Source: a virus | Strand: one strand, 5' to 3' | Length of the DNA stretch: 32,000 nt | Virus record (IMG/VR): IMGVR_UViG_3300042453_005804 | Coordinates: 1 to 32,000 of that record | Shown: positions 1-32,000 of the stretch, one piece after another | How positions within the stretch are numbered: the first letter of the stretch is position 1 | How the letters are laid out: each line of letters starts with the position of its first letter | Translations under genes and position numbers: made by a program | Notes under the pieces: generated by a model | What the model saw: the letters and a program-made list of their open reading frames with translations, nothing else | Databases searched by the model: none | What the model was told of the DNA's origin: nothing

Positions 1-107
1 TCCGCCGCGATCTCCTTGAGTTGGTCGGTGGTCATGGCCGGTGTCACTCCTTCTTCTTCAAGGACTTCGTTGATCAAGCTTCTTAGCTGTTTCGTGGTCA
101 GTTTCAT
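1..107 (-). CDS. N-tag family protein, first 35 codons only (gene runs off left edge)
   Basis: Not in ORF track. ATG (rc of 105-107) is 35 nt from promoter 9-mer 134-142. Reads MKLTTKQLRSLINEVLEEEGVTPAMTTDQLKEIAA with no stop to position 1. N-terminus matches the tag of genes at 23174-26827. Confidence 0.65.
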   Translation of the reverse strand, partial: MKLTTKQLRSLINEVLEEEGVTPAMTTDQLKEIAA

Positions 108-142
108 GACAAGTATATATCTTGTCAGGGGTGACTTTGCAC
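108..142 (-). promoter_or_regulatory. GTGCAAAGT-type promoter, leaderless
   Basis: rc reads GTGCAAAGT..ATATATACT..ATG; ATG at +36 from 9-mer start. Confidence 0.6.
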
Positions 143-147
143 CGGGT

Positions 148-234
148 TCAGGCGGCCATCATCCACCAGGCCGCGAAGGCCGTGGTGGCGACGGTGACGA
201 TGGCTCCGAGGATGTCAGCGGCGGCGTTCTTCAT
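148..234 (-). CDS. 28-aa hydrophobic micro-protein (one predicted TM helix)
   Basis: Not in ORF track. ATG at 232-234 is exactly at +37 of promoter 9-mer 262-270. Reads MKNAAADILGAIVTVATTAFAAWWMMAA, stop rc of 148-150. Confidence 0.5.
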   Translation of the reverse strand: MKNAAADILGAIVTVATTAFAAWWMMAA

Positions 235-270
235 GGTCCCAGTATATCCTATTCAGACGTGACTTTGCAC
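235..270 (-). promoter_or_regulatory. GTGCAAAGT-type promoter, leaderless
   Basis: rc: GTGCAAAGT-N15-TATACT-GGGACC-ATG. Confidence 0.65.
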
Positions 271-429
271 CGACACGGGAGGAACCAACTCCTCCGGCAC
301 CACATTCTCCGGAGTCAAGACGTGACCACGGTAAAATGGCTGGAGCAACACGATGGCTCCCTCGACGGTCCGCGCCCGGACACACTCGCCGGTCTCGACG
401 TAGACCCACCACTTCGTCTTGGTCTTCAT
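253..429 (-). CDS. hypothetical protein, 58 aa
   Basis: Track ORF 253..477 trimmed to the ATG at 429, which is at +37 of 9-mer 457-465. The 16 upstream codons are the translated promoter. Confidence 0.6.
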   Translation of the reverse strand: MKTKTKWWVYVETGECVRARTVEGAIVLLQPFYRGHVLTPENVVPEELVPPVSVQSHV

Positions 430-465
430 ACCACCAGTATACCCTTTCCCGGCGGAACTTTGCAC
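430..465 (-). promoter_or_regulatory. GTGCAAAGT-type promoter, leaderless
   Basis: rc: GTGCAAAGT-N15-TATACT-GGTGGT-ATG. Confidence 0.65.
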
Positions 466-491
466 CGACATGGGCACTTTTTCTCAGGTCA

Positions 492-578
492 CCCAGGATG
501 ACCCAGGAGAGGCCTAGGACAATTCGACCTAGGTTACCCCACCCCCAGTTTCAGGAACCTCTCCTGGGTCATCCTGGG
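492..578. repeat. Intergenic hairpin repeat, copy 1 (orientation A)
   Basis: 21-bp perfect inverted arms CCCAGGATGACCCAGGAGAGG (492-512) / CCTCTCCTGGGTCATCCTGGG (558-578). Core GACCTAGGTTACCCCA is identical to copy 2. Lies 13 nt past the stop of gene 592..1335. Confidence 0.85.
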
Positions 579-591
579 GGTGGGACGAGGG

Positions 592-1335
592 TCAGAACTT
601 ATCTGCCGGGACCCACTGGACGTTCCCCTTGGGGTCCTTCACCCCTGCCCGGGCATTCCACTTGCCGCGGTACTTGGAGACGCCGATCCAGAAGACCTTG
701 CCGGTGAACCCATCGACCGTGACCGTGGTGCCCTTGGTGGGGATCCGGGCCAACTGACCCTCAGCCACCGCCTTCTCGGCCTGGATCTTGGCATCTCGCT
801 TTGCTTGGCGGGCATCCTTCTTCGCCTTCTCGGCGGCGACCTGGGCAGCAGCTTCGGCGAGCTTGGCCATCCGTTCCGCCTCCGCACGGGCGATCCGAGC
901 CGCGTGGTAGGCCTCCCAGACCGCGAGCCCATCGAGCATCTCAGGACCACCGTGGAGGAGCTGCATGTCGAAAGGATCGACCGAAGGCACCAGCGAGTAG
1001 CCGTTACGATCCACGAAGAGGTTAGTGCAATCCACCCAGGCAAACTGCTCGTGGACCTCGAGGTCGCGGATCTTGTCGGCGTCCCACTTGAGAGCGTCGA
1101 AGTAGGCGACGGTGCGACCGCCGGCGTAGTGGGCATCGCGGGCTGGAACGCCGCGGGTGCCGAGCCACACGAGGGCCCAGGTGCACTCCGTCGAGCGGTG
1201 GTCCGAGTAATCGAGGGTGTCCGACCAGTTGCGGGTCTCCGTCGTCTTCTCGATCCGCAGGACGCGGTGCTGGAAGTACACCTCCGATGTGGAGGGGCCG
1301 GGACCGTAGGAGTAGCTCTTCTTGATGATCGGCAT
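592..1335 (-). CDS. hypothetical protein, 247 aa (Ala/Lys-rich helical middle, beta-rich C-terminus)
   Basis: Track ORF; ATG at +37 of 9-mer 1363-1371. Normal amino-acid composition, unlike the overlapping Arg/Pro/Ser-rich shadow ORFs. Confidence 0.75.
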   Translation of the reverse strand: MPIIKKSYSYGPGPSTSEVYFQHRVLRIEKTTETRNWSDTLDYSDHRSTECTWALVWLGTRGVPARDAHYAGGRTVAYFDALKWDADKIRDLEVHEQFAWVDCTNLFVDRNGYSLVPSVDPFDMQLLHGGPEMLDGLAVWEAYHAARIARAEAERMAKLAEAAAQVAAEKAKKDARQAKRDAKIQAEKAVAEGQLARIPTKGTTVTVDGFTGKVFWIGVSKYRGKWNARAGVKDPKGNVQWVPADKF

Positions 1336-1371
1336 GGTTCCAATCTACCACGATCACACAGGACTTTGCAC
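1336..1371 (-). promoter_or_regulatory. GTGCAAAGT-type promoter, leaderless
   Basis: rc: GTGCAAAGT-N15-TAGATT-GGAACC-ATG. Confidence 0.65.
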
Positions 1372-1388
1372 CGCCGCCCGCACTTTTT

Positions 1389-1631
1389 TCAGTCGTCGTC
1401 CACCCCGAAGGTTGAGAGGGGCTCTTCCTCCTCATCATCCTCGCCCACCTCATCCTCGTCTTCGTCCTCATCGATCTCGGCGTCTTCCTCCTCGAGGAAC
1501 CCCTCGCCCACGGCCATCTCGGCCACGTCGGCCTCCGACATGAAGGTCAGGCAGGCCCTCACCAGCACCTCGGCATCCAAGGCGCCTTCTTCCATCATCT
1601 CGAGAAGCTTGTTCGTAACTCGTCGCGTCAT
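1389..1631 (-). CDS. highly acidic 80-aa protein (Asp/Glu tail)
   Basis: Track ORF; ATG at +37 of 9-mer 1659-1667. C-terminal half reads EEEDAEIDEDEDEDEVGEDDEEEEP. Confidence 0.7.
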   Translation of the reverse strand: MTRRVTNKLLEMMEEGALDAEVLVRACLTFMSEADVAEMAVGEGFLEEEDAEIDEDEDEDEVGEDDEEEEPLSTFGVDDD

Positions 1632-1667
1632 GTTGTTACCTTATCTTGTTGGGGGTTGACTTTACAC
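1632..1667 (-). promoter_or_regulatory. GTGTAAAGT-variant promoter, leaderless
   Basis: rc: GTGTAAAGT-N15-TAAGGT-AACAAC-ATG. Confidence 0.6.
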
Positions 1668-1670
1668 CAC

Positions 1671-2057
1671 TCAGGGGAGGGGCTTGAACTCGGGACCCTT
1701 GCCGAAGACCTCACGATCGGCGTAGTGCCAGCTGTAGGTCGATCCTTGATCGTCCCCAGGCCGGAAGAGGTAGACGAACTCATAGCCTCCGTCGTCGAAG
1801 CGGATGCTGCTCGGTTTGGCATAGGTGGAGATGTCGAGGTCATCACCACGGTCACGATGGTAGGCCTGCGTGTAGTCGAGGTCCTCATGGAGAGAGGACA
1901 ACGAGCCGAGGGCCACGAGATCGAGCACCTGGCGGACCGTCGTGTAGTGAGCCTTGAGGGTCGCCCCTACGCCGGCGAGGTATCCATCATGGTGGCAGTA
2001 GATGCCGGTGACCGTGCCGTCGAGGTTCTGGATTCCGATGAAAGAGCGAGTCGACAT
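1671..2057 (-). CDS. hypothetical protein, 128 aa
   Basis: Track ORF; Shine-Dalgarno AGGAGAA 6 nt upstream of the ATG; transcribed from promoter 2123-2158 through a 65-nt leader. Confidence 0.75.
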   Translation of the reverse strand: MSTRSFIGIQNLDGTVTGIYCHHDGYLAGVGATLKAHYTTVRQVLDLVALGSLSSLHEDLDYTQAYHRDRGDDLDISTYAKPSSIRFDDGGYEFVYLFRPGDDQGSTYSWHYADREVFGKGPEFKPLP

Positions 2058-2095
2058 GTAGTTCTCCTGGGCGGAAGGTTGGCGGGGGGATTGGG

Positions 2096-2122
2096 TCAGA
2101 TGCCGATCTTGATCGTTTCCAT
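2096..2122 (-). other. leaderless 8-codon mini-ORF (METIKIGI) in the leader of gene 1671..2057
   Basis: ATG at exactly +37 of 9-mer 2150-2158; stop rc of 2096-2098; followed 38 nt later by the SD-led gene. Confidence 0.35.
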
Positions 2123-2158
2123 TGTTTTACTCTATCACCTCTCTGAGGAACTTTACAC
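2123..2158 (-). promoter_or_regulatory. GTGTAAAGT-variant promoter
   Basis: rc: GTGTAAAGT-N15-TAGAGT-AAAACA-ATG; overlaps the stop codon of gene 2153..2884. Confidence 0.6.
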
Positions 2159-2884
2159 TGCATCGATGCGATGAATCGAGACCGAAGGAGGGAGGCTACC
2201 ATCTCCACATCCGAACACCCGGATCGAATAGTGGGTGACTTCCTTGGGGCAACCCCTACGGTCGACTCGACGGACGTGACGGAACCGGTAGGTCCCAGAA
2301 TCCGGGTACTTTCCGGTCACGGAAGCGTAGGTGGAAGTGAGGCGTACGAATCGGCCTGAGCCGTTGACGCGGAGACCCTTGAAGGCCGCCTCACCGAGGT
2401 TGTCGTAGATTTGCTTGCCAACGAGCTGCTCGTGCTGGCGTTGCGTCCTCTCGACCACCTGAGCGGGTGACTCCATGGTCAACGTGATCTTCTGGGGCAA
2501 CGTCGTTGTCAGCATTTCTCCCAGCATGGCAACCATCGAGACCATGCTTTCCCGCTGCTTCAAAGTCTCTAGGTCCATGTCGCCGCCTGAAGTTCCCACG
2601 GCGATACGTAGGTAGTTTTCTAGCACCATGGCACCTTCATCATTGAGCTGTGCCCCCTTCGGGTCTGCGTTGTAGGCGACCACCAACGTGACCGACGGGT
2701 TGGACTCGTGCCAGGCGCTGCGGGCGGGGTCCAGGTTGAAGTCGTACCGAACCCCGGTCGATCCCTCCGTCACCTCACGAGCGAGGACGTCTCGGTTGTA
2801 CTTGTTCATGTGTGCAACCACACCGTGAGAGCCGATGATGGCCTTAGCGGTGCGGAGGGCTTCGATCCGGGGCGTGGCATCCAT
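2153..2884 (-). CDS. hypothetical protein, 243 aa
   Basis: Track ORF; ATG at +37 of 9-mer 2912-2920. Confidence 0.75.
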   Translation of the reverse strand: MDATPRIEALRTAKAIIGSHGVVAHMNKYNRDVLAREVTEGSTGVRYDFNLDPARSAWHESNPSVTLVVAYNADPKGAQLNDEGAMVLENYLRIAVGTSGGDMDLETLKQRESMVSMVAMLGEMLTTTLPQKITLTMESPAQVVERTQRQHEQLVGKQIYDNLGEAAFKGLRVNGSGRFVRLTSTYASVTGKYPDSGTYRFRHVRRVDRRGCPKEVTHYSIRVFGCGDGSLPPSVSIHRIDAV

Positions 2885-2920
2885 GGTTCTACCTTACCTC
2901 ATTCACCGTGCGCTTTGCAC
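2885..2920 (-). promoter_or_regulatory. GTGCAAAGC-variant promoter, leaderless
   Basis: rc: GTGCAAAGC-N15-TAAGGT-AGAACC-ATG. Confidence 0.6.
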
Positions 2921-3151
2921 TCAGGCGACACCTCGGCGTGACAGTTCGATGCCGAGAAGCTTATAGGCCGTGCGCCAGTTGCGGTGGCGGGCTCGGGCCA
3001 AGACCTGAGTGCCCGCGTCGACCTCGACGAGGAAGTCGCCACCGAACCGCCCCTTGATGCGGGTGCTGCGGACCTCGAGGGGTGTGCCTTCCGAGACGCA
3101 GAAGGAAGCCAGCTCGAGAACCTTCGCCTTGGGAGAGGAGTTTCGCTTCAT
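2921..3151 (-). CDS. hypothetical protein, 76 aa
   Basis: Track ORF; ATG at +37 of 9-mer 3179-3187. Confidence 0.65.
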   Translation of the reverse strand: MKRNSSPKAKVLELASFCVSEGTPLEVRSTRIKGRFGGDFLVEVDAGTQVLARARHRNWRTAYKLLGIELSRRGVA

Positions 3152-3187
3152 GGTTCTACCTTACCTTACCTGAGGTTGACTTTGCAC
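3152..3187 (-). promoter_or_regulatory. GTGCAAAGT-type promoter, leaderless
   Basis: rc: GTGCAAAGT-N15-TAAGGT-AGAACC-ATG. Confidence 0.65.
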
Positions 3188-3192
3188 TGCCC

Positions 3193-3465
3193 TCAGCCGA
3201 CCGCGAGAGAAAGTGCGCAGTAGCGGCCGTCGGGCAGGTTGCCCTCGTAGTTGATGGTCACGGCACCCTCACCGTCGCCGGCGATCTCGACGAACTTGAA
3301 GACCACCACCTTGCCCGTCCGGTGGCTGCGAACCGCGACCTGACCCGGTGCCCAGCCGGACTGCGGGAAGCCGGGGTGATCGCTGATCGACCCCATGCCG
3401 TGTGCGGCGCGGGCGTTGTACCAGTCGAACTTCGAACCGTCGAGGATGATCGGGAAGGTGTTCAT
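3193..3465 (-). CDS. hypothetical protein, 90 aa
   Basis: Track ORF 3193..3501 trimmed. The first 12 codons (MQSSTSKGHTET) are the translated promoter; the real ATG at 3465 is at +37. Confidence 0.65.
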   Translation of the reverse strand: MNTFPIILDGSKFDWYNARAAHGMGSISDHPGFPQSGWAPGQVAVRSHRTGKVVVFKFVEIAGDGEGAVTINYEGNLPDGRYCALSLAVG

Positions 3466-3501
3466 GGTCTCAGTATGCCCTTTCGAGGTCGAACTTTGCA
3501 C
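3466..3501 (-). promoter_or_regulatory. GTGCAAAGT-type promoter, leaderless
   Basis: rc: GTGCAAAGT-N15-CATACT-GAGACC-ATG. Confidence 0.65.
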
Positions 3502-3504
3502 CGC

Positions 3505-3732
3505 TCAGCGGTCGGAATCCGTCAACCGCTCCGGGTTGACCCACAGGAGACTGGGTTCCTCGCCGGGGTGCAGGACCACCTTGACCTGGACGGGATCCCC
3601 GACGACCGGTTGCCGGTAACCTGCATGGGTGATCCGCCGTGGGTCGACCTGGACCACCTCGGCCTCGTAGGCCCCGTGGAGCTGCCCGCGGAGGAGGAGC
3701 TTCTGACCGACCCGGATGTTCCTGTATTCCAT
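3505..3732 (-). CDS. hypothetical protein, 75 aa
   Basis: Track ORF 3505..3768 trimmed by the 12 promoter codons (MQSSTSKGYTEI); ATG 3732 at +37. Confidence 0.65.
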   Translation of the reverse strand: MEYRNIRVGQKLLLRGQLHGAYEAEVVQVDPRRITHAGYRQPVVGDPVQVKVVLHPGEEPSLLWVNPERLTDSDR

Positions 3733-3768
3733 GATCTCAGTATATCCTTTCGAGGTTGAACTTTGCAC
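3733..3768 (-). promoter_or_regulatory. GTGCAAAGT-type promoter, leaderless
   Basis: rc: GTGCAAAGT-N15-TATACT-GAGATC-ATG. Confidence 0.65.
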
Positions 3769-3786
3769 CGTGGTGGAGAACTTTTC

Positions 3787-3975
3787 TCACCGAGCCCACT
3801 GCTGGGGAATGGCCTTCCGCAGGGCCTCGAGGATCCCACCGTAGGAGTCCAGGTCTTCCCCGTCCAGGTCCGACAAGGCCGCGCGGATCCGCTTGGCTTC
3901 CTCGAGGGTGAGGTGGACGTCGACTCCGAGGTCACCGTTGCGGACGAAGGTTCGTGAGGTGCGGGTGATTTCCAT
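3787..3975 (-). CDS. hypothetical protein, 62 aa
   Basis: Track ORF 3787..4011 trimmed by the 12 promoter codons; ATG 3975 at +37. Confidence 0.6.
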   Translation of the reverse strand: MEITRTSRTFVRNGDLGVDVHLTLEEAKRIRAALSDLDGEDLDSYGGILEALRKAIPQQWAR

Positions 3976-4011
3976 GGTCTCAGTATACACTTTCTTCCGC
4001 AAACTTTGCAC
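3976..4011 (-). promoter_or_regulatory. GTGCAAAGT-type promoter, leaderless
   Basis: rc: GTGCAAAGT-N15-TATACT-GAGACC-ATG. Confidence 0.65.
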
Positions 4012-4041
4012 TGCTCACTCGCTTTTTTTTTCACATCCCCC

Positions 4042-4122
4042 AGGATGACCCAGGAGAGGTCGGGGAATGCCGGACCTAGGTTACCCCATCCGACCCCACG
4101 GTAGCCTCTCCTGGGTCATCCT
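4042..4122. repeat. Intergenic hairpin repeat, copy 2 (orientation A)
   Basis: 18-bp perfect arms AGGATGACCCAGGAGAGG (4042-4059) / CCTCTCCTGGGTCATCCT (4105-4122). Core GACCTAGGTTACCCCA at 4073-4088. Abuts the stop of gene 4122..4310. Confidence 0.85.
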
Positions 4123-4310
4123 CAGGCCCAGGACCTGGTGTAGAGATCGTCCAGGGCACTGACGGCAAATGGGGACCCGATGTGTTGCGTCCCGTCAGGC
4201 AACAACGTCACGATCCAGTACACGTCAAGGTGAGGATCGTAGTGAAGCTTCTCCCTGTGCGACATCTCATGCGTCACACGTTTGCCTTCTTTCGTTCTCT
4301 TGACACGCAT
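4122..4310 (-). CDS. hypothetical protein, 62 aa
   Basis: Track ORF; starts 3 nt after the stop of the deaminase gene; GAGGG about 10 nt upstream. Confidence 0.55.
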   Translation of the reverse strand: MRVKRTKEGKRVTHEMSHREKLHYDPHLDVYWIVTLLPDGTQHIGSPFAVSALDDLYTRSWA

Positions 4311-4313
4311 GCT

Positions 4314-4700
4314 TCATCGCCCTCTCATCGGCTTCATTACTTCACCACCGGAGTGCAAATGGATCACTCCATGTTCTATATCTGAAATCGTGTAGGCCAC
4401 TCGAGATACCCCGGCGGCCCGGATACGCACCATGCACCGGGGACAAGGCCGGGCGATACCAAGGGTTCCATCCTTCCGAACACGTGCCACCCAGATCTCA
4501 GACCCGGGAGTCAGCTTCATCGTCAACCGCGCCTCGGCATGTGCATCCGGATGGGGGAATGGAGCAGGTCCATTGGAAGCGGAGACAAGGATACCATCGT
4601 TCCTGATGCCCACCGCTCCGAGGCGGAAGGCACGAAGGTCTGACTTACGAAGGCCTGCACCAGCGGCCATCAGCAACATCTCAGTGTCAGATCGCTTCAT
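4314..4700 (-). CDS. CDA-fold zinc deaminase (cytidine/dCMP/tRNA-adenosine deaminase superfamily)
   Basis: H-A-E (DAHAEARL) and P-C-x-x-C (ARPCPRCMV) zinc motifs at the usual spacing. Start set at ATG 4700 (MKRSDTE), with GGGAG about 11 nt upstream. The track start at 4724 is a GTG. Confidence 0.7.
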   Translation of the reverse strand: MKRSDTEMLLMAAGAGLRKSDLRAFRLGAVGIRNDGILVSASNGPAPFPHPDAHAEARLTMKLTPGSEIWVARVRKDGTLGIARPCPRCMVRIRAAGVSRVAYTISDIEHGVIHLHSGGEVMKPMRGR

Positions 4701-4729
4701 TCGAAAAACCGCTCCCGTGCACACGTGCG

Positions 4730-4743
4730 TGTAACTAGTTGCA
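4730..4743. promoter_or_regulatory. 14-bp palindrome TGTAACTAGTTGCA (family TGCAACTAGTTGCA), candidate operator
   Basis: One mismatch from the perfect palindrome. Its rc is identical to the site at 14173-14186. Central TAG is the stop of gene 4735..4908. Confidence 0.55.
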
Positions 4744-4908
4744 CTCTTTTTCTGCTGCCTCGTCCAATAACGTTGCTAGATGTTTGGCCTCCTTGATTTC
4801 AGCCTTCGCCTCACTGGTCGACATGTTCCAGTACAACTTCGTCTCCACGGCAGTGGCGTACTTCCTCAAGAAGTCGGCCGCGGCCTTCATTTCCTCACGA
4901 GTCATCAT
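4735..4908 (-). CDS. hypothetical protein, 57 aa
   Basis: Track ORF 4735..4992 trimmed to MMTREEM, downstream of variant promoter 4909-4942. Confidence 0.55.
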   Translation of the reverse strand: MMTREEMKAAADFLRKYATAVETKLYWNMSTSEAKAEIKEAKHLATLLDEAAEKECN

Positions 4909-4942
4909 GCTGTTTATATCTTGTTCAGGTGCAGATTTGCAC
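4909..4942 (-). promoter_or_regulatory. GTGCAAATC-variant promoter
   Basis: rc: GTGCAAATC-N15-TATAAA-CAGC-ATG (ATG at +35). Confidence 0.5.
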
Positions 4943-5224
4943 CTATGCGATTCTTTCCATCCACAAGGAGTCGCTGGTGAAATATGTGGCATTGCACCAC
5001 CCAGGGACAGGAGTGGCCACTTTGACAGCCTCGAGGTATTTGTCCAGACCGGAGAACCTCGTTCTCTCAGAGATGATGAGGATCGTGTCTCCTGGCCGGA
5101 TGCATCCCATCATGGTCACCCGGTTGTTGATGACGTCAACGTACGTCGCTGGATGATCCGTGATGTTACCCCATATCGATGGAGCGTAGGGCTTCACCTG
5201 CCACATGGTTCCTGTCAGCTTCAT
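4943..5224 (-). CDS. hypothetical protein, 93 aa
   Basis: Track ORF; ATGA start/stop overlap with upstream gene 5221..5565. Confidence 0.6.
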   Translation of the reverse strand: MKLTGTMWQVKPYAPSIWGNITDHPATYVDVINNRVTMMGCIRPGDTILIISERTRFSGLDKYLEAVKVATPVPGWCNATYFTSDSLWMERIA

Positions 5225-5565
5225 TTGGGTGCCTTGGCAACTTTGCGGTGAATGGCGTTGAGGACCTCACCCTTTCTGAAGTTCTTCGCCTTGCGGGATG
5301 GGATCGCCTCGCCATGTTCGATGTTATGAAGCCGGCGCCTGGAGTTTTTTCCTGGACGCTTCAGGCTGTGCTCAACCAGCTTCCTCCAGAGCTTGCGGAA
5401 CTTGCGCTTCATCGCGCGTGCCTCGTCTGGGGGGAACTCGGCAAGGATCTTGTTGATGTCGAAGTAGGCCGGAGCGCCGACCTCTTGACGCCACGCAAGC
5501 GGAACGACACCCTTATTCAGAAATTCGATCTGCAACTTTAGCTTGAAAATCGAATCGTCGTACAC
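5221..5565 (-). CDS. basic hypothetical protein, 114 aa
   Basis: Track ORF; GTG start with GGAGG 5 nt upstream (rc of 5571-5575). Confidence 0.65.
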   Translation of the reverse strand: MYDDSIFKLKLQIEFLNKGVVPLAWRQEVGAPAYFDINKILAEFPPDEARAMKRKFRKLWRKLVEHSLKRPGKNSRRRLHNIEHGEAIPSRKAKNFRKGEVLNAIHRKVAKAPK

Positions 5566-5621
5566 TGTTTCCTCCGAAACCCGGGGTTAGTTACTATGGA
5601 GGAAGAAGGTCCTCCGTTCAC

Positions 5622-5804
5622 CTACTTAATCGGCAGCTTCCTGTCGTGGCAGCCCTTCATGCCGCTAATGACCACAATCATAACGATTGTTTGGTCAGGA
5701 TTACAAGTTACCACGACCTGTATCCCAGGGGATCCATCTGGATTCGAACCAGAATCGATGTCACCATCGCAACCACATTTATGGACCCATTCGTACTGTA
5801 TCAC
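5622..5804 (-). CDS. possible 60-aa Cys-containing protein
   Basis: Frame of track ORF 5622..5936 trimmed to an in-frame GTG that forms a GTGA overlap with the stop of 5801..6025. No other support. Confidence 0.3.
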   Translation of the reverse strand: MIQYEWVHKCGCDGDIDSGSNPDGSPGIQVVVTCNPDQTIVMIVVISGMKGCHDRKLPIK

Positions 5805-6025
5805 GACGTCGTGAAGATTTGCACAGCGGACACACCATTTTCTGGAAACAACCCGTTCGCAACATAGTTTGCAATCGACCCGCAGGCCTCCGCTTCGTCT
5901 GCATAACGAGTCGCTAACATTGGATCGTAGACCCAACCCTCATTAGGGTTCCAGTAGACGAATTCTTGTCCACCTCGAACACCATTTTTGGTGCGAATCA
6001 CCCAGCATGACGTCATCGTTTGCAT
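5801..6025 (-). CDS. hypothetical protein, 74 aa
   Basis: Track ORF 5801..6085 (TTG start) trimmed to ATG 6025, 1 nt after the stop of 6027..6248. Confidence 0.5.
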   Translation of the reverse strand: MQTMTSCWVIRTKNGVRGGQEFVYWNPNEGWVYDPMLATRYADEAEACGSIANYVANGLFPENGVSAVQIFTTS

Positions 6026-6026
6026 A

Positions 6027-6248
6027 TCAGAATCCCATGTCACCCAATCCCCCGTAACCTGCTTTACCGAGGGCGACCCCTGCAAGGTGCTCTGGTGCTA
6101 CGTGAAGTCCGTTGCGCGCCCCTAGGTAAATATCCTCTAACATCTGACGTTGGTGTTTGAGTGCCATGATGACCTCCTCACGCAGATGTGGTGGGGTGGA
6201 GGAGTCGCGGAGTCGCATGATCAAGTCATTGAATTCATCGTTGTTCAT
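6027..6248 (-). CDS. hypothetical protein, 73 aa
   Basis: Track ORF; directly abuts the stop of 6249..6518. Confidence 0.55.
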   Translation of the reverse strand: MNNDEFNDLIMRLRDSSTPPHLREEVIMALKHQRQMLEDIYLGARNGLHVAPEHLAGVALGKAGYGGLGDMGF

Positions 6249-6518
6249 TTACCCTCGTGTGGTATAGTAAAGAATGGTTCCAAGAATCACAAACCCCGAA
6301 ACGAACAGTTTGATGTGGCGTTTCCACCAAGGTTTACGAAGTTCATGGATGGGTCGACCCGTCGCCTGGGATACAAGACCCCAAACATACTCCATTTGTT
6401 CTGGGGGGATTTGTTTCAGATAGAACTGAGCTGAGGCCTCATCTCCTCTCTTCAATGATTCCATGGCCGTTCTGAAGATGAACAGGATCCTGTGGTCATC
6501 AATCCACGCCACTGTCAC
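6249..6518 (-). CDS. hypothetical protein, 89 aa, C-terminal TM helix
   Basis: Track ORF; GTGA overlap with 6515..6727; hydrophobic FVSGFVILGTILYY. Confidence 0.55.
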   Translation of the reverse strand: MTVAWIDDHRILFIFRTAMESLKRGDEASAQFYLKQIPPEQMEYVWGLVSQATGRPIHELRKPWWKRHIKLFVSGFVILGTILYYTTRG

Positions 6519-6727
6519 ACCCCCGCAAGCCTGCAGGCCTCCTTCAACCTGAGAACATCGCGGAGTGTCGGCATCCCTGATTTTGCAGCCGCTAGAGCAG
6601 CTTGATCTAGCCCGACCAGGCTTACCTGACCCTTCTTCAAACGTTCGACAAGAGCTTCGCCGATCGACCTAAGATGCGAAGAAGAGTAGTACGTCAGGTC
6701 GACGTTGTCTGTCGGCAAGATCCGCAT
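6515..6727 (-). CDS. hypothetical protein, 70 aa
   Basis: Track ORF; ATG at +37 of variant 9-mer 6755-6763. First gene of a tightly overlapping low-GC operon running to about 4943. Confidence 0.6.
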   Translation of the reverse strand: MRILPTDNVDLTYYSSSHLRSIGEALVERLKKGQVSLVGLDQAALAAAKSGMPTLRDVLRLKEACRLAGV

Positions 6728-6763
6728 GATTATACCCTATCATTTGTTTCAGCGACTTTACAA
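6728..6763 (-). promoter_or_regulatory. TTGTAAAGT-variant promoter, leaderless
   Basis: rc: TTGTAAAGT-N15-TAGGGT-ATAATC-ATG. Confidence 0.55.
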
Positions 6764-6767
6764 CAAA

Positions 6768-6986
6768 CTATGTAAAAATCTTGATGCTGCCAGCGTTCCA
6801 TTCGTCATCAATCCAATCGACCTGATACAGGTTCAGGACGGATTGAACGATGGACTTCATCTTCGTAGAGTTTCCCGTGATGACGTGAAGGGTCCACCCT
6901 TCTACCCAATGATCATTGATGAACCTGTGGACCATTTCAGAGGCATCCTCATGAGACACCCCATGCAGGTCTAAGGTATCTTCCAA
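6768..6986 (-). CDS. Smr (small MutS-related) domain protein
   Basis: TLDLHG...HVITGNS matches the Smr DLHG / (H/T)GxG signature over the whole 72-aa ORF; TTG start. Confidence 0.6.
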   Translation of the reverse strand: MEDTLDLHGVSHEDASEMVHRFINDHWVEGWTLHVITGNSTKMKSIVQSVLNLYQVDWIDDEWNAGSIKIFT

Positions 6987-6994
6987 CCGCTTGG

Positions 6995-7216
6995 TTAGAT
7001 TCCTTCTTTGACGCTGTCTGCGGCGTCGCGTAGCCCCTCCGCGAGTTCGATGGCGTCGGCCACCAGGTCGTTCAGAGCCAGATGATCGTGGTCAGGTTCT
7101 CCTTTGTGCGTGATGTCAAGGGCTTCGATCTTGTCTAGGATGGCCTCTGCATCATTGAGGATTGCAACGAAAGCCTGGAGCAGCGCTGCTTTTTCTTGGT
7201 TGTAGAATGTCGTCAT
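6995..7216 (-). CDS. acidic helical hypothetical protein, 73 aa
   Basis: Track ORF; ATGA overlap with 7213..7473. Confidence 0.6.
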   Translation of the reverse strand: MTTFYNQEKAALLQAFVAILNDAEAILDKIEALDITHKGEPDHDHLALNDLVADAIELAEGLRDAADSVKEGI

Positions 7217-7473
7217 GTCATGTCTCCTTGTGTAGATATCTCTACGAATCTTCCTTGTTCATCGTTCACCTCGAGCAAGATAGGTCGATCAAAAGCCCGT
7301 CTCATGTCGCTCAGTCCTATGACAAGAGCCTTTGTTGTTGGGGCGAGGAGAGTAGACAGTTGAGTGGCCCTGGATGTAGGTCTACATTCCTCATCATAGT
7401 AGACCTCATAGATACCATCGTAGGTGGCACCTGATGGAAGGATCTGCCTCACGATGCGTTGGTCTGACTTCAT
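7213..7473 (-). CDS. hypothetical protein, 86 aa, paralogue of 8426..8680
   Basis: Shares (Y)R(I/V)VR(Q/K)IL...YGI(Y/H)EVYYD(E/D)...PTS with 8426..8680. Confidence 0.6.
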   Translation of the reverse strand: MKSDQRIVRQILPSGATYDGIYEVYYDEECRPTSRATQLSTLLAPTTKALVIGLSDMRRAFDRPILLEVNDEQGRFVEISTQGDMT

Positions 7474-7556
7474 TTCAACTCCATCGCGAAGACCACCAGC
7501 ACGATGCCGATGGTGAGAACAGCCAGAACTTTGTCGCCAAATGTCATCTCATCCAT
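7470..7556 (-). CDS. 28-aa TM micro-protein
   Basis: In-frame ATG of track ORF 7470..7736, 2 nt after the stop of 7559..7837. Reads MDEMTFGDKVLAVLTIGIVLVVFAMELK. ATGA overlap with the next gene. Confidence 0.4.
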   Translation of the reverse strand: MDEMTFGDKVLAVLTIGIVLVVFAMELK

Positions 7557-7558
7557 GA

Positions 7559-7837
7559 TCAGTTCTTCTTGAATTTCGCCTCCACATGTTCCTGACATGC
7601 CTTGCACCCGCAGACCCGAGAACCCGTGTAGAACGTCTTCCCCCCGAGAGGATAGATCGACCCATGGATCTCTTCGCCGTTCTTCCTCCGCAACCCAGTC
7701 CAACACCCGAACACGTCCTCCTCTGCCAGGATCCAAACTCCTTCGAACATGATCTCAAGTAGAGGCCCAGCTGCGATGTCATCCGTCGGATGTTCTACGA
7801 TGGGATCAATCGGAATCGACTCAAGAACCTCGGTCAT
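7559..7837 (-). CDS. hypothetical protein, 92 aa (C-terminal CGCKAC cluster)
   Basis: Track ORF; ATG at +36 of 9-mer 7864-7872. Confidence 0.65.
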   Translation of the reverse strand: MTEVLESIPIDPIVEHPTDDIAAGPLLEIMFEGVWILAEEDVFGCWTGLRRKNGEEIHGSIYPLGGKTFYTGSRVCGCKACQEHVEAKFKKN

Positions 7838-7872
7838 GGTCTTAATATATCACTTTCCTTGAGACTTTACAC
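7838..7872 (-). promoter_or_regulatory. GTGTAAAGT-variant promoter, leaderless
   Basis: rc: GTGTAAAGT-N14-TATATT-AAGACC-ATG. Confidence 0.6.
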
Positions 7873-7879
7873 TACCTGA

Positions 7880-7958
7880 GGATGACCCAGGAGAGGTTAC
7901 GAAAAGCCACCCCTTGGTAACCTTCCATGATTTGCTAAAAACCTCTCCTGGGTCATCC
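7880..7958. repeat. Intergenic hairpin repeat, copy 3 (orientation B, core inverted)
   Basis: 17-bp perfect arms GGATGACCCAGGAGAGG (7880-7896) / CCTCTCCTGGGTCATCC (7942-7958). The core carries GGTAACC, the rc of the GGTTACC in copies 1 and 2. Confidence 0.85.
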
Positions 7959-7969
7959 GGGTGTCAGGA

Positions 7970-8269
7970 TCAAGCCGCTAGTTCGACCCGTCCCTTCAGG
8001 ATCACCAGCTTCGTTCCCCCGCCGTCTTGTACCCTGGCAATGACTTCATTGGCCCAGAGCTGAGGGTGAGACGGGTCGAGGATGGGATCCACAGATACGA
8101 CCTTGTGAAACTCACCGCCTGGAATTTTGACGACCTGTCCAGGCACCACTTGATTTGCAGGAACCATCTTTGCTTCCGGTATTTGAATCTCGATTATCGA
8201 GGCTTGCTTATCTTGTGCCTCTTGCTTCTTCTTTCGTGCCATTGCCGCAATGTATCTCTGCTGCACCAA
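7970..8269 (-). CDS. hypothetical protein, up to 99 aa
   Basis: Track ORF. Start is uncertain (TTG 8269, GTG 8266 or ATG 8242) and none has a clear SD. Confidence 0.5.
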   Translation of the reverse strand: MVQQRYIAAMARKKKQEAQDKQASIIEIQIPEAKMVPANQVVPGQVVKIPGGEFHKVVSVDPILDPSHPQLWANEVIARVQDGGGTKLVILKGRVELAA

Positions 8270-8286
8270 TGGTAAACCCGTTGGGT

Positions 8287-8421
8287 CTACTTGTACCAGT
8301 CCTCCTTGTGGCGGGCGTCCTTCGGGCGCCGGTTACGACGATCTTTCATACGGGTTGTCGTCGTGGCGTGTCGAAGAGTCATGGCCACGGCGATAGGGTT
8401 TTGCTTCCTCTTGTTCTTCAT
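8287..8421 (-). CDS. 44-aa highly basic micro-protein
   Basis: Not in ORF track. ATG at +37 of 9-mer 8449-8457. Reads MKNKRKQNPIAVAMTLRHATTTTRMKDRRNRRPKDARHKEDWYK, stop rc of 8287-8289. Confidence 0.5.
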   Translation of the reverse strand: MKNKRKQNPIAVAMTLRHATTTTRMKDRRNRRPKDARHKEDWYK

Positions 8422-8457
8422 GGTTCTACTCTACCACGTTCGACTCTGACTTTACAC
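8422..8457 (-). promoter_or_regulatory. GTGTAAAGT-variant promoter, leaderless
   Basis: rc: GTGTAAAGT-N15-TAGAGT-AGAACC-ATG. Confidence 0.6.
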
Positions 8458-8680
8458 CGATCGAATCGTAATCAAGAACCGGCTTCTCCAAGGCCGAGGC
8501 GTAATGCCGCGCGTCTTGGGCCAACTCGTCCTCGGACTCACCATAAGGGGTGACAGGGTTGACGGTACATGAAGTCGGTATGTGATCGTCATCGTAGTAG
8601 ACCTCATGGATTCCGTACTGAGTTGTGGTGTATCCTTCACCAGAGAGGATCTTGCGGACAACTCGGTAATTCCAGCTCAT
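8426..8680 (-). CDS. hypothetical protein, 84 aa, paralogue of 7213..7473
   Basis: Track ORF; ATGA overlap with 8677..8868; shared YRVVRKIL / EVYYDD / PTS motifs. Confidence 0.6.
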   Translation of the reverse strand: MSWNYRVVRKILSGEGYTTTQYGIHEVYYDDDHIPTSCTVNPVTPYGESEDELAQDARHYASALEKPVLDYDSIGVKSESNVVE

Positions 8681-8868
8681 CCCCCGAAGTCACCTCCTGC
8701 TAGCCATGAGTCGATGTCCCGCCGTGCGGTCTTTTCGAATTGCTTTGGCCCACACGACATGCAGATGAAGTATGTCGTCGAGTCGTCCTGCACGTAACGT
8801 GTCCCGGGGCCATGTCGTCCGCAATCGTCGCAGGTGTCCGTGCTGATGTTGCTGTTCTCGTTGCTCAT
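8677..8868 (-). CDS. small zinc-ribbon protein, 63 aa
   Basis: CDDC...CMSC pairs. Track ORF (TTG at 8889) trimmed to ATG 8868, which is preceded by a purine-rich GAAAGAAAAAGAA. Confidence 0.55.
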   Translation of the reverse strand: MSNENSNISTDTCDDCGRHGPGTRYVQDDSTTYFICMSCGPKQFEKTARRDIDSWLAGGDFGG

Positions 8869-8914
8869 TTCTTTTTCTTTCAAGGTCAAGAGGTTGTGGT
8901 TAGTGGCCAGCGTT

Positions 8915-8950
8915 GAAATCAGTATATCACGATGGGTCTAAGGTTTGCAC
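8915..8950 (-). promoter_or_regulatory. GTGCAAACC-variant promoter with about 45-nt leader
   Basis: rc: GTGCAAACC-N15-TATACT-GATTTC-AAC. No ATG at +37; the gene starts downstream. Confidence 0.5.
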
Positions 8951-8959
8951 CGCGTGGTG

Positions 8960-9802
8960 TTAAGATTTTGACAAGATTTCCAGTTCGATGAGAGCCTCCT
9001 TTGCCTTCATCGGCAACGACAACGTATTGGGGAAACCATCGGAATCTCGAGTATTGATGCGAATGAGTGGAGCATTGAGCTTGTTTGACAACAAAGAACT
9101 CTTCGCCCGCACACTGGGGATGTGTTTGCCTGCGCCCAACTCGATGACAACGGTTGCGACATGACGATCTACCAAGGTCCGGACCCACTCCGTCATCTTC
9201 TCGTCTTGCTCATCGGCACGAGAGAAATTCCATCCTGGATCACCAAACATCAGGATGTTCGGCCTCAAGAGCTCTCCGCAGCGCGGGCAGGCGGGTAGCG
9301 GGCTCTGGGCCTCAAACGTCTTGGAATCCACATCGATCTTAACACGTTCTGCAGGCAGAATGCCGATGCCACATCCCTTTGTGCACTGGACGTGATGGAT
9401 GGATCCATGGCATTCCACGATACGATCAGGGTCGAAACCAGCCTTCTGGAAGGCACCATCCACGTTAGACGTGAAGACGAAGGCACCATGCTTCATGCCT
9501 CGAGCAAGACGCTTAAGAACGTCGAAGCCTGCGTGAGGTTGGGTCGCTCGGTACAGGTTGAGCCGGTGACCATAGAATCCCCATGCCAACGCCGGGTTAT
9601 CCTCAAACCACCTCGGGTTGGCCATGTCGGAGAAGGTGAGACCAAGGTGCTTGTACGCCGGATAGGCGTTCCAGAAACCTTCATCTCCTCGGAAATCGGG
9701 CAGACCGCTATCCACCCCCATTCCTGCTCCAGCCGTGATGATGAGTGCGTCAGCTACTCGCAATAGCTGGGCTGCCCGTTGAAGCGTCTCTTGCGTGTCC
9801 AT
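8960..9802 (-). CDS. Sir2-family NAD-dependent protein deacylase (sirtuin)
   Basis: GAGMGVDSGLPDFRG, FTSNVDG, ECHGS, zinc Cys pairs CTKGC/CPRC, RPNILMFGD. ATG at +37 of 9-mer 9830-9838. Confidence 0.85.
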   Translation of the reverse strand: MDTQETLQRAAQLLRVADALIITAGAGMGVDSGLPDFRGDEGFWNAYPAYKHLGLTFSDMANPRWFEDNPALAWGFYGHRLNLYRATQPHAGFDVLKRLARGMKHGAFVFTSNVDGAFQKAGFDPDRIVECHGSIHHVQCTKGCGIGILPAERVKIDVDSKTFEAQSPLPACPRCGELLRPNILMFGDPGWNFSRADEQDEKMTEWVRTLVDRHVATVVIELGAGKHIPSVRAKSSLLSNKLNAPLIRINTRDSDGFPNTLSLPMKAKEALIELEILSKS

Positions 9803-9838
9803 GGTTCTACCTTACCTTGTTTGAGGTTAACTTTGCAC
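9803..9838 (-). promoter_or_regulatory. GTGCAAAGT-type promoter, leaderless
   Basis: rc: GTGCAAAGT-N15-TAAGGT-AGAACC-ATG. The 9-mer overlaps the last 3 nt of tRNA-Arg. Confidence 0.65.
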
Positions 9839-9909
9839 CGCTGACAGGAGTCGAACCTGTGGCCTGATCGTTAGGAATGATCTGCTCTATCCGTCTGAGC
9901 TACAGCGGC
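9836..9909 (-). tRNA. tRNA-Arg(CCU)
   Basis: Hand-folded cloverleaf. Acceptor GCCGCTG/CAGCGGT (G1-U72 wobble), D arm GCTC/GAGC, anticodon loop TTCCTAA, T arm ACAGG-TTCGACT-CCTGT. No encoded CCA. Confidence 0.8.
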
Positions 9910-9916
9910 ATGGCCA

Positions 9917-10528
9917 TCAGGCCTTCTTACGCTTTGCTTTCTTCTTGGCCTTCATCTCTGCCTTGGCCTTACGTTCCGCAACCACGATCTCCTTCGGTCG
10001 GTTCTTGGTCCCCGGCGGACGCCCCCGCTTCTTCTTGATCGGTTGACCATTCTCATCCAGTTGGACAGGCTCTACCGGCTTCTCCTGGCCAAGGGGCACC
10101 ACCTTACGGGGCCGACCACGCTTACGACCTTGAATCTGCAGACCACCCTTGGCCGGCGGGACCTTGAACCGGTAGCCAACCTTGGGCGCGGTGAGGTAGT
10201 TCGACATGGCATGGCACTTGCCTGCGTCATCCCAGAGCATCAGGTTACCGGTGACTCCGTCGATGGTCTCCACTGTGTACACCTTCGTGTCGAGCCACTG
10301 CTTCCCAGGAAGAACAGAGGCCACACGCTCGATGATGACTCGCTCGCCGGGAGGGATCGTGAACACGGGCACGCCGTCCTCGTCCAACTCGATGGCATCC
10401 TCGAGGAGGTCAATGATGGGCTTCTGCGCGAGGCGGGCCTTCTCTTTCGCCTCGTTCGCAAGGATCGAGGAGATCGACTCAAACTCGGGTTCCTCGAACG
10501 GGGGCGGCAGGATGGTGTCGTCGTTCAT
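9917..10528 (-). CDS. AT-hook DNA-binding protein, 203 aa
   Basis: Two RGRP AT-hook cores (GRKRGRPRK, KKRGRPPGTKN) and a Lys-rich tail; ATG at +37 of 9-mer 10556-10564. Confidence 0.7.
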   Translation of the reverse strand: MNDDTILPPPFEEPEFESISSILANEAKEKARLAQKPIIDLLEDAIELDEDGVPVFTIPPGERVIIERVASVLPGKQWLDTKVYTVETIDGVTGNLMLWDDAGKCHAMSNYLTAPKVGYRFKVPPAKGGLQIQGRKRGRPRKVVPLGQEKPVEPVQLDENGQPIKKKRGRPPGTKNRPKEIVVAERKAKAEMKAKKKAKRKKA

Positions 10529-10564
10529 GGTTAGATCCTATCACGTCAAGCTGGAACTTTGCAC
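10529..10564 (-). promoter_or_regulatory. GTGCAAAGT-type promoter, leaderless
   Basis: rc: GTGCAAAGT-N15-TAGGAT-CTAACC-ATG. Confidence 0.65.
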
Positions 10565-10573
10565 TGCCACGAG

Positions 10574-10663
10574 CTATTTGTTGTCCAGGGTGGCTACAAC
10601 CCCCAAGGGGAAGAGCACAGCCATCACGAAGCAGCAGATGATCTTCAAGACCAAGGTAGCCAT
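10574..10663 (-). CDS. 29-aa TM micro-protein
   Basis: Not in ORF track. TAATG stop/start overlap with 10663..10881. Reads MATLVLKIICCFVMAVLFPLGVVATLDNK. Confidence 0.4.
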   Translation of the reverse strand: MATLVLKIICCFVMAVLFPLGVVATLDNK

Positions 10664-10881
10664 TAAGCCACACTCATCCGTTCGGGAGACGCCAAGTGGT
10701 ACCTTTCGCCTCTCTTCTCGACCCGGGCGATCAGTGCGTCGAGGTCTTGGCGAAGGCCCATGTCAGTTGACTCGCCACGAAGTTTGTACAAAGCCAACAT
10801 CACCATCTCATCCACCCCAGCGGGATCTGTCAACGTTCCTTTGACGTAGAACAGCAATGCTTCTTTGAGTCGAGAGTTCAT
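10663..10881 (-). CDS. hypothetical protein, 72 aa
   Basis: Track ORF; GAGGA 6 nt upstream of the ATG. Confidence 0.6.
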   Translation of the reverse strand: MNSRLKEALLFYVKGTLTDPAGVDEMVMLALYKLRGESTDMGLRQDLDALIARVEKRGERYHLASPERMSVA

Positions 10882-10890
10882 GGCTTATCC

Positions 10891-11169
10891 TCAATCTTGT
10901 TTAGGATCCGACCAAAGACAAAAGGCAACCCCGAAGGCCGTGCCACCTGCGAGAGTCAACATGAATGTGGCGGTGTTCCAGCCGAGGAAGAAGCCGAAGA
11001 AGAGCCACCCGAGGATGGCAGGTCCTAGCGACATGATGGGCAACATGAAAAGCCAGTAGCCTACCCGAAAGAGCCGCGGGAAGGCCAGCGCGAAGACCAT
11101 GAGGATGAGGTAGAGAGTTCCGGTCCCCATCAGGGCCGAGACGCCCCACCCGATGAACAGATTGATCAT
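10891..11169 (-). CDS. integral membrane protein, 92 aa (3 predicted TM helices)
   Basis: Track ORF, strongly hydrophobic; ATG at +37 of 9-mer 11197-11205. Confidence 0.7.
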   Translation of the reverse strand: MINLFIGWGVSALMGTGTLYLILMVFALAFPRLFRVGYWLFMLPIMSLGPAILGWLFFGFFLGWNTATFMLTLAGGTAFGVAFCLWSDPKQD

Positions 11170-11205
11170 GGTTCTATCCTACCTTTTCTAGGTTGAACTT
11201 TGCAC
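11170..11205 (-). promoter_or_regulatory. GTGCAAAGT-type promoter, leaderless
   Basis: rc: GTGCAAAGT-N15-TAGGAT-AGAACC-ATG. Confidence 0.65.
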
Positions 11206-11412
11206 AGAGAAGTAGTTGTGCGCGTTCCGCGTGATCCACTCCACGGCCGGCCACATCTTGGAATCGTCGTAGAAGGCATCGAGCTGAACCGCGAGGAGGT
11301 CTCGGTAGAGATGCGGGTGGAGAGTGGACACAACGTTCATGAAAGCTTGCCCTCGGCGCTGGCCTTGACCGTGAGGTTCCAAAGCCAACTGGAGGAACTC
11401 TTCTAGATCCAT
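11188..11412 (-). CDS. hypothetical protein, 74 aa
   Basis: Track ORF; ATG at +37 of 9-mer 11440-11448; 3' end overlaps the next promoter. Confidence 0.6.
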   Translation of the reverse strand: MDLEEFLQLALEPHGQGQRRGQAFMNVVSTLHPHLYRDLLAVQLDAFYDDSKMWPAVEWITRNAHNYFSVQSST

Positions 11413-11448
11413 AGTTCAACCCTATCAGGTTCGAGGCTAACTTTGCAC
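11413..11448 (-). promoter_or_regulatory. GTGCAAAGT-type promoter, leaderless
   Basis: rc: GTGCAAAGT-N15-TAGGGT-TGAACT-ATG. Confidence 0.65.
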
Positions 11449-11697
11449 TCAGGCCGAGAGATAGACGACCCAGGACTTGCCCTTGGCCTCGTAGGCGAGG
11501 ATGCCGTCATCCACCTCGACCGCCTCCTCATTGGCCTGGATGGTCCGGAGGATCTTGGCCACCATCTTCGGGTCGGCCCGGTCGATCTCGATGCCTGCGG
11601 CATGGCCGTAGTACTTGCCCTTGCAGCCGCACATGCAGCCGATCTTGCCGACGTACGCCTTGACCACCTGCGAGGGAGAGATGCTCTGGATGTCCAT
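11449..11697 (-). CDS. hypothetical protein, 82 aa
   Basis: Track ORF 11449..11733 trimmed by the 12 promoter codons (MQSSTRKGYTKA); ATG 11697 at +37. Confidence 0.65.
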   Translation of the reverse strand: MDIQSISPSQVVKAYVGKIGCMCGCKGKYYGHAAGIEIDRADPKMVAKILRTIQANEEAVEVDDGILAYEAKGKSWVVYLSA

Positions 11698-11733
11698 GGC
11701 CTTAGTATACCCTTTCCTCGTTGAACTTTGCAC
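11698..11733 (-). promoter_or_regulatory. GTGCAAAGT-type promoter, leaderless
   Basis: rc: GTGCAAAGT-N15-TATACT-AAGGCC-ATG. Confidence 0.65.
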
Positions 11734-11748
11734 TATCCCCGCAGATTT

Positions 11749-12048
11749 TCAGGCGGCCTTGCGCGCCTTCCGGACCGGCTTGGCCTTGGGTTCGATGACC
11801 GCCCGGCGGATTGGGGTGAGGAACCGGAGCCCGACACCGCCGACGTCGACCGGCGGGACGACCTCGAGGATCTGGACGTCTGCCGTCGGGCCCTTGGGGA
11901 AGCGGTGCGCGATCGAACGTGCCTCGTCGATCGACCCCGTTACGGCGAGGATCTGCGCAGGGGAGAAGCGGGGAGCTCCGCTACGGTCGACCTCGAGGAG
12001 GTGGACGATTTGGACGACGAAGGAGCTTGCTGCCTTGTTGTGTTCCAT
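11749..12048 (-). CDS. hypothetical protein, 99 aa, basic C-terminus
   Basis: Track ORF 11749..12285 trimmed to ATG 12048 (MEHNKAAS), at +37 of 9-mer 12076-12084. The longer ORF would run through the promoter and repeat copy 4. Confidence 0.65.
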   Translation of the reverse strand: MEHNKAASSFVVQIVHLLEVDRSGAPRFSPAQILAVTGSIDEARSIAHRFPKGPTADVQILEVVPPVDVGGVGLRFLTPIRRAVIEPKAKPVRKARKAA

Positions 12049-12084
12049 GGGTCCAATATACCAAACTCGGTAGCGACTTTGCAC
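12049..12084 (-). promoter_or_regulatory. GTGCAAAGT-type promoter, leaderless (outermost minus-strand promoter)
   Basis: rc: GTGCAAAGT-N15-TATATT-GGACCC-ATG. Confidence 0.65.
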
Positions 12085-12110
12085 AGCCCCCAAACAATTT
12101 GTAAAAGAGC

Positions 12111-12191
12111 CAGGATGCCCTTGGAGAGGCCTCACCTTGAGCCAAGGGGTAACCTCATTCGACTCGAGAAAAGCCTTCCAAGGGCATCCTG
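12111..12191. repeat. Intergenic hairpin repeat, copy 4 (orientation B, covarying arms)
   Basis: Arms CAGGATGCCCTTGGAGAGG (12111-12129) / CCTTCCAAGGGCATCCTG (12174-12191): 15 bp, 1-nt bulge, 3 bp. Both arms are changed in concert relative to copies 1-3. rc core TCGAATGAGGTTACCCC resembles the copy 1 core. Confidence 0.8.
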
Positions 12192-12286
12192 AGCCTACGG
12201 CGGCCGTGCCCCTTATTTGCCCCGGCGGTTGAGCAAAAGTACCGCTCTTGTTGAAAGTTACTTTCACAGAAAAAAGTGAGAGCAAA

Positions 12287-12322
12287 GTGCAAAGTACGGC
12301 CGCCGCATGTTATATTGGAACC
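12287..12322 (+). promoter_or_regulatory. GTGCAAAGT-type promoter (first plus-strand promoter)
   Basis: GTGCAAAGT-N15-TATATT-GGAACC-ATG, preceded by a partial duplicate GCAAAGT. Confidence 0.6.
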
Positions 12323-12349
12323 ATGGAAAGGAACGGAGCGGCAAGGTAA
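12323..12349 (+). other. leaderless 8-codon mini-ORF (MERNGAAR)
   Basis: ATG exactly at +37 of 9-mer 12287-12295; TAA at 12347-12349; the next promoter begins 30 nt later. Confidence 0.3.
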
Positions 12350-12378
12350 AGAGAGAGAAAAAAAAAGTTCTCGCAAAA

Positions 12379-12414
12379 GTGCAAAGTTCACAGAGGAAAG
12401 GGTAATATAAGACC
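12379..12414 (+). promoter_or_regulatory. GTGCAAAGT-type promoter, leaderless
   Basis: GTGCAAAGT-N15-TAATAT-AAGACC-ATG. Confidence 0.65.
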
Positions 12415-12621
12415 ATGAACAACGCCACCAAGACCAAGGGCACCTTCGTTCACCCCCAGCTCCCCAAGATGGGCACCATGACGGGCTACGTCACCACCTC
12501 CCGCGGTGAGCTCGTCTTCATGCCCGACGCGAAGTACCACGACAAGCTCTTCAACCTGTACGACGTCGAAGCTCTCGAGGGGCTCTACGTCAACCAAGGC
12601 ACCTTCACCCCTGCTCAGTGA
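12415..12621 (+). CDS. hypothetical protein, 68 aa
   Basis: Track ORF; ATG at +37; followed by a GC-rich multi-hairpin tract at 12622-12669. Confidence 0.65.
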   Translation: MNNATKTKGTFVHPQLPKMGTMTGYVTTSRGELVFMPDAKYHDKLFNLYDVEALEGLYVNQGTFTPAQ

Positions 12622-12688
12622 GCCCCCTCGGGGCGGGCGCCCTCGGCCCGCCCCCCGCTCACCGCGGGGCAAAAAAACGCTCCACTCA

Positions 12689-12724
12689 GTGCAAAGTTCT
12701 CTGCAGAAAAGGTAGGATAAGGAC
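12689..12724 (+). promoter_or_regulatory. GTGCAAAGT-type promoter, leaderless
   Basis: GTGCAAAGT-N15-TAGGAT-AAGGAC-ATG. Confidence 0.65.
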
Positions 12725-12940
12725 ATGGACAAGGTATACATCGTCTTCGCCGGTGAGCACTACGCCTCGCACAACCTCGTCTCCGTCCACGCCACGGAGG
12801 AGGCGGCCCTCGCAGCAGCCAAGAACTACATGGAGACGGACGAGGACATCTCGGCCCACGAGTACAAGCCCGGCCGCGGCCACTCCTGGACGACGAAGTC
12901 CTGTCACTACGTGACGATCGAGACGCACTCGGTCGCCTGA
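12725..12940 (+). CDS. hypothetical protein, 71 aa
   Basis: Track ORF; ATG at +37. Confidence 0.65.
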   Translation: MDKVYIVFAGEHYASHNLVSVHATEEAALAAAKNYMETDEDISAHEYKPGRGHSWTTKSCHYVTIETHSVA

Positions 12941-13010
12941 CCTATCGGGGGGTTCTGCCCCTCCACCCCTGGGGGAGATTACCCATCAAATCCAGGGGTC
13001 CAACGTGGTT

Positions 13011-13024
13011 TGCAACTAGTTGCA
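13011..13024. promoter_or_regulatory. perfect 14-bp palindrome TGCAACTAGTTGCA, candidate operator
   Basis: Read directly; ends 8 nt upstream of promoter 9-mer 13033-13041. Confidence 0.6.
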
Positions 13025-13032
13025 TCCGCCCA

Positions 13033-13068
13033 GTGCAAAGTTCCTCGTCGAAAGGATATATTAGGACC
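13033..13068 (+). promoter_or_regulatory. GTGCAAAGT-type promoter, leaderless
   Basis: GTGCAAAGT-N15-TATATT-AGGACC-ATG. Confidence 0.65.
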
Positions 13069-13284
13069 ATGAAGAACGGTACCAAGCTCTCCGCCGGTCA
13101 GATGATCGTCAAGTCCATGGACGCGGCCGGCCGTACGGTCGACGCAAAGCTCTTCGACTCAGGGGTCCGCGGTCTCAAGAAGCTCTTCGGACGGACCGAC
13201 GACCTCTTCAGCGTCGAGATGTACCTCGTCGACGAAGGCCTCGATCAGGACATCGCGTCCGACATCGTCTACAAACACTTCTGA
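13069..13284 (+). CDS. hypothetical protein, 71 aa
   Basis: Track ORF 13033..13284 trimmed by the 12 promoter codons (MQSSSSKGYIRT). Confidence 0.65.
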   Translation: MKNGTKLSAGQMIVKSMDAAGRTVDAKLFDSGVRGLKKLFGRTDDLFSVEMYLVDEGLDQDIASDIVYKHF

Positions 13285-13299
13285 AATTGCATCGCCACG

Positions 13300-13335
13300 G
13301 TGCAAAGCTCAGACGAATCCTGGTATAACTGATCT
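13300..13335 (+). promoter_or_regulatory. GTGCAAAGC-variant promoter with 38-nt leader
   Basis: GTGCAAAGC-N15-TATAAC-TGATCT-ATC. ATC rather than ATG at +37; AAGGAGAA SD precedes ATG 13374. Confidence 0.6.
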
Positions 13336-13373
13336 ATCGGCTGGTTCGGAAGCCAGCCACCAAGGAGAACACC

Positions 13374-14138
13374 ATGTCGCAGATGAAGATGAACGTCGGC
13401 CTCAAGTCCTGGAAGAACGGCACCAACATCCTCGACCTCGAGGTCCCCGCCCAGCTCGAGCGCACGGTTCGCACCGGCGTCAAGTTCTTCGACGATGCCA
13501 TGGGTGGTGAGGGCATGACGCCTTCCACGGCTCTCCTCTTCACCGGTACCCCCGGCGCCGGTAAGACGACTCTCAGCCTCCAACTCGCGGACGCCATCAC
13601 CGGCGCAGGCAACATCTGCCTCTTCAACACCGGCGAGGAGTCGCTCTTCCAGGTTCGCAAGGTGGCCAAGCGCCTCGAGATGAAGCACGGCTTCGTCGCC
13701 GGCCAGGACACGCTCGTCTCGGACATCCTCAAGCACGGCGATGAGCTGCGTAAGAAGAACCCCGGTAAGCAGGTCTTCATCGTCGTCGATTCGCTCCAGA
13801 CGCTGGACGACGGCAAGTATAAGGACGGCTTCACCAACTCGATGAGCCAGGTTCGCGCCACGGAGATGATCACCAACTGGTGCAAGGAGACGTTCGGCGT
13901 GGCCATCATCATCGGCCAGGTCACCAAGGGTGGCGAGTTCGCCGGCAAGCAACAGATCAAGCACACGGTGGATGCCCACGCCCACCTCTACATCGACGAC
14001 AAGAAGAACTCGGAGACCTTCGGTGAGCGCCTCTTCGAGGTGCAGAAGAACCGGTTCGGTTGCTCCGGCAAGACCTTCATCCTCGGCCTCGAGAAGAAGG
14101 GACTCTACGAGAAGGGCGTCATCAGCTACAACGACTGA
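13374..14138 (+). CDS. radA: RadA/Sms-like RecA-superfamily ATPase (core domain only)
   Basis: Walker A GTPGAGKTT, Walker B FIVVDSLQ, GQVTKGGEFAG, and the RadA-specific KNRFG motif. No N-terminal zinc finger or Lon-like C-domain. Confidence 0.8.
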   Translation: MSQMKMNVGLKSWKNGTNILDLEVPAQLERTVRTGVKFFDDAMGGEGMTPSTALLFTGTPGAGKTTLSLQLADAITGAGNICLFNTGEESLFQVRKVAKRLEMKHGFVAGQDTLVSDILKHGDELRKKNPGKQVFIVVDSLQTLDDGKYKDGFTNSMSQVRATEMITNWCKETFGVAIIIGQVTKGGEFAGKQQIKHTVDAHAHLYIDDKKNSETFGERLFEVQKNRFGCSGKTFILGLEKKGLYEKGVISYND

Positions 14139-14146
14139 TCATCCAC

Positions 14147-14170
14147 GGGGTAGGGTAACCTACCCCTTTC
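14147..14170 (+). terminator. hairpin GGGGTAGG-GTAA-CCTACCCC followed by TTTC
   Basis: 8-bp stem with GNRA-type loop, 9 nt after the radA-like stop. The T tract is short. The loop region contains the same GGTAACC core as the hairpin repeats. Confidence 0.4.
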
Positions 14171-14172
14171 AT

Positions 14173-14186
14173 TGCAACTAGTTACA
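14173..14186. promoter_or_regulatory. palindrome variant TGCAACTAGTTACA, candidate operator
   Basis: One mismatch from the perfect site. Identical, in the direction of transcription, to the site at 4730-4743. Confidence 0.55.
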
Positions 14187-14212
14187 ACACTCCTCCAGCA
14201 AGAAAAAACTTC

Positions 14213-14422
14213 ATGCAGTTTCTCAAACGTCTCATCTGGTTGTTCTTCTACATCCCGCTCGTCACCAAGACCTACGTTCAGCTGGCGTTCTTGAAGGTCA
14301 AGATGTTTCTCTTCGGAATCAAGACCAAGATCGGCGCACTCGGGGCAGGCCTCGGGGGAGGATTGAAAGCAGGAGCAGGTGAGGCGAAACGCCTCCTGTC
14401 TGACCGCAACAAGCCCAGCTGA
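14213..14422 (+). CDS. small membrane protein, 69 aa
   Basis: Track ORF; hydrophobic N-terminal half, Gly/Ala-rich tail; lower GC; no clear SD. Confidence 0.45.
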   Translation: MQFLKRLIWLFFYIPLVTKTYVQLAFLKVKMFLFGIKTKIGALGAGLGGGLKAGAGEAKRLLSDRNKPS

Positions 14423-14453
14423 ATTCTCGGAAGAAAAAAAAGAAAAAACGTCA

Positions 14454-14489
14454 GTGTAAAGTTCTCGGCCAACAAGGTATAACAGAAAC
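14454..14489 (+). promoter_or_regulatory. GTGTAAAGT-variant promoter with 41-nt leader
   Basis: GTGTAAAGT-N15-TATAAC-AGAAAC-ATC; GGAAAGGA SD before ATG 14531. Confidence 0.6.
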
Positions 14490-14530
14490 ATCAACAGGCA
14501 AACAGCCTAACCCACGGAAAGGATTACATC

Positions 14531-15208
14531 ATGCAGACCACGAACGACACGAACCTCGACACGAAGCTCTCGGCCATCGACAAGGCGCTCGCGGCAGCCA
14601 AGGCCCGCAAGGCAGCCCGCCAGGCAAGCGAGCAGCCCGCCACGGAGGCCGATGCACCTGCGAAGCAGCCTAAGGCAAAGAAGGAAACGCATCCCGAGGT
14701 CGCGAAGTCGCAGAAGACAGAGGCTCTGAAGGCAGCCCGCGAGGCAGCCAAGGCAGCCCGTGACGCAGAGCGCCAGAAGCGACGTGAGGAGAAGGCAGAG
14801 GCAACTTCAGGTAAGAAGCCCGTCCACATGAAGAAGATCGAGACGGCTGCGGCAAAGTTGCCTGCGATGCAGAACGAGGTTCAGCGTTTGTTCGACGAGG
14901 CAACGACGAACTTCTCTGCAGAGCAGACGATGGCCCTTGCGCTCCACCTCCAGCACTTCAACAGGGCGAAGGCCACGGAACGAGCCCTCGGCCAGCGAGT
15001 CGTGGCAGGTGCCAAGGTCCGAATCATTGGTGGTGATCCACGGTTCGTCGGCAAGTTCGGTACGGTCGATCGTGCACAGCGGATTCGGTGTTACGTCAAC
15101 GTCCCCGGTGCCAAGCGTCCCGTGTACCTGTTCACCAGTGATGTTGAGGTCCTCCAGATCCAAGAGCCCCTCTCGAACGAGTCATCTCCCATCGCAGCCG
15201 TGGGGTGA
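14531..15208 (+). CDS. hypothetical protein, 225 aa (Lys/Ala/Glu-rich N-half, small beta-domain C-terminus)
   Basis: Track ORF with SD. The antisense and alternate-frame ORFs are low-complexity. Confidence 0.7.
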   Translation: MQTTNDTNLDTKLSAIDKALAAAKARKAARQASEQPATEADAPAKQPKAKKETHPEVAKSQKTEALKAAREAAKAARDAERQKRREEKAEATSGKKPVHMKKIETAAAKLPAMQNEVQRLFDEATTNFSAEQTMALALHLQHFNRAKATERALGQRVVAGAKVRIIGGDPRFVGKFGTVDRAQRIRCYVNVPGAKRPVYLFTSDVEVLQIQEPLSNESSPIAAVG

Positions 15209-15275
15209 CCACCATCTCGACCTGGGGGTCCTCATCCAGACTGGATCCCTTCGTCGAAACTTTTTTTGAGAAGCT

Positions 15276-15311
15276 GTGCAAAGTCCGCAGACATCCTGGT
15301 AGTATCTAACC
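15276..15311 (+). promoter_or_regulatory. GTGCAAAGT-type promoter with 26-nt leader
   Basis: GTGCAAAGT-N15-TAGTAT-CTAACC-ATA; AAGGAAA before ATG 15338. Confidence 0.6.
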
Positions 15312-15337
15312 ATACCTCCTAACAAGGAAACAACGCA

Positions 15338-16456
15338 ATGACCACCATGTCCGTCCGCACGTTCCTCAAGGTCTCCTCCAAGCTCCCCGTCGAGACCTCG
15401 GTCCTCCTCCGTGGCAACCACGGCATCGGTAAGTCCCAGGTCGTCCGCCAGGTGGCCAAGGGCTTCGGTCTCGAGGTCATCGACCGCCGCCTCTCACAGA
15501 TGAGCGAAGGCGACATGATCGGTCTCCCGTCCACGGATGGCGAGGTCACGCGGTTCAACCCGCCGGAGTGGTACAAGAACGCCTGCAAGAAGCCGGTGGC
15601 CCTGTTCCTCGACGAGCTCAACCGCGCCACCCCCGAGGTCATGCAGGCCGCCTTCCAGGTCGTCCTCGACCGTGAGCTCAACGGCTGGAAGCTCCACCCT
15701 CAGACGCGCGTCTACGCTGCCATCAACTCCTCGGCGGCCTACTCGGTCAACGAGATGGATCCGGCACTCCTCGATCGCTTCTGGGCCATCGACCTCACGC
15801 CGGACACGCAGGACTGGCTCACTTGGGCCAAGGAGTCCGGGGCCATCCACGAGAACATCATCACCTTCATCGCCGGCAACGAGAAGTGGCTCGACCCGCC
15901 CAAGGGCGGCGAGGCCTCGGCCGTCTCCCCCAGCCGCCGCAGCTGGGAACGTCTGTCCCACGCTCTGGTCTCCAACGGGGTCGCGGACCTCCCGGATGAC
16001 GCCCTCTTCTACCCGATGTGCCTCGGTTACGTCGGCACGGAAGCCACCATCGCCTTCCACGGCTACGTCAAGACCATCGACGCTCAGGTCACCGGTGAGG
16101 AGATCATCGAGGGCTACGCTAAGGTCAAGTCGAAGATCGCCAAGCTCGGTCAGGAGAAGCTCAACGTCTCCATCGAGAAGGTAGCCGACTACGTCACGAA
16201 GAACCTGAAGGTTCTCGACGACAACCAAGGTGCCAACCTCCGGGACTTCATGGGCGACCTCCCCGCGGAGCTCCGAGTGGCGGCCTGGTCGAAGCTCACG
16301 GCCGGCGGGGTCAACAACCTCGAGCTCGCCAAGTCGGTCCACAAGTGGTGTGTCAACCACATCCTCTCGGTCTTCGGTGTCGACAAGGGAGAGGCCGCAA
16401 AGGCCCTCACCCCGGCAGATACGAAGTCGGTGACGACGCCGAAGAAGAAGAAGTGA
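15338..16456 (+). CDS. MoxR/AAA_5-type AAA+ ATPase
   Basis: Walker A GNHGIGKSQ, Walker B LFLDELNRA, and the downstream EVMQAAFQVVLDRE sensor region typical of MoxR/CbbQ/GvpN-like ATPases. Confidence 0.8.
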   Translation: MTTMSVRTFLKVSSKLPVETSVLLRGNHGIGKSQVVRQVAKGFGLEVIDRRLSQMSEGDMIGLPSTDGEVTRFNPPEWYKNACKKPVALFLDELNRATPEVMQAAFQVVLDRELNGWKLHPQTRVYAAINSSAAYSVNEMDPALLDRFWAIDLTPDTQDWLTWAKESGAIHENIITFIAGNEKWLDPPKGGEASAVSPSRRSWERLSHALVSNGVADLPDDALFYPMCLGYVGTEATIAFHGYVKTIDAQVTGEEIIEGYAKVKSKIAKLGQEKLNVSIEKVADYVTKNLKVLDDNQGANLRDFMGDLPAELRVAAWSKLTAGGVNNLELAKSVHKWCVNHILSVFGVDKGEAAKALTPADTKSVTTPKKKK

Positions 16457-16460
16457 ACAC

Positions 16461-17021
16461 ATGCCACCCTTCCAGCGCGGACTCTGGGAGGAACGAGCCT
16501 GGGCCCGGTATGAAAAGCAGAGGTCGAAGGATCCTGCCACCGAGCCCAAGGCTCGGGCCCGTTTGGATGTAGATATAACATCCTCTGCGAGTTTAAACCT
16601 CGTTGTCACATGGTGTGCCTCCCGAAAAATAGAAGTAGAATTTACCAACAGACGTGAAGCAGGATCCTTCGTGTCTGACGAAAAAAAGATTTACGTCAAC
16701 TCCACTCAATCATACGAGAACCAACTCTTCATCCTCCTCCATGAGTGTGGTCACCTCCTCGTAGGATCAGGCGACGGGACGACCAATCCAAGGTTCACCT
16801 TAGGCTACCCTTCGATTTATGATCCAGCCGTCAAGGGCAAGTTCATCCACCGTTGTGCTGTCATCGAAGAAGAATTTGAGGCGTGGCACCGCGGCCGCAA
16901 ACTCGCCAAGAAATTGAACATAGAGATCAACGATATGCGTTGGAATGAACTGAAATCAAAGTTCATCAAGTCCTACATGAGGTGGGCTCTAAAAGACCCA
17001 GATTTCGAGAGCCACCCCTAG
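16461..17021 (+). CDS. ImmA/IrrE-like HExxH zinc metallopeptidase
   Basis: KKIYVNSTQSYENQLFILLHECGHLL fits the ImmA/IrrE pattern (I.vN....q.F.l.HE.GH). GC drops sharply after about 16570. Confidence 0.6.
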   Translation: MPPFQRGLWEERAWARYEKQRSKDPATEPKARARLDVDITSSASLNLVVTWCASRKIEVEFTNRREAGSFVSDEKKIYVNSTQSYENQLFILLHECGHLLVGSGDGTTNPRFTLGYPSIYDPAVKGKFIHRCAVIEEEFEAWHRGRKLAKKLNIEINDMRWNELKSKFIKSYMRWALKDPDFESHP

Positions 17022-17043
17022 AATAATTCTTTCATGAATATTT

Positions 17044-17667
17044 ATGCCCATGAAGGGCAACGGCAAACGCAAGTGGAAAAGCCTGACGTTGAAGGTGGAA
17101 CATCTTCGCCTCGAAATCGAAGACCACGAAGAAACGATGGACGACATCACCAAACAGTTCATGGAAGAACTTTCGAAAGTAGCTGACACAGAAGAACCTC
17201 CTGAACAACCCGCCTCGCCTGCGCCTCCCAGCCCTGCCACGACCGTCGTCGAAGATCGGACCGAAGGGGATCATACCTCTGAACCCGATCTTCCGACGCG
17301 CGAAGATCCAGAAATCCCAGACGAAATAAAAGCTCTTTGGAAGAAGATCGCCGTCGCCACCCACCCTGACAAGACCGGTGGAGATGTAGCCAAGTCGGAA
17401 CTCTACAGGCGGGCTGCAGCAGCCATGGCGGACGGGTCCATCGACGAGATCGTGGCCGTCGCACTAGAGCTAGGCATGGACCTACCTGAGGCATCCATGG
17501 CGGCGGTGACCAGACTGGAGAAGGTCGCAGGGGACCTAGAAGGACGCCTGAAAAATATCGAGAATTCCATCCTATGGCAATGGGCCTCGGCCCCCCAGAA
17601 AAAACGTGATGTCATCCTCGCGGCCTACATGAAGTCTAAAGGCATGAAACCCAAGAAAAAAGATTGA
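17044..17667 (+). CDS. J-domain (DnaJ-like) protein
   Basis: KALWKKIAVATHPDKTGGD carries the HPD tripeptide in J-domain helix II/III context. Start could be ATG 17044 or 17050. Confidence 0.65.
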   Translation: MPMKGNGKRKWKSLTLKVEHLRLEIEDHEETMDDITKQFMEELSKVADTEEPPEQPASPAPPSPATTVVEDRTEGDHTSEPDLPTREDPEIPDEIKALWKKIAVATHPDKTGGDVAKSELYRRAAAAMADGSIDEIVAVALELGMDLPEASMAAVTRLEKVAGDLEGRLKNIENSILWQWASAPQKKRDVILAAYMKSKGMKPKKKD

Positions 17668-17670
17668 CCA

Positions 17671-17706
17671 GTGTAAAGTCAAAGTCCAATAGGATACCAT
17701 TGGACC
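17671..17706 (+). promoter_or_regulatory. GTGTAAAGT-variant promoter, leaderless
   Basis: GTGTAAAGT-N15-TACCAT-TGGACC-ATG. Confidence 0.6.
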
Positions 17707-18195
17707 ATGAAGCCCAGGCCGAAGATCACGTGGACCAATCCGTCTGCGACACCCGCGGTCAAGAAGGCTCCTCGACGCCCCCGCCCGAGCGGCATCACTC
17801 GCGTGACCAATGAGCCATGGTTCTACCTTGAACCTCCGATGAGTGATGCCGCTCGGGTGGCGTGGGACGAGATCAACCAAGGATCGCCCATTACCTTCGC
17901 CACAGCGGCCAAGGTAGTGTCATCTCCTGGCTTCCCGCTTCCTGTCTTGAAGAAATCAGAAGGAACGCCCATTCTGACCATGCGGGGGCCGGTGACGTAT
18001 GCAAACATCCCTGGCGGTGAGCAACTTCCTCAAGGAACGTTCGCAGTGTACCTCGGCATGACCACCGTCAAGATGAAGCGTTCAGCAGGCTCTTCGCATG
18101 TCGAAGGTAATGTTGTTGACCGTGCATTCCGCACAGTCCTCGTCGGACAGAACAAATATCTCCTTGATGATCCGAATATGATTCGGACGGTGTAA
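17707..18195 (+). CDS. hypothetical protein, 162 aa
   Basis: Track ORF; ATG at +37. Confidence 0.7.
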   Translation: MKPRPKITWTNPSATPAVKKAPRRPRPSGITRVTNEPWFYLEPPMSDAARVAWDEINQGSPITFATAAKVVSSPGFPLPVLKKSEGTPILTMRGPVTYANIPGGEQLPQGTFAVYLGMTTVKMKRSAGSSHVEGNVVDRAFRTVLVGQNKYLLDDPNMIRTV

Positions 18196-18238
18196 AAAGA
18201 TACCCCGATGGGGTAGATTAAGAACATCCAAACAACAC

Positions 18239-18314
18239 GCCTACGTAGCCCAGTGGCAGAGGCAGTCGACTCAAAATCGATACAGGGTGGGTTCGAATCC
18301 CACGGTAGGCACCA
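18239..18314 (+). tRNA. tRNA with anticodon CAA (Leu codon UUG) on a class-I, Met/Ile2-like body; CCA encoded
   Basis: Acceptor GCCTACG/GGTAGGC (7-66 G.G mismatch), anticodon arm GTCGA-CTCAAAA-TCGAT, 5-nt variable loop, T arm GTGGG-TTCGAAT-CCCAC, A73. Confidence 0.65.
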
Positions 18315-18321
18315 CACAACA

Positions 18322-18531
18322 ATGAAGCTCACAAGAAGACTTCACCCCCGTGCAGAACTGAAGATCAACACATACGTGGTTATCTCTCGTGCGGTGGAGG
18401 ATGGAATCCATCGCGGTTGGAATCGAGCATTCAAGTACACCGAATCGCCGAGCAGTGATACGATCAAATCAGAAATTGAAAAAGAGGTTCTCAATTCTCT
18501 GACAGAAGTCATCTCTTGGCCGGAAGATTGA
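18322..18531 (+). CDS. hypothetical protein, 69 aa
   Basis: Track ORF 18253..18531 trimmed, because its first 23 codons overlap the tRNA. ATG 18322 is 7 nt after the tRNA CCA. Confidence 0.55.
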   Translation: MKLTRRLHPRAELKINTYVVISRAVEDGIHRGWNRAFKYTESPSSDTIKSEIEKEVLNSLTEVISWPED

Positions 18532-18541
18532 TTATAGTTAC

Positions 18542-18617
18542 GGGTCCGTAACTCAATTGGTAGAGTAGTCGCCTTTTAAGCGATAAGTTGTGGGATCGTA
18601 CCCCACCGGACCCACCA
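18542..18617 (+). tRNA. tRNA-Lys(UUU), CCA encoded
   Basis: Acceptor GGGTCCG/CGGACCC, anticodon arm GTCGC-CTTTTAA-GCGAT, T arm GTGGG-ATCGTAC-CCCAC (unusual A54/T58 loop). Confidence 0.8.
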
Positions 18618-18759
18618 TCTCCAGGAACGACGAATACTGGAGACTTAGATATATCTTGCAGCTGTGGACCCCGGCGTCGCGAGGAAAGCTCCTATTATAA
18701 GCAGGTGACCTCCCGGGCCACACATCGGGACAGTAACCATCCTCCAAAAAATTTCGTCA

Positions 18760-18773
18760 TGCAACTAATCGCA
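18760..18773. promoter_or_regulatory. degenerate palindrome-family site TGCAACTAATCGCA
   Basis: Left half-site TGCAACTA is intact and the site is embedded in the inverted repeat TCATGC..GCATGA. Lies 9 nt upstream of variant promoter 18782. Confidence 0.35.
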
Positions 18774-18781
18774 TGACCCGC

Positions 18782-18816
18782 TTGTAAAACAAAAAAAGAA
18801 AGAATACCATATGATC
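18782..18816 (+). promoter_or_regulatory. TTGTAAAAC-variant promoter, leaderless
   Basis: TTGTAAAAC-N14-TACCAT-ATGATC-ATG. The -10/ATG segment closely matches promoter 17671-17706. Confidence 0.45.
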
Positions 18817-19068
18817 ATGACAAACAAGAACAACAGCACAATCACAGCATACGTCGTTCGTGAGGCCAACAGCCGCCGCTTTCTTACCCGGCCAACGTAC
18901 AGCGGTCGAGTTCAGGGCGTCTGGGGTACGTTCGATGAGGCAACGACATTCGACACCCGCGAGGAGGCGCAGTCATGCGCGTCGAACATCAACTATCGAC
19001 GCCCAGACGGTTACTCAGCCTACTTTGCAGAGGTTCGACCAGTAGAGCGCCCAACGCGTCGCCGCTGA
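18817..19068 (+). CDS. hypothetical protein, 83 aa
   Basis: Track ORF 18811..19068; start moved to the second ATG (18817), which fits the promoter spacing (+36). Confidence 0.6.
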   Translation: MTNKNNSTITAYVVREANSRRFLTRPTYSGRVQGVWGTFDEATTFDTREEAQSCASNINYRRPDGYSAYFAEVRPVERPTRRR

Positions 19069-19080
19069 TTGCTGTGACTG

Positions 19081-19112
19081 CCTCCACCTTGCAGGTCGGG
19101 GTGGAGGTTTTT
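19081..19112 (+). terminator. rho-independent terminator
   Basis: CCTCCACC (19081-88) pairs with GGTGGAGG (19100-07), followed by TTTTT (19108-12). Confidence 0.75.
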
Positions 19113-19183
19113 CCGGGGTAGCTCAGCGGCAGAGCTGGCGGCTGTTAACCGCCCGGTCGTTGGTTCGATCCCAACCCCCGGAG
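19112..19183 (+). tRNA. tRNA-Asn(GUU)
   Basis: Acceptor TCCGGGG/CCCCGGA, anticodon arm GGCGG-CTGTTAA-CCGCC, T arm GTTGG-TTCGATC-CCAAC, G73. Confidence 0.85.
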
Positions 19184-19188
19184 CCCAT

Positions 19189-19262
19189 GTCCTTGTAGCT
19201 CAGTTGGATAGAGCAGTTGCCTTCTAAGCAACGGGTCAGAGGTTCGAGCCCTCTCAAGGACG
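19189..19262 (+). tRNA. tRNA-Arg(UCU)
   Basis: Acceptor GTCCTTG/CAAGGAC, anticodon arm GTTGC-CTTCTAA-GCAAC, T arm AGAGG-TTCGAGC-CCTCT. Confidence 0.85.
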
Positions 19263-19267
19263 CTGAT

Positions 19268-19339
19268 TGGGGAATCGTTCAATGGTTAGGACAGCGGACT
19301 TTGAATCCGCGAATTGGGGTTCGAGTCCCTGTTCCCCAG
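19268..19339 (+). tRNA. tRNA-Gln(UUG)
   Basis: Acceptor TGGGGAA/TTCCCCA (U1-A72, typical of bacterial Gln), anticodon arm GCGGA-CTTTGAA-TCCGC, T loop TTCGAGT. Confidence 0.85.
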
Positions 19340-19382
19340 CCGCCGATACAAATCACGTAAAGGTTGTATAGTAGAAAAGCTT

Positions 19383-19457
19383 GCGGAGGTAACTCAATGG
19401 TAGAGTCCCAGTTTTCCAAACTGATTGTTGCGGGTTCGAGTCCCGTCCTCCGCTCCA
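19383..19457 (+). tRNA. tRNA-Trp(CCA), CCA end encoded
   Basis: Acceptor GCGGAGG/CCTCCGC, anticodon loop TTTCCAA, T arm GCGGG-TTCGAGT-CCCGT. Confidence 0.8.
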
Positions 19458-19460
19458 CAT

Positions 19461-19542
19461 GGGGTATTGTCCCGAGCGGCAAAGGGGGCTGACTGTAAAT
19501 CAGCTGTCAAAGACTTCGGTGGTTCGAGTCCATCATGCCCCA
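19461..19542 (+). tRNA. tRNA-Tyr(GUA), class II
   Basis: Acceptor GGGGTAT/ATGCCCC, anticodon arm GCTGA-CTGTAAA-TCAGC, long variable arm, T arm GGTGG-TTCGAGT-CCATC. Confidence 0.85.
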
Positions 19543-19547
19543 CTAGA

Positions 19548-19621
19548 GGAACGTTATATCAGTTGGTTAGATAGTCTCTCTGATAAGGAGAAGGTCGGCG
19601 GTTCGAATCCACCACGTTCCA
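19548..19621 (+). tRNA. tRNA-Ile(GAU)
   Basis: Acceptor GGAACGT/ACGTTCC, anticodon arm TCTCT-CTGATAA-GGAGA, T loop TTCGAAT. Confidence 0.85.
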
Positions 19622-19626
19622 CAAAT

Positions 19627-19713
19627 GGAAAGATGGCCGAGTGGCCTAAGGCACGTGCTTGCTAAGCACGCGTAGGTGAAAACTTACCGAAGGTTCGAAT
19701 CCTTCTCTTTCCG
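19627..19713 (+). tRNA. tRNA-Ser(GCU), class II
   Basis: Acceptor GGAAAGA/TCTTTCC, anticodon arm CGTGC-TTGCTAA-GCACG, long variable arm, T arm GAAGG-TTCGAAT-CCTTC. Confidence 0.85.
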
Positions 19714-19747
19714 CAAAAACTTATGTGAATGAATATATAGAAAGTAC

Positions 19748-19818
19748 GGGCCCGTAAGCTAATGGGAAACTGGCGCCTTTGCACGGCGCACTTGTGAGTT
19801 CGATTCTCACCGGGTCCA
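19748..19818 (+). tRNA. tRNA-Ala(UGC)
   Basis: Acceptor GGGCCCG/CGGGTCC with the G3-U70 Ala identity pair, anticodon arm GCGCC-TTTGCAC-GGCGC, T arm GTGAG-TTCGATT-CTCAC. Confidence 0.85.
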
Positions 19819-19834
19819 CTAACAAAGATTTTAC

Positions 19835-19923
19835 GCCAAAGTCCCTCAGTGGTCGAGAGGACCAGTTTTGTAAACTGGCGGGATAAAACCCCACCGTGAG
19901 TTCGAATCTCACCTTTGGCTCCA
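19835..19923 (+). tRNA. tRNA with anticodon UGU (Thr codon ACA) but a 17-nt variable region; CCA encoded
   Basis: Acceptor GCCAAAG/CTTTGGC, D arm CCTC/GAGG, anticodon arm CCAGT-TTTGTAA-ACTGG, variable CGGGATAAAACCCCACC, T arm GTGAG-TTCGAAT-CTCAC. Confidence 0.65.
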
Positions 19924-19924
19924 T

Positions 19925-20011
19925 GGAGAAGTGGCCGAGTGGTCGATGGCAACGGTTTAGAAAACCGTCGTGGGTGAAAGCCCACCGGGAGTTCGAATCT
20001 CTCCTTCTCCG
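19925..20011 (+). tRNA. class-II Ser-like tRNA with anticodon AGA (A34)
   Basis: Acceptor GGAGAAG/CTTCTCC, anticodon arm ACGGT-TTAGAAA-ACCGT, variable arm GTGGG-TGAAAG-CCCAC, T arm GGGAG-TTCGAAT-CTCTC, G73. Confidence 0.7.
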
Positions 20012-20020
20012 CAAATCTCG

Positions 20021-20056
20021 GTGCAATGTCCTGACAGGACATGATACCCTGACACC
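20021..20056 (+). promoter_or_regulatory. GTGCAATGT-variant promoter, leaderless, with a palindrome in the spacer
   Basis: GTGCAATGT-N15-TACCCT-GACACC-ATG. The spacer holds ATGTCCTG-A-CAGGACAT (20026-20042). Confidence 0.55.
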
Positions 20057-20257
20057 ATGTTCAAAGTCATCGATCTAGCCTCCCGCCTCGAACGTTGGAC
20101 CACCGCCTACGAACTGGGCGATCTCGTCTTCTCCGTCTCGAATCACGGACGAATTCACGTGAAGGTCGGAGAAGAAAGCCGGATCATGAGCCTCGTCGAC
20201 GCGGTGTCCATGATGGGACGGGTCTCGGAAACGTTCGAGAACCTGTCGGGACTCTAG
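20057..20257 (+). CDS. hypothetical protein, 66 aa
   Basis: Track ORF; ATG at +37. Confidence 0.6.
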   Translation: MFKVIDLASRLERWTTAYELGDLVFSVSNHGRIHVKVGEESRIMSLVDAVSMMGRVSETFENLSGL

Positions 20258-20514
20258 GCTTCTCCGTCGTGCTTCCCGAGGATCATCACGTCCTCCTGGA
20301 TTAACTTGCGAATAATGTCAGCCAGTTCCCCATATCCGGCTTTTTCCAGGGCCGTGGCGGCCTCAAGGAGTCCTACGATGCGACCCTGGTCCAATCCTGC
20401 CTCGGTGGCCTGATAGATCATGGTGTCTACTGATGCCAACATATCCTTCACCTGGAAGAGCATGTCCCACGCCTCCTCCCGTTCCGCACACTTCTTGCAG
20501 GATTTATCGTCCAT
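20254..20514 (-). CDS. hypothetical protein, 86 aa
   Basis: Track ORF 20254..20643 trimmed to ATG 20514 (MDDKSCKKC). Stop overlaps the stop of 20057..20257 (CTAG). Confidence 0.5.
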   Translation of the reverse strand: MDDKSCKKCAEREEAWDMLFQVKDMLASVDTMIYQATEAGLDQGRIVGLLEAATALEKAGYGELADIIRKLIQEDVMILGKHDGEA

Positions 20515-20683
20515 GGCGCTCCGCGGCAGGAGGCTCGGGGGTGAGACCTGGAATGTGATGATGGGTAGGTATACCCCACGCGTAGAAGGTGGTAGCCCAG
20601 TGGAACCCCCAGGCGGCCAGGTACCCCAACAGGAATCCTGCAAGAAACGTCCTCCACGACTCGGATGACCTGAGGCCCTTCAT
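20504..20683 (-). CDS. small membrane protein, 59 aa
   Basis: Track ORF; ATG 20683; hydrophobic FLAGFLLGYLAAWGFHWATTFYAW; overlaps the next gene by 11 nt. Confidence 0.45.
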   Translation of the reverse strand: MKGLRSSESWRTFLAGFLLGYLAAWGFHWATTFYAWGIPTHHHIPGLTPEPPAAERHGR

Positions 20684-20724
20684 CAATATAACTATCTTTC
20701 TCTTGAGATTTTTTTTCGGGACCG

Positions 20725-20760
20725 GTGCAAAGTATACACCACCCGTGATAGGATGTATCT
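20725..20760 (+). promoter_or_regulatory. GTGCAAAGT-type promoter, leaderless
   Basis: GTGCAAAGT-N15-TAGGAT-GTATCT-ATG. Confidence 0.65.
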
Positions 20761-22068
20761 ATGTTCAGCCACACGGACACAGACTTCAACCTGGACCGGC
20801 ACCTCATCTCGTTCCTCCAGGACACGCCGTTCTTTGCGGAACTGAGCCGGCACATCCGGAAGACGCCCACCCTCGACATGCCCACGGCGGCGGTGGCCTT
20901 CGACCCGACGTACGACGACATCACGCTGTACTGGAACCCTGAGTTCTTCCGGCCGATGAGCGACCAGGAGATCCGTGGCGTCCTCACCCACGAGTTCTAC
21001 CACCTCATCTTCTGCCACCTCACGACCCGCCGCAAGAAGCCGGCGAAGATGTGGAACGTGGCGACGGACCTCGCCATCAACTCGATCATCAGCGGCCACA
21101 GCAACATGACACTGCCGGCCGGTTGCCTCATGCCAGGCGTCTTCCCTGCCGGTCCCGAAGGTCGCGAGTGGACGGCGGAGGAGAAAGCCGCCATGCCCAT
21201 CGCCCAACTCATCGCTGACTTCCCCAAGGGGCAATCCTCGGAGTGGTACTTCGAGAAGCTCAAGGACAAGGTTGAGGAGGAACGCAAGAAGGGTGACAAC
21301 GCCAAGGGCACCCCTCACCCCGACGGTGACCCCTTCGGCGGCCTCGACTCCTTCGACGACCACTCGGCCTGGGACGAGCTGACCGATGAACAGAAGGAGA
21401 TGGTCGCCTCCAAGGTCACCGGCATGGTGGAGAAGGCCACGAAGCACGCCGACTCCCAGGCGAACGGATGGGGCAACATCCCCTCCGAACTCCGCGAAGA
21501 GATCCGCCGCTCGGTCAGCAAGCTCGTCGACTGGCGCAACGTTCTCCGCCAATTCATCGGTAACATCGCCCGCGGTGAACGCACCACCACCATCAAGCGG
21601 ATCAACAAGCGCTACCCCTACATCCACCCCGGCGTCAAGCGCGGCTACGTCGCCAAGCTCCTCATCGCCATCGACCAATCCGGAAGCGTGGATGACCGCC
21701 AGCTCGCCCTCTTTTTCAACGAACTCGCCACCCTCACGAAGAAGGTCACGGTCACCATCCTCCCCTTCGACTGCGCAGCAGACCTCCGCGATGCCTTCGA
21801 ATGGAAGAAGGGAAGCAACGTGGACGCCAAGCGGGTCCGAGGCGGCGGAACGGACTTCAACGCCCCCACCAAGATCGTCAACGACCCGAAGAACCGGGGC
21901 AAGTGGGACGGCATGCTCATCATGACCGACGGTGAGTGCTCCGCCCCTGGCCCCTCCCGAGTCAAGCGCGGCTGGGTCATCTCCCCTGGCCACAAGCTGG
22001 AGTTCCCCACCAACGAGATCACCATCTCCCTCGATCCCACGACCCCCAAGTCCGGAGCCTGGCGATGA
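20761..22068 (+). CDS. VWA-domain protein with N-terminal HExxH metallopeptidase-like domain (MoxR partner type)
   Basis: HEFYHLIFCH zinc-binding motif in the N-half; MIDAS-type IAIDQSGSV (DxSxS) in the C-half. Confidence 0.8.
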   Translation: MFSHTDTDFNLDRHLISFLQDTPFFAELSRHIRKTPTLDMPTAAVAFDPTYDDITLYWNPEFFRPMSDQEIRGVLTHEFYHLIFCHLTTRRKKPAKMWNVATDLAINSIISGHSNMTLPAGCLMPGVFPAGPEGREWTAEEKAAMPIAQLIADFPKGQSSEWYFEKLKDKVEEERKKGDNAKGTPHPDGDPFGGLDSFDDHSAWDELTDEQKEMVASKVTGMVEKATKHADSQANGWGNIPSELREEIRRSVSKLVDWRNVLRQFIGNIARGERTTTIKRINKRYPYIHPGVKRGYVAKLLIAIDQSGSVDDRQLALFFNELATLTKKVTVTILPFDCAADLRDAFEWKKGSNVDAKRVRGGGTDFNAPTKIVNDPKNRGKWDGMLIMTDGECSAPGPSRVKRGWVISPGHKLEFPTNEITISLDPTTPKSGAWR

Positions 22069-22274
22069 TCCGCGTGGGAGACATGGTCACCTTCCGCCCC
22101 GGCGTACTGACCTGGAATGAACGAGATCGCTCGGCTGTCTACCCGGTCATCGGGGTGAAATCGCCGAATGGATCCGACGTGATGGTCACAGTCCTCGGTC
22201 CCAGCGGCGAGGTGTTCTGGGAGTGGTCAACGGCATTCACGGTTCAACTCAACACGGCGGGGCGGGAGACATGA
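22065..22274 (+). CDS. hypothetical protein, 69 aa
   Basis: In-frame ATG of track ORF 21936..22274, forming an ATGA overlap with the VWA gene stop. Confidence 0.55.
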   Translation: MIRVGDMVTFRPGVLTWNERDRSAVYPVIGVKSPNGSDVMVTVLGPSGEVFWEWSTAFTVQLNTAGRET

Positions 22275-22471
22275 AGACACGAGACTTCCCCCCAGGATCC
22301 CACATCATCAAGATCGACTGGTACAACAGACCACTGGACATGGGCATCGTCATCCAACAGGATACCACCCACCCCATCCACGACGTGGAGGTCCTCTTCC
22401 CCACAGGCCCCCGCTGGGAGTCAGCCGTCGACCTCATCCACCTCGACGAACTGTCACCACATTGCAACTAG
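22271..22471 (+). CDS. hypothetical protein, 66 aa
   Basis: In-frame ATG of track ORF 22223..22471 with ATGA overlap; the stop TAG lies inside palindrome 22463-22476. Confidence 0.55.
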   Translation: MKTRDFPPGSHIIKIDWYNRPLDMGIVIQQDTTHPIHDVEVLFPTGPRWESAVDLIHLDELSPHCN

Positions 22472-22476
22472 TTGCA
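22463..22476. promoter_or_regulatory. perfect 14-bp palindrome TGCAACTAGTTGCA, candidate operator
   Basis: Read directly; 5 nt upstream of ATG 22482. Confidence 0.6.
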
Positions 22477-22481
22477 CTCCC

Positions 22482-22703
22482 ATGCATGACATCGCCGCAG
22501 GAGACCTCGTCACCGTACCACCACACGCCTCGCTATACCCCGCGGCCTACTCCTCTCCTGCCGCCCTCACCACGGAAGACCACCTCACCGCCCTCGTCGT
22601 CTCCATCCACGGCTTCTACCTCAACATCATCCTACCCTCAGGAAAGACGGCTTGGATCCACAAGGGCTCATGTCGACTAGCACGAAAAGCAGACCGAACC
22701 TGA
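22482..22703 (+). CDS. hypothetical protein, 73 aa
   Basis: Track ORF; last gene of the plus-strand block. Confidence 0.55.
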   Translation: MHDIAAGDLVTVPPHASLYPAAYSSPAALTTEDHLTALVVSIHGFYLNIILPSGKTAWIHKGSCRLARKADRT

Positions 22704-23173
22704 CACCACGGAGCAGGAGGGCACTTGCCACCCACGACCACACGAGCCACCCCTACCCACGAGCTACAGGGGCCACTGTCACGGCGCAGAGCAACTGTCC
22801 ACCACCGGAGCAAGCAGACCGAAAGGGTCGTGGGCGCTCATGGGGGCACATCTGCCGACGGCGGCAAATTCGTCCAGGATGAGGCGTAAGGAGTTCGCTA
22901 TCTACTCCTGCACATCCCGCACCCGCCAGGGCACATTTGCAGAAAAGATGCCCTCCTGACTCGCCACACCAACTCGAGATTGTGTCCACCTGTCCTCGCT
23001 CGTGGGGTGGCATTTGTGGTGGTAAGTGGAGGGGAGTGGTAAGAAGTGGTGGAGGGTGGTAGGGGGAGGGCAGCGTGGGTGTTGGAGTGGGGCGGGGTAG
23101 AGTGGATGCACGTCGGCCCCGGTGGGGGTATGTTGTGTCCGCCGGGGCCGAAGTGTGAGATTGGAGGGGGGAT

Positions 23174-23473
23174 TCAGCCCCTGTAGTATCCGAGGGGGCC
23201 CGGGGCGAATCCCGCCGCTTTGAGCGCTTCCTCCATCAGCTCGTCGAGCGCTAAATGCACGGCGTCCTGTACTTCGCCTGGGTCGCCACCGTACTCGACC
23301 TCGGCCGCACCTCGCAGGTGCTCGATGAAGACGGCCAACGCGGCCTTCACCTTCGTGATCTCTGCGTTGTCTGCGAGTGCACCCATACCGACTTCGTTGA
23401 GTTGCTTCGCTGCTGATGCCCTCTTTACTTCCTCTGCGATGATTGATCTTAGTTGGTTTGCTGTGAGTTTCAT
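23174..23473 (-). CDS. N-tag family protein, 99 aa
   Basis: Track ORF; N-terminus MKLTANQLRSIIAEEVKRA. Confidence 0.7.
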   Translation of the reverse strand: MKLTANQLRSIIAEEVKRASAAKQLNEVGMGALADNAEITKVKAALAVFIEHLRGAAEVEYGGDPGEVQDAVHLALDELMEEALKAAGFAPGPLGYYRG

Positions 23474-23506
23474 GTTGTGGATGTCCTTTCCCGTTGCGAG
23501 GGATGC

Positions 23507-23540
23507 TTATAGGTATCGTGGATATCTGGATTTGTCTTCC
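23507..23540 (-). promoter_or_regulatory. conserved 34-bp upstream block (second promoter type)
   Basis: 30/34 identical to 23943-23976. rc reads GGAAGACAAATCCAGATATCCACGATACCTATAA. Confidence 0.45.
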
Positions 23541-23563
23541 GCCCGAGCGGGATTTTGATGGTG

Positions 23564-23917
23564 TCAGAGGCCGTACATGTTGACGAGGTCTCGGGCGAGG
23601 TTGGTGGCTGATGAGGTGAGGGTGAGGCCTCTATCGAAGGCCGCCATATCGAGGAGGCGTTCCAGTTCCATGGTGGGGTTGATTGGGTTTGTGGTGTACC
23701 TGTAGCCGTAGGCTGTTTTCATGCCGACGATGGCTCTTGCCACGCCCCTGAAGTCTTCCGGCGTTCCTGTGCCTGCCATTGAGGCGATGTTCATTGCTAT
23801 ATCGGGGATGGCAGAGGGTGAGACGTCGAGGACCGTTTCGGTGAGGTGACGACGATGTGTCGCCTTCTGGACTTCTTCTCTGATGATTGATCTTAGTTGG
23901 TTGACGGTTAGTTTCAT
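23564..23917 (-). CDS. N-tag family protein, 117 aa
   Basis: Track ORF 23564..23974 trimmed to ATG 23917, giving MKLTVNQLRSIIREEVQKA. Confidence 0.7.
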   Translation of the reverse strand: MKLTVNQLRSIIREEVQKATHRRHLTETVLDVSPSAIPDIAMNIASMAGTGTPEDFRGVARAIVGMKTAYGYRYTTNPINPTMELERLLDMAAFDRGLTLTSSATNLARDLVNMYGL

Positions 23918-23942
23918 GGGCGGTGTTTCCTTGTTGGTTCGT

Positions 23943-23976
23943 TTATAGGTATCGTGCATTTCTAGATTTGTCATCC
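23943..23976 (-). promoter_or_regulatory. conserved 34-bp upstream block (second promoter type)
   Basis: rc reads GGATGACAAATCTAGAAATGCACGATACCTATAA; paired with 23507-23540. Confidence 0.45.
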
Positions 23977-24020
23977 CACGCGAGCCGCATAGTTATACAC
24001 GAATATTCGGGATAAATGAC

Positions 24021-24701
24021 ATGAAGATACGGTTAGGGGAATTACGCAGGATTATTCGTGAGGCGGCTGAGGCGGCACAACTCAACACAGATGAGCTCGC
24101 GGCGATGTTGACTGAAAATGATGGTGGGGCCAAAGTGGTCGTGTATCATCCTGTACCCATTGAGAACATGATGCGTAAGTTGCCTGGAGATGTTGTTGAC
24201 CGGTCGCCTGAACTGATGGCGAAGTTGAAAGAGTATATGGTCGGTTGGGTCCAGGTGGTGAAGCCGAAGGATCCTTGTTGGAATGCGATGATGATTGCTT
24301 CCATTGCTGGTCCTGGCAAGCTGATGTATGGTATTGCCTATGCTTTGTCTCCCTCTGGTCTCTTGATCTCCGATCGCGATTCTATGACTGATGTTGCAGT
24401 CTCAGCCTGGCGTAATATGTCAACCAAGGGTAATCGTGACAAGAAAAAGTTAGATAATGTTGTTGAACCTGCGACTCCTGAACCCAATGACGATTGTGTC
24501 TTACGTCCGGAAGAATTCCTCAACTACGCCTACGAGGCTGAAGGTTGGGAGATGGGCGTCTTGGAGACGATGCATGATAACCATGAAGTTATGATCGCCA
24601 GAGCCACGAAAGGCGGCATACTGACGAGAGAAGAGGTAGAGAAAGTCTTGACAGAGGCAGGTCTATCTTATTGGCGAACTCGTTATAGAGCCGCTTGGTG
24701 A
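24021..24701 (+). CDS. N-tag family protein, paralogue group P (226 aa)
   Basis: MKIRLGELRRIIREAAE, then shared motifs CWNAMMI, GPGKLMYGIAYALSPSGLLISDR, PNDDC, EEFLNYAY. Confidence 0.8.
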   Translation: MKIRLGELRRIIREAAEAAQLNTDELAAMLTENDGGAKVVVYHPVPIENMMRKLPGDVVDRSPELMAKLKEYMVGWVQVVKPKDPCWNAMMIASIAGPGKLMYGIAYALSPSGLLISDRDSMTDVAVSAWRNMSTKGNRDKKKLDNVVEPATPEPNDDCVLRPEEFLNYAYEAEGWEMGVLETMHDNHEVMIARATKGGILTREEVEKVLTEAGLSYWRTRYRAAW

Positions 24702-24716
24702 TGAGGAGGTAACTGA

Positions 24717-25421
24717 ATGAAAATACGATTAGCAGAATTACGCCGGGTTATTCAGGAGGTTCTCCTCGAGGACAAGGAGTCTTTCCTCTCCTCCTCGGAA
24801 CCGATCATCAAGGGAAAGAGTCCTTCTGCACCACGAGACATCAAACGATTGTGGAATGCAGAAGCCGACCACAGGTTCTTCGCGGGCCTGACGAAGGTCC
24901 ATTGGGTTCGTCGTTATCAGGCCCTCAGGTTCTTTGACGAAGGCAGGGGACGTGATGAGGTGTCAGTTGGACTATACCTCCCCGGCAAGAAGGTATCACC
25001 CGCTTCGGCCTGGATGGAGCCTGGTGTTGGTGTGGTTCTTCAGGGTCGTGTCACCCTAGCCTCGAATGACATGGGGTCGATATGGACCGGATACGCCGAC
25101 GAGGCCCAACCGCAACATGCAAAAACATCCGGTGCGGTCCGACGCGGTACGATGATGAACATGAGCGCCCTCGAGGACTACGTCATTGATGCTGCGAGCT
25201 TCAAGGAGGCCGGATCTATGGGCAATGAGGGTGTGCTGGACAACTGGCGGCCTGTGGCCATCGTCTTGACAGATGTTGGGGCTTTCAATCCTGACGTAAT
25301 CAAATACGTCAAGAGTCTCGTGGATTACGGGAAGGCGTTCAAAGGAATAAGCGTTGTGGACCAGAACATGAAGTCATTGGATTTGGATGCGTTGTTGGAG
25401 GAGTTGTATCGTGAAGATTGA
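24717..25421 (+). CDS. N-tag family protein, 234 aa, unrelated body
   Basis: MKIRLAELRRVIQEVLLED; GAGGAGG SD 7 nt upstream. Confidence 0.8.
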   Translation: MKIRLAELRRVIQEVLLEDKESFLSSSEPIIKGKSPSAPRDIKRLWNAEADHRFFAGLTKVHWVRRYQALRFFDEGRGRDEVSVGLYLPGKKVSPASAWMEPGVGVVLQGRVTLASNDMGSIWTGYADEAQPQHAKTSGAVRRGTMMNMSALEDYVIDAASFKEAGSMGNEGVLDNWRPVAIVLTDVGAFNPDVIKYVKSLVDYGKAFKGISVVDQNMKSLDLDALLEELYRED

Positions 25422-26124
25422 ACTTGGTGAATTGCGGAAGATTATTAGAGAAGAAATCTTCGAACCCGAAAAAGGGTTAATTCCGACAAATTCCATTCGT
25501 TATGGTCACGCACCAATAGAATTCGTTAAATTGGCGCGGAAGTCCGATGATCGCATCAAAGAGTGGTTCATTCGTTCTGGTTGGGCTGAGAAGATACAAG
25601 GTTCGGCGCCTACCAATGACGGCGAAGTTACCAAGAGAGATCTTGAAAAGTTGTTGAAGTTGACGAGAGAAGCTACGCAGGAAGATGTAGCTTTTTCCAA
25701 GTTCGTGGATGACGAAAGCAACATAGCAGAATTGTTTCTTTCTTTTCTGTCTGAAAATGGATATGAGGAATCTTTGGAAGAGTACTACAGGATTGACAAT
25801 CAAACATTGTCATTGCTGTTTTATTTGAAAGAAGTCATTGATAGACCCAGGCCATATCAGCTGGCTCGTCATTTCGGGCTTCCAATCTATCCTCTTATAC
25901 GCACTGACGCCATGACAGCTTCATATCCTAGCGGTCATGCGTTGGTTGGGTTCGTAATGAGTGAGTATTATTCACGAAAATATCCTCGCTTGTCAATCCC
26001 CTTGAGATCTTTGGGGAAAAAAATTGCTTTTTCTAGAGAGGTCGTCGCGATCCACTATCCATCAGACACGAAAGTTTCTCGTTTGATATGCGACATTATT
26101 TTCCAAAACGATCTCCTCGAGTGA
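25411..26124 (+). CDS. PAP2-superfamily phosphatase carrying the N-tag
   Basis: All three PAP2 motifs: KEVIDRPRP (Kx6RP), PSGH, SREVVAIHYPSD (SRx5Hx3D). GTG start at 25411 with GGAGGAG 7 nt upstream gives (M)KIELGELRKIIREEIFE. Confidence 0.85.
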   Translation: MKIELGELRKIIREEIFEPEKGLIPTNSIRYGHAPIEFVKLARKSDDRIKEWFIRSGWAEKIQGSAPTNDGEVTKRDLEKLLKLTREATQEDVAFSKFVDDESNIAELFLSFLSENGYEESLEEYYRIDNQTLSLLFYLKEVIDRPRPYQLARHFGLPIYPLIRTDAMTASYPSGHALVGFVMSEYYSRKYPRLSIPLRSLGKKIAFSREVVAIHYPSDTKVSRLICDIIFQNDLLE

Positions 26125-26128
26125 ACGC

Positions 26129-26827
26129 TTAAAAATCCATTGCAATGTCGAAGGCCATGAATCCTGCATCGAGAAGCTCTGTCTCTATCTCTTCTCGGCG
26201 GCGACCCGTTGCATCGATCATCTTCAACGCTCTTTCATGATTATTGGTCAATCGATCAAGAAGTGCGGCTTCTCCTCCGGGTCCCTTATAGGCAGCATTG
26301 AGAAATTCTTCGTCATGTGATGTAAAGCAATCATCATTGGGATCTTCAGTGTGATGCTTGTCATGATGAGGATCCGTCCCAGGCTTTGGATGGCTGGCGT
26401 CGTCGAGAGGTAACATTTTGCCTGGACCTGCTTTCAATGAATATTTCTTCCACGCTGCTGTGGCCGAAGGTGACACACTTGACCTATCTGGCACGACCAA
26501 CCCCGTAGGGGACATGGCATAAGCAAGACCGTACATGATCTTCCCAGGTCCTGTGATGCCTCGAATCATCCAAGCGCCTCTGCATGGCGCTCCTCGAGGT
26601 TCGGATATCTGAACTATGCCTACGACTTTAAGAGTGTCGAGACGACGTCTACCCAACGCGGTTATCAACGCATCGACGTTATAGACCACTGCGGTACGTG
26701 AGGTTCCCGTGTCTGAGACCACCGCGGCCATGTCTGAGGTAATGAGATCGTCGAGGTTTTCAAACAAAGTAGGTCGCACGATTTCTTCTCTTATAATTTT
26801 TCTCAATTGTGACAACCTGATCTTCAT
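26129..26827 (-). CDS. N-tag family protein, paralogue group P (232 aa)
   Basis: MKIRLSQLRKIIREEIVR, then CRGAWMI, GPGKIMYGLAYAMSPTGLVVPDR, PNDDC, EEFLNAAY. Confidence 0.8.
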   Translation of the reverse strand: MKIRLSQLRKIIREEIVRPTLFENLDDLITSDMAAVVSDTGTSRTAVVYNVDALITALGRRRLDTLKVVGIVQISEPRGAPCRGAWMIRGITGPGKIMYGLAYAMSPTGLVVPDRSSVSPSATAAWKKYSLKAGPGKMLPLDDASHPKPGTDPHHDKHHTEDPNDDCFTSHDEEFLNAAYKGPGGEAALLDRLTNNHERALKMIDATGRRREEIETELLDAGFMAFDIAMDF

Positions 26828-26890
26828 TTCTCACCCTAGCTCGTCTATATAATTATCAATTACTTTGAAGCATATAATTATTGAGAGAAA

Positions 26891-27403
26891 ATGACAAGAA
26901 CTCAGATTAGAGGTGGGCAAATACAGGATGGGACAATAACTTCCGATGATTTAGCTGATAATGTTACATTTACCAACGTTACTGTATCTGGTTCTCTTGC
27001 GGTCTCAGGATCCACGATTGTAGACGGTCCTCTAGAGATAACTGGCGGTTCTTCGATGGCTTTTGAAATGACTGGTTCTTTTTCAATGACTGGCGGAGAT
27101 TTCATCATTGATGATGTCGGATCTTTGGTTGTGACAGGTTCTTTACTGGTAACTGGGGAGATATCGTTGAGCAGTGGTTCTAACGTTCCGATGGGGACAT
27201 TGATCTTAAATGGAAGCAATCCTGTCACGATATCCAATACTCTTGCAAAAACTTCTTCTATGATTTTTTTGACGAAACAGTCCGCAACGTACCCAGCTGG
27301 TACACCTCTTGTGTCTTCTAAGTCCAACGGCAGCTTTACGGTGGTTTCGAGCGCAGCAGGAGATTCTGATACAGCTTCTTATCTGATAATCAATCCAGCA
27401 TGA
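26891..27403 (+). CDS. Gly/Ser/Thr-rich beta-repeat protein, fibre- or structural-like
   Basis: N-terminus TRTQIRGGQIQDGTITSDDLADN followed by repetitive (V/I)TGS segments; TATAAT box 13 nt upstream of the start region. Confidence 0.55.
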   Translation: MTRTQIRGGQIQDGTITSDDLADNVTFTNVTVSGSLAVSGSTIVDGPLEITGGSSMAFEMTGSFSMTGGDFIIDDVGSLVVTGSLLVTGEISLSSGSNVPMGTLILNGSNPVTISNTLAKTSSMIFLTKQSATYPAGTPLVSSKSNGSFTVVSSAAGDSDTASYLIINPA

Positions 27404-27459
27404 GTATAACATTTTTGTTGTCGTGAAATAACTAGATCAAATGGTGTAGAATAAATTCC

Positions 27460-28026
27460 ATGGAACGACTAGATCGTATCATGGAAGCGTGTCAGTGGGT
27501 TAATTCAAAAGGCGTCGGAACTCGAGACGCATGCAAAGTAACGACTCGAGTAAGATGGGCGGACTGGGATAAGAAAGAATTTTCTCCTGCAATGTGCGTT
27601 CTTTGGTACTCTGAGACGAGAAAAGAAGGTAACGAATATGACACCTTTTGGATCCCCTCACCAGACATTTGGATTGCAAAAGTTGCTCATTATCTTGATG
27701 TTACGGAGGAATGGGTCAAGCAATTCGTCGATCAATGTTCGAATTCGTCGATTCGTCCCTGGCGATGGGATCTAAAAGTATCATTTTTGGAATCTGAAAG
27801 CGGAAAGGTTTGCAGACCCCAAATCGTTTGGGAAAAAGTCATGCTGCCAACGGTCGGCGTATTTCCTGAGTCTATCTTCTGCCTGAACAATTATGGAGAC
27901 AAAAATGAAGGTACGCAACAAATTCCGTACTGGACGAAAAATCCTCCGGTAGAATTATATGAGAGCAAGTTATTGTCTGCGGTGCGCGACTTGTTCGAAG
28001 CAAGAAAAGCTGCTGAGATAGATTGA
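27460..28026 (+). CDS. hypothetical protein, 188 aa
   Basis: Track ORF; followed by bidirectional terminator 28046-28078. Confidence 0.65.
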   Translation: MERLDRIMEACQWVNSKGVGTRDACKVTTRVRWADWDKKEFSPAMCVLWYSETRKEGNEYDTFWIPSPDIWIAKVAHYLDVTEEWVKQFVDQCSNSSIRPWRWDLKVSFLESESGKVCRPQIVWEKVMLPTVGVFPESIFCLNNYGDKNEGTQQIPYWTKNPPVELYESKLLSAVRDLFEARKAAEID

Positions 28027-28045
28027 AATAACAATCTTGACGTGC

Positions 28046-28078
28046 AAAGGCCTTGAATTCTTATTCAAGGCCTTTTTT
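28046..28078. terminator. bidirectional rho-independent terminator
   Basis: AAAGGCCTTGAA (28046-57) pairs with TTCAAGGCCTTT (28065-76), 7-nt loop, T run on plus and A run before. The right arm encodes the C-terminus of 28061..28285. Confidence 0.7.
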
Positions 28079-28285
28079 CTTTGCTAACATAGTTTGTTCA
28101 TTCCATTCTTCTATTTTCCAATTACACTGTTCTAACAATGACTCGAACGTGATTCGAACGAAATAATCTCTTACAATATTTGGTTTTATGTGTTTAAGAG
28201 CGTTATAGATGCACCACCACGCATCGTGAAGATCTTTATATGAGGGTTCTCTAGCATTTTGCTTGGATGTCTTTCGAATCTTCAT
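28061..28285 (-). CDS. hypothetical protein, 74 aa
   Basis: Track ORF. Confidence 0.5.
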   Translation of the reverse strand: MKIRKTSKQNAREPSYKDLHDAWWCIYNALKHIKPNIVRDYFVRITFESLLEQCNWKIEEWNEQTMLAKKKGLE

Positions 28286-28384
28286 AAAGAATATGTATGA
28301 ATCGTAACAAGAATGCGCGGCGTTGTCGATTAAAAAGCTGTATTTTACCGTTTGTTCGCCGAAACGTGAGTTCCTACATATTCT

Positions 28385-28594
28385 ATGCGATTTAAGAACG
28401 AGATTGCAGACCCTGCCACCTGGAGTAGCGAAGAAATTTCAGCCTTGTGGAAATTGATGGATCAATTAAGAGAAAAGTCAAAAGCAGAAGGTTGGGAGGA
28501 GGAATTTTTATCCAATGTGAAGGAATGGGCAGATTCCTGTGGAAAATTTCCTGTTGAATGGTTAAAAATGAGGAGAAAAGATTGGAAGCTGTGA
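28385..28594 (+). CDS. hypothetical protein, 69 aa
   Basis: Track ORF. Confidence 0.5.
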   Translation: MRFKNEIADPATWSSEEISALWKLMDQLREKSKAEGWEEEFLSNVKEWADSCGKFPVEWLKMRRKDWKL

Positions 28595-28604
28595 CTTTTA
28601 ACTT

Positions 28605-29435
28605 CTAGTTTTTTAATCCTCTTTTTGATATCGGCATTGCGTGATAAATTCTCATAAACAGCATAGATGCCACTTTTGACAGATAATCAGCAGCAAAGTC
28701 TGGAGACCATCCAAGATACTTCTGCACGTATCTGTTCAGCATCTCCATAGATTCTTTGTGATGATTCTTCAACCTGTTAACATCGATGGAAGCACCACCA
28801 TATGAGTAATCGAGGAACTCCTCTTTAGGACGTTGACCCTTGTGATTCCAGACTTCGCAGTCATCAGATGGATCATCAGGCGTTCTTCTTTTTTTCATAG
28901 GAAGAAGATTGTCGTCAAGTGGTTTTTTCTCAATGTCGCCGCGTTGACCTAAGGTCACATACATTGGTCTAGCATCATCACTTACCGCTGTTCTATCAGA
29001 TATGATTCTGCCTGAAGGTGAGAATTGCATGGCTATTATGTACAATAATGGTCCGTACTTCTCTTTTGCAAAGACATATTTGACGACCATGGCATCATTG
29101 CACCTATCAGGCGCTTTGTCTATAACAATCATGCCAACGATGCTATTTTCAGTGGCGTCAGCTATGGCCTGTGTGTCTCCTCCCTTACCTTCTTCTGTGT
29201 TCAAGCTGGCTAACACATTACCGACAAATACGTTTGTTTTATAGAGAACTATTGCAATTCCCGTATCTCCATATTTTTCAGTTAGAAGCCCTACGTCTTT
29301 TTTGGCAGCACTCGCAAGTTTTTCAGCGATTTTTTTTGCGTAATCTATTTGCTGAGCTGAAAGCTGCTTATCTTCTTCAGCCTCTTTTAAGAGTCTTTTG
29401 TAGATTTTCTCTAGAACGTAATTGCTTCTTTTCAT
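28605..29435 (-). CDS. paralogue group P protein (about 276 aa) with weak N-tag
   Basis: Shares CNDAMVV, GPLLYIIAMQFSPSGRIISDR, PSDDC, EEFLDYSY with 24021 and 26129. Start is either ATG 29435 (MKRSNYVLEKIYKRLLKEAEE) or TTG 29471. Confidence 0.7.
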   Translation of the reverse strand: MKRSNYVLEKIYKRLLKEAEEDKQLSAQQIDYAKKIAEKLASAAKKDVGLLTEKYGDTGIAIVLYKTNVFVGNVLASLNTEEGKGGDTQAIADATENSIVGMIVIDKAPDRCNDAMVVKYVFAKEKYGPLLYIIAMQFSPSGRIISDRTAVSDDARPMYVTLGQRGDIEKKPLDDNLLPMKKRRTPDDPSDDCEVWNHKGQRPKEEFLDYSYGGASIDVNRLKNHHKESMEMLNRYVQKYLGWSPDFAADYLSKVASMLFMRIYHAMPISKRGLKN

Positions 29436-29442
29436 GTCTGAC

Positions 29443-29739
29443 TCACTTGTTCTTTTCGTCGTTTTTTTCAAATTTGTCTTTTACTCTCTTCAGTCTAGAG
29501 TCATCGTCGATGTAATTGTAAAGAGTTCTTGTAGAGACATCTAATGTTTCAGCCGCGTCAGAAACGGATCCTTGCTCATCTGCAAGAGCATTCCTAATCT
29601 CTATGTCAGCTGAACTAGGATCTACTATCTTTTTTGCCCCTATTTTCGTAATTCCTCCGCCCGGTTTTTTCTTCTCTAATATGATTTCTCTTATCAATTT
29701 CCTGAGAAGATTTTCCGTTACTTTTCCAGGTGAACTCAT
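29443..29739 (-). CDS. small Fis-type helix-turn-helix DNA-binding protein
   Basis: C-terminal GSVSDAAETLDVSTRTLYNYI matches the Fis/NtrC-type HTH pattern. N-terminus contains LLRKLIREIILE (tag-like). Confidence 0.65.
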   Translation of the reverse strand: MSSPGKVTENLLRKLIREIILEKKKPGGGITKIGAKKIVDPSSADIEIRNALADEQGSVSDAAETLDVSTRTLYNYIDDDSRLKRVKDKFEKNDEKNK

Positions 29740-29892
29740 GACATTAATTATATTCTACTTCTAAAAGTTTTATTCAGATTAAACGTGCGAACGGAATACA
29801 ACGTACTTAAGTTGATTACATTTGAGCAACCTCCATATTTAAGGAGGCAGCGTCTTGAATATTCGCTGACGAATTAGAAAGGTAGACATGAT

Positions 29893-30354
29893 ATGTTGAA
29901 AGAAGCACTTATTGCCCTCGCTCTTACGCTTTCGGGTGGCGGAGCAGAGACAAGGGCTCGAACAGCAGTTGATGCCATTTCTGTAGTTATTGCAGACGTG
30001 GATGCGACCGAACTATATCCTGAATTGTCCAATGACCCAAAAGCCGCAAGAGAAAAGCTAGGTAAACTTCTCATCGCTTGGTCATATTGGGAATCGTCAT
30101 GGAAGCATGATGCGTTGGGAGATGGTGGTCGATCCTGTGGAATCATGCAAGTAATGCCGAGGACAGGAGGCGTGTCTTGTGATAAGCTACGTTCCTCAGC
30201 AGTGGCAGGTTTCAAGGCAGGACTAGGCGTGATTCGTTCGTTAAATAAAACCTGTGGAGGTCTTCGACCAGCTCTTGGTGCATACGCATCAGGTAAATGT
30301 GGTGGTATGAAGACTTTAGTTGAAAAACGTTGCACGAAGTCTGGCGGATGTTGA
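29893..30354 (+). CDS. lytic transglycosylase (SLT domain) with signal peptide
   Basis: WESSWKHDALGDGGRSCGIMQV matches the E-S...G.MQ catalytic motif; hydrophobic N-terminus MLKEALIALALTLSGGGA. Confidence 0.75.
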   Translation: MLKEALIALALTLSGGGAETRARTAVDAISVVIADVDATELYPELSNDPKAAREKLGKLLIAWSYWESSWKHDALGDGGRSCGIMQVMPRTGGVSCDKLRSSAVAGFKAGLGVIRSLNKTCGGLRPALGAYASGKCGGMKTLVEKRCTKSGGC

Positions 30355-30479
30355 TACATAGTTATGTATGATGGCCTGAATAATTCGGAAAAATCTTCCA
30401 ATCGAAAACTATTAAGTTATATACAAGATTATTTATTCCAACGATTCAGGACATTGTACTTACTTTTCCAAAGGCAACC

Positions 30480-30905
30480 GTGCCAGGATTACATGAAGTT
30501 TGCGGACTTGAACTTATAGAAAGAATTGCAAAAGAATTTTTTGCAAAAGAAAAAAACCAAGCGAGGGTGTGGTCACCCTCGCTTGGTTGTTGGGGCTTTT
30601 TTGATAAAAGCCCGACAGATTATGACAAGTTATTGATTATCGGTTGCGCAAAAAACGGAGATCCCATACTTCCAGATAGAAGCATAATATGGAAACCTTT
30701 GAATGATGGTGCTTGGGAACCTTATCATTCAATTCCAAATATGTCATTGGGATTAGGGATAGTTCTTGATAAGAAAATTATTGATATCGATGGATCTTCT
30801 AATGTAGCTCTTGGGTTTTTACTAGGTGGAGAAAATACAGGAGTTTTCAACATGTTGATTAAGCAACATGATGTATATAACATTATGTGGAATATGATCG
30901 GTTGA
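30480..30905 (+). CDS. hypothetical protein, start uncertain
   Basis: Track ORF (GTG start, AAAGG 6 nt upstream). Codons 26-45 are occupied by two perfect hairpins at 30555-30613. Alternative in-frame starts are TTG 30633 or ATG 30741. Confidence 0.35.
   Translation: MPGLHEVCGLELIERIAKEFFAKEKNQARVWSPSLGCWGFFDKSPTDYDKLLIIGCAKNGDPILPDRSIIWKPLNDGAWEPYHSIPNMSLGLGIVLDKKIIDIDGSSNVALGFLLGGENTGVFNMLIKQHDVYNIMWNMIG
30555..30613. terminator. tandem perfect hairpins (terminator-like or structured RNA)
   Basis: AACCAAGCGAGGGTG (30555-69) pairs with CACCCTCGCTTGGTT (30574-88), 4-nt loop, A run before. Then GGGCTTTT (30593-600) pairs with AAAAGCCC (30606-13). Confidence 0.5.
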
Positions 30906-31068
30906 TCGATCTAGTAAGAGCAAATGTGATCGTAGTCTAGACTCCAATAACACAGTTCTTGATCAACGAGCGAAAGAGCGTCTTTTCTTTGCTCTTCTTT
31001 AATTTTAAGAGAAATGCCAGAAGCGGTTTTTTCTACGATCGACGAATACAGATCTTTTTCTGATTTTT

Positions 31069-31407
31069 TCATGTTTTTAACTTTGAGTAGAAATCTTGAG
31101 CATCTTTTCTTACATTAGGATTGTGATTTCGCCATGAACCTTTGTGGCCTATGTTCAAATGACACTCGTATTGATCCATACATAAGGTGATCAAGTTTTC
31201 GCTGTCTAGTTCGAAAGAAGGATCAATGTGTACTGGAATTATATGATGAACTTGTATTTTCTTTTTCTTTCCGCATGCCACACACGATTCATTAAGTTCT
31301 AAATGCGCTGCTCTTACCAGCGGCCATAATTTGTCTCTTCTAAGCTCCTTAGATTTTTCTCTAATGGTAGCAAAAAAAACATTAAAGGCATGCTTAAAAG
31401 TATTCAT
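31069..31407 (-). CDS. HNH endonuclease
   Basis: CVACGKKKKIQVHHIIP...NLITLC...CHLNIGH: Cys pairs plus the H-N-H spacing. Confidence 0.8.
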   Translation of the reverse strand: MNTFKHAFNVFFATIREKSKELRRDKLWPLVRAAHLELNESCVACGKKKKIQVHHIIPVHIDPSFELDSENLITLCMDQYECHLNIGHKGSWRNHNPNVRKDAQDFYSKLKT

Positions 31408-31691
31408 GACCTGTATATTGGGCTATGAGGAATCACGTGATAATCTTTTGTATACATGTCTGGAAAGACACCAACGTCGTCTGAAATTGGAGGAACTGGT
31501 CCGTAACAATCTTCGAGATCTACTTCTGGTTCTGAAAGATGCGATATAATTTTTTCATCTTCAGGATCAGCGATAGAACCCAACTGTTCTCTTGAAGTTA
31601 AATCTTGAGAAAGTACATTGCTGATGTGAGGTCCTTCTAACACCTCTCTGATTGTTTCTTTGATATACTCTCTCAAGATTTTGTTTTTCAT
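31404..31691 (-). CDS. hypothetical protein, 95 aa, weak N-tag
   Basis: Track ORF; MKNKILREYIKETIREVLEG; ATGA overlap with the HNH gene. Confidence 0.6.
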   Translation of the reverse strand: MKNKILREYIKETIREVLEGPHISNVLSQDLTSREQLGSIADPEDEKIISHLSEPEVDLEDCYGPVPPISDDVGVFPDMYTKDYHVIPHSPIYRS

Positions 31692-31701
31692 ATGCTTATA
31701 A

Positions 31702-31926
31702 CTAGGATTCTTTAGTAGACTTTTCTTTTTCTGCTACATTCTTAGCGAAACATGACGCTATAGAGTTGCTAATTTCTGCTGTAATGCTTACCATTGTTAC
31801 TAGTGAAAATAAAAACATAGTAAAAAACAAGTAAGGGTGTTCAAGCGCCCATTGAATCATTTCATTCTCCCGTTTATCTGCGCCACGAGATTCGACCTCT
31901 TGTAGTATCGTAGATTGAAACTTCAA
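31702..31926 (-). CDS. small membrane protein, 74 aa
   Basis: Track ORF (TTG start); hydrophobic [21 protein letters not shown]. Confidence 0.45.
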
Positions 31927-31934
31927 CTGTTACA

Positions 31935-32000
31935 TCATCCCCTGGTAATACGACGATGTGATTTTGCCTTAACTTTCCTGACAGCGTTGCCAATACAGTC
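31935..32000 (-). CDS. 3' end of a gene entering from the right edge
   Basis: rc frame reads [21 protein letters not shown]-stop, open to the window edge. Only 21 codons are visible. Confidence 0.25.

Follow-up and report, generated by a model that had tools for sequence, protein, structure and literature searches.

A nearly invariant promoter with transcription predicted to start at the start codon precedes about 33 genes of a freshwater jumbo phage

Results

The window, i.e. the whole stretch of 32,000 nucleotides analysed, originates from a giant uncultivated freshwater jumbo phage with a genome of at least 282 kb, which is placed in the T4 superfamily because a close relative carries a gp23-type major capsid protein (Pfam Gp23, 4e-77). 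Its genes are preceded by copies of a promoter of the form GTGCAAAGT-N15-TAnnnT-N6-ATG, in which the 9-mer may deviate at one or two positions. All 33 copies claimed in a preliminary description of this DNA were re-derived, each oriented with its gene, and are listed below; leaderless denotes a predicted transcript start at the start codon.

104-142, minus: exact 9-mer, TATACT one base off, ATG at 35 nt; gene MKLTTKQLRS... leaves the window
232-270, minus: GTGCAAAGT-N15-TATACT-N6-ATG; leaderless 28-aa gene 148-234
427-465, minus: exact 9-mer, TATACT; leaderless 58-aa gene 253-429
1333-1371, minus: exact 9-mer, TAGATT; leaderless 247-aa gene 592-1335
1629-1667, minus: GTGTAAAGT, TAAGGT; leaderless 80-aa gene 1389-1631
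2120-2158, minus: GTGTAAAGT, TAGAGT; ATG of an 8-aa ORF only, real gene 1671-2057 downstream with Shine-Dalgarno sequence
2882-2920, minus: GTGCAAAGC, TAAGGT; leaderless 243-aa gene 2153-2884
3149-3187, minus: exact 9-mer, TAAGGT; leaderless 76-aa gene 2921-3151
3463-3501, minus: exact 9-mer, -10 CATACT; leaderless 90-aa gene 3193-3465
3730-3768, minus: exact 9-mer, TATACT; leaderless 75-aa gene 3505-3732
3973-4011, minus: exact 9-mer, TATACT; leaderless 62-aa gene 3787-3975
4904-4942, minus: variant GTGCAAATC, TATAAA, ATG at 34 nt; 57-aa gene 4735-4908
5786-5824, minus: variant GTGCAAATC, TACAGT, ATG at 34 nt of a 3-aa ORF only; weakest member
6725-6763, minus: variant TTGTAAAGT, TAGGGT; leaderless 70-aa gene 6515-6727
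7834-7872, minus: GTGTAAAGT-N14-TATATT, ATG at 35 nt; 92-aa gene 7559-7837
8419-8457, minus: GTGTAAAGT, TAGAGT; leaderless 44-aa gene 8287-8421
8912-8950, minus: leader copy, GTGCAAACC, TATACT, AAC at predicted start; leader of about 46 nt, ATG at 8868
9800-9838, minus: exact 9-mer, TAAGGT; leaderless SIR2-family gene 8960-9802
10526-10564, minus: exact 9-mer, TAGGAT; leaderless 203-aa gene 9917-10528
11167-11205, minus: exact 9-mer, TAGGAT; leaderless 92-aa membrane-protein gene 10891-11169
11410-11448, minus: exact 9-mer, TAGGGT; leaderless 74-aa gene 11188-11412
11695-11733, minus: exact 9-mer, TATACT; leaderless 82-aa gene 11449-11697
12046-12084, minus: exact 9-mer, TATATT; leaderless 99-aa gene 11749-12048; innermost of the minus series, at the divergent switch
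12287-12325, plus: exact 9-mer, TATATT; ATG of an 8-aa ORF only; first of the plus series
12379-12417, plus: exact 9-mer, TAATAT; leaderless 68-aa gene 12415-12621
12689-12727, plus: exact 9-mer, TAGGAT; leaderless 71-aa gene 12725-12940
13033-13071, plus: exact 9-mer, TATATT; leaderless 71-aa gene 13069-13284; palindrome TGCAACTAGTTGCA 9 nt upstream
13300-13338, plus: leader copy, GTGCAAAGC, TATAAC, ATC at predicted start; KaiC/RecA-like ATPase gene 13374-14138
14454-14492, plus: leader copy, GTGTAAAGT, TATAAC, ATC at predicted start; 41-nt leader, gene 14531-15208
15276-15314, plus: leader copy, exact 9-mer, TAGTAT, ATA at predicted start; 26-nt leader, MoxR-like AAA_5 gene 15338-16456
17671-17709, plus: GTGTAAAGT, TACCAT; leaderless gene 17707-18195; last before the tRNA cluster 18239-20012
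20021-20059, plus: variant GTGCAATGT, TACCCT; leaderless 66-aa gene 20057-20257
20725-20763, plus: exact 9-mer, TAGGAT; leaderless DUF2201 (zincin/VWA) gene 20761-22068; last in the window

The window holds 20 exact copies of the 9-mer GTGCAAAGT, compared with 0.19 expected from shuffled sequences, and 36 matches with at most one mismatch were found where 6.1 are expected, those beyond the promoter copies amounting to a chance-level number. With regard to the orientation bias on which the preliminary description depended, all 20 exact copies are oriented like the downstream gene: those between 134 and 12084 are on the minus strand and those between 12287 and 20733 on the plus strand, the divergent switch falling at about 12.1-12.3 kb. 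The reported absence of the motif from 23.2-32 kb was reproduced, no functional-looking copy being present there or in the 10 kb following the window end.

The distance from the 9-mer start to the ATG is 36 nt at 25 of the 33 sites and 34-35 nt at four (142, 4942, 5824, 7872), exactly as counted before. The hexamer at +25 to +30, previously called nearly constant, reads TAnnnT at 25 sites, is shifted by one base at two (142, 7872) and is a near miss in register at the other six (CATACT, TATAAA, TATAAC twice, TACCAT and TACCCT). As also described, four sites (8950, 13300, 14454, 15276) carry AAC, ATC, ATC and ATA in place of the ATG, followed by leaders of 26-46 nt which end in a Shine-Dalgarno sequence; the position 8915 given earlier for one of them is the predicted transcription start of the minus-strand copy whose 9-mer starts at 8950. 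The leader of the KaiC/RecA-like ATPase gene comprises 38 nt with a 5' hairpin and AAGGAG. Sites 2158 and 12287 are weak as gene starts because their ATG opens an 8-aa ORF only. Furthermore, the five ORF entries said to be headed by the motif indeed start at the motif GTG (ends 3501, 3768, 4011 and 11733, and start 13033 on the plus strand), and the four genes of fewer than 60 aa said to have been missed were found at 148-234, 253-429, 4735-4908 and 8287-8421. The copy at 9800-9838 adjoins a tRNA-Arg(CCU) gene (9835-9909).

An identical promoter is present in about 25 IMG/VR viral contigs. Taking every TGCAAAGT site in 25 viral contigs with no further selection yielded about 330 sites, of which ~95% have TAnnnT in register and ~86% an ATG at +37, the expected transcription start. 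In a position matrix derived from 285 non-redundant copies of other contigs every position of the 9-mer holds 1.5-2.0 bits, A-18 occurs in 85% of the copies, positions -3 to -1 read ACC and A is found at +1 in 90%; an A-rich tract at -54 to -49 and conserved spacer positions are also apparent, and 3-nt codon periodicity starts at the ATG. The A of the ATG lies 7 nt downstream of the end of the -10 hexamer, the canonical distance between this element and a transcription start. Footprinting of orthologues with 50-87% protein identity revealed that the 9-mer, the -10 element and the ATG are kept while the spacer diverges; for the orthologues of gene 592-1335 in this identity range the motif lies upstream in most cases, with the exact 9-mer in 5 of 8. 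In one sister lineage a short Shine-Dalgarno leader replaces the ATG behind an identical promoter, and another lineage uses GTG(C/T)AAGT(C/T) with unchanged spacing. This comparative sequence evidence strongly supports the view that about 33 genes within 21 kb use one nearly invariant promoter with the predicted transcript start at the start codon, as first proposed from the window.

With G-14 in 93% of the matrix copies and TAnnnT, the -10 part is sigma-70-like. The 9-mer at -36 to -28 had been described as unlike TTGACA, and direct reading gave 3 of 6 matching positions at either possible spacing, which rules it out as a standard TTGACA -35 element. The array contains 6 canonical sigma-70 promoter-like sites, no enrichment over the 7.2 expected.

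The limit of the motif at 23.2 kb corresponds to a compositional boundary; an assembly join was rejected, the boundary being inside one genome. Codon usage in the motif-led genes is GC-rich and host-like, and these genes require none of the phage tRNAs. Individual occurrences of TATAAA-type cores were recorded ahead of some low-GC genes, and many low-GC genes that lack the 9-mer carry TAnnnT 6-7 nt upstream of the ATG. A set of ~165 candidate leaderless starts lacking the 9-mer yielded no second conserved motif upstream. The perfect palindrome TGCAACTAGTTGCA, which is related to the 9-mer, occurs five times in the window (0.8 expected) and also in relatives.

New in this analysis is an RpoD-like sigma factor of the relatives with a degenerate, truncated region 4.2, followed by an orphan partner. 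The sigma factor was found with E. coli RpoD in six motif-carrying contigs (E 1e-42 to 1e-49) and matches Sigma70_r2 and r3, with no r4, in Pfam. At 80 of 80 loci the equivalents of R584, R586 and R588 in region 4.2 are replaced, the protein terminates there and the gene of the ~100-aa partner follows. The invariant partner core, MNHSSARNYVLRVM(R/K)KF, was aligned by hhalign with the helix-turn-helix of sigma region 4.2 in a weak match (P 0.007, probability 5%), in which the counterparts of R588/Q589 are retained as R-N. Since the partner has no match in Pfam, PDB sequences or Foldseek, its helix-turn-helix is drawn from the sequence pattern only; the resemblance of its basic N-terminal half to this region suggests that the partner may bind DNA.

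In 24 of 60 non-redundant loci a motif copy that matches at least 8 of the 9 positions and is accompanied by TAnnnT precedes the sigma operon, compared with 0-9% in three controls, and GTGCAATGT also heads this operon in close relatives. In the lineage of the window GC3 amounts to 0.37-0.57 for sigma and partner, which is backbone-like, vs 0.81 for the motif-led block. The search for a sigma or activator gene, recommended earlier, yielded this sigma gene in relatives, whereas neither the window nor the 5.5 kb recovered beyond it contains a sigma gene and no MotA or AsiA family member is found among the 61 window proteins. The window does encode one small DNA-binding candidate at 29443-29739, a Fis-type helix-turn-helix protein of 98 aa (HTH_8, E 1.4e-5).

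Discussion

The preliminary description suggested a dedicated sigma factor or activator, or an unusual host sigma factor. The clade does possess an RpoD-like sigma factor with an obligate partner, in an operon that is often motif-led; what reads the 9-mer is a matter of proposal. The best model, which we put forward tentatively and at slightly less than even chance, is that a two-part phage sigma factor reads it. Its first part would be the RpoD-like protein, in which regions 1.2 to 4.1 remain and the region 4.2 helix that reads the -35 element is lost; its second part would be the separate ~100-aa protein. The upstream half of the promoter, GTGCAAAGT with the family core RTGYAA, would stand in place of the normal -35 element. 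The downstream half, namely G-14, TAnnnT at -12 to -7, a purine-rich discriminator and C-1/A+1, would be read by sigma-70-type regions 2 and 3, and RNA polymerase would therefore produce leaderless mRNA beginning with the A of the ATG. The promoters probably form one temporal class, early or delayed-early, and weak firing by the host primary sigma factor via the extended -10 element could bootstrap the sigma operon, itself under a 9-mer promoter. Against the two-part model, the backbone-like GC3 of sigma and partner fits a later-acting product better, and if the class is simply early, a sigma gene under its specific promoter is no less expected. Moreover, partner and motif do not covary, because the invariant helix is unchanged in a lineage with a motif that deviates at positions 7-9.

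Somewhat unlikely, albeit the strongest competitor, is recognition by host RNA polymerase with the host primary sigma factor and a MotA-like activator which binds the 9-mer and is made early or delivered by the virion. The truncated sigma factor and its partner would then be late machinery acting at -10-only promoters like T4 gp55/gp33, and the sigma operon just another of the gene sets driven by the 9-mer promoter. The T4-superfamily membership, the GC3 values, the individual occurrences of TATAAA-type cores, the low-GC genes with TAnnnT alone and the Fis-type protein as activator candidate are consistent with this, and the pairing of a sigma factor that lacks region 4.2 with a helical protein of ~100 aa has its counterpart in gp55 and gp33. 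To our knowledge, gp33 does not bind DNA, and the basic, helix-turn-helix-like N-terminal half of the partner differs from it; in addition, one extra unknown factor is required compared with the two-part sigma model, and the lack of MotA/AsiA families in the window and of a second upstream motif speaks against the activator. Jumbo phages of this type ('group 2') are described as having no RNA polymerase and relying on phage sigma factors and gp33 (Iyer et al. 2021, PMC7824862), in line with late machinery of this kind.

We consider it improbable that the host holoenzyme alone reads the whole promoter, with the 9-mer as a phage-optimised or host-specific -35 region. The precedent for such reading is the T4 'uber' early promoters, which have extra conserved positions past the host consensus and need no phage factor, but whose match to the host -35 element is described as excellent (PMC2988021), unlike the 3 of 6 positions found here. 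At an 18-nt spacer GTGCAA and TTGACA do have TG and the last A in common, the remaining modules are near-consensus for the primary sigma factor, and the host-like codon usage would fit immediate-early expression. Nine contiguous positions of 1.5-2 bits, however, far exceed the needs of a housekeeping sigma factor and are superfluous where the -10 element is extended. The motif also stays constant over phage lineages of 38% to 60% GC, which suggests different hosts, and multiple copies in bacterial genomes occur only in small contigs resembling binned phage DNA.

Least probable by our estimate is a 9-mer serving mainly as an operator, at which a phage repressor in the -35 position shuts the class off: the site lacks symmetry, keeps a locked orientation and is highly repeated, G-14 and TAnnnT could be enough for initiation and a TGCAA-recognising protein might bind TGCAACTAGTTGCA as a dimer, but ~95% of the copies keep a strict 15-nt distance to the -10 element, which is a need of promoter elements and not of operators, the A-rich tract and conserved spacer positions point to a complete initiation signal, and no repressor candidate was found.

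Among known systems, the features of the repeats resemble the stoperators of cluster A mycobacteriophages, which share asymmetry, locked orientation and high repetition. The phage sigma factor and its partner, in turn, resemble the T4 pair gp55/gp33, which serves late promoters with a -10 element only.

Promoter copies in the window

The 9-mer GTGCAAAGT occurs 20 times as an exact match in the window versus 0.19 occurrences expected from dinucleotide-preserving shuffles, and 36 matches were obtained versus 6.1 expected when up to one mismatch was allowed. All 20 exact copies are oriented with their downstream gene, those from 134 to 12084 on the minus strand and those from 12287 to 20733 on the plus strand, and this strand switch reveals two divergent gene series with an origin at ~12.1–12.3 kb. 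Printing each copy with its context reproduced exactly the table of 33 promoter sites of the preliminary description, including its spacings: in 25 of the 33 sites the distance from the first base of the 9-mer to the start of the ATG is exactly 36 nt (ATG at +37 counted from that base), and in four (142, 4942, 5824 and 7872) it is 34–35 nt. The four leader copies of the same table (8950, 13300, 14454 and 15276) carry AAC, ATC, ATC and ATA, respectively, at the ATG position, followed by 26–46 nt ending in an AAGGAG-like Shine-Dalgarno sequence. Likewise, five entries of the ORF list do start at the GTG of the motif, and the four sub-60-aa genes said to have been missed exist (148–234, 253–429, 4735–4908 and 8287–8421).

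Among the 25 ATGs at +37, 22 open ORFs of 28–435 aa. Gene starts are weak at 2158, 12287 and 5824, where the ATG opens 8, 8 and 3 codons, respectively. That the ATG at the predicted start is kept even where it is useless as a start codon suggests that positions +1 to +3, relative to the predicted transcription start, also belong to the promoter signal. The 8-codon ORFs METIKIGI and MERNGAAR stand behind full-consensus promoters (2120–2158 and 12287–12349) and are followed by a real gene or the next promoter.

As already described, no credible copy is present at 23.2–32 kb, nor was one found over the 10 kb that follow. The array extends at least 5.5 kb past the window start with about one copy per 250 bp; nearly each gene of a block of more than 28 kb has its own promoter copy. 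Variants of the motif with GTGAAA (10 occurrences over the fetched viral loci, e.g. GTGAAAAGT-N15-TATGAT-GGATCC-ATG) were observed isolated in low-GC DNA with correct spacing:

L068 (locus running across the window's end) 1648–1686, GTGAAA variant
Window 27424–27462 region, GTGAAA variant

Evidently, position four of the box tolerates C, T or A. When a second -35-type motif was sought among candidate leaderless starts without the 9-mer, just the GTGAAAAGT variant emerged. Furthermore, the 38-nt leader of the KaiC/RecA-like ATPase gene (window 13336–13373) opens with the hairpin GGCTGG-TTCGGAA-GCCAGCC directly at the predicted 5' end, and this hairpin may stabilise the 5' end or act as a regulatory stem.

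Promoter architecture and leaderless reading

An exact-pattern scan of IMG/VR yielded 51 loci on ~25 viral contigs, some of them 211–298 kb long, and the unselected TGCAAAGT sites in these loci carry TAnnnT at +25 to +30 from the first base of the 9-mer in ~95% and ATG at +37 in ~86%. A position matrix was derived from 285 non-redundant copies, all from outside the window. Relative to the predicted transcription start, its consensus comprises an A-rich tract at -54 to -49, C-38, GTGCAAAGT at -36 to -28 with 1.5–2.0 bits per position, T/C at -27, A-18 in 85%, G-14 in 93%, G/A at -13, TAnnnT at -12 to -7, purine-rich positions -6 to -4, A-3, C-2, C-1 and A+1 (90%), followed by TG. With respect to an extended -10, the G at -14 is kept, and position -15 is T in 45%, G in 34% and C in just 1.4%, so that the T is partly kept.

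The -10 itself is of sigma-70 type, with A-11 and T-7. At the place of a TTGACA-like element, 17 ± 1 nt from the -10, TGCAAA (17-nt spacer) and GTGCAA (18-nt spacer) each match just three of six bases, which corroborates the earlier statement that the -35 equivalent is unlike TTGACA; a TTGACA/TATAAT scan of the array gave no enrichment (6 sites versus 7.2 expected). As judged from the sequence, the downstream half of the promoter reads as a textbook sigma-70-type signal (A-11, T-7, extended -10 G, discriminator, pyrimidine-purine start) and the upstream half does not read as a -35 element of the ordinary type. An extended -10 promoter can dispense with a -35 element, and nine adjacent near-invariant positions exceed the needs of housekeeping sigmas. 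The asymmetry of the box argues for a monomeric reader.

Since the last base of the hexamer lies exactly 7 nt ahead of the A of the ATG, the natural reading is that transcription would start at this A and give a leaderless mRNA; both the distance from the -10 to the ATG and the A at +1 fit the geometry of leaderless genes. From the ATG onward a 3-nt periodicity with C-rich third positions was observed in the 285 copies, indicating that coding begins there. With the start predicted at the ATG, no upstream bases would be transcribed from a gene's own promoter. We infer that ribosomes could use the AGG-rich -10 region (TAGGAT, TAAGGT, aAGG at -17 to -13) as a Shine-Dalgarno sequence on transcripts that read through from promoters further upstream; terminators between the transcription units are few.

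Orthologues of gene 592–1335 (50–87% protein identity) mostly retain the 9-mer, the -10 and the ATG and have diverged in the 15-nt spacer and in the DNA further upstream. One contig (L047) carries the same 9-mer and -10, then an 11–17-nt leader with AAGGTAGGAA and then the ATG, as expected if transcription starts ~7 nt past the hexamer. A 215.9-kb contig carries the box GTG(C/T)AAGT(C/T) with unchanged spacing and tAGATC-ATG, and the core common to the whole motif family is RTGYAA. A literature search for the 9-mer returned matches to primers alone, and general searches on leaderless phage promoters did not find the motif; to our knowledge, a whole regulon of leaderless mRNAs has not been described in a T4-like phage. 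The array is real, highly non-random and conserved, and it represents a phage class-specific promoter with a replaced -35. Its unusual traits are the systematic, predicted leaderless expression in a T4-like jumbo phage and the association with a sigma factor that lacks the -35-reading helix and has a constant orphan partner.

Genome context, relatives and codon usage

Thirteen tRNA genes are present in the window, and an Rfam search detected no RNA family other than tRNAs. Protein matches comprise a SIR2-family protein, a KaiC/RecA-like ATPase, a MoxR-like AAA_5 ATPase, a DUF2201 zincin/VWA protein, a dCMP deaminase, an Smr domain and an HNH endonuclease, the remaining proteins being mostly small orphans; the best protein-level matches do not exceed about 30% identity. 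Megablast of 23 kb of the window against the 50,697 deposited phage genomes of INPHARED gave a tRNA-sized match only, and no cultured close relative was found in this collection. A close relative encodes a gp23-type major capsid protein (Pfam Gp23, 4e-77), which together with the contigs spanning the 23-kb boundary assigns the window to a jumbo phage of the T4 superfamily. Such phages form 'group 2' of Iyer et al. 2021 (PMC7824862), whose members encode sigma factors and have no RNA polymerase of their own.

A chimeric assembly join at ~23 kb, where GC falls from ~60% to ~40%, had been suspected because one JGI contig stops at the GC drop. It was ruled out by a 282,134-bp ENA contig and a 43.8-kb JGI contig spanning the boundary, and genes of one family, sharing the N-terminus MK(L/I)(T/R)xxQLRxIIxEE, on both sides of it count against a join as well. 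This peptide starts at least seven genes, at 107(-), 23473(-), 23917(-), 24021(+), 24717(+), 25411(+) and 26827(-), with weaker forms at 29739(-) and 31691(-), and three members of ~230–290 aa share a C-terminal P(N/S)DDC...EEFL.(Y/A)(A/S)Y. Capsid-targeting sequences of T4 internal proteins end I-x-E and are cut by the prohead protease. From the same ending one could speculate that the genes of this family encode virion-packaged proteins.

The GC boundary thus lies inside one genome, and the following regions were compared:

Window 1–22900, versus window 23000–32000
L068 1–20288, the locus running across the window's end

The motif-led block has ~58–62% GC and a GC3 of 0.81, the remainder ~37–47% GC and a GC3 of 0.41. 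Motif-led genes use AAA in 5%, AGA in 0%, ACA in 6% and ATA in 0%, low-GC genes in 60%, 38%, 31% and 32%, respectively. The phage tRNAs, including Lys-UUU, Arg-UCU, Arg-CCU, Gln-UUG, Gly-UCC, Thr-UGU, Ala-UGC and Leu-CAA, decode just those codons that the AT-rich part uses and the motif-led genes avoid, and their genes lie inside the motif-led block downstream of the 17671 promoter. This suggests that the motif-led block is expressed first, with the tRNAs of the host, and such a use of host tRNAs points to a host rich in GC; tRNAs for the AT-rich remainder of the genome would afterwards come from the block. As loci of other lineages are uniformly GC-rich or AT-rich, the compositional island is specific to the window's lineage. 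A host assignment from a scan of genome collections was rejected, since multi-copy matches occurred in small contigs only, binned into unrelated MAGs (Proteobacteria, Ca. Aquidulcis, Bdellovibrionota), and single 9-mer matches were near the chance level of ~17.

Two further phage genes were observed ~1.9–4.5 kb past the window end:

L068 7185–8807, GroEL-type chaperonin (Cpn60_TCP1, 2e-68), with TACTAT 6 nt ahead of its ATG
L068 9567–9818, IF1-like factor (eIF-1a/IF-1 domain, 1e-19)

An IF1 of phage origin deserves attention, as the genome seems reliant on leaderless initiation.

A phage sigma factor with degenerate region 4.2 and its partner

Comparison of E. coli RpoD with six-frame translations of the fetched loci unveiled an RpoD-like protein of ~254 aa in six motif-bearing contigs (E 1e-42 to 1e-49), slightly nearer to proteobacterial RpoD than to actinobacterial SigA/HrdB. 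Pfam detected Sigma70_r2 (8e-23) and r3 (5e-5) and no region 4. In the alignment to RpoD, region 4.1 is intact (LSPKEAAILRLRFGL); the recognition helix of region 4.2 is replaced by ITQEQVEKISxGEGLT, with Q, Q and E as the equivalents of R584, R586 and R588, and the protein ends at this point. Scanning IMG/VR with a profile gave 347 relatives, and in all 80 best of these 347 (49–100% identity) the C-terminus is identical in kind. Regions 2 and 3 without region 4, the degenerate helix and the 80 of 80 C-termini together point to a sigma without functional region 4.2. A pattern search of 6123 six-frame ORFs revealed no WhiB-like proteins, phmmer found no T4 gp55 in 1.48 Mb of fetched loci, which cover only parts of the genomes, and the MotA/AsiA Pfam families were not found among 61 window proteins (~45 kb covered of a genome of at least 282 kb).

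The gene order of the sigma operon is conserved and was derived from the following loci:

L015, L026, L032, L044, L045, L006 and L077–L155, sigma loci; ~115-aa protein, truncated sigma, membrane protein, partner, ~140-aa protein, ATP-dependent DNA ligase

The ~115-aa first protein begins MGKKNK and contains W(E/D)(V/I)E(M/L)CY(V/L)QRE, and an GGAGGCCGAAAGGC hairpin is conserved in the leader of its gene in many lineages. The membrane protein is small and single-pass and occupies an anti-sigma-like position, its ATGA/GTGA start overlapping the sigma stop codon in most of the best 80 loci. The ~140-aa protein has a helix-extension-helix-like N-terminus and is present in 76 of 80 loci.

In all six first loci the sigma operon ends a motif array in the same orientation, its own promoter being GTGCAAAGT-N15-TAGAGT with a Shine-Dalgarno leader or one of the variants GTGCAATGT, GTGCAAAGG, ATGCAAAGT and ATGTAATGT. 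In 60 non-redundant loci that include 1.1 kb or more of upstream sequence, motif matches of at least 8/9 with TAnnnT on the same strand were found upstream of sigma in 24, a count that misses the 13-nt-spaced variant of the window's lineage; three controls (opposite strand, shuffled sequence, downstream DNA) gave 0–9%. A motif ahead of the sigma operon fits the autoregulation of an alternative sigma and, equally well, a sigma gene that merely belongs to the early class.

The partner (~95–104 aa) is encoded 230–500 nt downstream of sigma in 80 of 80 loci (best of 347). Its invariant core is GVNYR(D/E)IA..M.E.G..MNHSSARNYVLRVM(R/K)KF, with the helix NHSSARNYVLRVMRKF. All 506 homologues, on contigs of up to 369 kb, are unannotated, and tblastn found none in the deposited phage genomes of INPHARED. 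In a weak hhalign match (P 0.007, probability 5%), NYRDIADTM and SSARNYVLRVMRKF align with the two helices of the helix-turn-helix in sigma region 4.2, the R588/Q589 pair being retained as R-N. The AlphaFold2 model is confident (pLDDT 86.7) and shows a hairpin and four helices, for which Foldseek gave no significant fold match in PDB and BFVD; no match was obtained to Pfam, either with a single sequence or with 49 members, or to PDB sequences. The helix is unchanged in the GTGYAAGTY lineage and hence does not covary with the box.

Candidate readers of the 9-mer

The dedicated sigma or activator suggested by the preliminary description gains substance in that relatives encode their own RpoD-like sigma plus a partner, but the assignment of a reader to the 9-mer is only our proposal. 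We tentatively favour, as quite possible though short of probable, that these two proteins read the 9-mer promoters: the sigma would be cut inside region 4, with 4.1 kept and 4.2 lost, and the detached partner would read GTGCAAAGT at the -35 position. In favour of this split-sigma arrangement, no further factor is needed, and it explains the retention of region 4.1 and loss of 4.2, the RpoD-like -10 half beside a foreign -35 half, and the near-invariance of box and partner helix over lineages of 38–60% GC. Against it stand the backbone-like codon usage of sigma and partner in the window's lineage (GC3 0.37–0.57 versus 0.81 in motif-led genes), the missing covariation of box and helix, and the putative nature of DNA binding by the partner. 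More tentatively still, a naturally split sigma would drive the early programme of a large uncultivated T4-superfamily jumbo-phage clade via hundreds of leaderless promoters, which in the window's lineage lie in an early block of GC-rich, codon-optimised genes; this block would also supply the tRNAs that the AT-rich remainder needs.

The same backbone-like codon usage leaves room for the main rival, which we regard as rather unlikely: sigma and partner would be late machinery like T4 gp55/gp33, and another factor would read the box together with the host sigma. The window encodes a possible alternative reader:

29443–29739, minus strand, 98-aa protein whose C-terminus carries a Fis-type helix-turn-helix (Pfam HTH_8, 1.4e-5) and whose N-terminus resembles the repeated MK..LR.IIRE peptide

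Its gene has TATAAT 7 nt ahead of the ATG and no 9-mer, and is probably leaderless; a 38%-identical homologue occurs in locus L049 beside motif copies. The low-GC part also contains a second conserved element, in minus-strand sense GACAAATC.AGA.AT.CACGATACCTATAA(A/G)C:

23507–23540 and 23943–23976, minus-strand sense, each ahead of one of two paralogous genes, whose ATG comes after a Shine-Dalgarno leader

Its CTATAA(A/G) core resembles a T4-type late promoter (TATAAATA-like form), and similar TATAAA cores were observed ahead of the sigma operon in L015 and L026 and at about L068:6790.

That the host holoenzyme by itself reads the promoter would fit the downstream half but is hardly compatible with the 3/6 match to TTGACA and the invariance of the box over lineages, and we consider it improbable. 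Least plausible of all is that the 9-mer is purely an operator, as this would leave the fixed register unexplained.

A separate element is the perfect 14-bp palindrome TGCAACTAGTTGCA, found five times in the window with up to three mismatches versus 0.8 expected, and also in L010, L023, L027, L037 and L066:

13011–13024 and 22463–22476, exact copies
4730–4743 and 14173–14186, copies with one mismatch
18760–18773, copy with two mismatches

The half-site is similar in sequence to the core of the 9-mer, and three copies of the palindrome lie 5–27 nt upstream of genes without a 9-mer promoter (22482, 4724, 14213). The palindrome could be an operator or a small RNA hairpin.

Implications

With more than 300 natural variants, a ready promoter model is at hand for a widespread uncultivated clade of freshwater jumbo phages, which fixes gene starts, including those of <60-aa proteins missed by gene callers or begun at the motif GTG, and predicts a regulon of leaderless mRNAs in a T4-like phage. 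Furthermore, nature appears to have produced a sigma that is RpoD-like except for its deleted recognition helix and to have retained an obligate small partner beside it (80 of 80 loci), which raises the question of a transfer of -35 recognition from sigma region 4.2 onto another polypeptide. If the pair reads the 9-mer, promoter and sigma would together form a compact, orthogonal system of use to synthetic biology and to studies of sigma modularity. The genome also offers a clean case of temporal codon partitioning, the predicted early block carrying tRNA genes for codons that it avoids and the remainder uses heavily.

Comparison with known systems

Stoperators and start-associated sequences of mycobacteriophages serve as repressor sites or are linked to translation, and they have no fixed register to a -10 hexamer. 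They resemble the present motif as short asymmetric intergenic sequences, repeated ~30 times and oriented with transcription, but here the register is base-exact. With regard to leaderless expression, the Thermus phage phiYS40 reportedly produces leaderless middle and late transcripts. Leaderless genes with TAnnnT 6–7 nt before an ATG that is the transcription start are documented for M. tuberculosis (PMC3898074) and Deinococcus deserti (PMC4007540) and in a survey (PMC3160421). The TAnnnT-ATG geometry in Actinobacteria and Deinococcus-Thermus is the same, the start being predicted in our case; their -35 is weak or canonical, whereas here a rigid 9-mer precedes nearly each gene.

T4 early 'uber' promoters likewise form a very dense array before small early genes, in which strong promoters similar to one another have UP-like A-tracts, additional conserved positions and an extended -10 (PMC2988021). 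They are described as excellent matches to the host -35 (PMC2988021), and the element at the -35 position here is not such a match. Early mRNAs of T4 have leaders.

For the proposed reader, the closest analogues would be the two-polypeptide sigmas T4 gp55/gp33 and B. subtilis SigO-RsoA, the latter mentioned in PMC7826278 and PMC8103513. T4 gp33 is a region-4 substitute at the beta-flap beside the region-2 protein gp55 (PMC4621102, PMC7824862). In these systems, as proposed here, sigma functions are distributed over two small proteins of the same genome, one with region 2 and one substituting for region 4. Homology of the partner to gp33 or RsoA was not detectable. In contrast to both systems, the large part is nearly complete and RpoD-like (regions 1.2, 2, 3 and 4.1), the split lies inside region 4, and a membrane-protein gene, translationally coupled to the sigma gene, stands between the two genes. 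RpoD-like sigmas are noted in group 2 jumbo phages in the accessible part of Iyer et al. 2021, which does not describe a truncated region 4.2, a partner or a 9-mer promoter.

The closest functional analogue of the array would be the T4 middle promoter, in which a sigma-70 -10 is combined with a 9–10-bp MotA box replacing the -35 in ~60 copies per genome and sigma region 4 is kept off the DNA (PMC2988021, PMC6755090). Both systems belong to T4-superfamily phages with tens of promoters per genome, an often-extended sigma-70-type -10, an asymmetric phage-specific 9–10-bp box at the -35 position and a sigma region 4 removed from -35 reading, and both serve small takeover proteins, nucleotide metabolism and tRNAs. 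They differ in the box, (a/t)(a/t)(a/t)TGCTTtA in T4 (PMC2988021) versus GTGCAAAGT here, in its distance to the -10 (12 ± 1 bp versus 15 bp) and in the leaderless transcripts predicted here. Finally, T4 remodels the host sigma, whereas here region 4.2 is disabled in a sigma that the phage itself encodes.

Follow-up and report, generated by a model that had tools for sequence, protein, structure and literature searches.

The window analysed here, a stretch of 32,000 nucleotides, comes from an uncultivated freshwater phage and contains four hairpins, three of 79 nt and one of 77 nt, that separate leaderless gene units. All the genes neighbouring the hairpins are leaderless and lie on the minus strand. 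The four copies were found where an earlier note on this DNA had placed them, with minimal bounds slightly tighter in copies 1, 2 and 4. The features are as follows:

496..574, minus strand: hairpin copy 1, 79 nt; arms 496-512 and 558-574, with pairing extending to 492-578; centre GGTTACC at 532-538
4043..4121, minus strand: hairpin copy 2, 79 nt; arms 4043-4059 and 4105-4121; centre GGTTACC at 4079-4085
7880..7958, minus strand: hairpin copy 3, 79 nt; arms 7880-7896 and 7942-7958; centre GGTAACC at 7916-7922
12113..12189, minus strand: hairpin copy 4, 77 nt; arms GGATGCCCTTGGAGAGG / CCTTCCAAGGGCATCC; centre GGTAACC at 12148-12154
427..465, minus strand: promoter and ATG of gene 253-429, leaderless; 30 nt downstream of copy 1
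3973..4011, minus strand: promoter and ATG of gene 3787-3975, leaderless; 31 nt downstream of copy 2, with an A9 tract between
7835..7872, minus strand: promoter and ATG of gene 7559-7837, leaderless; 7 nt downstream of copy 3
12046..12084, minus strand: first leftward promoter and ATG of gene 11749-12048, leaderless; 28 nt downstream of copy 4
14147..14166, plus strand: small hairpin GGGGTAGG-GTAA-CCTACCCC, 8 nt past the stop of a KaiC-like gene

The arm sequence GGATGACCCAGGAGAGG was present in six exact matches in the window, forming three inverted pairs with a constant spacing of 62 nt, and the left arm of copy 4 matched it with three mismatches. Including copy 4, these were 7 matches against 0.2 expected, a number reached in none of 100 shuffles. 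The perfect stem of copy 1 joins 492-512 to 558-578 and is 21 bp long, and those of copies 2 and 3 measure 18 and 19 bp, respectively, in agreement with the perfect inverted arms of 17-21 bp described previously. In the stem of copy 4, a 1-nt bulge separates 13 bp within the arm proper, or 17 when the flanks are counted, from a further 4 bp, and three stem pairs of this copy had changed on both sides relative to copies 1-3 (A-U to C-G, C-G to U-A and A-U to U-A); thus, the paired changes that the earlier note saw in this copy are real, but its geometry of 15 bp, bulge and 3 bp had to be corrected. Within the window, copies 1-3 carry type A arms and copy 4 carries type B arms. The arms of copies 1-3 did not differ at any position (0/34), whereas their interiors differed by 44-62%. 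The arm sequence also contains an SD-like AGGAGAGG and an anti-SD-like CCUCUCC, both read directly from the sequence.

Folding and a covariance model, the checks suggested for these elements, gave stable folds and no fifth copy in the 32-kb window, and solo arms were almost absent. The folding energies of the four elements lay between -54 and -63 kcal/mol, with z between -5.3 and -8.4; in a ranking of 90-nt windows across the 32 kb by stability, all four fell within the top seven, and they were the strongest structures in the cluster. The energy was lower on the transcribed strand, but the shuffle means differed likewise, so that this difference is largely compositional. In the Rfam search of the window only tRNAs reached the gathering threshold and no family was assigned to the hairpins; at E<=5 they matched only miRNA-precursor models, far below threshold.

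The stem encloses a 45-nt interior with the core GGT(T/A)ACC (near-palindromic GGTNACC), itself palindromic, at the exact centre of the element. The sequence GACCTAGGTTACCCCA was identical between copies 1 and 2, and the core matched as its reverse complement at 10/10 positions in copy 4 (AGGTTACCCC) and 8/8 positions in copy 3 (AGGTTACC), an orientation call that depends on few bases because the central core is itself palindromic. The core was thus found in both orientations relative to transcription, and the reversal noted before holds for copy 4 against the core shared by copies 1 and 2, while in copy 3 it amounts to just those eight positions at a palindromic apex. The further proposal of a flippable core was not borne out: core orientation was constant among all orthologues of each copy, and the extra copy of the relative L149 is chimeric, with no clean inversion. 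The interiors were poorly conserved and mostly without significant structure; the interior of copy 3 folds, on the minus strand alone, into a G·U-rich hairpin of 13 bp, and a hairpin confined to the transcribed strand is found here in all four orthologues. Separately, the small hairpin at 14147-14166 shares the GGGTAACC core without long arms, and its membership of the family is uncertain.

The stop codons upstream of copies 1, 2 and 3 were located at 592-594, 4122-4124 and 7970-7972, leaving gaps to the hairpin of 17, 0 and 11 nt, respectively. In particular, the gene before copy 1 (592-1335, minus strand) encodes 247 aa, and the stop codon of the ORF at 4122-4310 (minus strand) abuts copy 2. 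Copy 4 lies in a divergent intergenic region with no minus-strand gene upstream; no recognisable leftward promoter was found upstream of it, the candidate there having the wrong spacing and being absent in L149. The downstream promoters (starts 465, 4011, 7872 and 12084) were of the type GTG[CT]AAAGT-N14-(G)TAnnnT-N6-ATG, with the upstream motif GTGCAAAGT instead of TTGACA. In copies 1, 2 and 4, as well as in the extra copy of L149 and in the relative L125, the hairpin lies 28-31 nt from the promoter although the spacer sequences are unrelated; in copy 3 the distance is 7 nt (17-20 nt in two relatives). Copies 1-3 are therefore placed between a stop codon (0-17 nt before) and the next promoter (7-31 nt after), as first described, and hairpins were present at only 4 of ~20 leftward promoters. 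A MoxR/VWA gene pair resembling N4 gp24/gp25 prompted us to look at N4-type promoters. The hairpin promoter of the N4 virion RNA polymerase has a 5-7-bp stem and a 3-nt loop and lies upstream of the early transcription start; the 17-21-bp stems and the 45-nt interior do not fit this type.

Related metagenomic phage contigs contained hairpins at the same four junctions, and every relative covering a junction had kept the hairpin, down to about 69–75% DNA identity, while the surrounding small genes come and go. This long-term retention includes copy 4, which is conserved in seven relatives. The more distant relatives L125 and L136 showed the same order of stop codon, hairpin and promoter-like element. 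Between orthologues the arms differed at 11/340 positions and the interiors at 70/446 (counts that exclude the copy 1 orthologue of a 212-kb contig); the arms thus evolved about five times slower, which indicates selection. In that copy 1 orthologue, whose genome is 87% identical, the arms GGATGCCCTTGGGGAGG/CCTCCCCAAGGGCATCC represent four compensated pairs. The arm changes among orthologues were mostly compensatory. Four stem pairs were altered on both sides; both-side changes occupied 19 cells against 9.9 in shuffles (0/500 shuffles reached 19), and pairing was 89.6% against 37-55% with the partners slid. Maintenance of the stem by compensatory change, claimed from copy 4, was therefore seen in orthologues too. 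Among single-sided stem changes, G·U pairs arose 8 times on the transcribed strand and 2 times on the other by our own counting of events (p about 0.07, not significant); background transitions were balanced (128 vs 119).

We tentatively favour the reading that hairpin and promoter together make up a cassette whose upstream half, the transcribed hairpin, would act as a transcript-end, processing or insulator element. From the positions of genes and promoters we infer that the hairpins are transcribed: each would be the 3' end of the transcript from the minus-strand unit before it and fold into the 17-21-bp stem around its 45-nt interior, and the upstream transcript would be ended at, or cleaved within, the hairpin, either through termination that needs no U-tract, through processing of the RNase III type, or because the hairpin blocks a 3' exonuclease. 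The promoter ~30 bp downstream might then be free to fire without read-through from upstream, an insulation that could be relevant to leaderless genes, which are translated when the mRNA begins with the AUG. The active form would be RNA rather than DNA, and the enzyme that acts on it is putative. The stems of 17-21 perfect pairs correspond to the about two turns (~20 bp) of dsRNA expected for RNase III, and are compatible with its cleavage.

Several observations favour this transcript-end role, namely the position of copies 1-3 directly past minus-strand stops and of all four copies before a promoter, the repetition of this order in L125 and L136, the compensatory stem changes, the slow arms and the retention at the junctions. 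Canonical terminator-like sites, which could serve as alternatives, were not enriched (15 vs 10.2 expected; 22 vs 19.6), and no structure in the cluster is stronger than the hairpins. The G·U bias to the transcribed strand and the copy 3 interior that folds on this strand only point the same way, although the bias is not significant and the strand energy difference is largely compositional. A classical intrinsic terminator is ruled out, in agreement with the earlier note, by the missing U-tract and by an interior far above the typical loop of ~3-8 nt: none of the four copies was followed by a U-tract on either strand (minus-strand 3' flanks TGGGTG, TGGGGG, TCAGGT and TGGCTC), and a terminator scan of the window did not list the four elements. 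Copies 1-3 lie downstream of a gene, unlike copy 4, which is conserved yet has neither an upstream gene nor a recognisable leftward promoter. Also unfavourable are the scarcity of hairpins among the leftward promoters, the core in both orientations, which argues against a loop-specific RNA function, and the clustering of most hairpin-to-promoter distances at 28-31 nt, for which a terminator role does not account. Finally, a generic structural role needs no such identity as that of the six arms beside divergent interiors; the identical arm sequence suggests a putative sequence-specific partner or copy-to-copy conversion.

This arm identity, together with the constant 62-bp spacing (~6 helical turns), would be expected if a dimeric phage or host protein bound the arms as dsDNA or as a cruciform and regulated the promoter ~30 bp downstream. 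The recurrent 28-31 nt to the promoter despite unrelated spacers, the location of copy 4 in a divergent control region without an upstream gene, and symmetric arms around an either-way core would also suit DNA recognition. We nevertheless regard such a control site as unlikely: the arms covary both within the genome and between orthologues, which is not predicted unless template switching homogenises them, one strand accepts G·U wobbles, the distance is shorter at copy 3 and in two relatives, solo arms are almost absent, and the window yielded no candidate binding protein. It is decidedly less likely, but conceivable, that a dedicated factor recognises the hairpin by shape and arm sequence and couples, at the fixed ~30 bp, the upstream transcript end to the next leaderless promoter, in a unit that moves genes between such phages; an insulator/activator cassette of this sort would be new in kind and confined to phages in which all genes are leaderless. 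We see little chance that the hairpin itself is the product, excised from the 3' UTR (e.g. by RNase III at the stem base) as a small RNA, decoy or protein sponge. Its size and stem length are like those of processed hairpin RNAs, the sub-threshold Rfam matches were to miRNA-precursor models only, the conserved arms hold the SD-like and anti-SD-like motifs, and copy 4 could be a stand-alone unit; however, no promoter was found for copy 4, the interiors are poorly conserved, mostly unstructured and centred on a core in both orientations, and no complementary targets were found in the window.

The earlier note had also considered a miniature mobile element, and a selfish palindromic element (MITE-, Correia- or ERIC-like) that spread within the phage without a function of its own, with incidental RNA effects, would explain terminal inverted repeats around a short non-coding conserved core, the size of ~80 nt and the intergenic location in both orientations. 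The extra chimeric copy of L149 adjoins an inserted gene, L139 contains a hairpin-plus-promoter unit whose neighbouring genes are unrelated to those next to the window copies, and copy 4, if delimited as A-GGATG...CATCC-T, has GGCTC on either side. This origin seems highly unlikely given that copies 1-3 lack direct repeats (target-site duplication) and GGCTC is not retained in the copy 4 orthologues, that no relative covering a junction has an empty site, and that the arms are about five times better conserved than the interiors. Moreover, just 4 copies exist, in one 12-kb cluster of leftward genes; pattern scans of the 212-kb contig and of a 73-kb contig found none elsewhere, sampled matches with one genome per bacterial or archaeal species included no matching element, and no transposase domain was detected in the 10 largest ORFs tested. 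Gene order in relatives, a comparison that had been recommended, showed gains and losses that break at or beside promoter repeats: L140 is without window positions 280-422, L001 is without 3197-4003, and L149 has ~630 extra nt after P12084. These mapped breakpoints lie outside the hairpins, and we consider it most improbable that recombination at the arms themselves shuffles gene modules or inverts the interior, even if the L149 copy is copy 2-like in its left half and copy 4-like in its right half, joined at the core, and the copy 1 orthologue of L128 has swapped arms. Interior orientation is fixed in every orthologous group, and the G+C difference across copy 2 (61% between copies 1 and 2, 52% between copies 2 and 3) is gradual there and absent at copy 3.

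The elements share features with several known systems. ERIC, REP and BIME repeats are transcribed intergenic imperfect palindromes that occur either way round and can make neighbouring mRNA more or less stable. The hairpins have in common with them the intergenic palindrome in either orientation, but those repeats are chromosomal and high-copy, with REPs of ~35 nt, and we know of none in a phage early-type gene cluster; these palindromic repeats of bacteria have been reviewed (PMC3184786). The Neisseria CREE/NEMIS elements also enclose a conserved core in an inverted repeat, are intergenic and are linked to adjacent promoters, and RNase III binds their hairpins, with cleavage or protection as the outcome (PMC2649163). 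CREEs measure 100-155 bp, occur in many copies per genome and have been reported to be mobilised between strains (PMC2649163), whereas here 4 copies lie in one phage gene cluster, with no duplications, empty sites or sequence similarity. Intrinsic terminators are alike in the G+C-rich hairpin right after a stop codon (copies 1-3), and differ in their 3-8-nt loop and U-tract and in that the arm sequence is conserved among the copies here. The RNase III sites of T7 are likewise several sequence-related ~20-bp hairpins between cistrons of a phage cluster, without a U-tract; a hairpin left at the 3' end reportedly stabilises the upstream mRNA (Dunn and Studier). The T7 sites, however, all face one way, carry a characteristic internal loop and act within long polycistronic RNAs, while here each gene has its own promoter and the core runs both ways.

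The hairpins, which most likely mark or insulate transcript ends, resemble terminator–promoter cassettes known from phages, in an unusually large form. In the PeSL (promoter-early stem-loop) cassettes of T4-type phages, a stem-loop proposed to end transcription from upstream is combined with a repeated promoter between small accessory ORFs, and recombination between cassettes accounts for gene indels between relatives (PMC2839356, PMC4122927). The comparison with PeSL made at the outset proved apt, as the hairpins stand beside promoter repeats and the indels or replacements are bounded by such units. PeSL stem-loops are short and take various positions in or around a sigma-70-like promoter, which is itself followed by a Shine-Dalgarno sequence; in this phage, by contrast, a 79-nt hairpin with sequence-conserved arms is separate from the promoter, at few of the promoters, and the genes are leaderless, their ATG following TAnnnT by 6 nt, and GTGCAAAGT takes the place of TTGACA.

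All four hairpin copies claimed in the earlier note proved real, and we read them in the window sequence at the following positions, each as two inverted arms around an interior.

Hairpin copies (coordinates, strand, element, length)
496-574, minus: hairpin copy 1, 79 nt
4043-4121, minus: hairpin copy 2, 79 nt
7880-7958, minus: hairpin copy 3, 79 nt
12113-12189, minus: hairpin copy 4, 77 nt

The 17-mer arm GGATGACCCAGGAGAGG has six exact occurrences in the window, forming three inverted pairs with 62-nt spacing, and the left arm of copy 4 matches it with three mismatches; counting that arm, there are 7 matches against 0.2 expected. Pairing is perfect over 18-21 bp in copies 1-3. The stem of copy 4, previously described as 15 bp, a bulge and 3 bp, was found instead to comprise 13 bp (17 with flanks) that a one-base bulge separates from another 4 bp. 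Folding energies range from -54 to -63 kcal/mol (z-scores -5.3 to -8.4), and among sliding 90-nt windows of the 32 kb copies 1-3 are the three most stable and copy 4 ranks seventh. A covariance model built from 16 members of the hairpin family recovered no copy in the 32 kb beyond the four, and an Rfam search of the elements at gathering and permissive thresholds returned no relevant family. None of copies 1-4 is followed by a U-tract, and canonical terminator-like sites showed no enrichment in the window.

Two other hairpins were observed in the window. A second 80-nt hairpin (17781-17860; -58 kcal/mol, z -7.2) lies inside the ORF 17707-18195, has unrelated arms (CCCGAGCGGCATCACTC) and contains a promoter-like piece, CATGGTTCTACCTT, in its loop; the stem of its counterpart in the related locus L003 has uncompensated changes. 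The other, GGGGTAGG-GTAA-CCTACCCC, is short (14147-14166), lies 8 nt past the stop codon of a KaiC-like gene, has a GGGTAACC core in common with the large elements and carries a predicted GNRA tetraloop.

Stem evolution was examined in an alignment of 16 distinct sequences in transcribed orientation (that of the genes flanking the copies), in which 21 pairs were scored, including the 17-bp arm stem. Four pairs of this arm stem had changed on both sides and nine were invariant. Paired cells amounted to 89.6%, against 37-55% with slid partners, and two-sided changes affected 19 cells, compared with 9.9 in shuffles. The covariation first noticed in copy 4 extends to orthologues: the copy 1 orthologue of a 212-kb contig, whose genome is 87% identical, has arms GGATGCCCTTGGGGAGG/CCTCCCCAAGGGCATCC with four pairs compensated relative to the window, and more compensated single pairs occur in the metagenomic locus L139 and, for copy 2, in the L001 and L162 orthologues. 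With the 212-kb copy 1 orthologue left out, orthologues differed at 11 of 340 arm positions and at 70 of 446 interior positions; among the window paralogues, the arms of copies 1-3 are identical and the interiors 44-62% different. Pairing has thus been maintained, and the arm sequence is in addition conserved or homogenised.

The exact centre of each element is GGT(T/A)ACC, itself palindromic; this sequence occurs 7 times in the window, 5 of them within intergenic hairpins. Copies 1 and 2 carry the asymmetric core GGGGTAACCT on the transcribed strand, and copy 4 has it on the opposite one (10/10); when TCGA-N3-AGGTTACCCC is compared in register, 14 of 17 positions agree between copy 4 and copy 1 read as its reverse complement, and the core orientation of copy 3 rests on only 8 bases. 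Since the orientation is the same across all orthologues of each copy, ongoing inversion is not indicated, and the flippable core suggested earlier is not supported. An extra copy in the locus L149 combines a left half like that of copy 2 with a right half like that of copy 4, the two meeting at the core, and exchange there explains it as well as inversion does.

Genes lie on the minus strand over 1-12100 and on the plus strand over about 12300-23000, each set being transcribed from copies of one repeated promoter, GTG[CT]AAAGT-N14-(G)TAnnnT-N6-ATG, with about 27 instances on both strands of window 1-21000, such as the following.

12379-12417, plus: promoter repeat with ATG
3973-4011, minus: promoter repeat with ATG

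An A-tract often stands about 12 nt upstream of the promoter. The genes are leaderless, because the start codon coincides with the expected transcription start. Read on the minus strand, copies 1, 2 and 3 start 17, 0 and 11 nt past a stop codon, and the hairpin end is 30, 31, 7 and 28 nt from the next leaderless promoter in copies 1, 2, 3 and 4, respectively. Copy 4 lies in the divergent region, before the first leftward promoter, with no upstream gene. A candidate leftward promoter upstream of it was rejected (spacing 3 nt too long, absent in L149), as was a promoterless operon between copies 3 and 2, where a mismatch-tolerant scan gave two degenerate promoters (6763 and 5824). The hairpins did not act as boundaries of G+C steps either, the only shift being a gradual one at copy 2. 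The divergent control region also holds a palindrome, GTTGAAAGTTACTTTCAC (12250-12267), kept in the loci L142 and L149, which resembles two inverted promoter-type upstream motifs and may be a candidate operator.

Sir2, a KaiC-like ATPase and a MoxR/VWA pair with a distant resemblance to N4 gp24/gp25 are among the ORFs tested, none of which was a transposase or nuclease adjoining the elements. Megablast of 13 kb against GenBank phages gave no match, hence no close sequenced-phage relative; the best protein matches were N4-like phages (at most 31% identity), and the hairpin dimensions do not fit an N4-type hairpin promoter. We also observed a 12-tRNA-gene array at 18239-20012 and, in the leftward cluster, a lone tRNA-Arg(CCT) at 9835-9909(-), directly upstream of promoter 9838. 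Over window 24000-32000 the G+C falls from about 58% to 37-47%, and at least 8 ORFs, there and at 1-107(-) and 23564-23974(-), start with MK(I/L)xLxxLRxIIRE, a common N-terminal leader ending in I-x-E that recalls capsid-targeting and prohead-protease leaders.

By pattern scanning, the element was detected in a few IMG/VR and metagenome contigs, to which the promoter motif is common, and orthologues at the four junctions were present in every relative covering the junction, down to about 69-75% DNA identity. Two contigs from one sample (212,804 bp and 73,430 bp) contained only copy 1, 2, 3 and 4 orthologues in whole-contig scans and model search, so the family is confined to this cluster and not dispersed. 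These contigs (L007/L128 and L011, sample 3300022752) end close to the copy 2 hairpin, the larger 17 nt past it and the locus of the smaller 31 nt past it on the other side, apparently also a contig end; both may derive from a single genome of ~286 kb, with a break at the hairpin that may reflect low coverage, palindrome effects or heterogeneity. At another contig end (L147:1-240), a GGATGGCC...GGCCATCC hairpin forms the middle of a perfect palindrome whose two sides each measure at least 80 nt; fold-back during assembly, as an artefact, or a hairpin telomere could explain it.

Hairpins of 78-79 nt that share the outer arm pattern and are centred on a GGTTACC-like sequence occur in more distant phage-like contigs (L124-L127, L131, L136/L219, L214 and L234), and the order stop codon, hairpin, promoter-like element recurred in both of the two whose surroundings were read. 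No bacterial or archaeal genome among the sampled matches carries the phage hairpin. In IMG/VR, matches to a loose single-arm pattern were nearly all chance, and those to the core-only pattern GGGGTAACCTAGGTC beyond related phage contigs were armless and look like chance. A two-arm pattern, run on metagenomes and one genome per species, recovered the phage family plus several look-alike palindromes, mainly an 80-nt Luteimonas/Lysobacter element present in multiple copies, GGATGCCCTTGGGTGCGAA...TTCGCACCCAAGGGCATCC, whose interior contains AAGGAGGAGG. We rejected it as a homologue, as the common bases are essentially only those forced by the pattern and the interiors are unrelated. This element (L255-L364 in genomes; L145, L157, L171, L192, L200 and others) is found either way round among the loci retrieved and has the look of a REP or MITE. 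A literature search with sequence strings gave nothing relevant.

The best-supported reading is that of a transcribed hairpin that closes the upstream unit and insulates the leaderless promoter following it; closure would come about through termination, through cleavage of the RNase III type or through protection of the 3' end. An mRNA without a leader is translated when its 5' end is the start codon, so dozens of individually promoted leaderless genes would have a special need for read-through to be stopped or cut, and the hairpins are the only strong candidates for this in the cluster. Single-sided stem changes gave G·U on the transcribed strand in 8 events and on the other strand in 2 (our count), an excess that is suggestive only (about p = 0.07, our calculation). 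Mutational bias does not account for it: when three genomes were compared over the adjacent 3.4 kb with changes polarised, 128 transitions were wobble-forming and 119 mismatch-forming. Copy 3 has an interior that folds into a G·U-rich hairpin on the transcribed strand only, in 4 of 4 orthologues; interior structure in the other copies was no better than in shuffles. The lower folding energy of the transcribed strand was set aside as mostly compositional.

A purely generic role fits poorly with the strict arm sequence, the 28-31-nt promoter spacing of most copies and a conserved copy 4 with nothing upstream. For these reasons a DNA-level regulatory site is a serious rival to the transcribed hairpin, and a dedicated recognition factor is a possibility; conservation of the arms in both sequence and pairing points to a specific partner. 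The miniature mobile element proposed in the earlier note is improbable as a transposing MITE, since target duplications and empty sites are lacking and the copies are restricted to one cluster. If the hairpins were inert palindromes, they would be a modest curiosity; if insulation by the hairpin is true, they would illustrate how a phage with leaderless genes keeps its transcription units apart.

The relatives differ by indels the size of genes, and the mapped ends of these coincide with promoter repeats or adjoin them.

L140 (related locus): window 280-422 missing
L001 (related locus): window 3197-4003 missing
L149 (related locus): about 630 nt more, among them a gene and the extra hairpin
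L139 (related locus): hairpin-plus-promoter unit whose flanking genes are unrelated to the neighbours of the window copies

Indels bounded by terminator/promoter cassettes have been reported for the PeSL (promoter-early stem-loop) cassettes of T4-type phages (PMC2839356, PMC4122927), and the breakpoints seen here follow that pattern, which bears out the comparison drawn earlier; if the function holds, terminator–promoter cassettes as vehicles of gene shuffling would extend beyond T4-type phages. Although the hairpin falls outside the PeSL, T7 RNase III site and Correia classes, fitting neither their sequence nor their defining features, and belongs to no Rfam family, its proposed action resembles that of the PeSL stem-loop, the T7 RNase III site and the Correia element (PMC2649163).

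Follow-up and report, generated by a model that had tools for sequence, protein, structure and literature searches.

An undescribed, widespread protein family of uncultured tailed phages with a GNAT-like predicted fold and a conserved N-terminal tag

Our analysis of a 32,000-nucleotide stretch of viral DNA (IMG/VR record IMGVR_UViG_3300042453_005804, positions 1 to 32,000; hereafter the window) found that three of its genes belong to an undescribed and very widespread family of proteins from uncultured, mostly large, tailed phages, in which a core with a GNAT-like predicted fold follows a conserved N-terminal helix, the tag. Our best reading, which remains tentative, is that these proteins are GNAT-like acyltransferases that would be packaged in the phage head and delivered by injection to the host; we infer that they bind CoA, act as catalysts and are packaged, cleaved and injected. 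The features on which the argument is built are collected in Table 1.

Table 1. Genes, tags and conserved sites of the family and of its tagged neighbours in the window.
Feature	Position	Strand	Basis
Pair of small genes with tags, 23174-23473 and 23564-23917, start MKLT(A/V)NQLRSII(A/R)EE	23174..23917	-	
Paralogue 1, 226 aa, long-branch family member	24021..24701	+	ORF; family HMM E 1.8e-78; AF2 pLDDT 92.3 (full length)
Tag of paralogue 1, MKIRLGELRRIIRE, amphipathic helix, end I-R-E then A	24021..24062	+	
Residues 24-176 of paralogue 1, predicted GNAT-like core	24090..24548	+	AF2 pLDDT 94.8; Foldseek against the PDB
Cys86 of paralogue 1, first of the co-varying Cys pair	24276..24278	+	conservation, covariation
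GPGKLMY (G97-Y103) of paralogue 1, Gly-rich loop and helix start	24309..24329	+	model, conservation
Asp118-Arg119 of paralogue 1, strand end after the Gly-loop helix	24372..24377	+	96% and 99% conserved
T-x-x-A-x-x-x-W of paralogue 1, residues 123-130	24387..24410	+	conservation, hhalign path
Asp157-Asp158-Cys159 (DDC) of paralogue 1; Cys159 second of the Cys pair	24489..24497	+	
Unrelated tagged neighbour, MKIRLAELRRVIQE...	24717..25421	+	homologues adjoin family members in L001 and L019
Tagged PAP2-type phosphatase, GTG start, VKIELGELRKIIREE, 237 aa	25411..26124	+	Pfam PAP2 7.8e-9
Paralogue 2, 232 aa	26129..26827	-	ORF; BLASTP; family HMM
Tag of paralogue 2, MKIRLSQLRKIIRE	26786-26827	-	
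Sites of paralogue 2: Cys; DR; DDC	26582-26584; 26483-26488; 26327-26335	-	
Paralogue 3, 276 aa from ATG	28605..29435	-	ORF; BLASTP; family HMM; gene calls
Tag of paralogue 3, MKRSNYVLEKIYKRLLKE	29382-29435	-	
Sites of paralogue 3: Cys; DR; DDC	29100-29102; 28992-28997; 28857-28865	-	
Tagged small HTH (Fis/HTH_8-like) protein	29443..29739	-	domain match, tag
Small gene, tag-like start MKNKILREYIKETIRE	31404..31691	-	

Pairwise BLASTP of the three paralogues gave E values of 2e-38 (36% identity, over the full length), 3e-19 (28%) and 6e-13 (28%), and their similarity is therefore far above chance. A preliminary description of this DNA had aligned the three genes over about 150 residues; the homology holds, but the span is actually about 190-220 residues, and all five of the conserved blocks listed there were found in all three proteins: C-x2-A-(W/M); G-P-G-K-(L/I)-M-Y in paralogues 1 and 2 or K-Y-G-P-L-L-Y in paralogue 3, followed by S-P-(S/T)-G...D-R; L-D-(D/N); D-D-C; and E-E-F-L-(N/D)-x-x-Y. 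An HMM built from the family, compared with the six-frame translation of the window, matched exactly these three copies, and independent gene calls in related contigs gave identical boundaries, with products of 227, 232 and 276 aa. An alternative upstream TTG start of paralogue 3 lies at 29471.

The preliminary description could match the blocks to no known family, and sequence searches of Pfam, NCBIfam, PHROGs and the PDB indeed returned no match to the family, 145 members scanned singly included, as did tblastn against 50,697 phage genome records. In metagenomes the family comprises 1,581 clusters at 50% identity (E<=1e-3), or 176 at E<=1e-30. Loci carry 2-5 copies, and the family core can occur two to three times within single proteins of 1,300-1,370 residues. 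The protein P0090 unites three family cores, two Pfam GNAT domains and an HNH domain in one polypeptide, and its gene is flanked by an Acb2/Tad1-hairpin gene and by one that matches DarA_C weakly; at another locus, L003, the neighbours of the family gene encode a tail-fibre-like protein and a baseplate-wedge protein. Three diverged copies in one genome had earlier been taken to suggest diversifying selection, which our results do not support: the dN/dS of orthologues was 0.03-0.22 in each of the three lineages, so selection is purifying, and the copies are not recent duplicates but represent three ancient subfamilies, which occur jointly in related phages. Among the three paralogues themselves dN/dS is not computable because dS is saturated. 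A tempting inference about multi-copy phage 'effector' paralogues is thereby corrected, since those studied here are old and functionally constrained rather than fast-diversifying.

The AlphaFold models are confident (pLDDT 92-95). When the core model was compared with the PDB by Foldseek, about 40 of the best 50 matches were GNATs, among them NatD, NAT9, YhbS, GCN5, EctA, KKT23, AAC, RimJ, GNA1 and Elp3, and the resemblance that the preliminary description had called faintly GNAT-like thus finds some support at the level of the predicted fold. The individual matches are weak (TMq 0.3-0.41; for the best, E 0.064, probability 0.63 and TM 0.41), with no single significant one among the PDB results for this model; in BFVD one unnamed relative ranks first and is followed by many viral GNATs. 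None of the 145 members matched any Acetyltransf_* Pfam model at E<=10, the three paralogues gave no such match, hhalign against a small GNAT profile gave a probability below 1%, and a PDB profile search returned no GNAT. In the best hhalign path, which is not significant, motif A aligns with the Gly loop and motif B with S/T-x-x-A-x-x-x-W/Y. In the model of paralogue 1 the loop lies between a strand (residues 90-96) and a helix (99-109), with G97 (88% conserved) and G99 (92-93%) at the strand-to-helix junction and Y103 (98%) after them, and we propose that GPGKLMY corresponds to motif A of the GNATs, the loop that binds pyrophosphate. Likewise, in a register set by inspection and by the non-significant hhalign path, we propose T-x-x-A-x-x-x-W as the equivalent of the motif B sequence N-x-x-A-x-x-x-Y; the family has S/T123-x-x-A126 (96%)-x-x-x-W130 (98%) at this position, and paralogue 3 reads S-D-D-A-R-P-M-Y. 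A P-loop NTPase was also considered and rejected, the loop reading G-x-G-(x-G)-K/P and lacking the S/T that would follow in the Walker A motif GxxxxGK[ST].

Conservation was measured in 169-247 diverse relatives, where C86, A89, G99, Y103, D118, R119, A126, W130, D145, T152, D157, C159, L167 and Y171 are 88-99% conserved; in both branches of the family D118, R119, W130, D145, D157 and Y171 reach 94-99%, and the values for D158 (about 95%) and H188 (about 90%) refer to the long branch only. Both Cys are present in 226 of 247 members and at least 14 have lost them jointly, while retaining DR, DD and W. Since the two Cys are kept or lost together they appear to be a structural pair and not a nucleophile, and a structural staple, formed by a disulfide or a metal, is a likelier role for Cys86-Cys159 than catalysis. 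D118, R119 and D157/D158, for which a catalytic or metal-binding role had been suggested at the outset, persist when the Cys are lost, as does W130.

Nearly all members begin with an amphipathic helix of 14-20 residues that ends in (L/I/V)-x-E and is followed by S, A or G. Among 169 members the Glu is 92% conserved, 153 of the 155 with this Glu carry L, I or V at P3, and S, A or G occupies P1' in 87%; one family member, P0190, has no tag. The helix of paralogue 1 is modelled apart from the domain (pLDDT 52-66, dropping under 50 for residues 16-18). The tag is conserved as a peptide and not as DNA, with the consensus hydrophobic-x-x-hydrophobic-R-R-(L/I)-(L/I)-x-E, then S/A/G, and its flavour is uniform inside one genome and different between genomes. 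Every internal repeat of P0090 retains L-x-E-(S/A/V)-A-K-G, and the tag-end pattern is also kept ahead of the internal repeats of P0109. Judged from its sequence, the end of the tag fits the pattern of a prohead-protease site, (L/I)-x-E and then the mature chain. It resembles in this the T4 capsid-targeting sequence (CTS), MKTYQEFIAE and then A in one T4 peptide, which likewise ends in (L/I)-x-Glu before a small residue, and by this analogy the tag may load proteins into the phage head for delivery to the host.

The tag is not confined to the family. Between 23.1 and 31.7 kb the window has nine tagged ORFs, which include the PAP2 and HTH proteins and others to which no function was assigned, so that the interleaving with other tagged genes reported in the preliminary description is real and extends to unrelated neighbours. 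Homologues of the tagged neighbour at 24717..25421 adjoin family members in L001 and L019. Tagged arrays occur elsewhere: in L016 eight of the 11 genes of one run start with a tag, and L015 has at least eight tagged genes. The contigs of tag-bearing tailed phages range from about 70 to 300 kb. The small HTH protein is fused to the paralogue-3 type in the relatives P0101, L001 and L004. In one array a zeta-toxin-like protein is tagged, and nuclease and sulfotransferase genes alongside it are untagged.

If our preferred reading is correct, each protein would consist of two modules, a detachable N-terminal helix and a globular domain of about 200 residues with a very diverged GNAT-like alpha/beta fold at its core. 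As with the T4 capsid-targeting sequence, the tag would dock the protein into the assembling prohead, and a prohead protease would then clip it off. The Gly-rich strand-to-helix loop (G97-x-G99...Y103) could hold acyl-CoA, from which the acyl group would be passed to a positively charged acceptor in a putative acidic pocket made up of D118/R119, D145, D157/D158, Y171 and W130 (Y in paralogue 3), and Cys86-Cys159 would pin the long beta6-beta7 loop against the sheet. The three subfamilies would enter the host with the DNA and modify different targets, either for takeover or for counter-defence.

Family genes are often found among small accessory, DNA-repair and chaperone genes and not among head genes, several of their loci have the appearance of accessory regions, not of structural modules, GroEL and DnaJ-like genes lie nearby in the window and in L003, and stretches of about 20 kb around family genes contain no prohead protease, portal or capsid gene. 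This context favours an unpackaged enzyme, of a GNAT-like or another cofactor-binding kind, that works in the cytoplasm of the infected cell, its helix serving some other shared purpose, such as docking to a phage chaperone, a degradation or timing signal, oligomerisation or localisation. We consider this unlikely, however, as the near-invariant Glu, the L/I/V at P3 and the small P1' are kept before internal repeats at which the helix is otherwise lost, as would be expected of a cleavage site more than of a docking helix, and as the flavour of the tag is uniform across the unrelated cargo of a genome, as in the T4 CTS. The T4 internal-protein genes, moreover, also lie outside the head gene cluster.

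A packaged but non-catalytic protein, in the manner of the paralogous internal head or 'inner body' families of phiKZ and SPN3US, would use the GNAT-like fold as a scaffold only, and its conserved residues for folding, metal binding or protein-protein contacts. Several paralogues of about 30% identity per genome with a propeptide-like tag recall SPN3US gp53/gp54 (PMC5694885), tandem triple repeats in one polypeptide are less usual in enzymes than in modules with a binding or structural role, and the Cys pair behaves structurally. Still, scaffolding alone hardly explains some 15 polar or aromatic positions that are 90-99% conserved in proteins otherwise 25% identical, or the presence among them of a Gly-rich loop between strand and helix, of the kind usual in phosphate binding, and the mature paralogues are acidic to neutral (pI 5.0, 5.4 and 7.1), unlike basic DNA-condensing internal proteins; a purely structural role is distinctly unlikely in our view. 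It is highly improbable that the fold is another nucleotide-binding one (P-loop NTPase, kinase or Rossmann-like) and that Foldseek returned the GNATs as an artefact, through a generic beta-alpha-beta sandwich. Although G-P-G-x-G-K is superficially like adenylate-kinase-type P-loops and every GNAT match has a TM below 0.5, the Lys is just 67% conserved, is replaced by Pro across the short branch (GWGPLLY) and is not followed by Ser/Thr, the spacing is GxGxG and not GxxxxGK[ST], and the fold matches include no P-loop or Rossmann protein, with one superfamily making up about 80% of the best 50.

Taking the packaged acyltransferases as one part of a larger system, it is possible, and we suggest it with more reserve, that the tag is a general, undescribed cargo-loading signal of a broad radiation of uncultured tailed phages, the family being its commonest cargo. 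Arrays of up to about ten different enzymes, PAP2 phosphatase included, together with HTH regulators, would be packed into the capsid and injected, in a modular 'plug-and-inject' effector system whose tag co-evolves with the head scaffold of each phage and in which the family would be a new Cys-stapled clade of GNAT-like acyltransferases with 2-5 copies per genome. If our preferred reading is right, a family of more than 1,500 clusters at 50% identity that is invisible to Pfam, NCBIfam and PHROGs would gain a GNAT-like fold, together with a candidate for the active site and an activity that can be tested, and the tag would become both a portable loading peptide for engineering and a simple sequence rule for predicting the virion-delivered effectors of uncultured large phages, a prediction that otherwise needs virion proteomics of cultured phages.

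The closest parallel to the tag is the CTS of T4, a propeptide of 10-20 residues common to diverse internal proteins and removed by gp21 (PMC5694885, PMC3012670). As in our family, a short N-terminal amphipathic peptide is found on unrelated proteins of one phage (IPI, IPII, IPIII and Alt), and enzymes and counter-defence proteins are among the cargo (PMC3012670, PMC5694885). The two peptides share no sequence similarity, packaging and cleavage of the family are predictions from sequence, the number of tagged genes per genome is far greater here (eight in one 11-gene run) and the tag is spread over a very wide set of uncultured phages. Giant phages offer a second parallel, since the SPN3US gp53/gp54 and phiKZ gp93-type proteins also form several paralogues of about 30-35% identity per genome (PMC5694885), and gp53 and gp54, which are 34% identical, share an N-terminus that contains the protease motif (PMC5694885, PMC3012670), the paralogues' N-termini remaining conserved with the prohead-protease motif in them (PMC5694885). 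Their propeptides, however, are mostly longer than 100 residues, tblastn against the phage genome records found no homology to them, and no enzyme-like conserved motifs have been reported for them.

The large multidomain relatives recall instead the polyvalent proteins (Iyer, Burroughs, Anand, de Souza and Aravind 2017) and the Dar proteins of P1, in that family cores lie within proteins of 1,300-1,370 residues and that those of P0090 are joined to GNAT and HNH domains, beside an Acb2/Tad1-like gene and a gene that weakly matches DarA_C. Polyvalent proteins are predicted to be packaged and injected, and phage ART+GNAT polyvalent proteins in particular to be packaged in the capsid (PMC5512222). 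The family domain is not among the domains named in the GNAT passages of that paper (PMC5512222), and in the window, unlike in polyvalent proteins, it is a stand-alone tagged protein. From the GNAT superfamily itself (NatD/Naa40, 4ua3 and 4u9w; RimI/RimJ; GCN5) the family is set apart by the lack of sequence or profile similarity and TM values of just 0.3-0.41, by a modelled topology with two strands rather than three between alpha1/alpha2 and the Gly loop and an extra N-terminal hairpin, by a motif A whose Q/R position is not conserved and a Trp for the usual motif B Tyr in most members, by its own invariant D-R, L-D-D, T...D-D-C and Cys pair and, in the long branch, by two additional C-terminal helices. 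What the two would share, on the predicted fold and the proposed register, is a mixed alpha/beta sandwich in which a strand, a Gly-x-Gly loop and a helix occupy the putative position of motif A, followed by a strand and a helix with S/T-x-x-A-x-x-x-W/Y at that of motif B, and in P0090 the family cores stand in one polypeptide with two bona fide GNAT domains.

The three window genes in which the preliminary description had noted shared blocks are paralogues, and independent gene calls on related contigs place their boundaries identically. Pairwise BLASTP among them gives E values of 2e-38, 3e-19 and 6e-13 (identity 36%, 28% and 28%), and all five blocks are present in the three ORFs; the proposed homology therefore holds, although the alignments cover nearly the entire proteins and not some 150 residues. 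A family HMM run against the six-frame translation found exactly three copies in the window. That no known family could be assigned is also borne out: searches of Pfam, PHROGs, NCBIfam and PDB sequences gave no match with single sequences or with profiles of 3, 34 and 145 sequences, and 145 members scanned one by one contained no Pfam domain. Among 50,697 phage genome records, tblastn found no match to the three paralogues and two members of a shorter branch, nor did a query with the tag peptide (a short N-terminal amphipathic helix ending in (L/I/V)-x-E, then S/A/G). The proteins are named 'hypothetical protein' in every source, and full-text searches with tag peptides and comparable targeting signals found no published description of the family or of the tag. 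In metagenomes, a word-indexed search recovered 37 unnamed relatives, and when 1.84 billion representatives were scanned in full with the HMM, 1,581 clusters passed E<=1e-3, 737 of them also E<=1e-10 and 176 E<=1e-30; profile searching brought in the other branch, whose members are shorter (about 200 aa) and carry the motif 'GWGPLLYDVAIE...'.

Coordinates of the paralogues and of other annotated features of the window
Feature	Position	Strand	Product length	Remarks
Paralogue 1	24021..24701	+	226 aa	ORF
Paralogue 2	26129..26827	-	232 aa	ORF
Paralogue 3	28605..29435	-	276 aa	ORF
Tail-fibre-like protein	26891-27403	+	170 aa	K1-lyase_C (Pfam 3.2e-9; PHROG polysaccharide deacetylase C-terminus)
tRNA genes	18239-20012 and 9835-9909			n=13, twelve in 1.8-kb array
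MoxR-type AAA_5 ATPase	15338-16456
DUF2201 metallopeptidase/VWA protein	20761-22068
Sir2-family protein	8960-9802	-		4.7e-23
dCMP/cytidine deaminase	4314-4724	-
KaiC/RadA-like ATPase	13374-14138	+

Contigs carrying relatives come from IMG/VR and metagenomes, those of lakes repeatedly among them, and measure 38-298 kb. On one of 298 kb the family gene is flanked by a baseplate-wedge gene (phrog_13163, E 1.5e-34) and a gene for a tail-fibre-like protein; the carriers are therefore uncultured tailed phages, many of them large. Multiple copies are the rule, with three in the window and in contig L002, two in L001, L004, L005, L007 and L016, and five in L015. The three window subfamilies co-occur again in related phages, where the paralogue-3 type is often fused with the adjoining HTH protein. 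Diversifying selection, suggested earlier, is unsupported at the gene level. Since dS is saturated between the three paralogues, the proposed comparison among them was made on orthologues instead, for which the Nei-Gojobori method gives dN/dS of 0.13 and 0.22 (paralogue 1), 0.03 and 0.09 (paralogue 2) and 0.05 (paralogue 3): each paralogue is under purifying selection.

Across 247 members of both branches, fourteen positions are 88-99% conserved (C86, A89, G99, Y103, D118, R119, A126, W130, D145, T152, D157, C159, L167 and Y171, numbered as in paralogue 1). The window proteins have exactly two cysteines each, which are the conserved pair. Both positions are Cys in 226 of the 247 members and both are replaced in at least 14, while a single replacement occurs in at most five, some of which are alignment slips. 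Because the replacing residues vary, this pattern suggests several independent losses. The invariant Cys, Asp-Arg and DDC residues had been thought catalytic or metal-binding; for the cysteines a catalytic role is the less likely one, as the pair co-varies and is lost jointly. D118, R119, W130 and D157/D158 are retained in Cys-less members. We thus read Cys86 and Cys159 as a probable structural staple (a disulfide or a shared metal) rather than a nucleophile, and the acidic and aromatic set as a putative functional site. P-loop and PD-(D/E)xK readings of the motifs were both rejected for their spacing and conservation.

AlphaFold2 models the full-length protein with pLDDT 92.3 and pTM 0.85, and the core (residues 24-176) with pLDDT 94.8. 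For the full-length model, Foldseek found no PDB match at E<0.001, the best few being GNATs amid noise, and BFVD returned one unnamed viral protein as a good match (E 6.6e-9, TM 0.65) and, ranked after it, a series of viral GNATs. With the core model, GNAT acetyltransferases make up about 40 of the 50 best PDB matches, among them NatD/Naa40, NAT9, YhbS, GCN5, EctA, KKT23, AAC(6'), RimJ, GNA1, Elp3, NAGS and Eis, aligned over 150-160 columns, each weakly (E 0.06-3, probability <=0.63, TMq 0.30-0.41). Such dominance of one superfamily among the matches is not due to chance, but the scores are insufficient to establish GNAT membership. The sequence has two features that would fit GNATs: the near-invariant G97-x-G99...Y103 sits exactly at the junction of strand 90-96 and helix 99-109, the place taken in GNATs by the pyrophosphate-binding loop (motif A), and the next strand ends in D118-R119 and leads to a helix S/T123-x-x-A126-x-x-x-W130 (Tyr at the W130 position in paralogue 3) with the spacing of motif B (N-x-x-A-x-x-x-Y). 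The best hhalign path between the core and a small GNAT profile, built of five sequences and the two Pfam-verified GNAT domains of the multidomain protein P0090, has the same motif A/B register and is not significant (probability 0.4%). Against membership speaks the predicted sheet, in which only two strands precede motif A where GNATs have three, together with an extra N-terminal hairpin. The earlier impression of a faint GNAT likeness thus holds for the predicted fold and not for sequence: the family may be GNAT-like, yet no profile method links it to GNATs (hhalign below 1%, the family HMM, and 145 members against Pfam), and P0090's own GNAT domains go undetected by the family HMM.

An amphipathic helix opens nearly every family member. 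Among 169 long-branch (window-type) members, 92% have Glu in the column that corresponds to Glu14, mostly at residue 14-20; L/I/V stands two residues ahead of it in 153 of 155, and S/A/G directly after it in 87%. The helix stands apart from the domain in the AlphaFold2 model, joined by a low-confidence linker. As had been noticed, the paralogues are interleaved with other tagged genes: the same type of N-terminus occurs on an unrelated PAP2 phosphatase, an HTH protein, the product of the gene at 24717 and three small ORFs. Tag codons differ between genes, so that conservation is at the peptide level and a DNA-level recombination or regulatory site is ruled out; no clear shared promoter motif was found 5' of the tagged genes. 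On other contigs, tagged genes form arrays. In L016 (5392-12358), 8 of 11 co-directional genes start (M/V)-x-(L/H)-LR(E/Q)Y(I/M)R-x-L(L/I)-x-E (MKLLREYIRELLxE-type), and in L015 (1581-13079) at least eight genes, all five family copies among them, carry LLREAIRQILRE; the flavour of the tag is uniform inside one genome and different between genomes. SNase, sulfotransferase and HAD genes and a tagged zeta-toxin-like gene lie near the L016 array.

Family cores also occur in large multidomain proteins. P0090 (1,367 aa) has three of them, the two GNAT domains and an HNH domain; its N-terminus matches Tpt1/ART at noise level only (E 0.77). All three internal repeats keep 'L-x-E-(S/A/V)-A-K-G', some 58 residues N-terminal to the core Cys, and a second such protein, P0109, keeps 'L-x-E-S'-type sites. 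On its 124-kb contig, the P0090 gene (L018 9603-16566) has on one side an Acb2/Tad1-hairpin gene (PF24729, a family of anti-CBASS/Thoeris sponges) and on the other a gene that matches DarA_C weakly, surroundings that suggest a counter-defence island. Phage polyvalent proteins with ART and GNAT domains are predicted to be capsid-packaged effectors (PMC5512222).

The rest of the window has features of its own. About 33 copies of a ~40-nt element, GTGCAAAGT-N13-15-GGTA(T/G)A...CC-ATG, lie in 1-20800 (e.g., 3149-3190, 9800-9841, 12286-12325 and 13032-13071), each with a start codon at its end; copies left of ~12.2 kb are on the minus strand and those right of it on the plus strand, with none in the 23-32 kb tagged-gene region. 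The core 9-mer is present 36 times where 6.1 would be expected, a count reached in 0 of 100 shuffles. The element resembles an early-type promoter that sits right at the start of near-leaderless genes and drives divergent transcription. The Sir2-family, deaminase and KaiC/RadA-like genes are all in this promoter-dense left half. MoxR-type ATPases and VWA proteins are a known partnership; here the tRNA array separates their genes, and on a related contig the gene caller took an antisense ORF of the VWA gene instead. Compared with phage genome records, 13-23 kb has a sole match, a 70-nt tRNA-like stretch of Lak megaphages. G+C is 0.61-0.63 at 1-4 kb and 21-23 kb and drops to 0.37-0.40 at 28-32 kb, with about 0.50, 0.46 and 0.39 around paralogues 1, 2 and 3. 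Set beside its relatives, the window is a patchwork of cassettes, some shared and others replaced; L002, for example, is without 24761-26128, and paralogue 2 is inverted in L004. Paralogues 2 and 3 have the tail-fibre-like gene between them; its product bears 'IxDGxITxxDLA' as an N-terminal motif and is without the tag. The 24717-type gene runs 11 nt into the next tagged gene, past its GTG or ATG start, with the next tag directly after (24717-25421 / 25411-26124 in the window; 7620-8324 / 8314-8988 in L001), an overlap kept although the window has PAP2 downstream and L001 a family member. Homologues of its product also lie near family genes in L019 (IKRLWNAEADHRF motif).

Taken as a whole chain, our preferred but tentative reading, which we place somewhat short of an even chance, is that these proteins are tag-loaded, head-packaged and injected GNAT-like acyltransferases. 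The tag would load them into the phage head, from which they would be injected into the host; their acceptor pocket would be acidic and so suited to cationic substrates, and the three constrained subfamilies would act on different targets. The same enzyme could instead work in the cytoplasm, the helix having a chaperone, timing or oligomerisation role. We consider this less likely. Outward from the window, within about 20 kb around each match, no head, protease or portal genes were found, only accessory genes, GroEL (just outside the window) and a DNA glycosylase, and other family contexts are accessory-gene regions without head genes. A little less probable again is a non-catalytic internal head protein on a GNAT-like scaffold. 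A different nucleotide-binding fold seems improbable. We reject a P-loop reading of the glycine-rich segment: its Lys is only 67% conserved, is Pro in the short branch and has no Ser/Thr after it.

The anatomy of the tag is that of the capsid-targeting sequence (CTS) of T4, exemplified by the peptide MKTYQEFIAE↓A, with prohead cleavage following the rule L/I-x-E. It matches the T4 CTS on every sequence criterion examined, from which we infer, by analogy, that packaging and cleavage may occur here. Otherwise diverse internal proteins of T4 have the CTS in common, an N-terminal propeptide of 10-20 residues that the prohead protease cuts off (PMC3012670, PMC5694885). A close published parallel to tagged family paralogues is found in SPN3US, whose paralogues gp53 and gp54 are 34% identical and have an identical N-terminus with the protease motif (PMC5694885). 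The family would thus be placed as a GNAT-like enzyme and as CTS-tagged phage cargo, both of them kinds that are already known.
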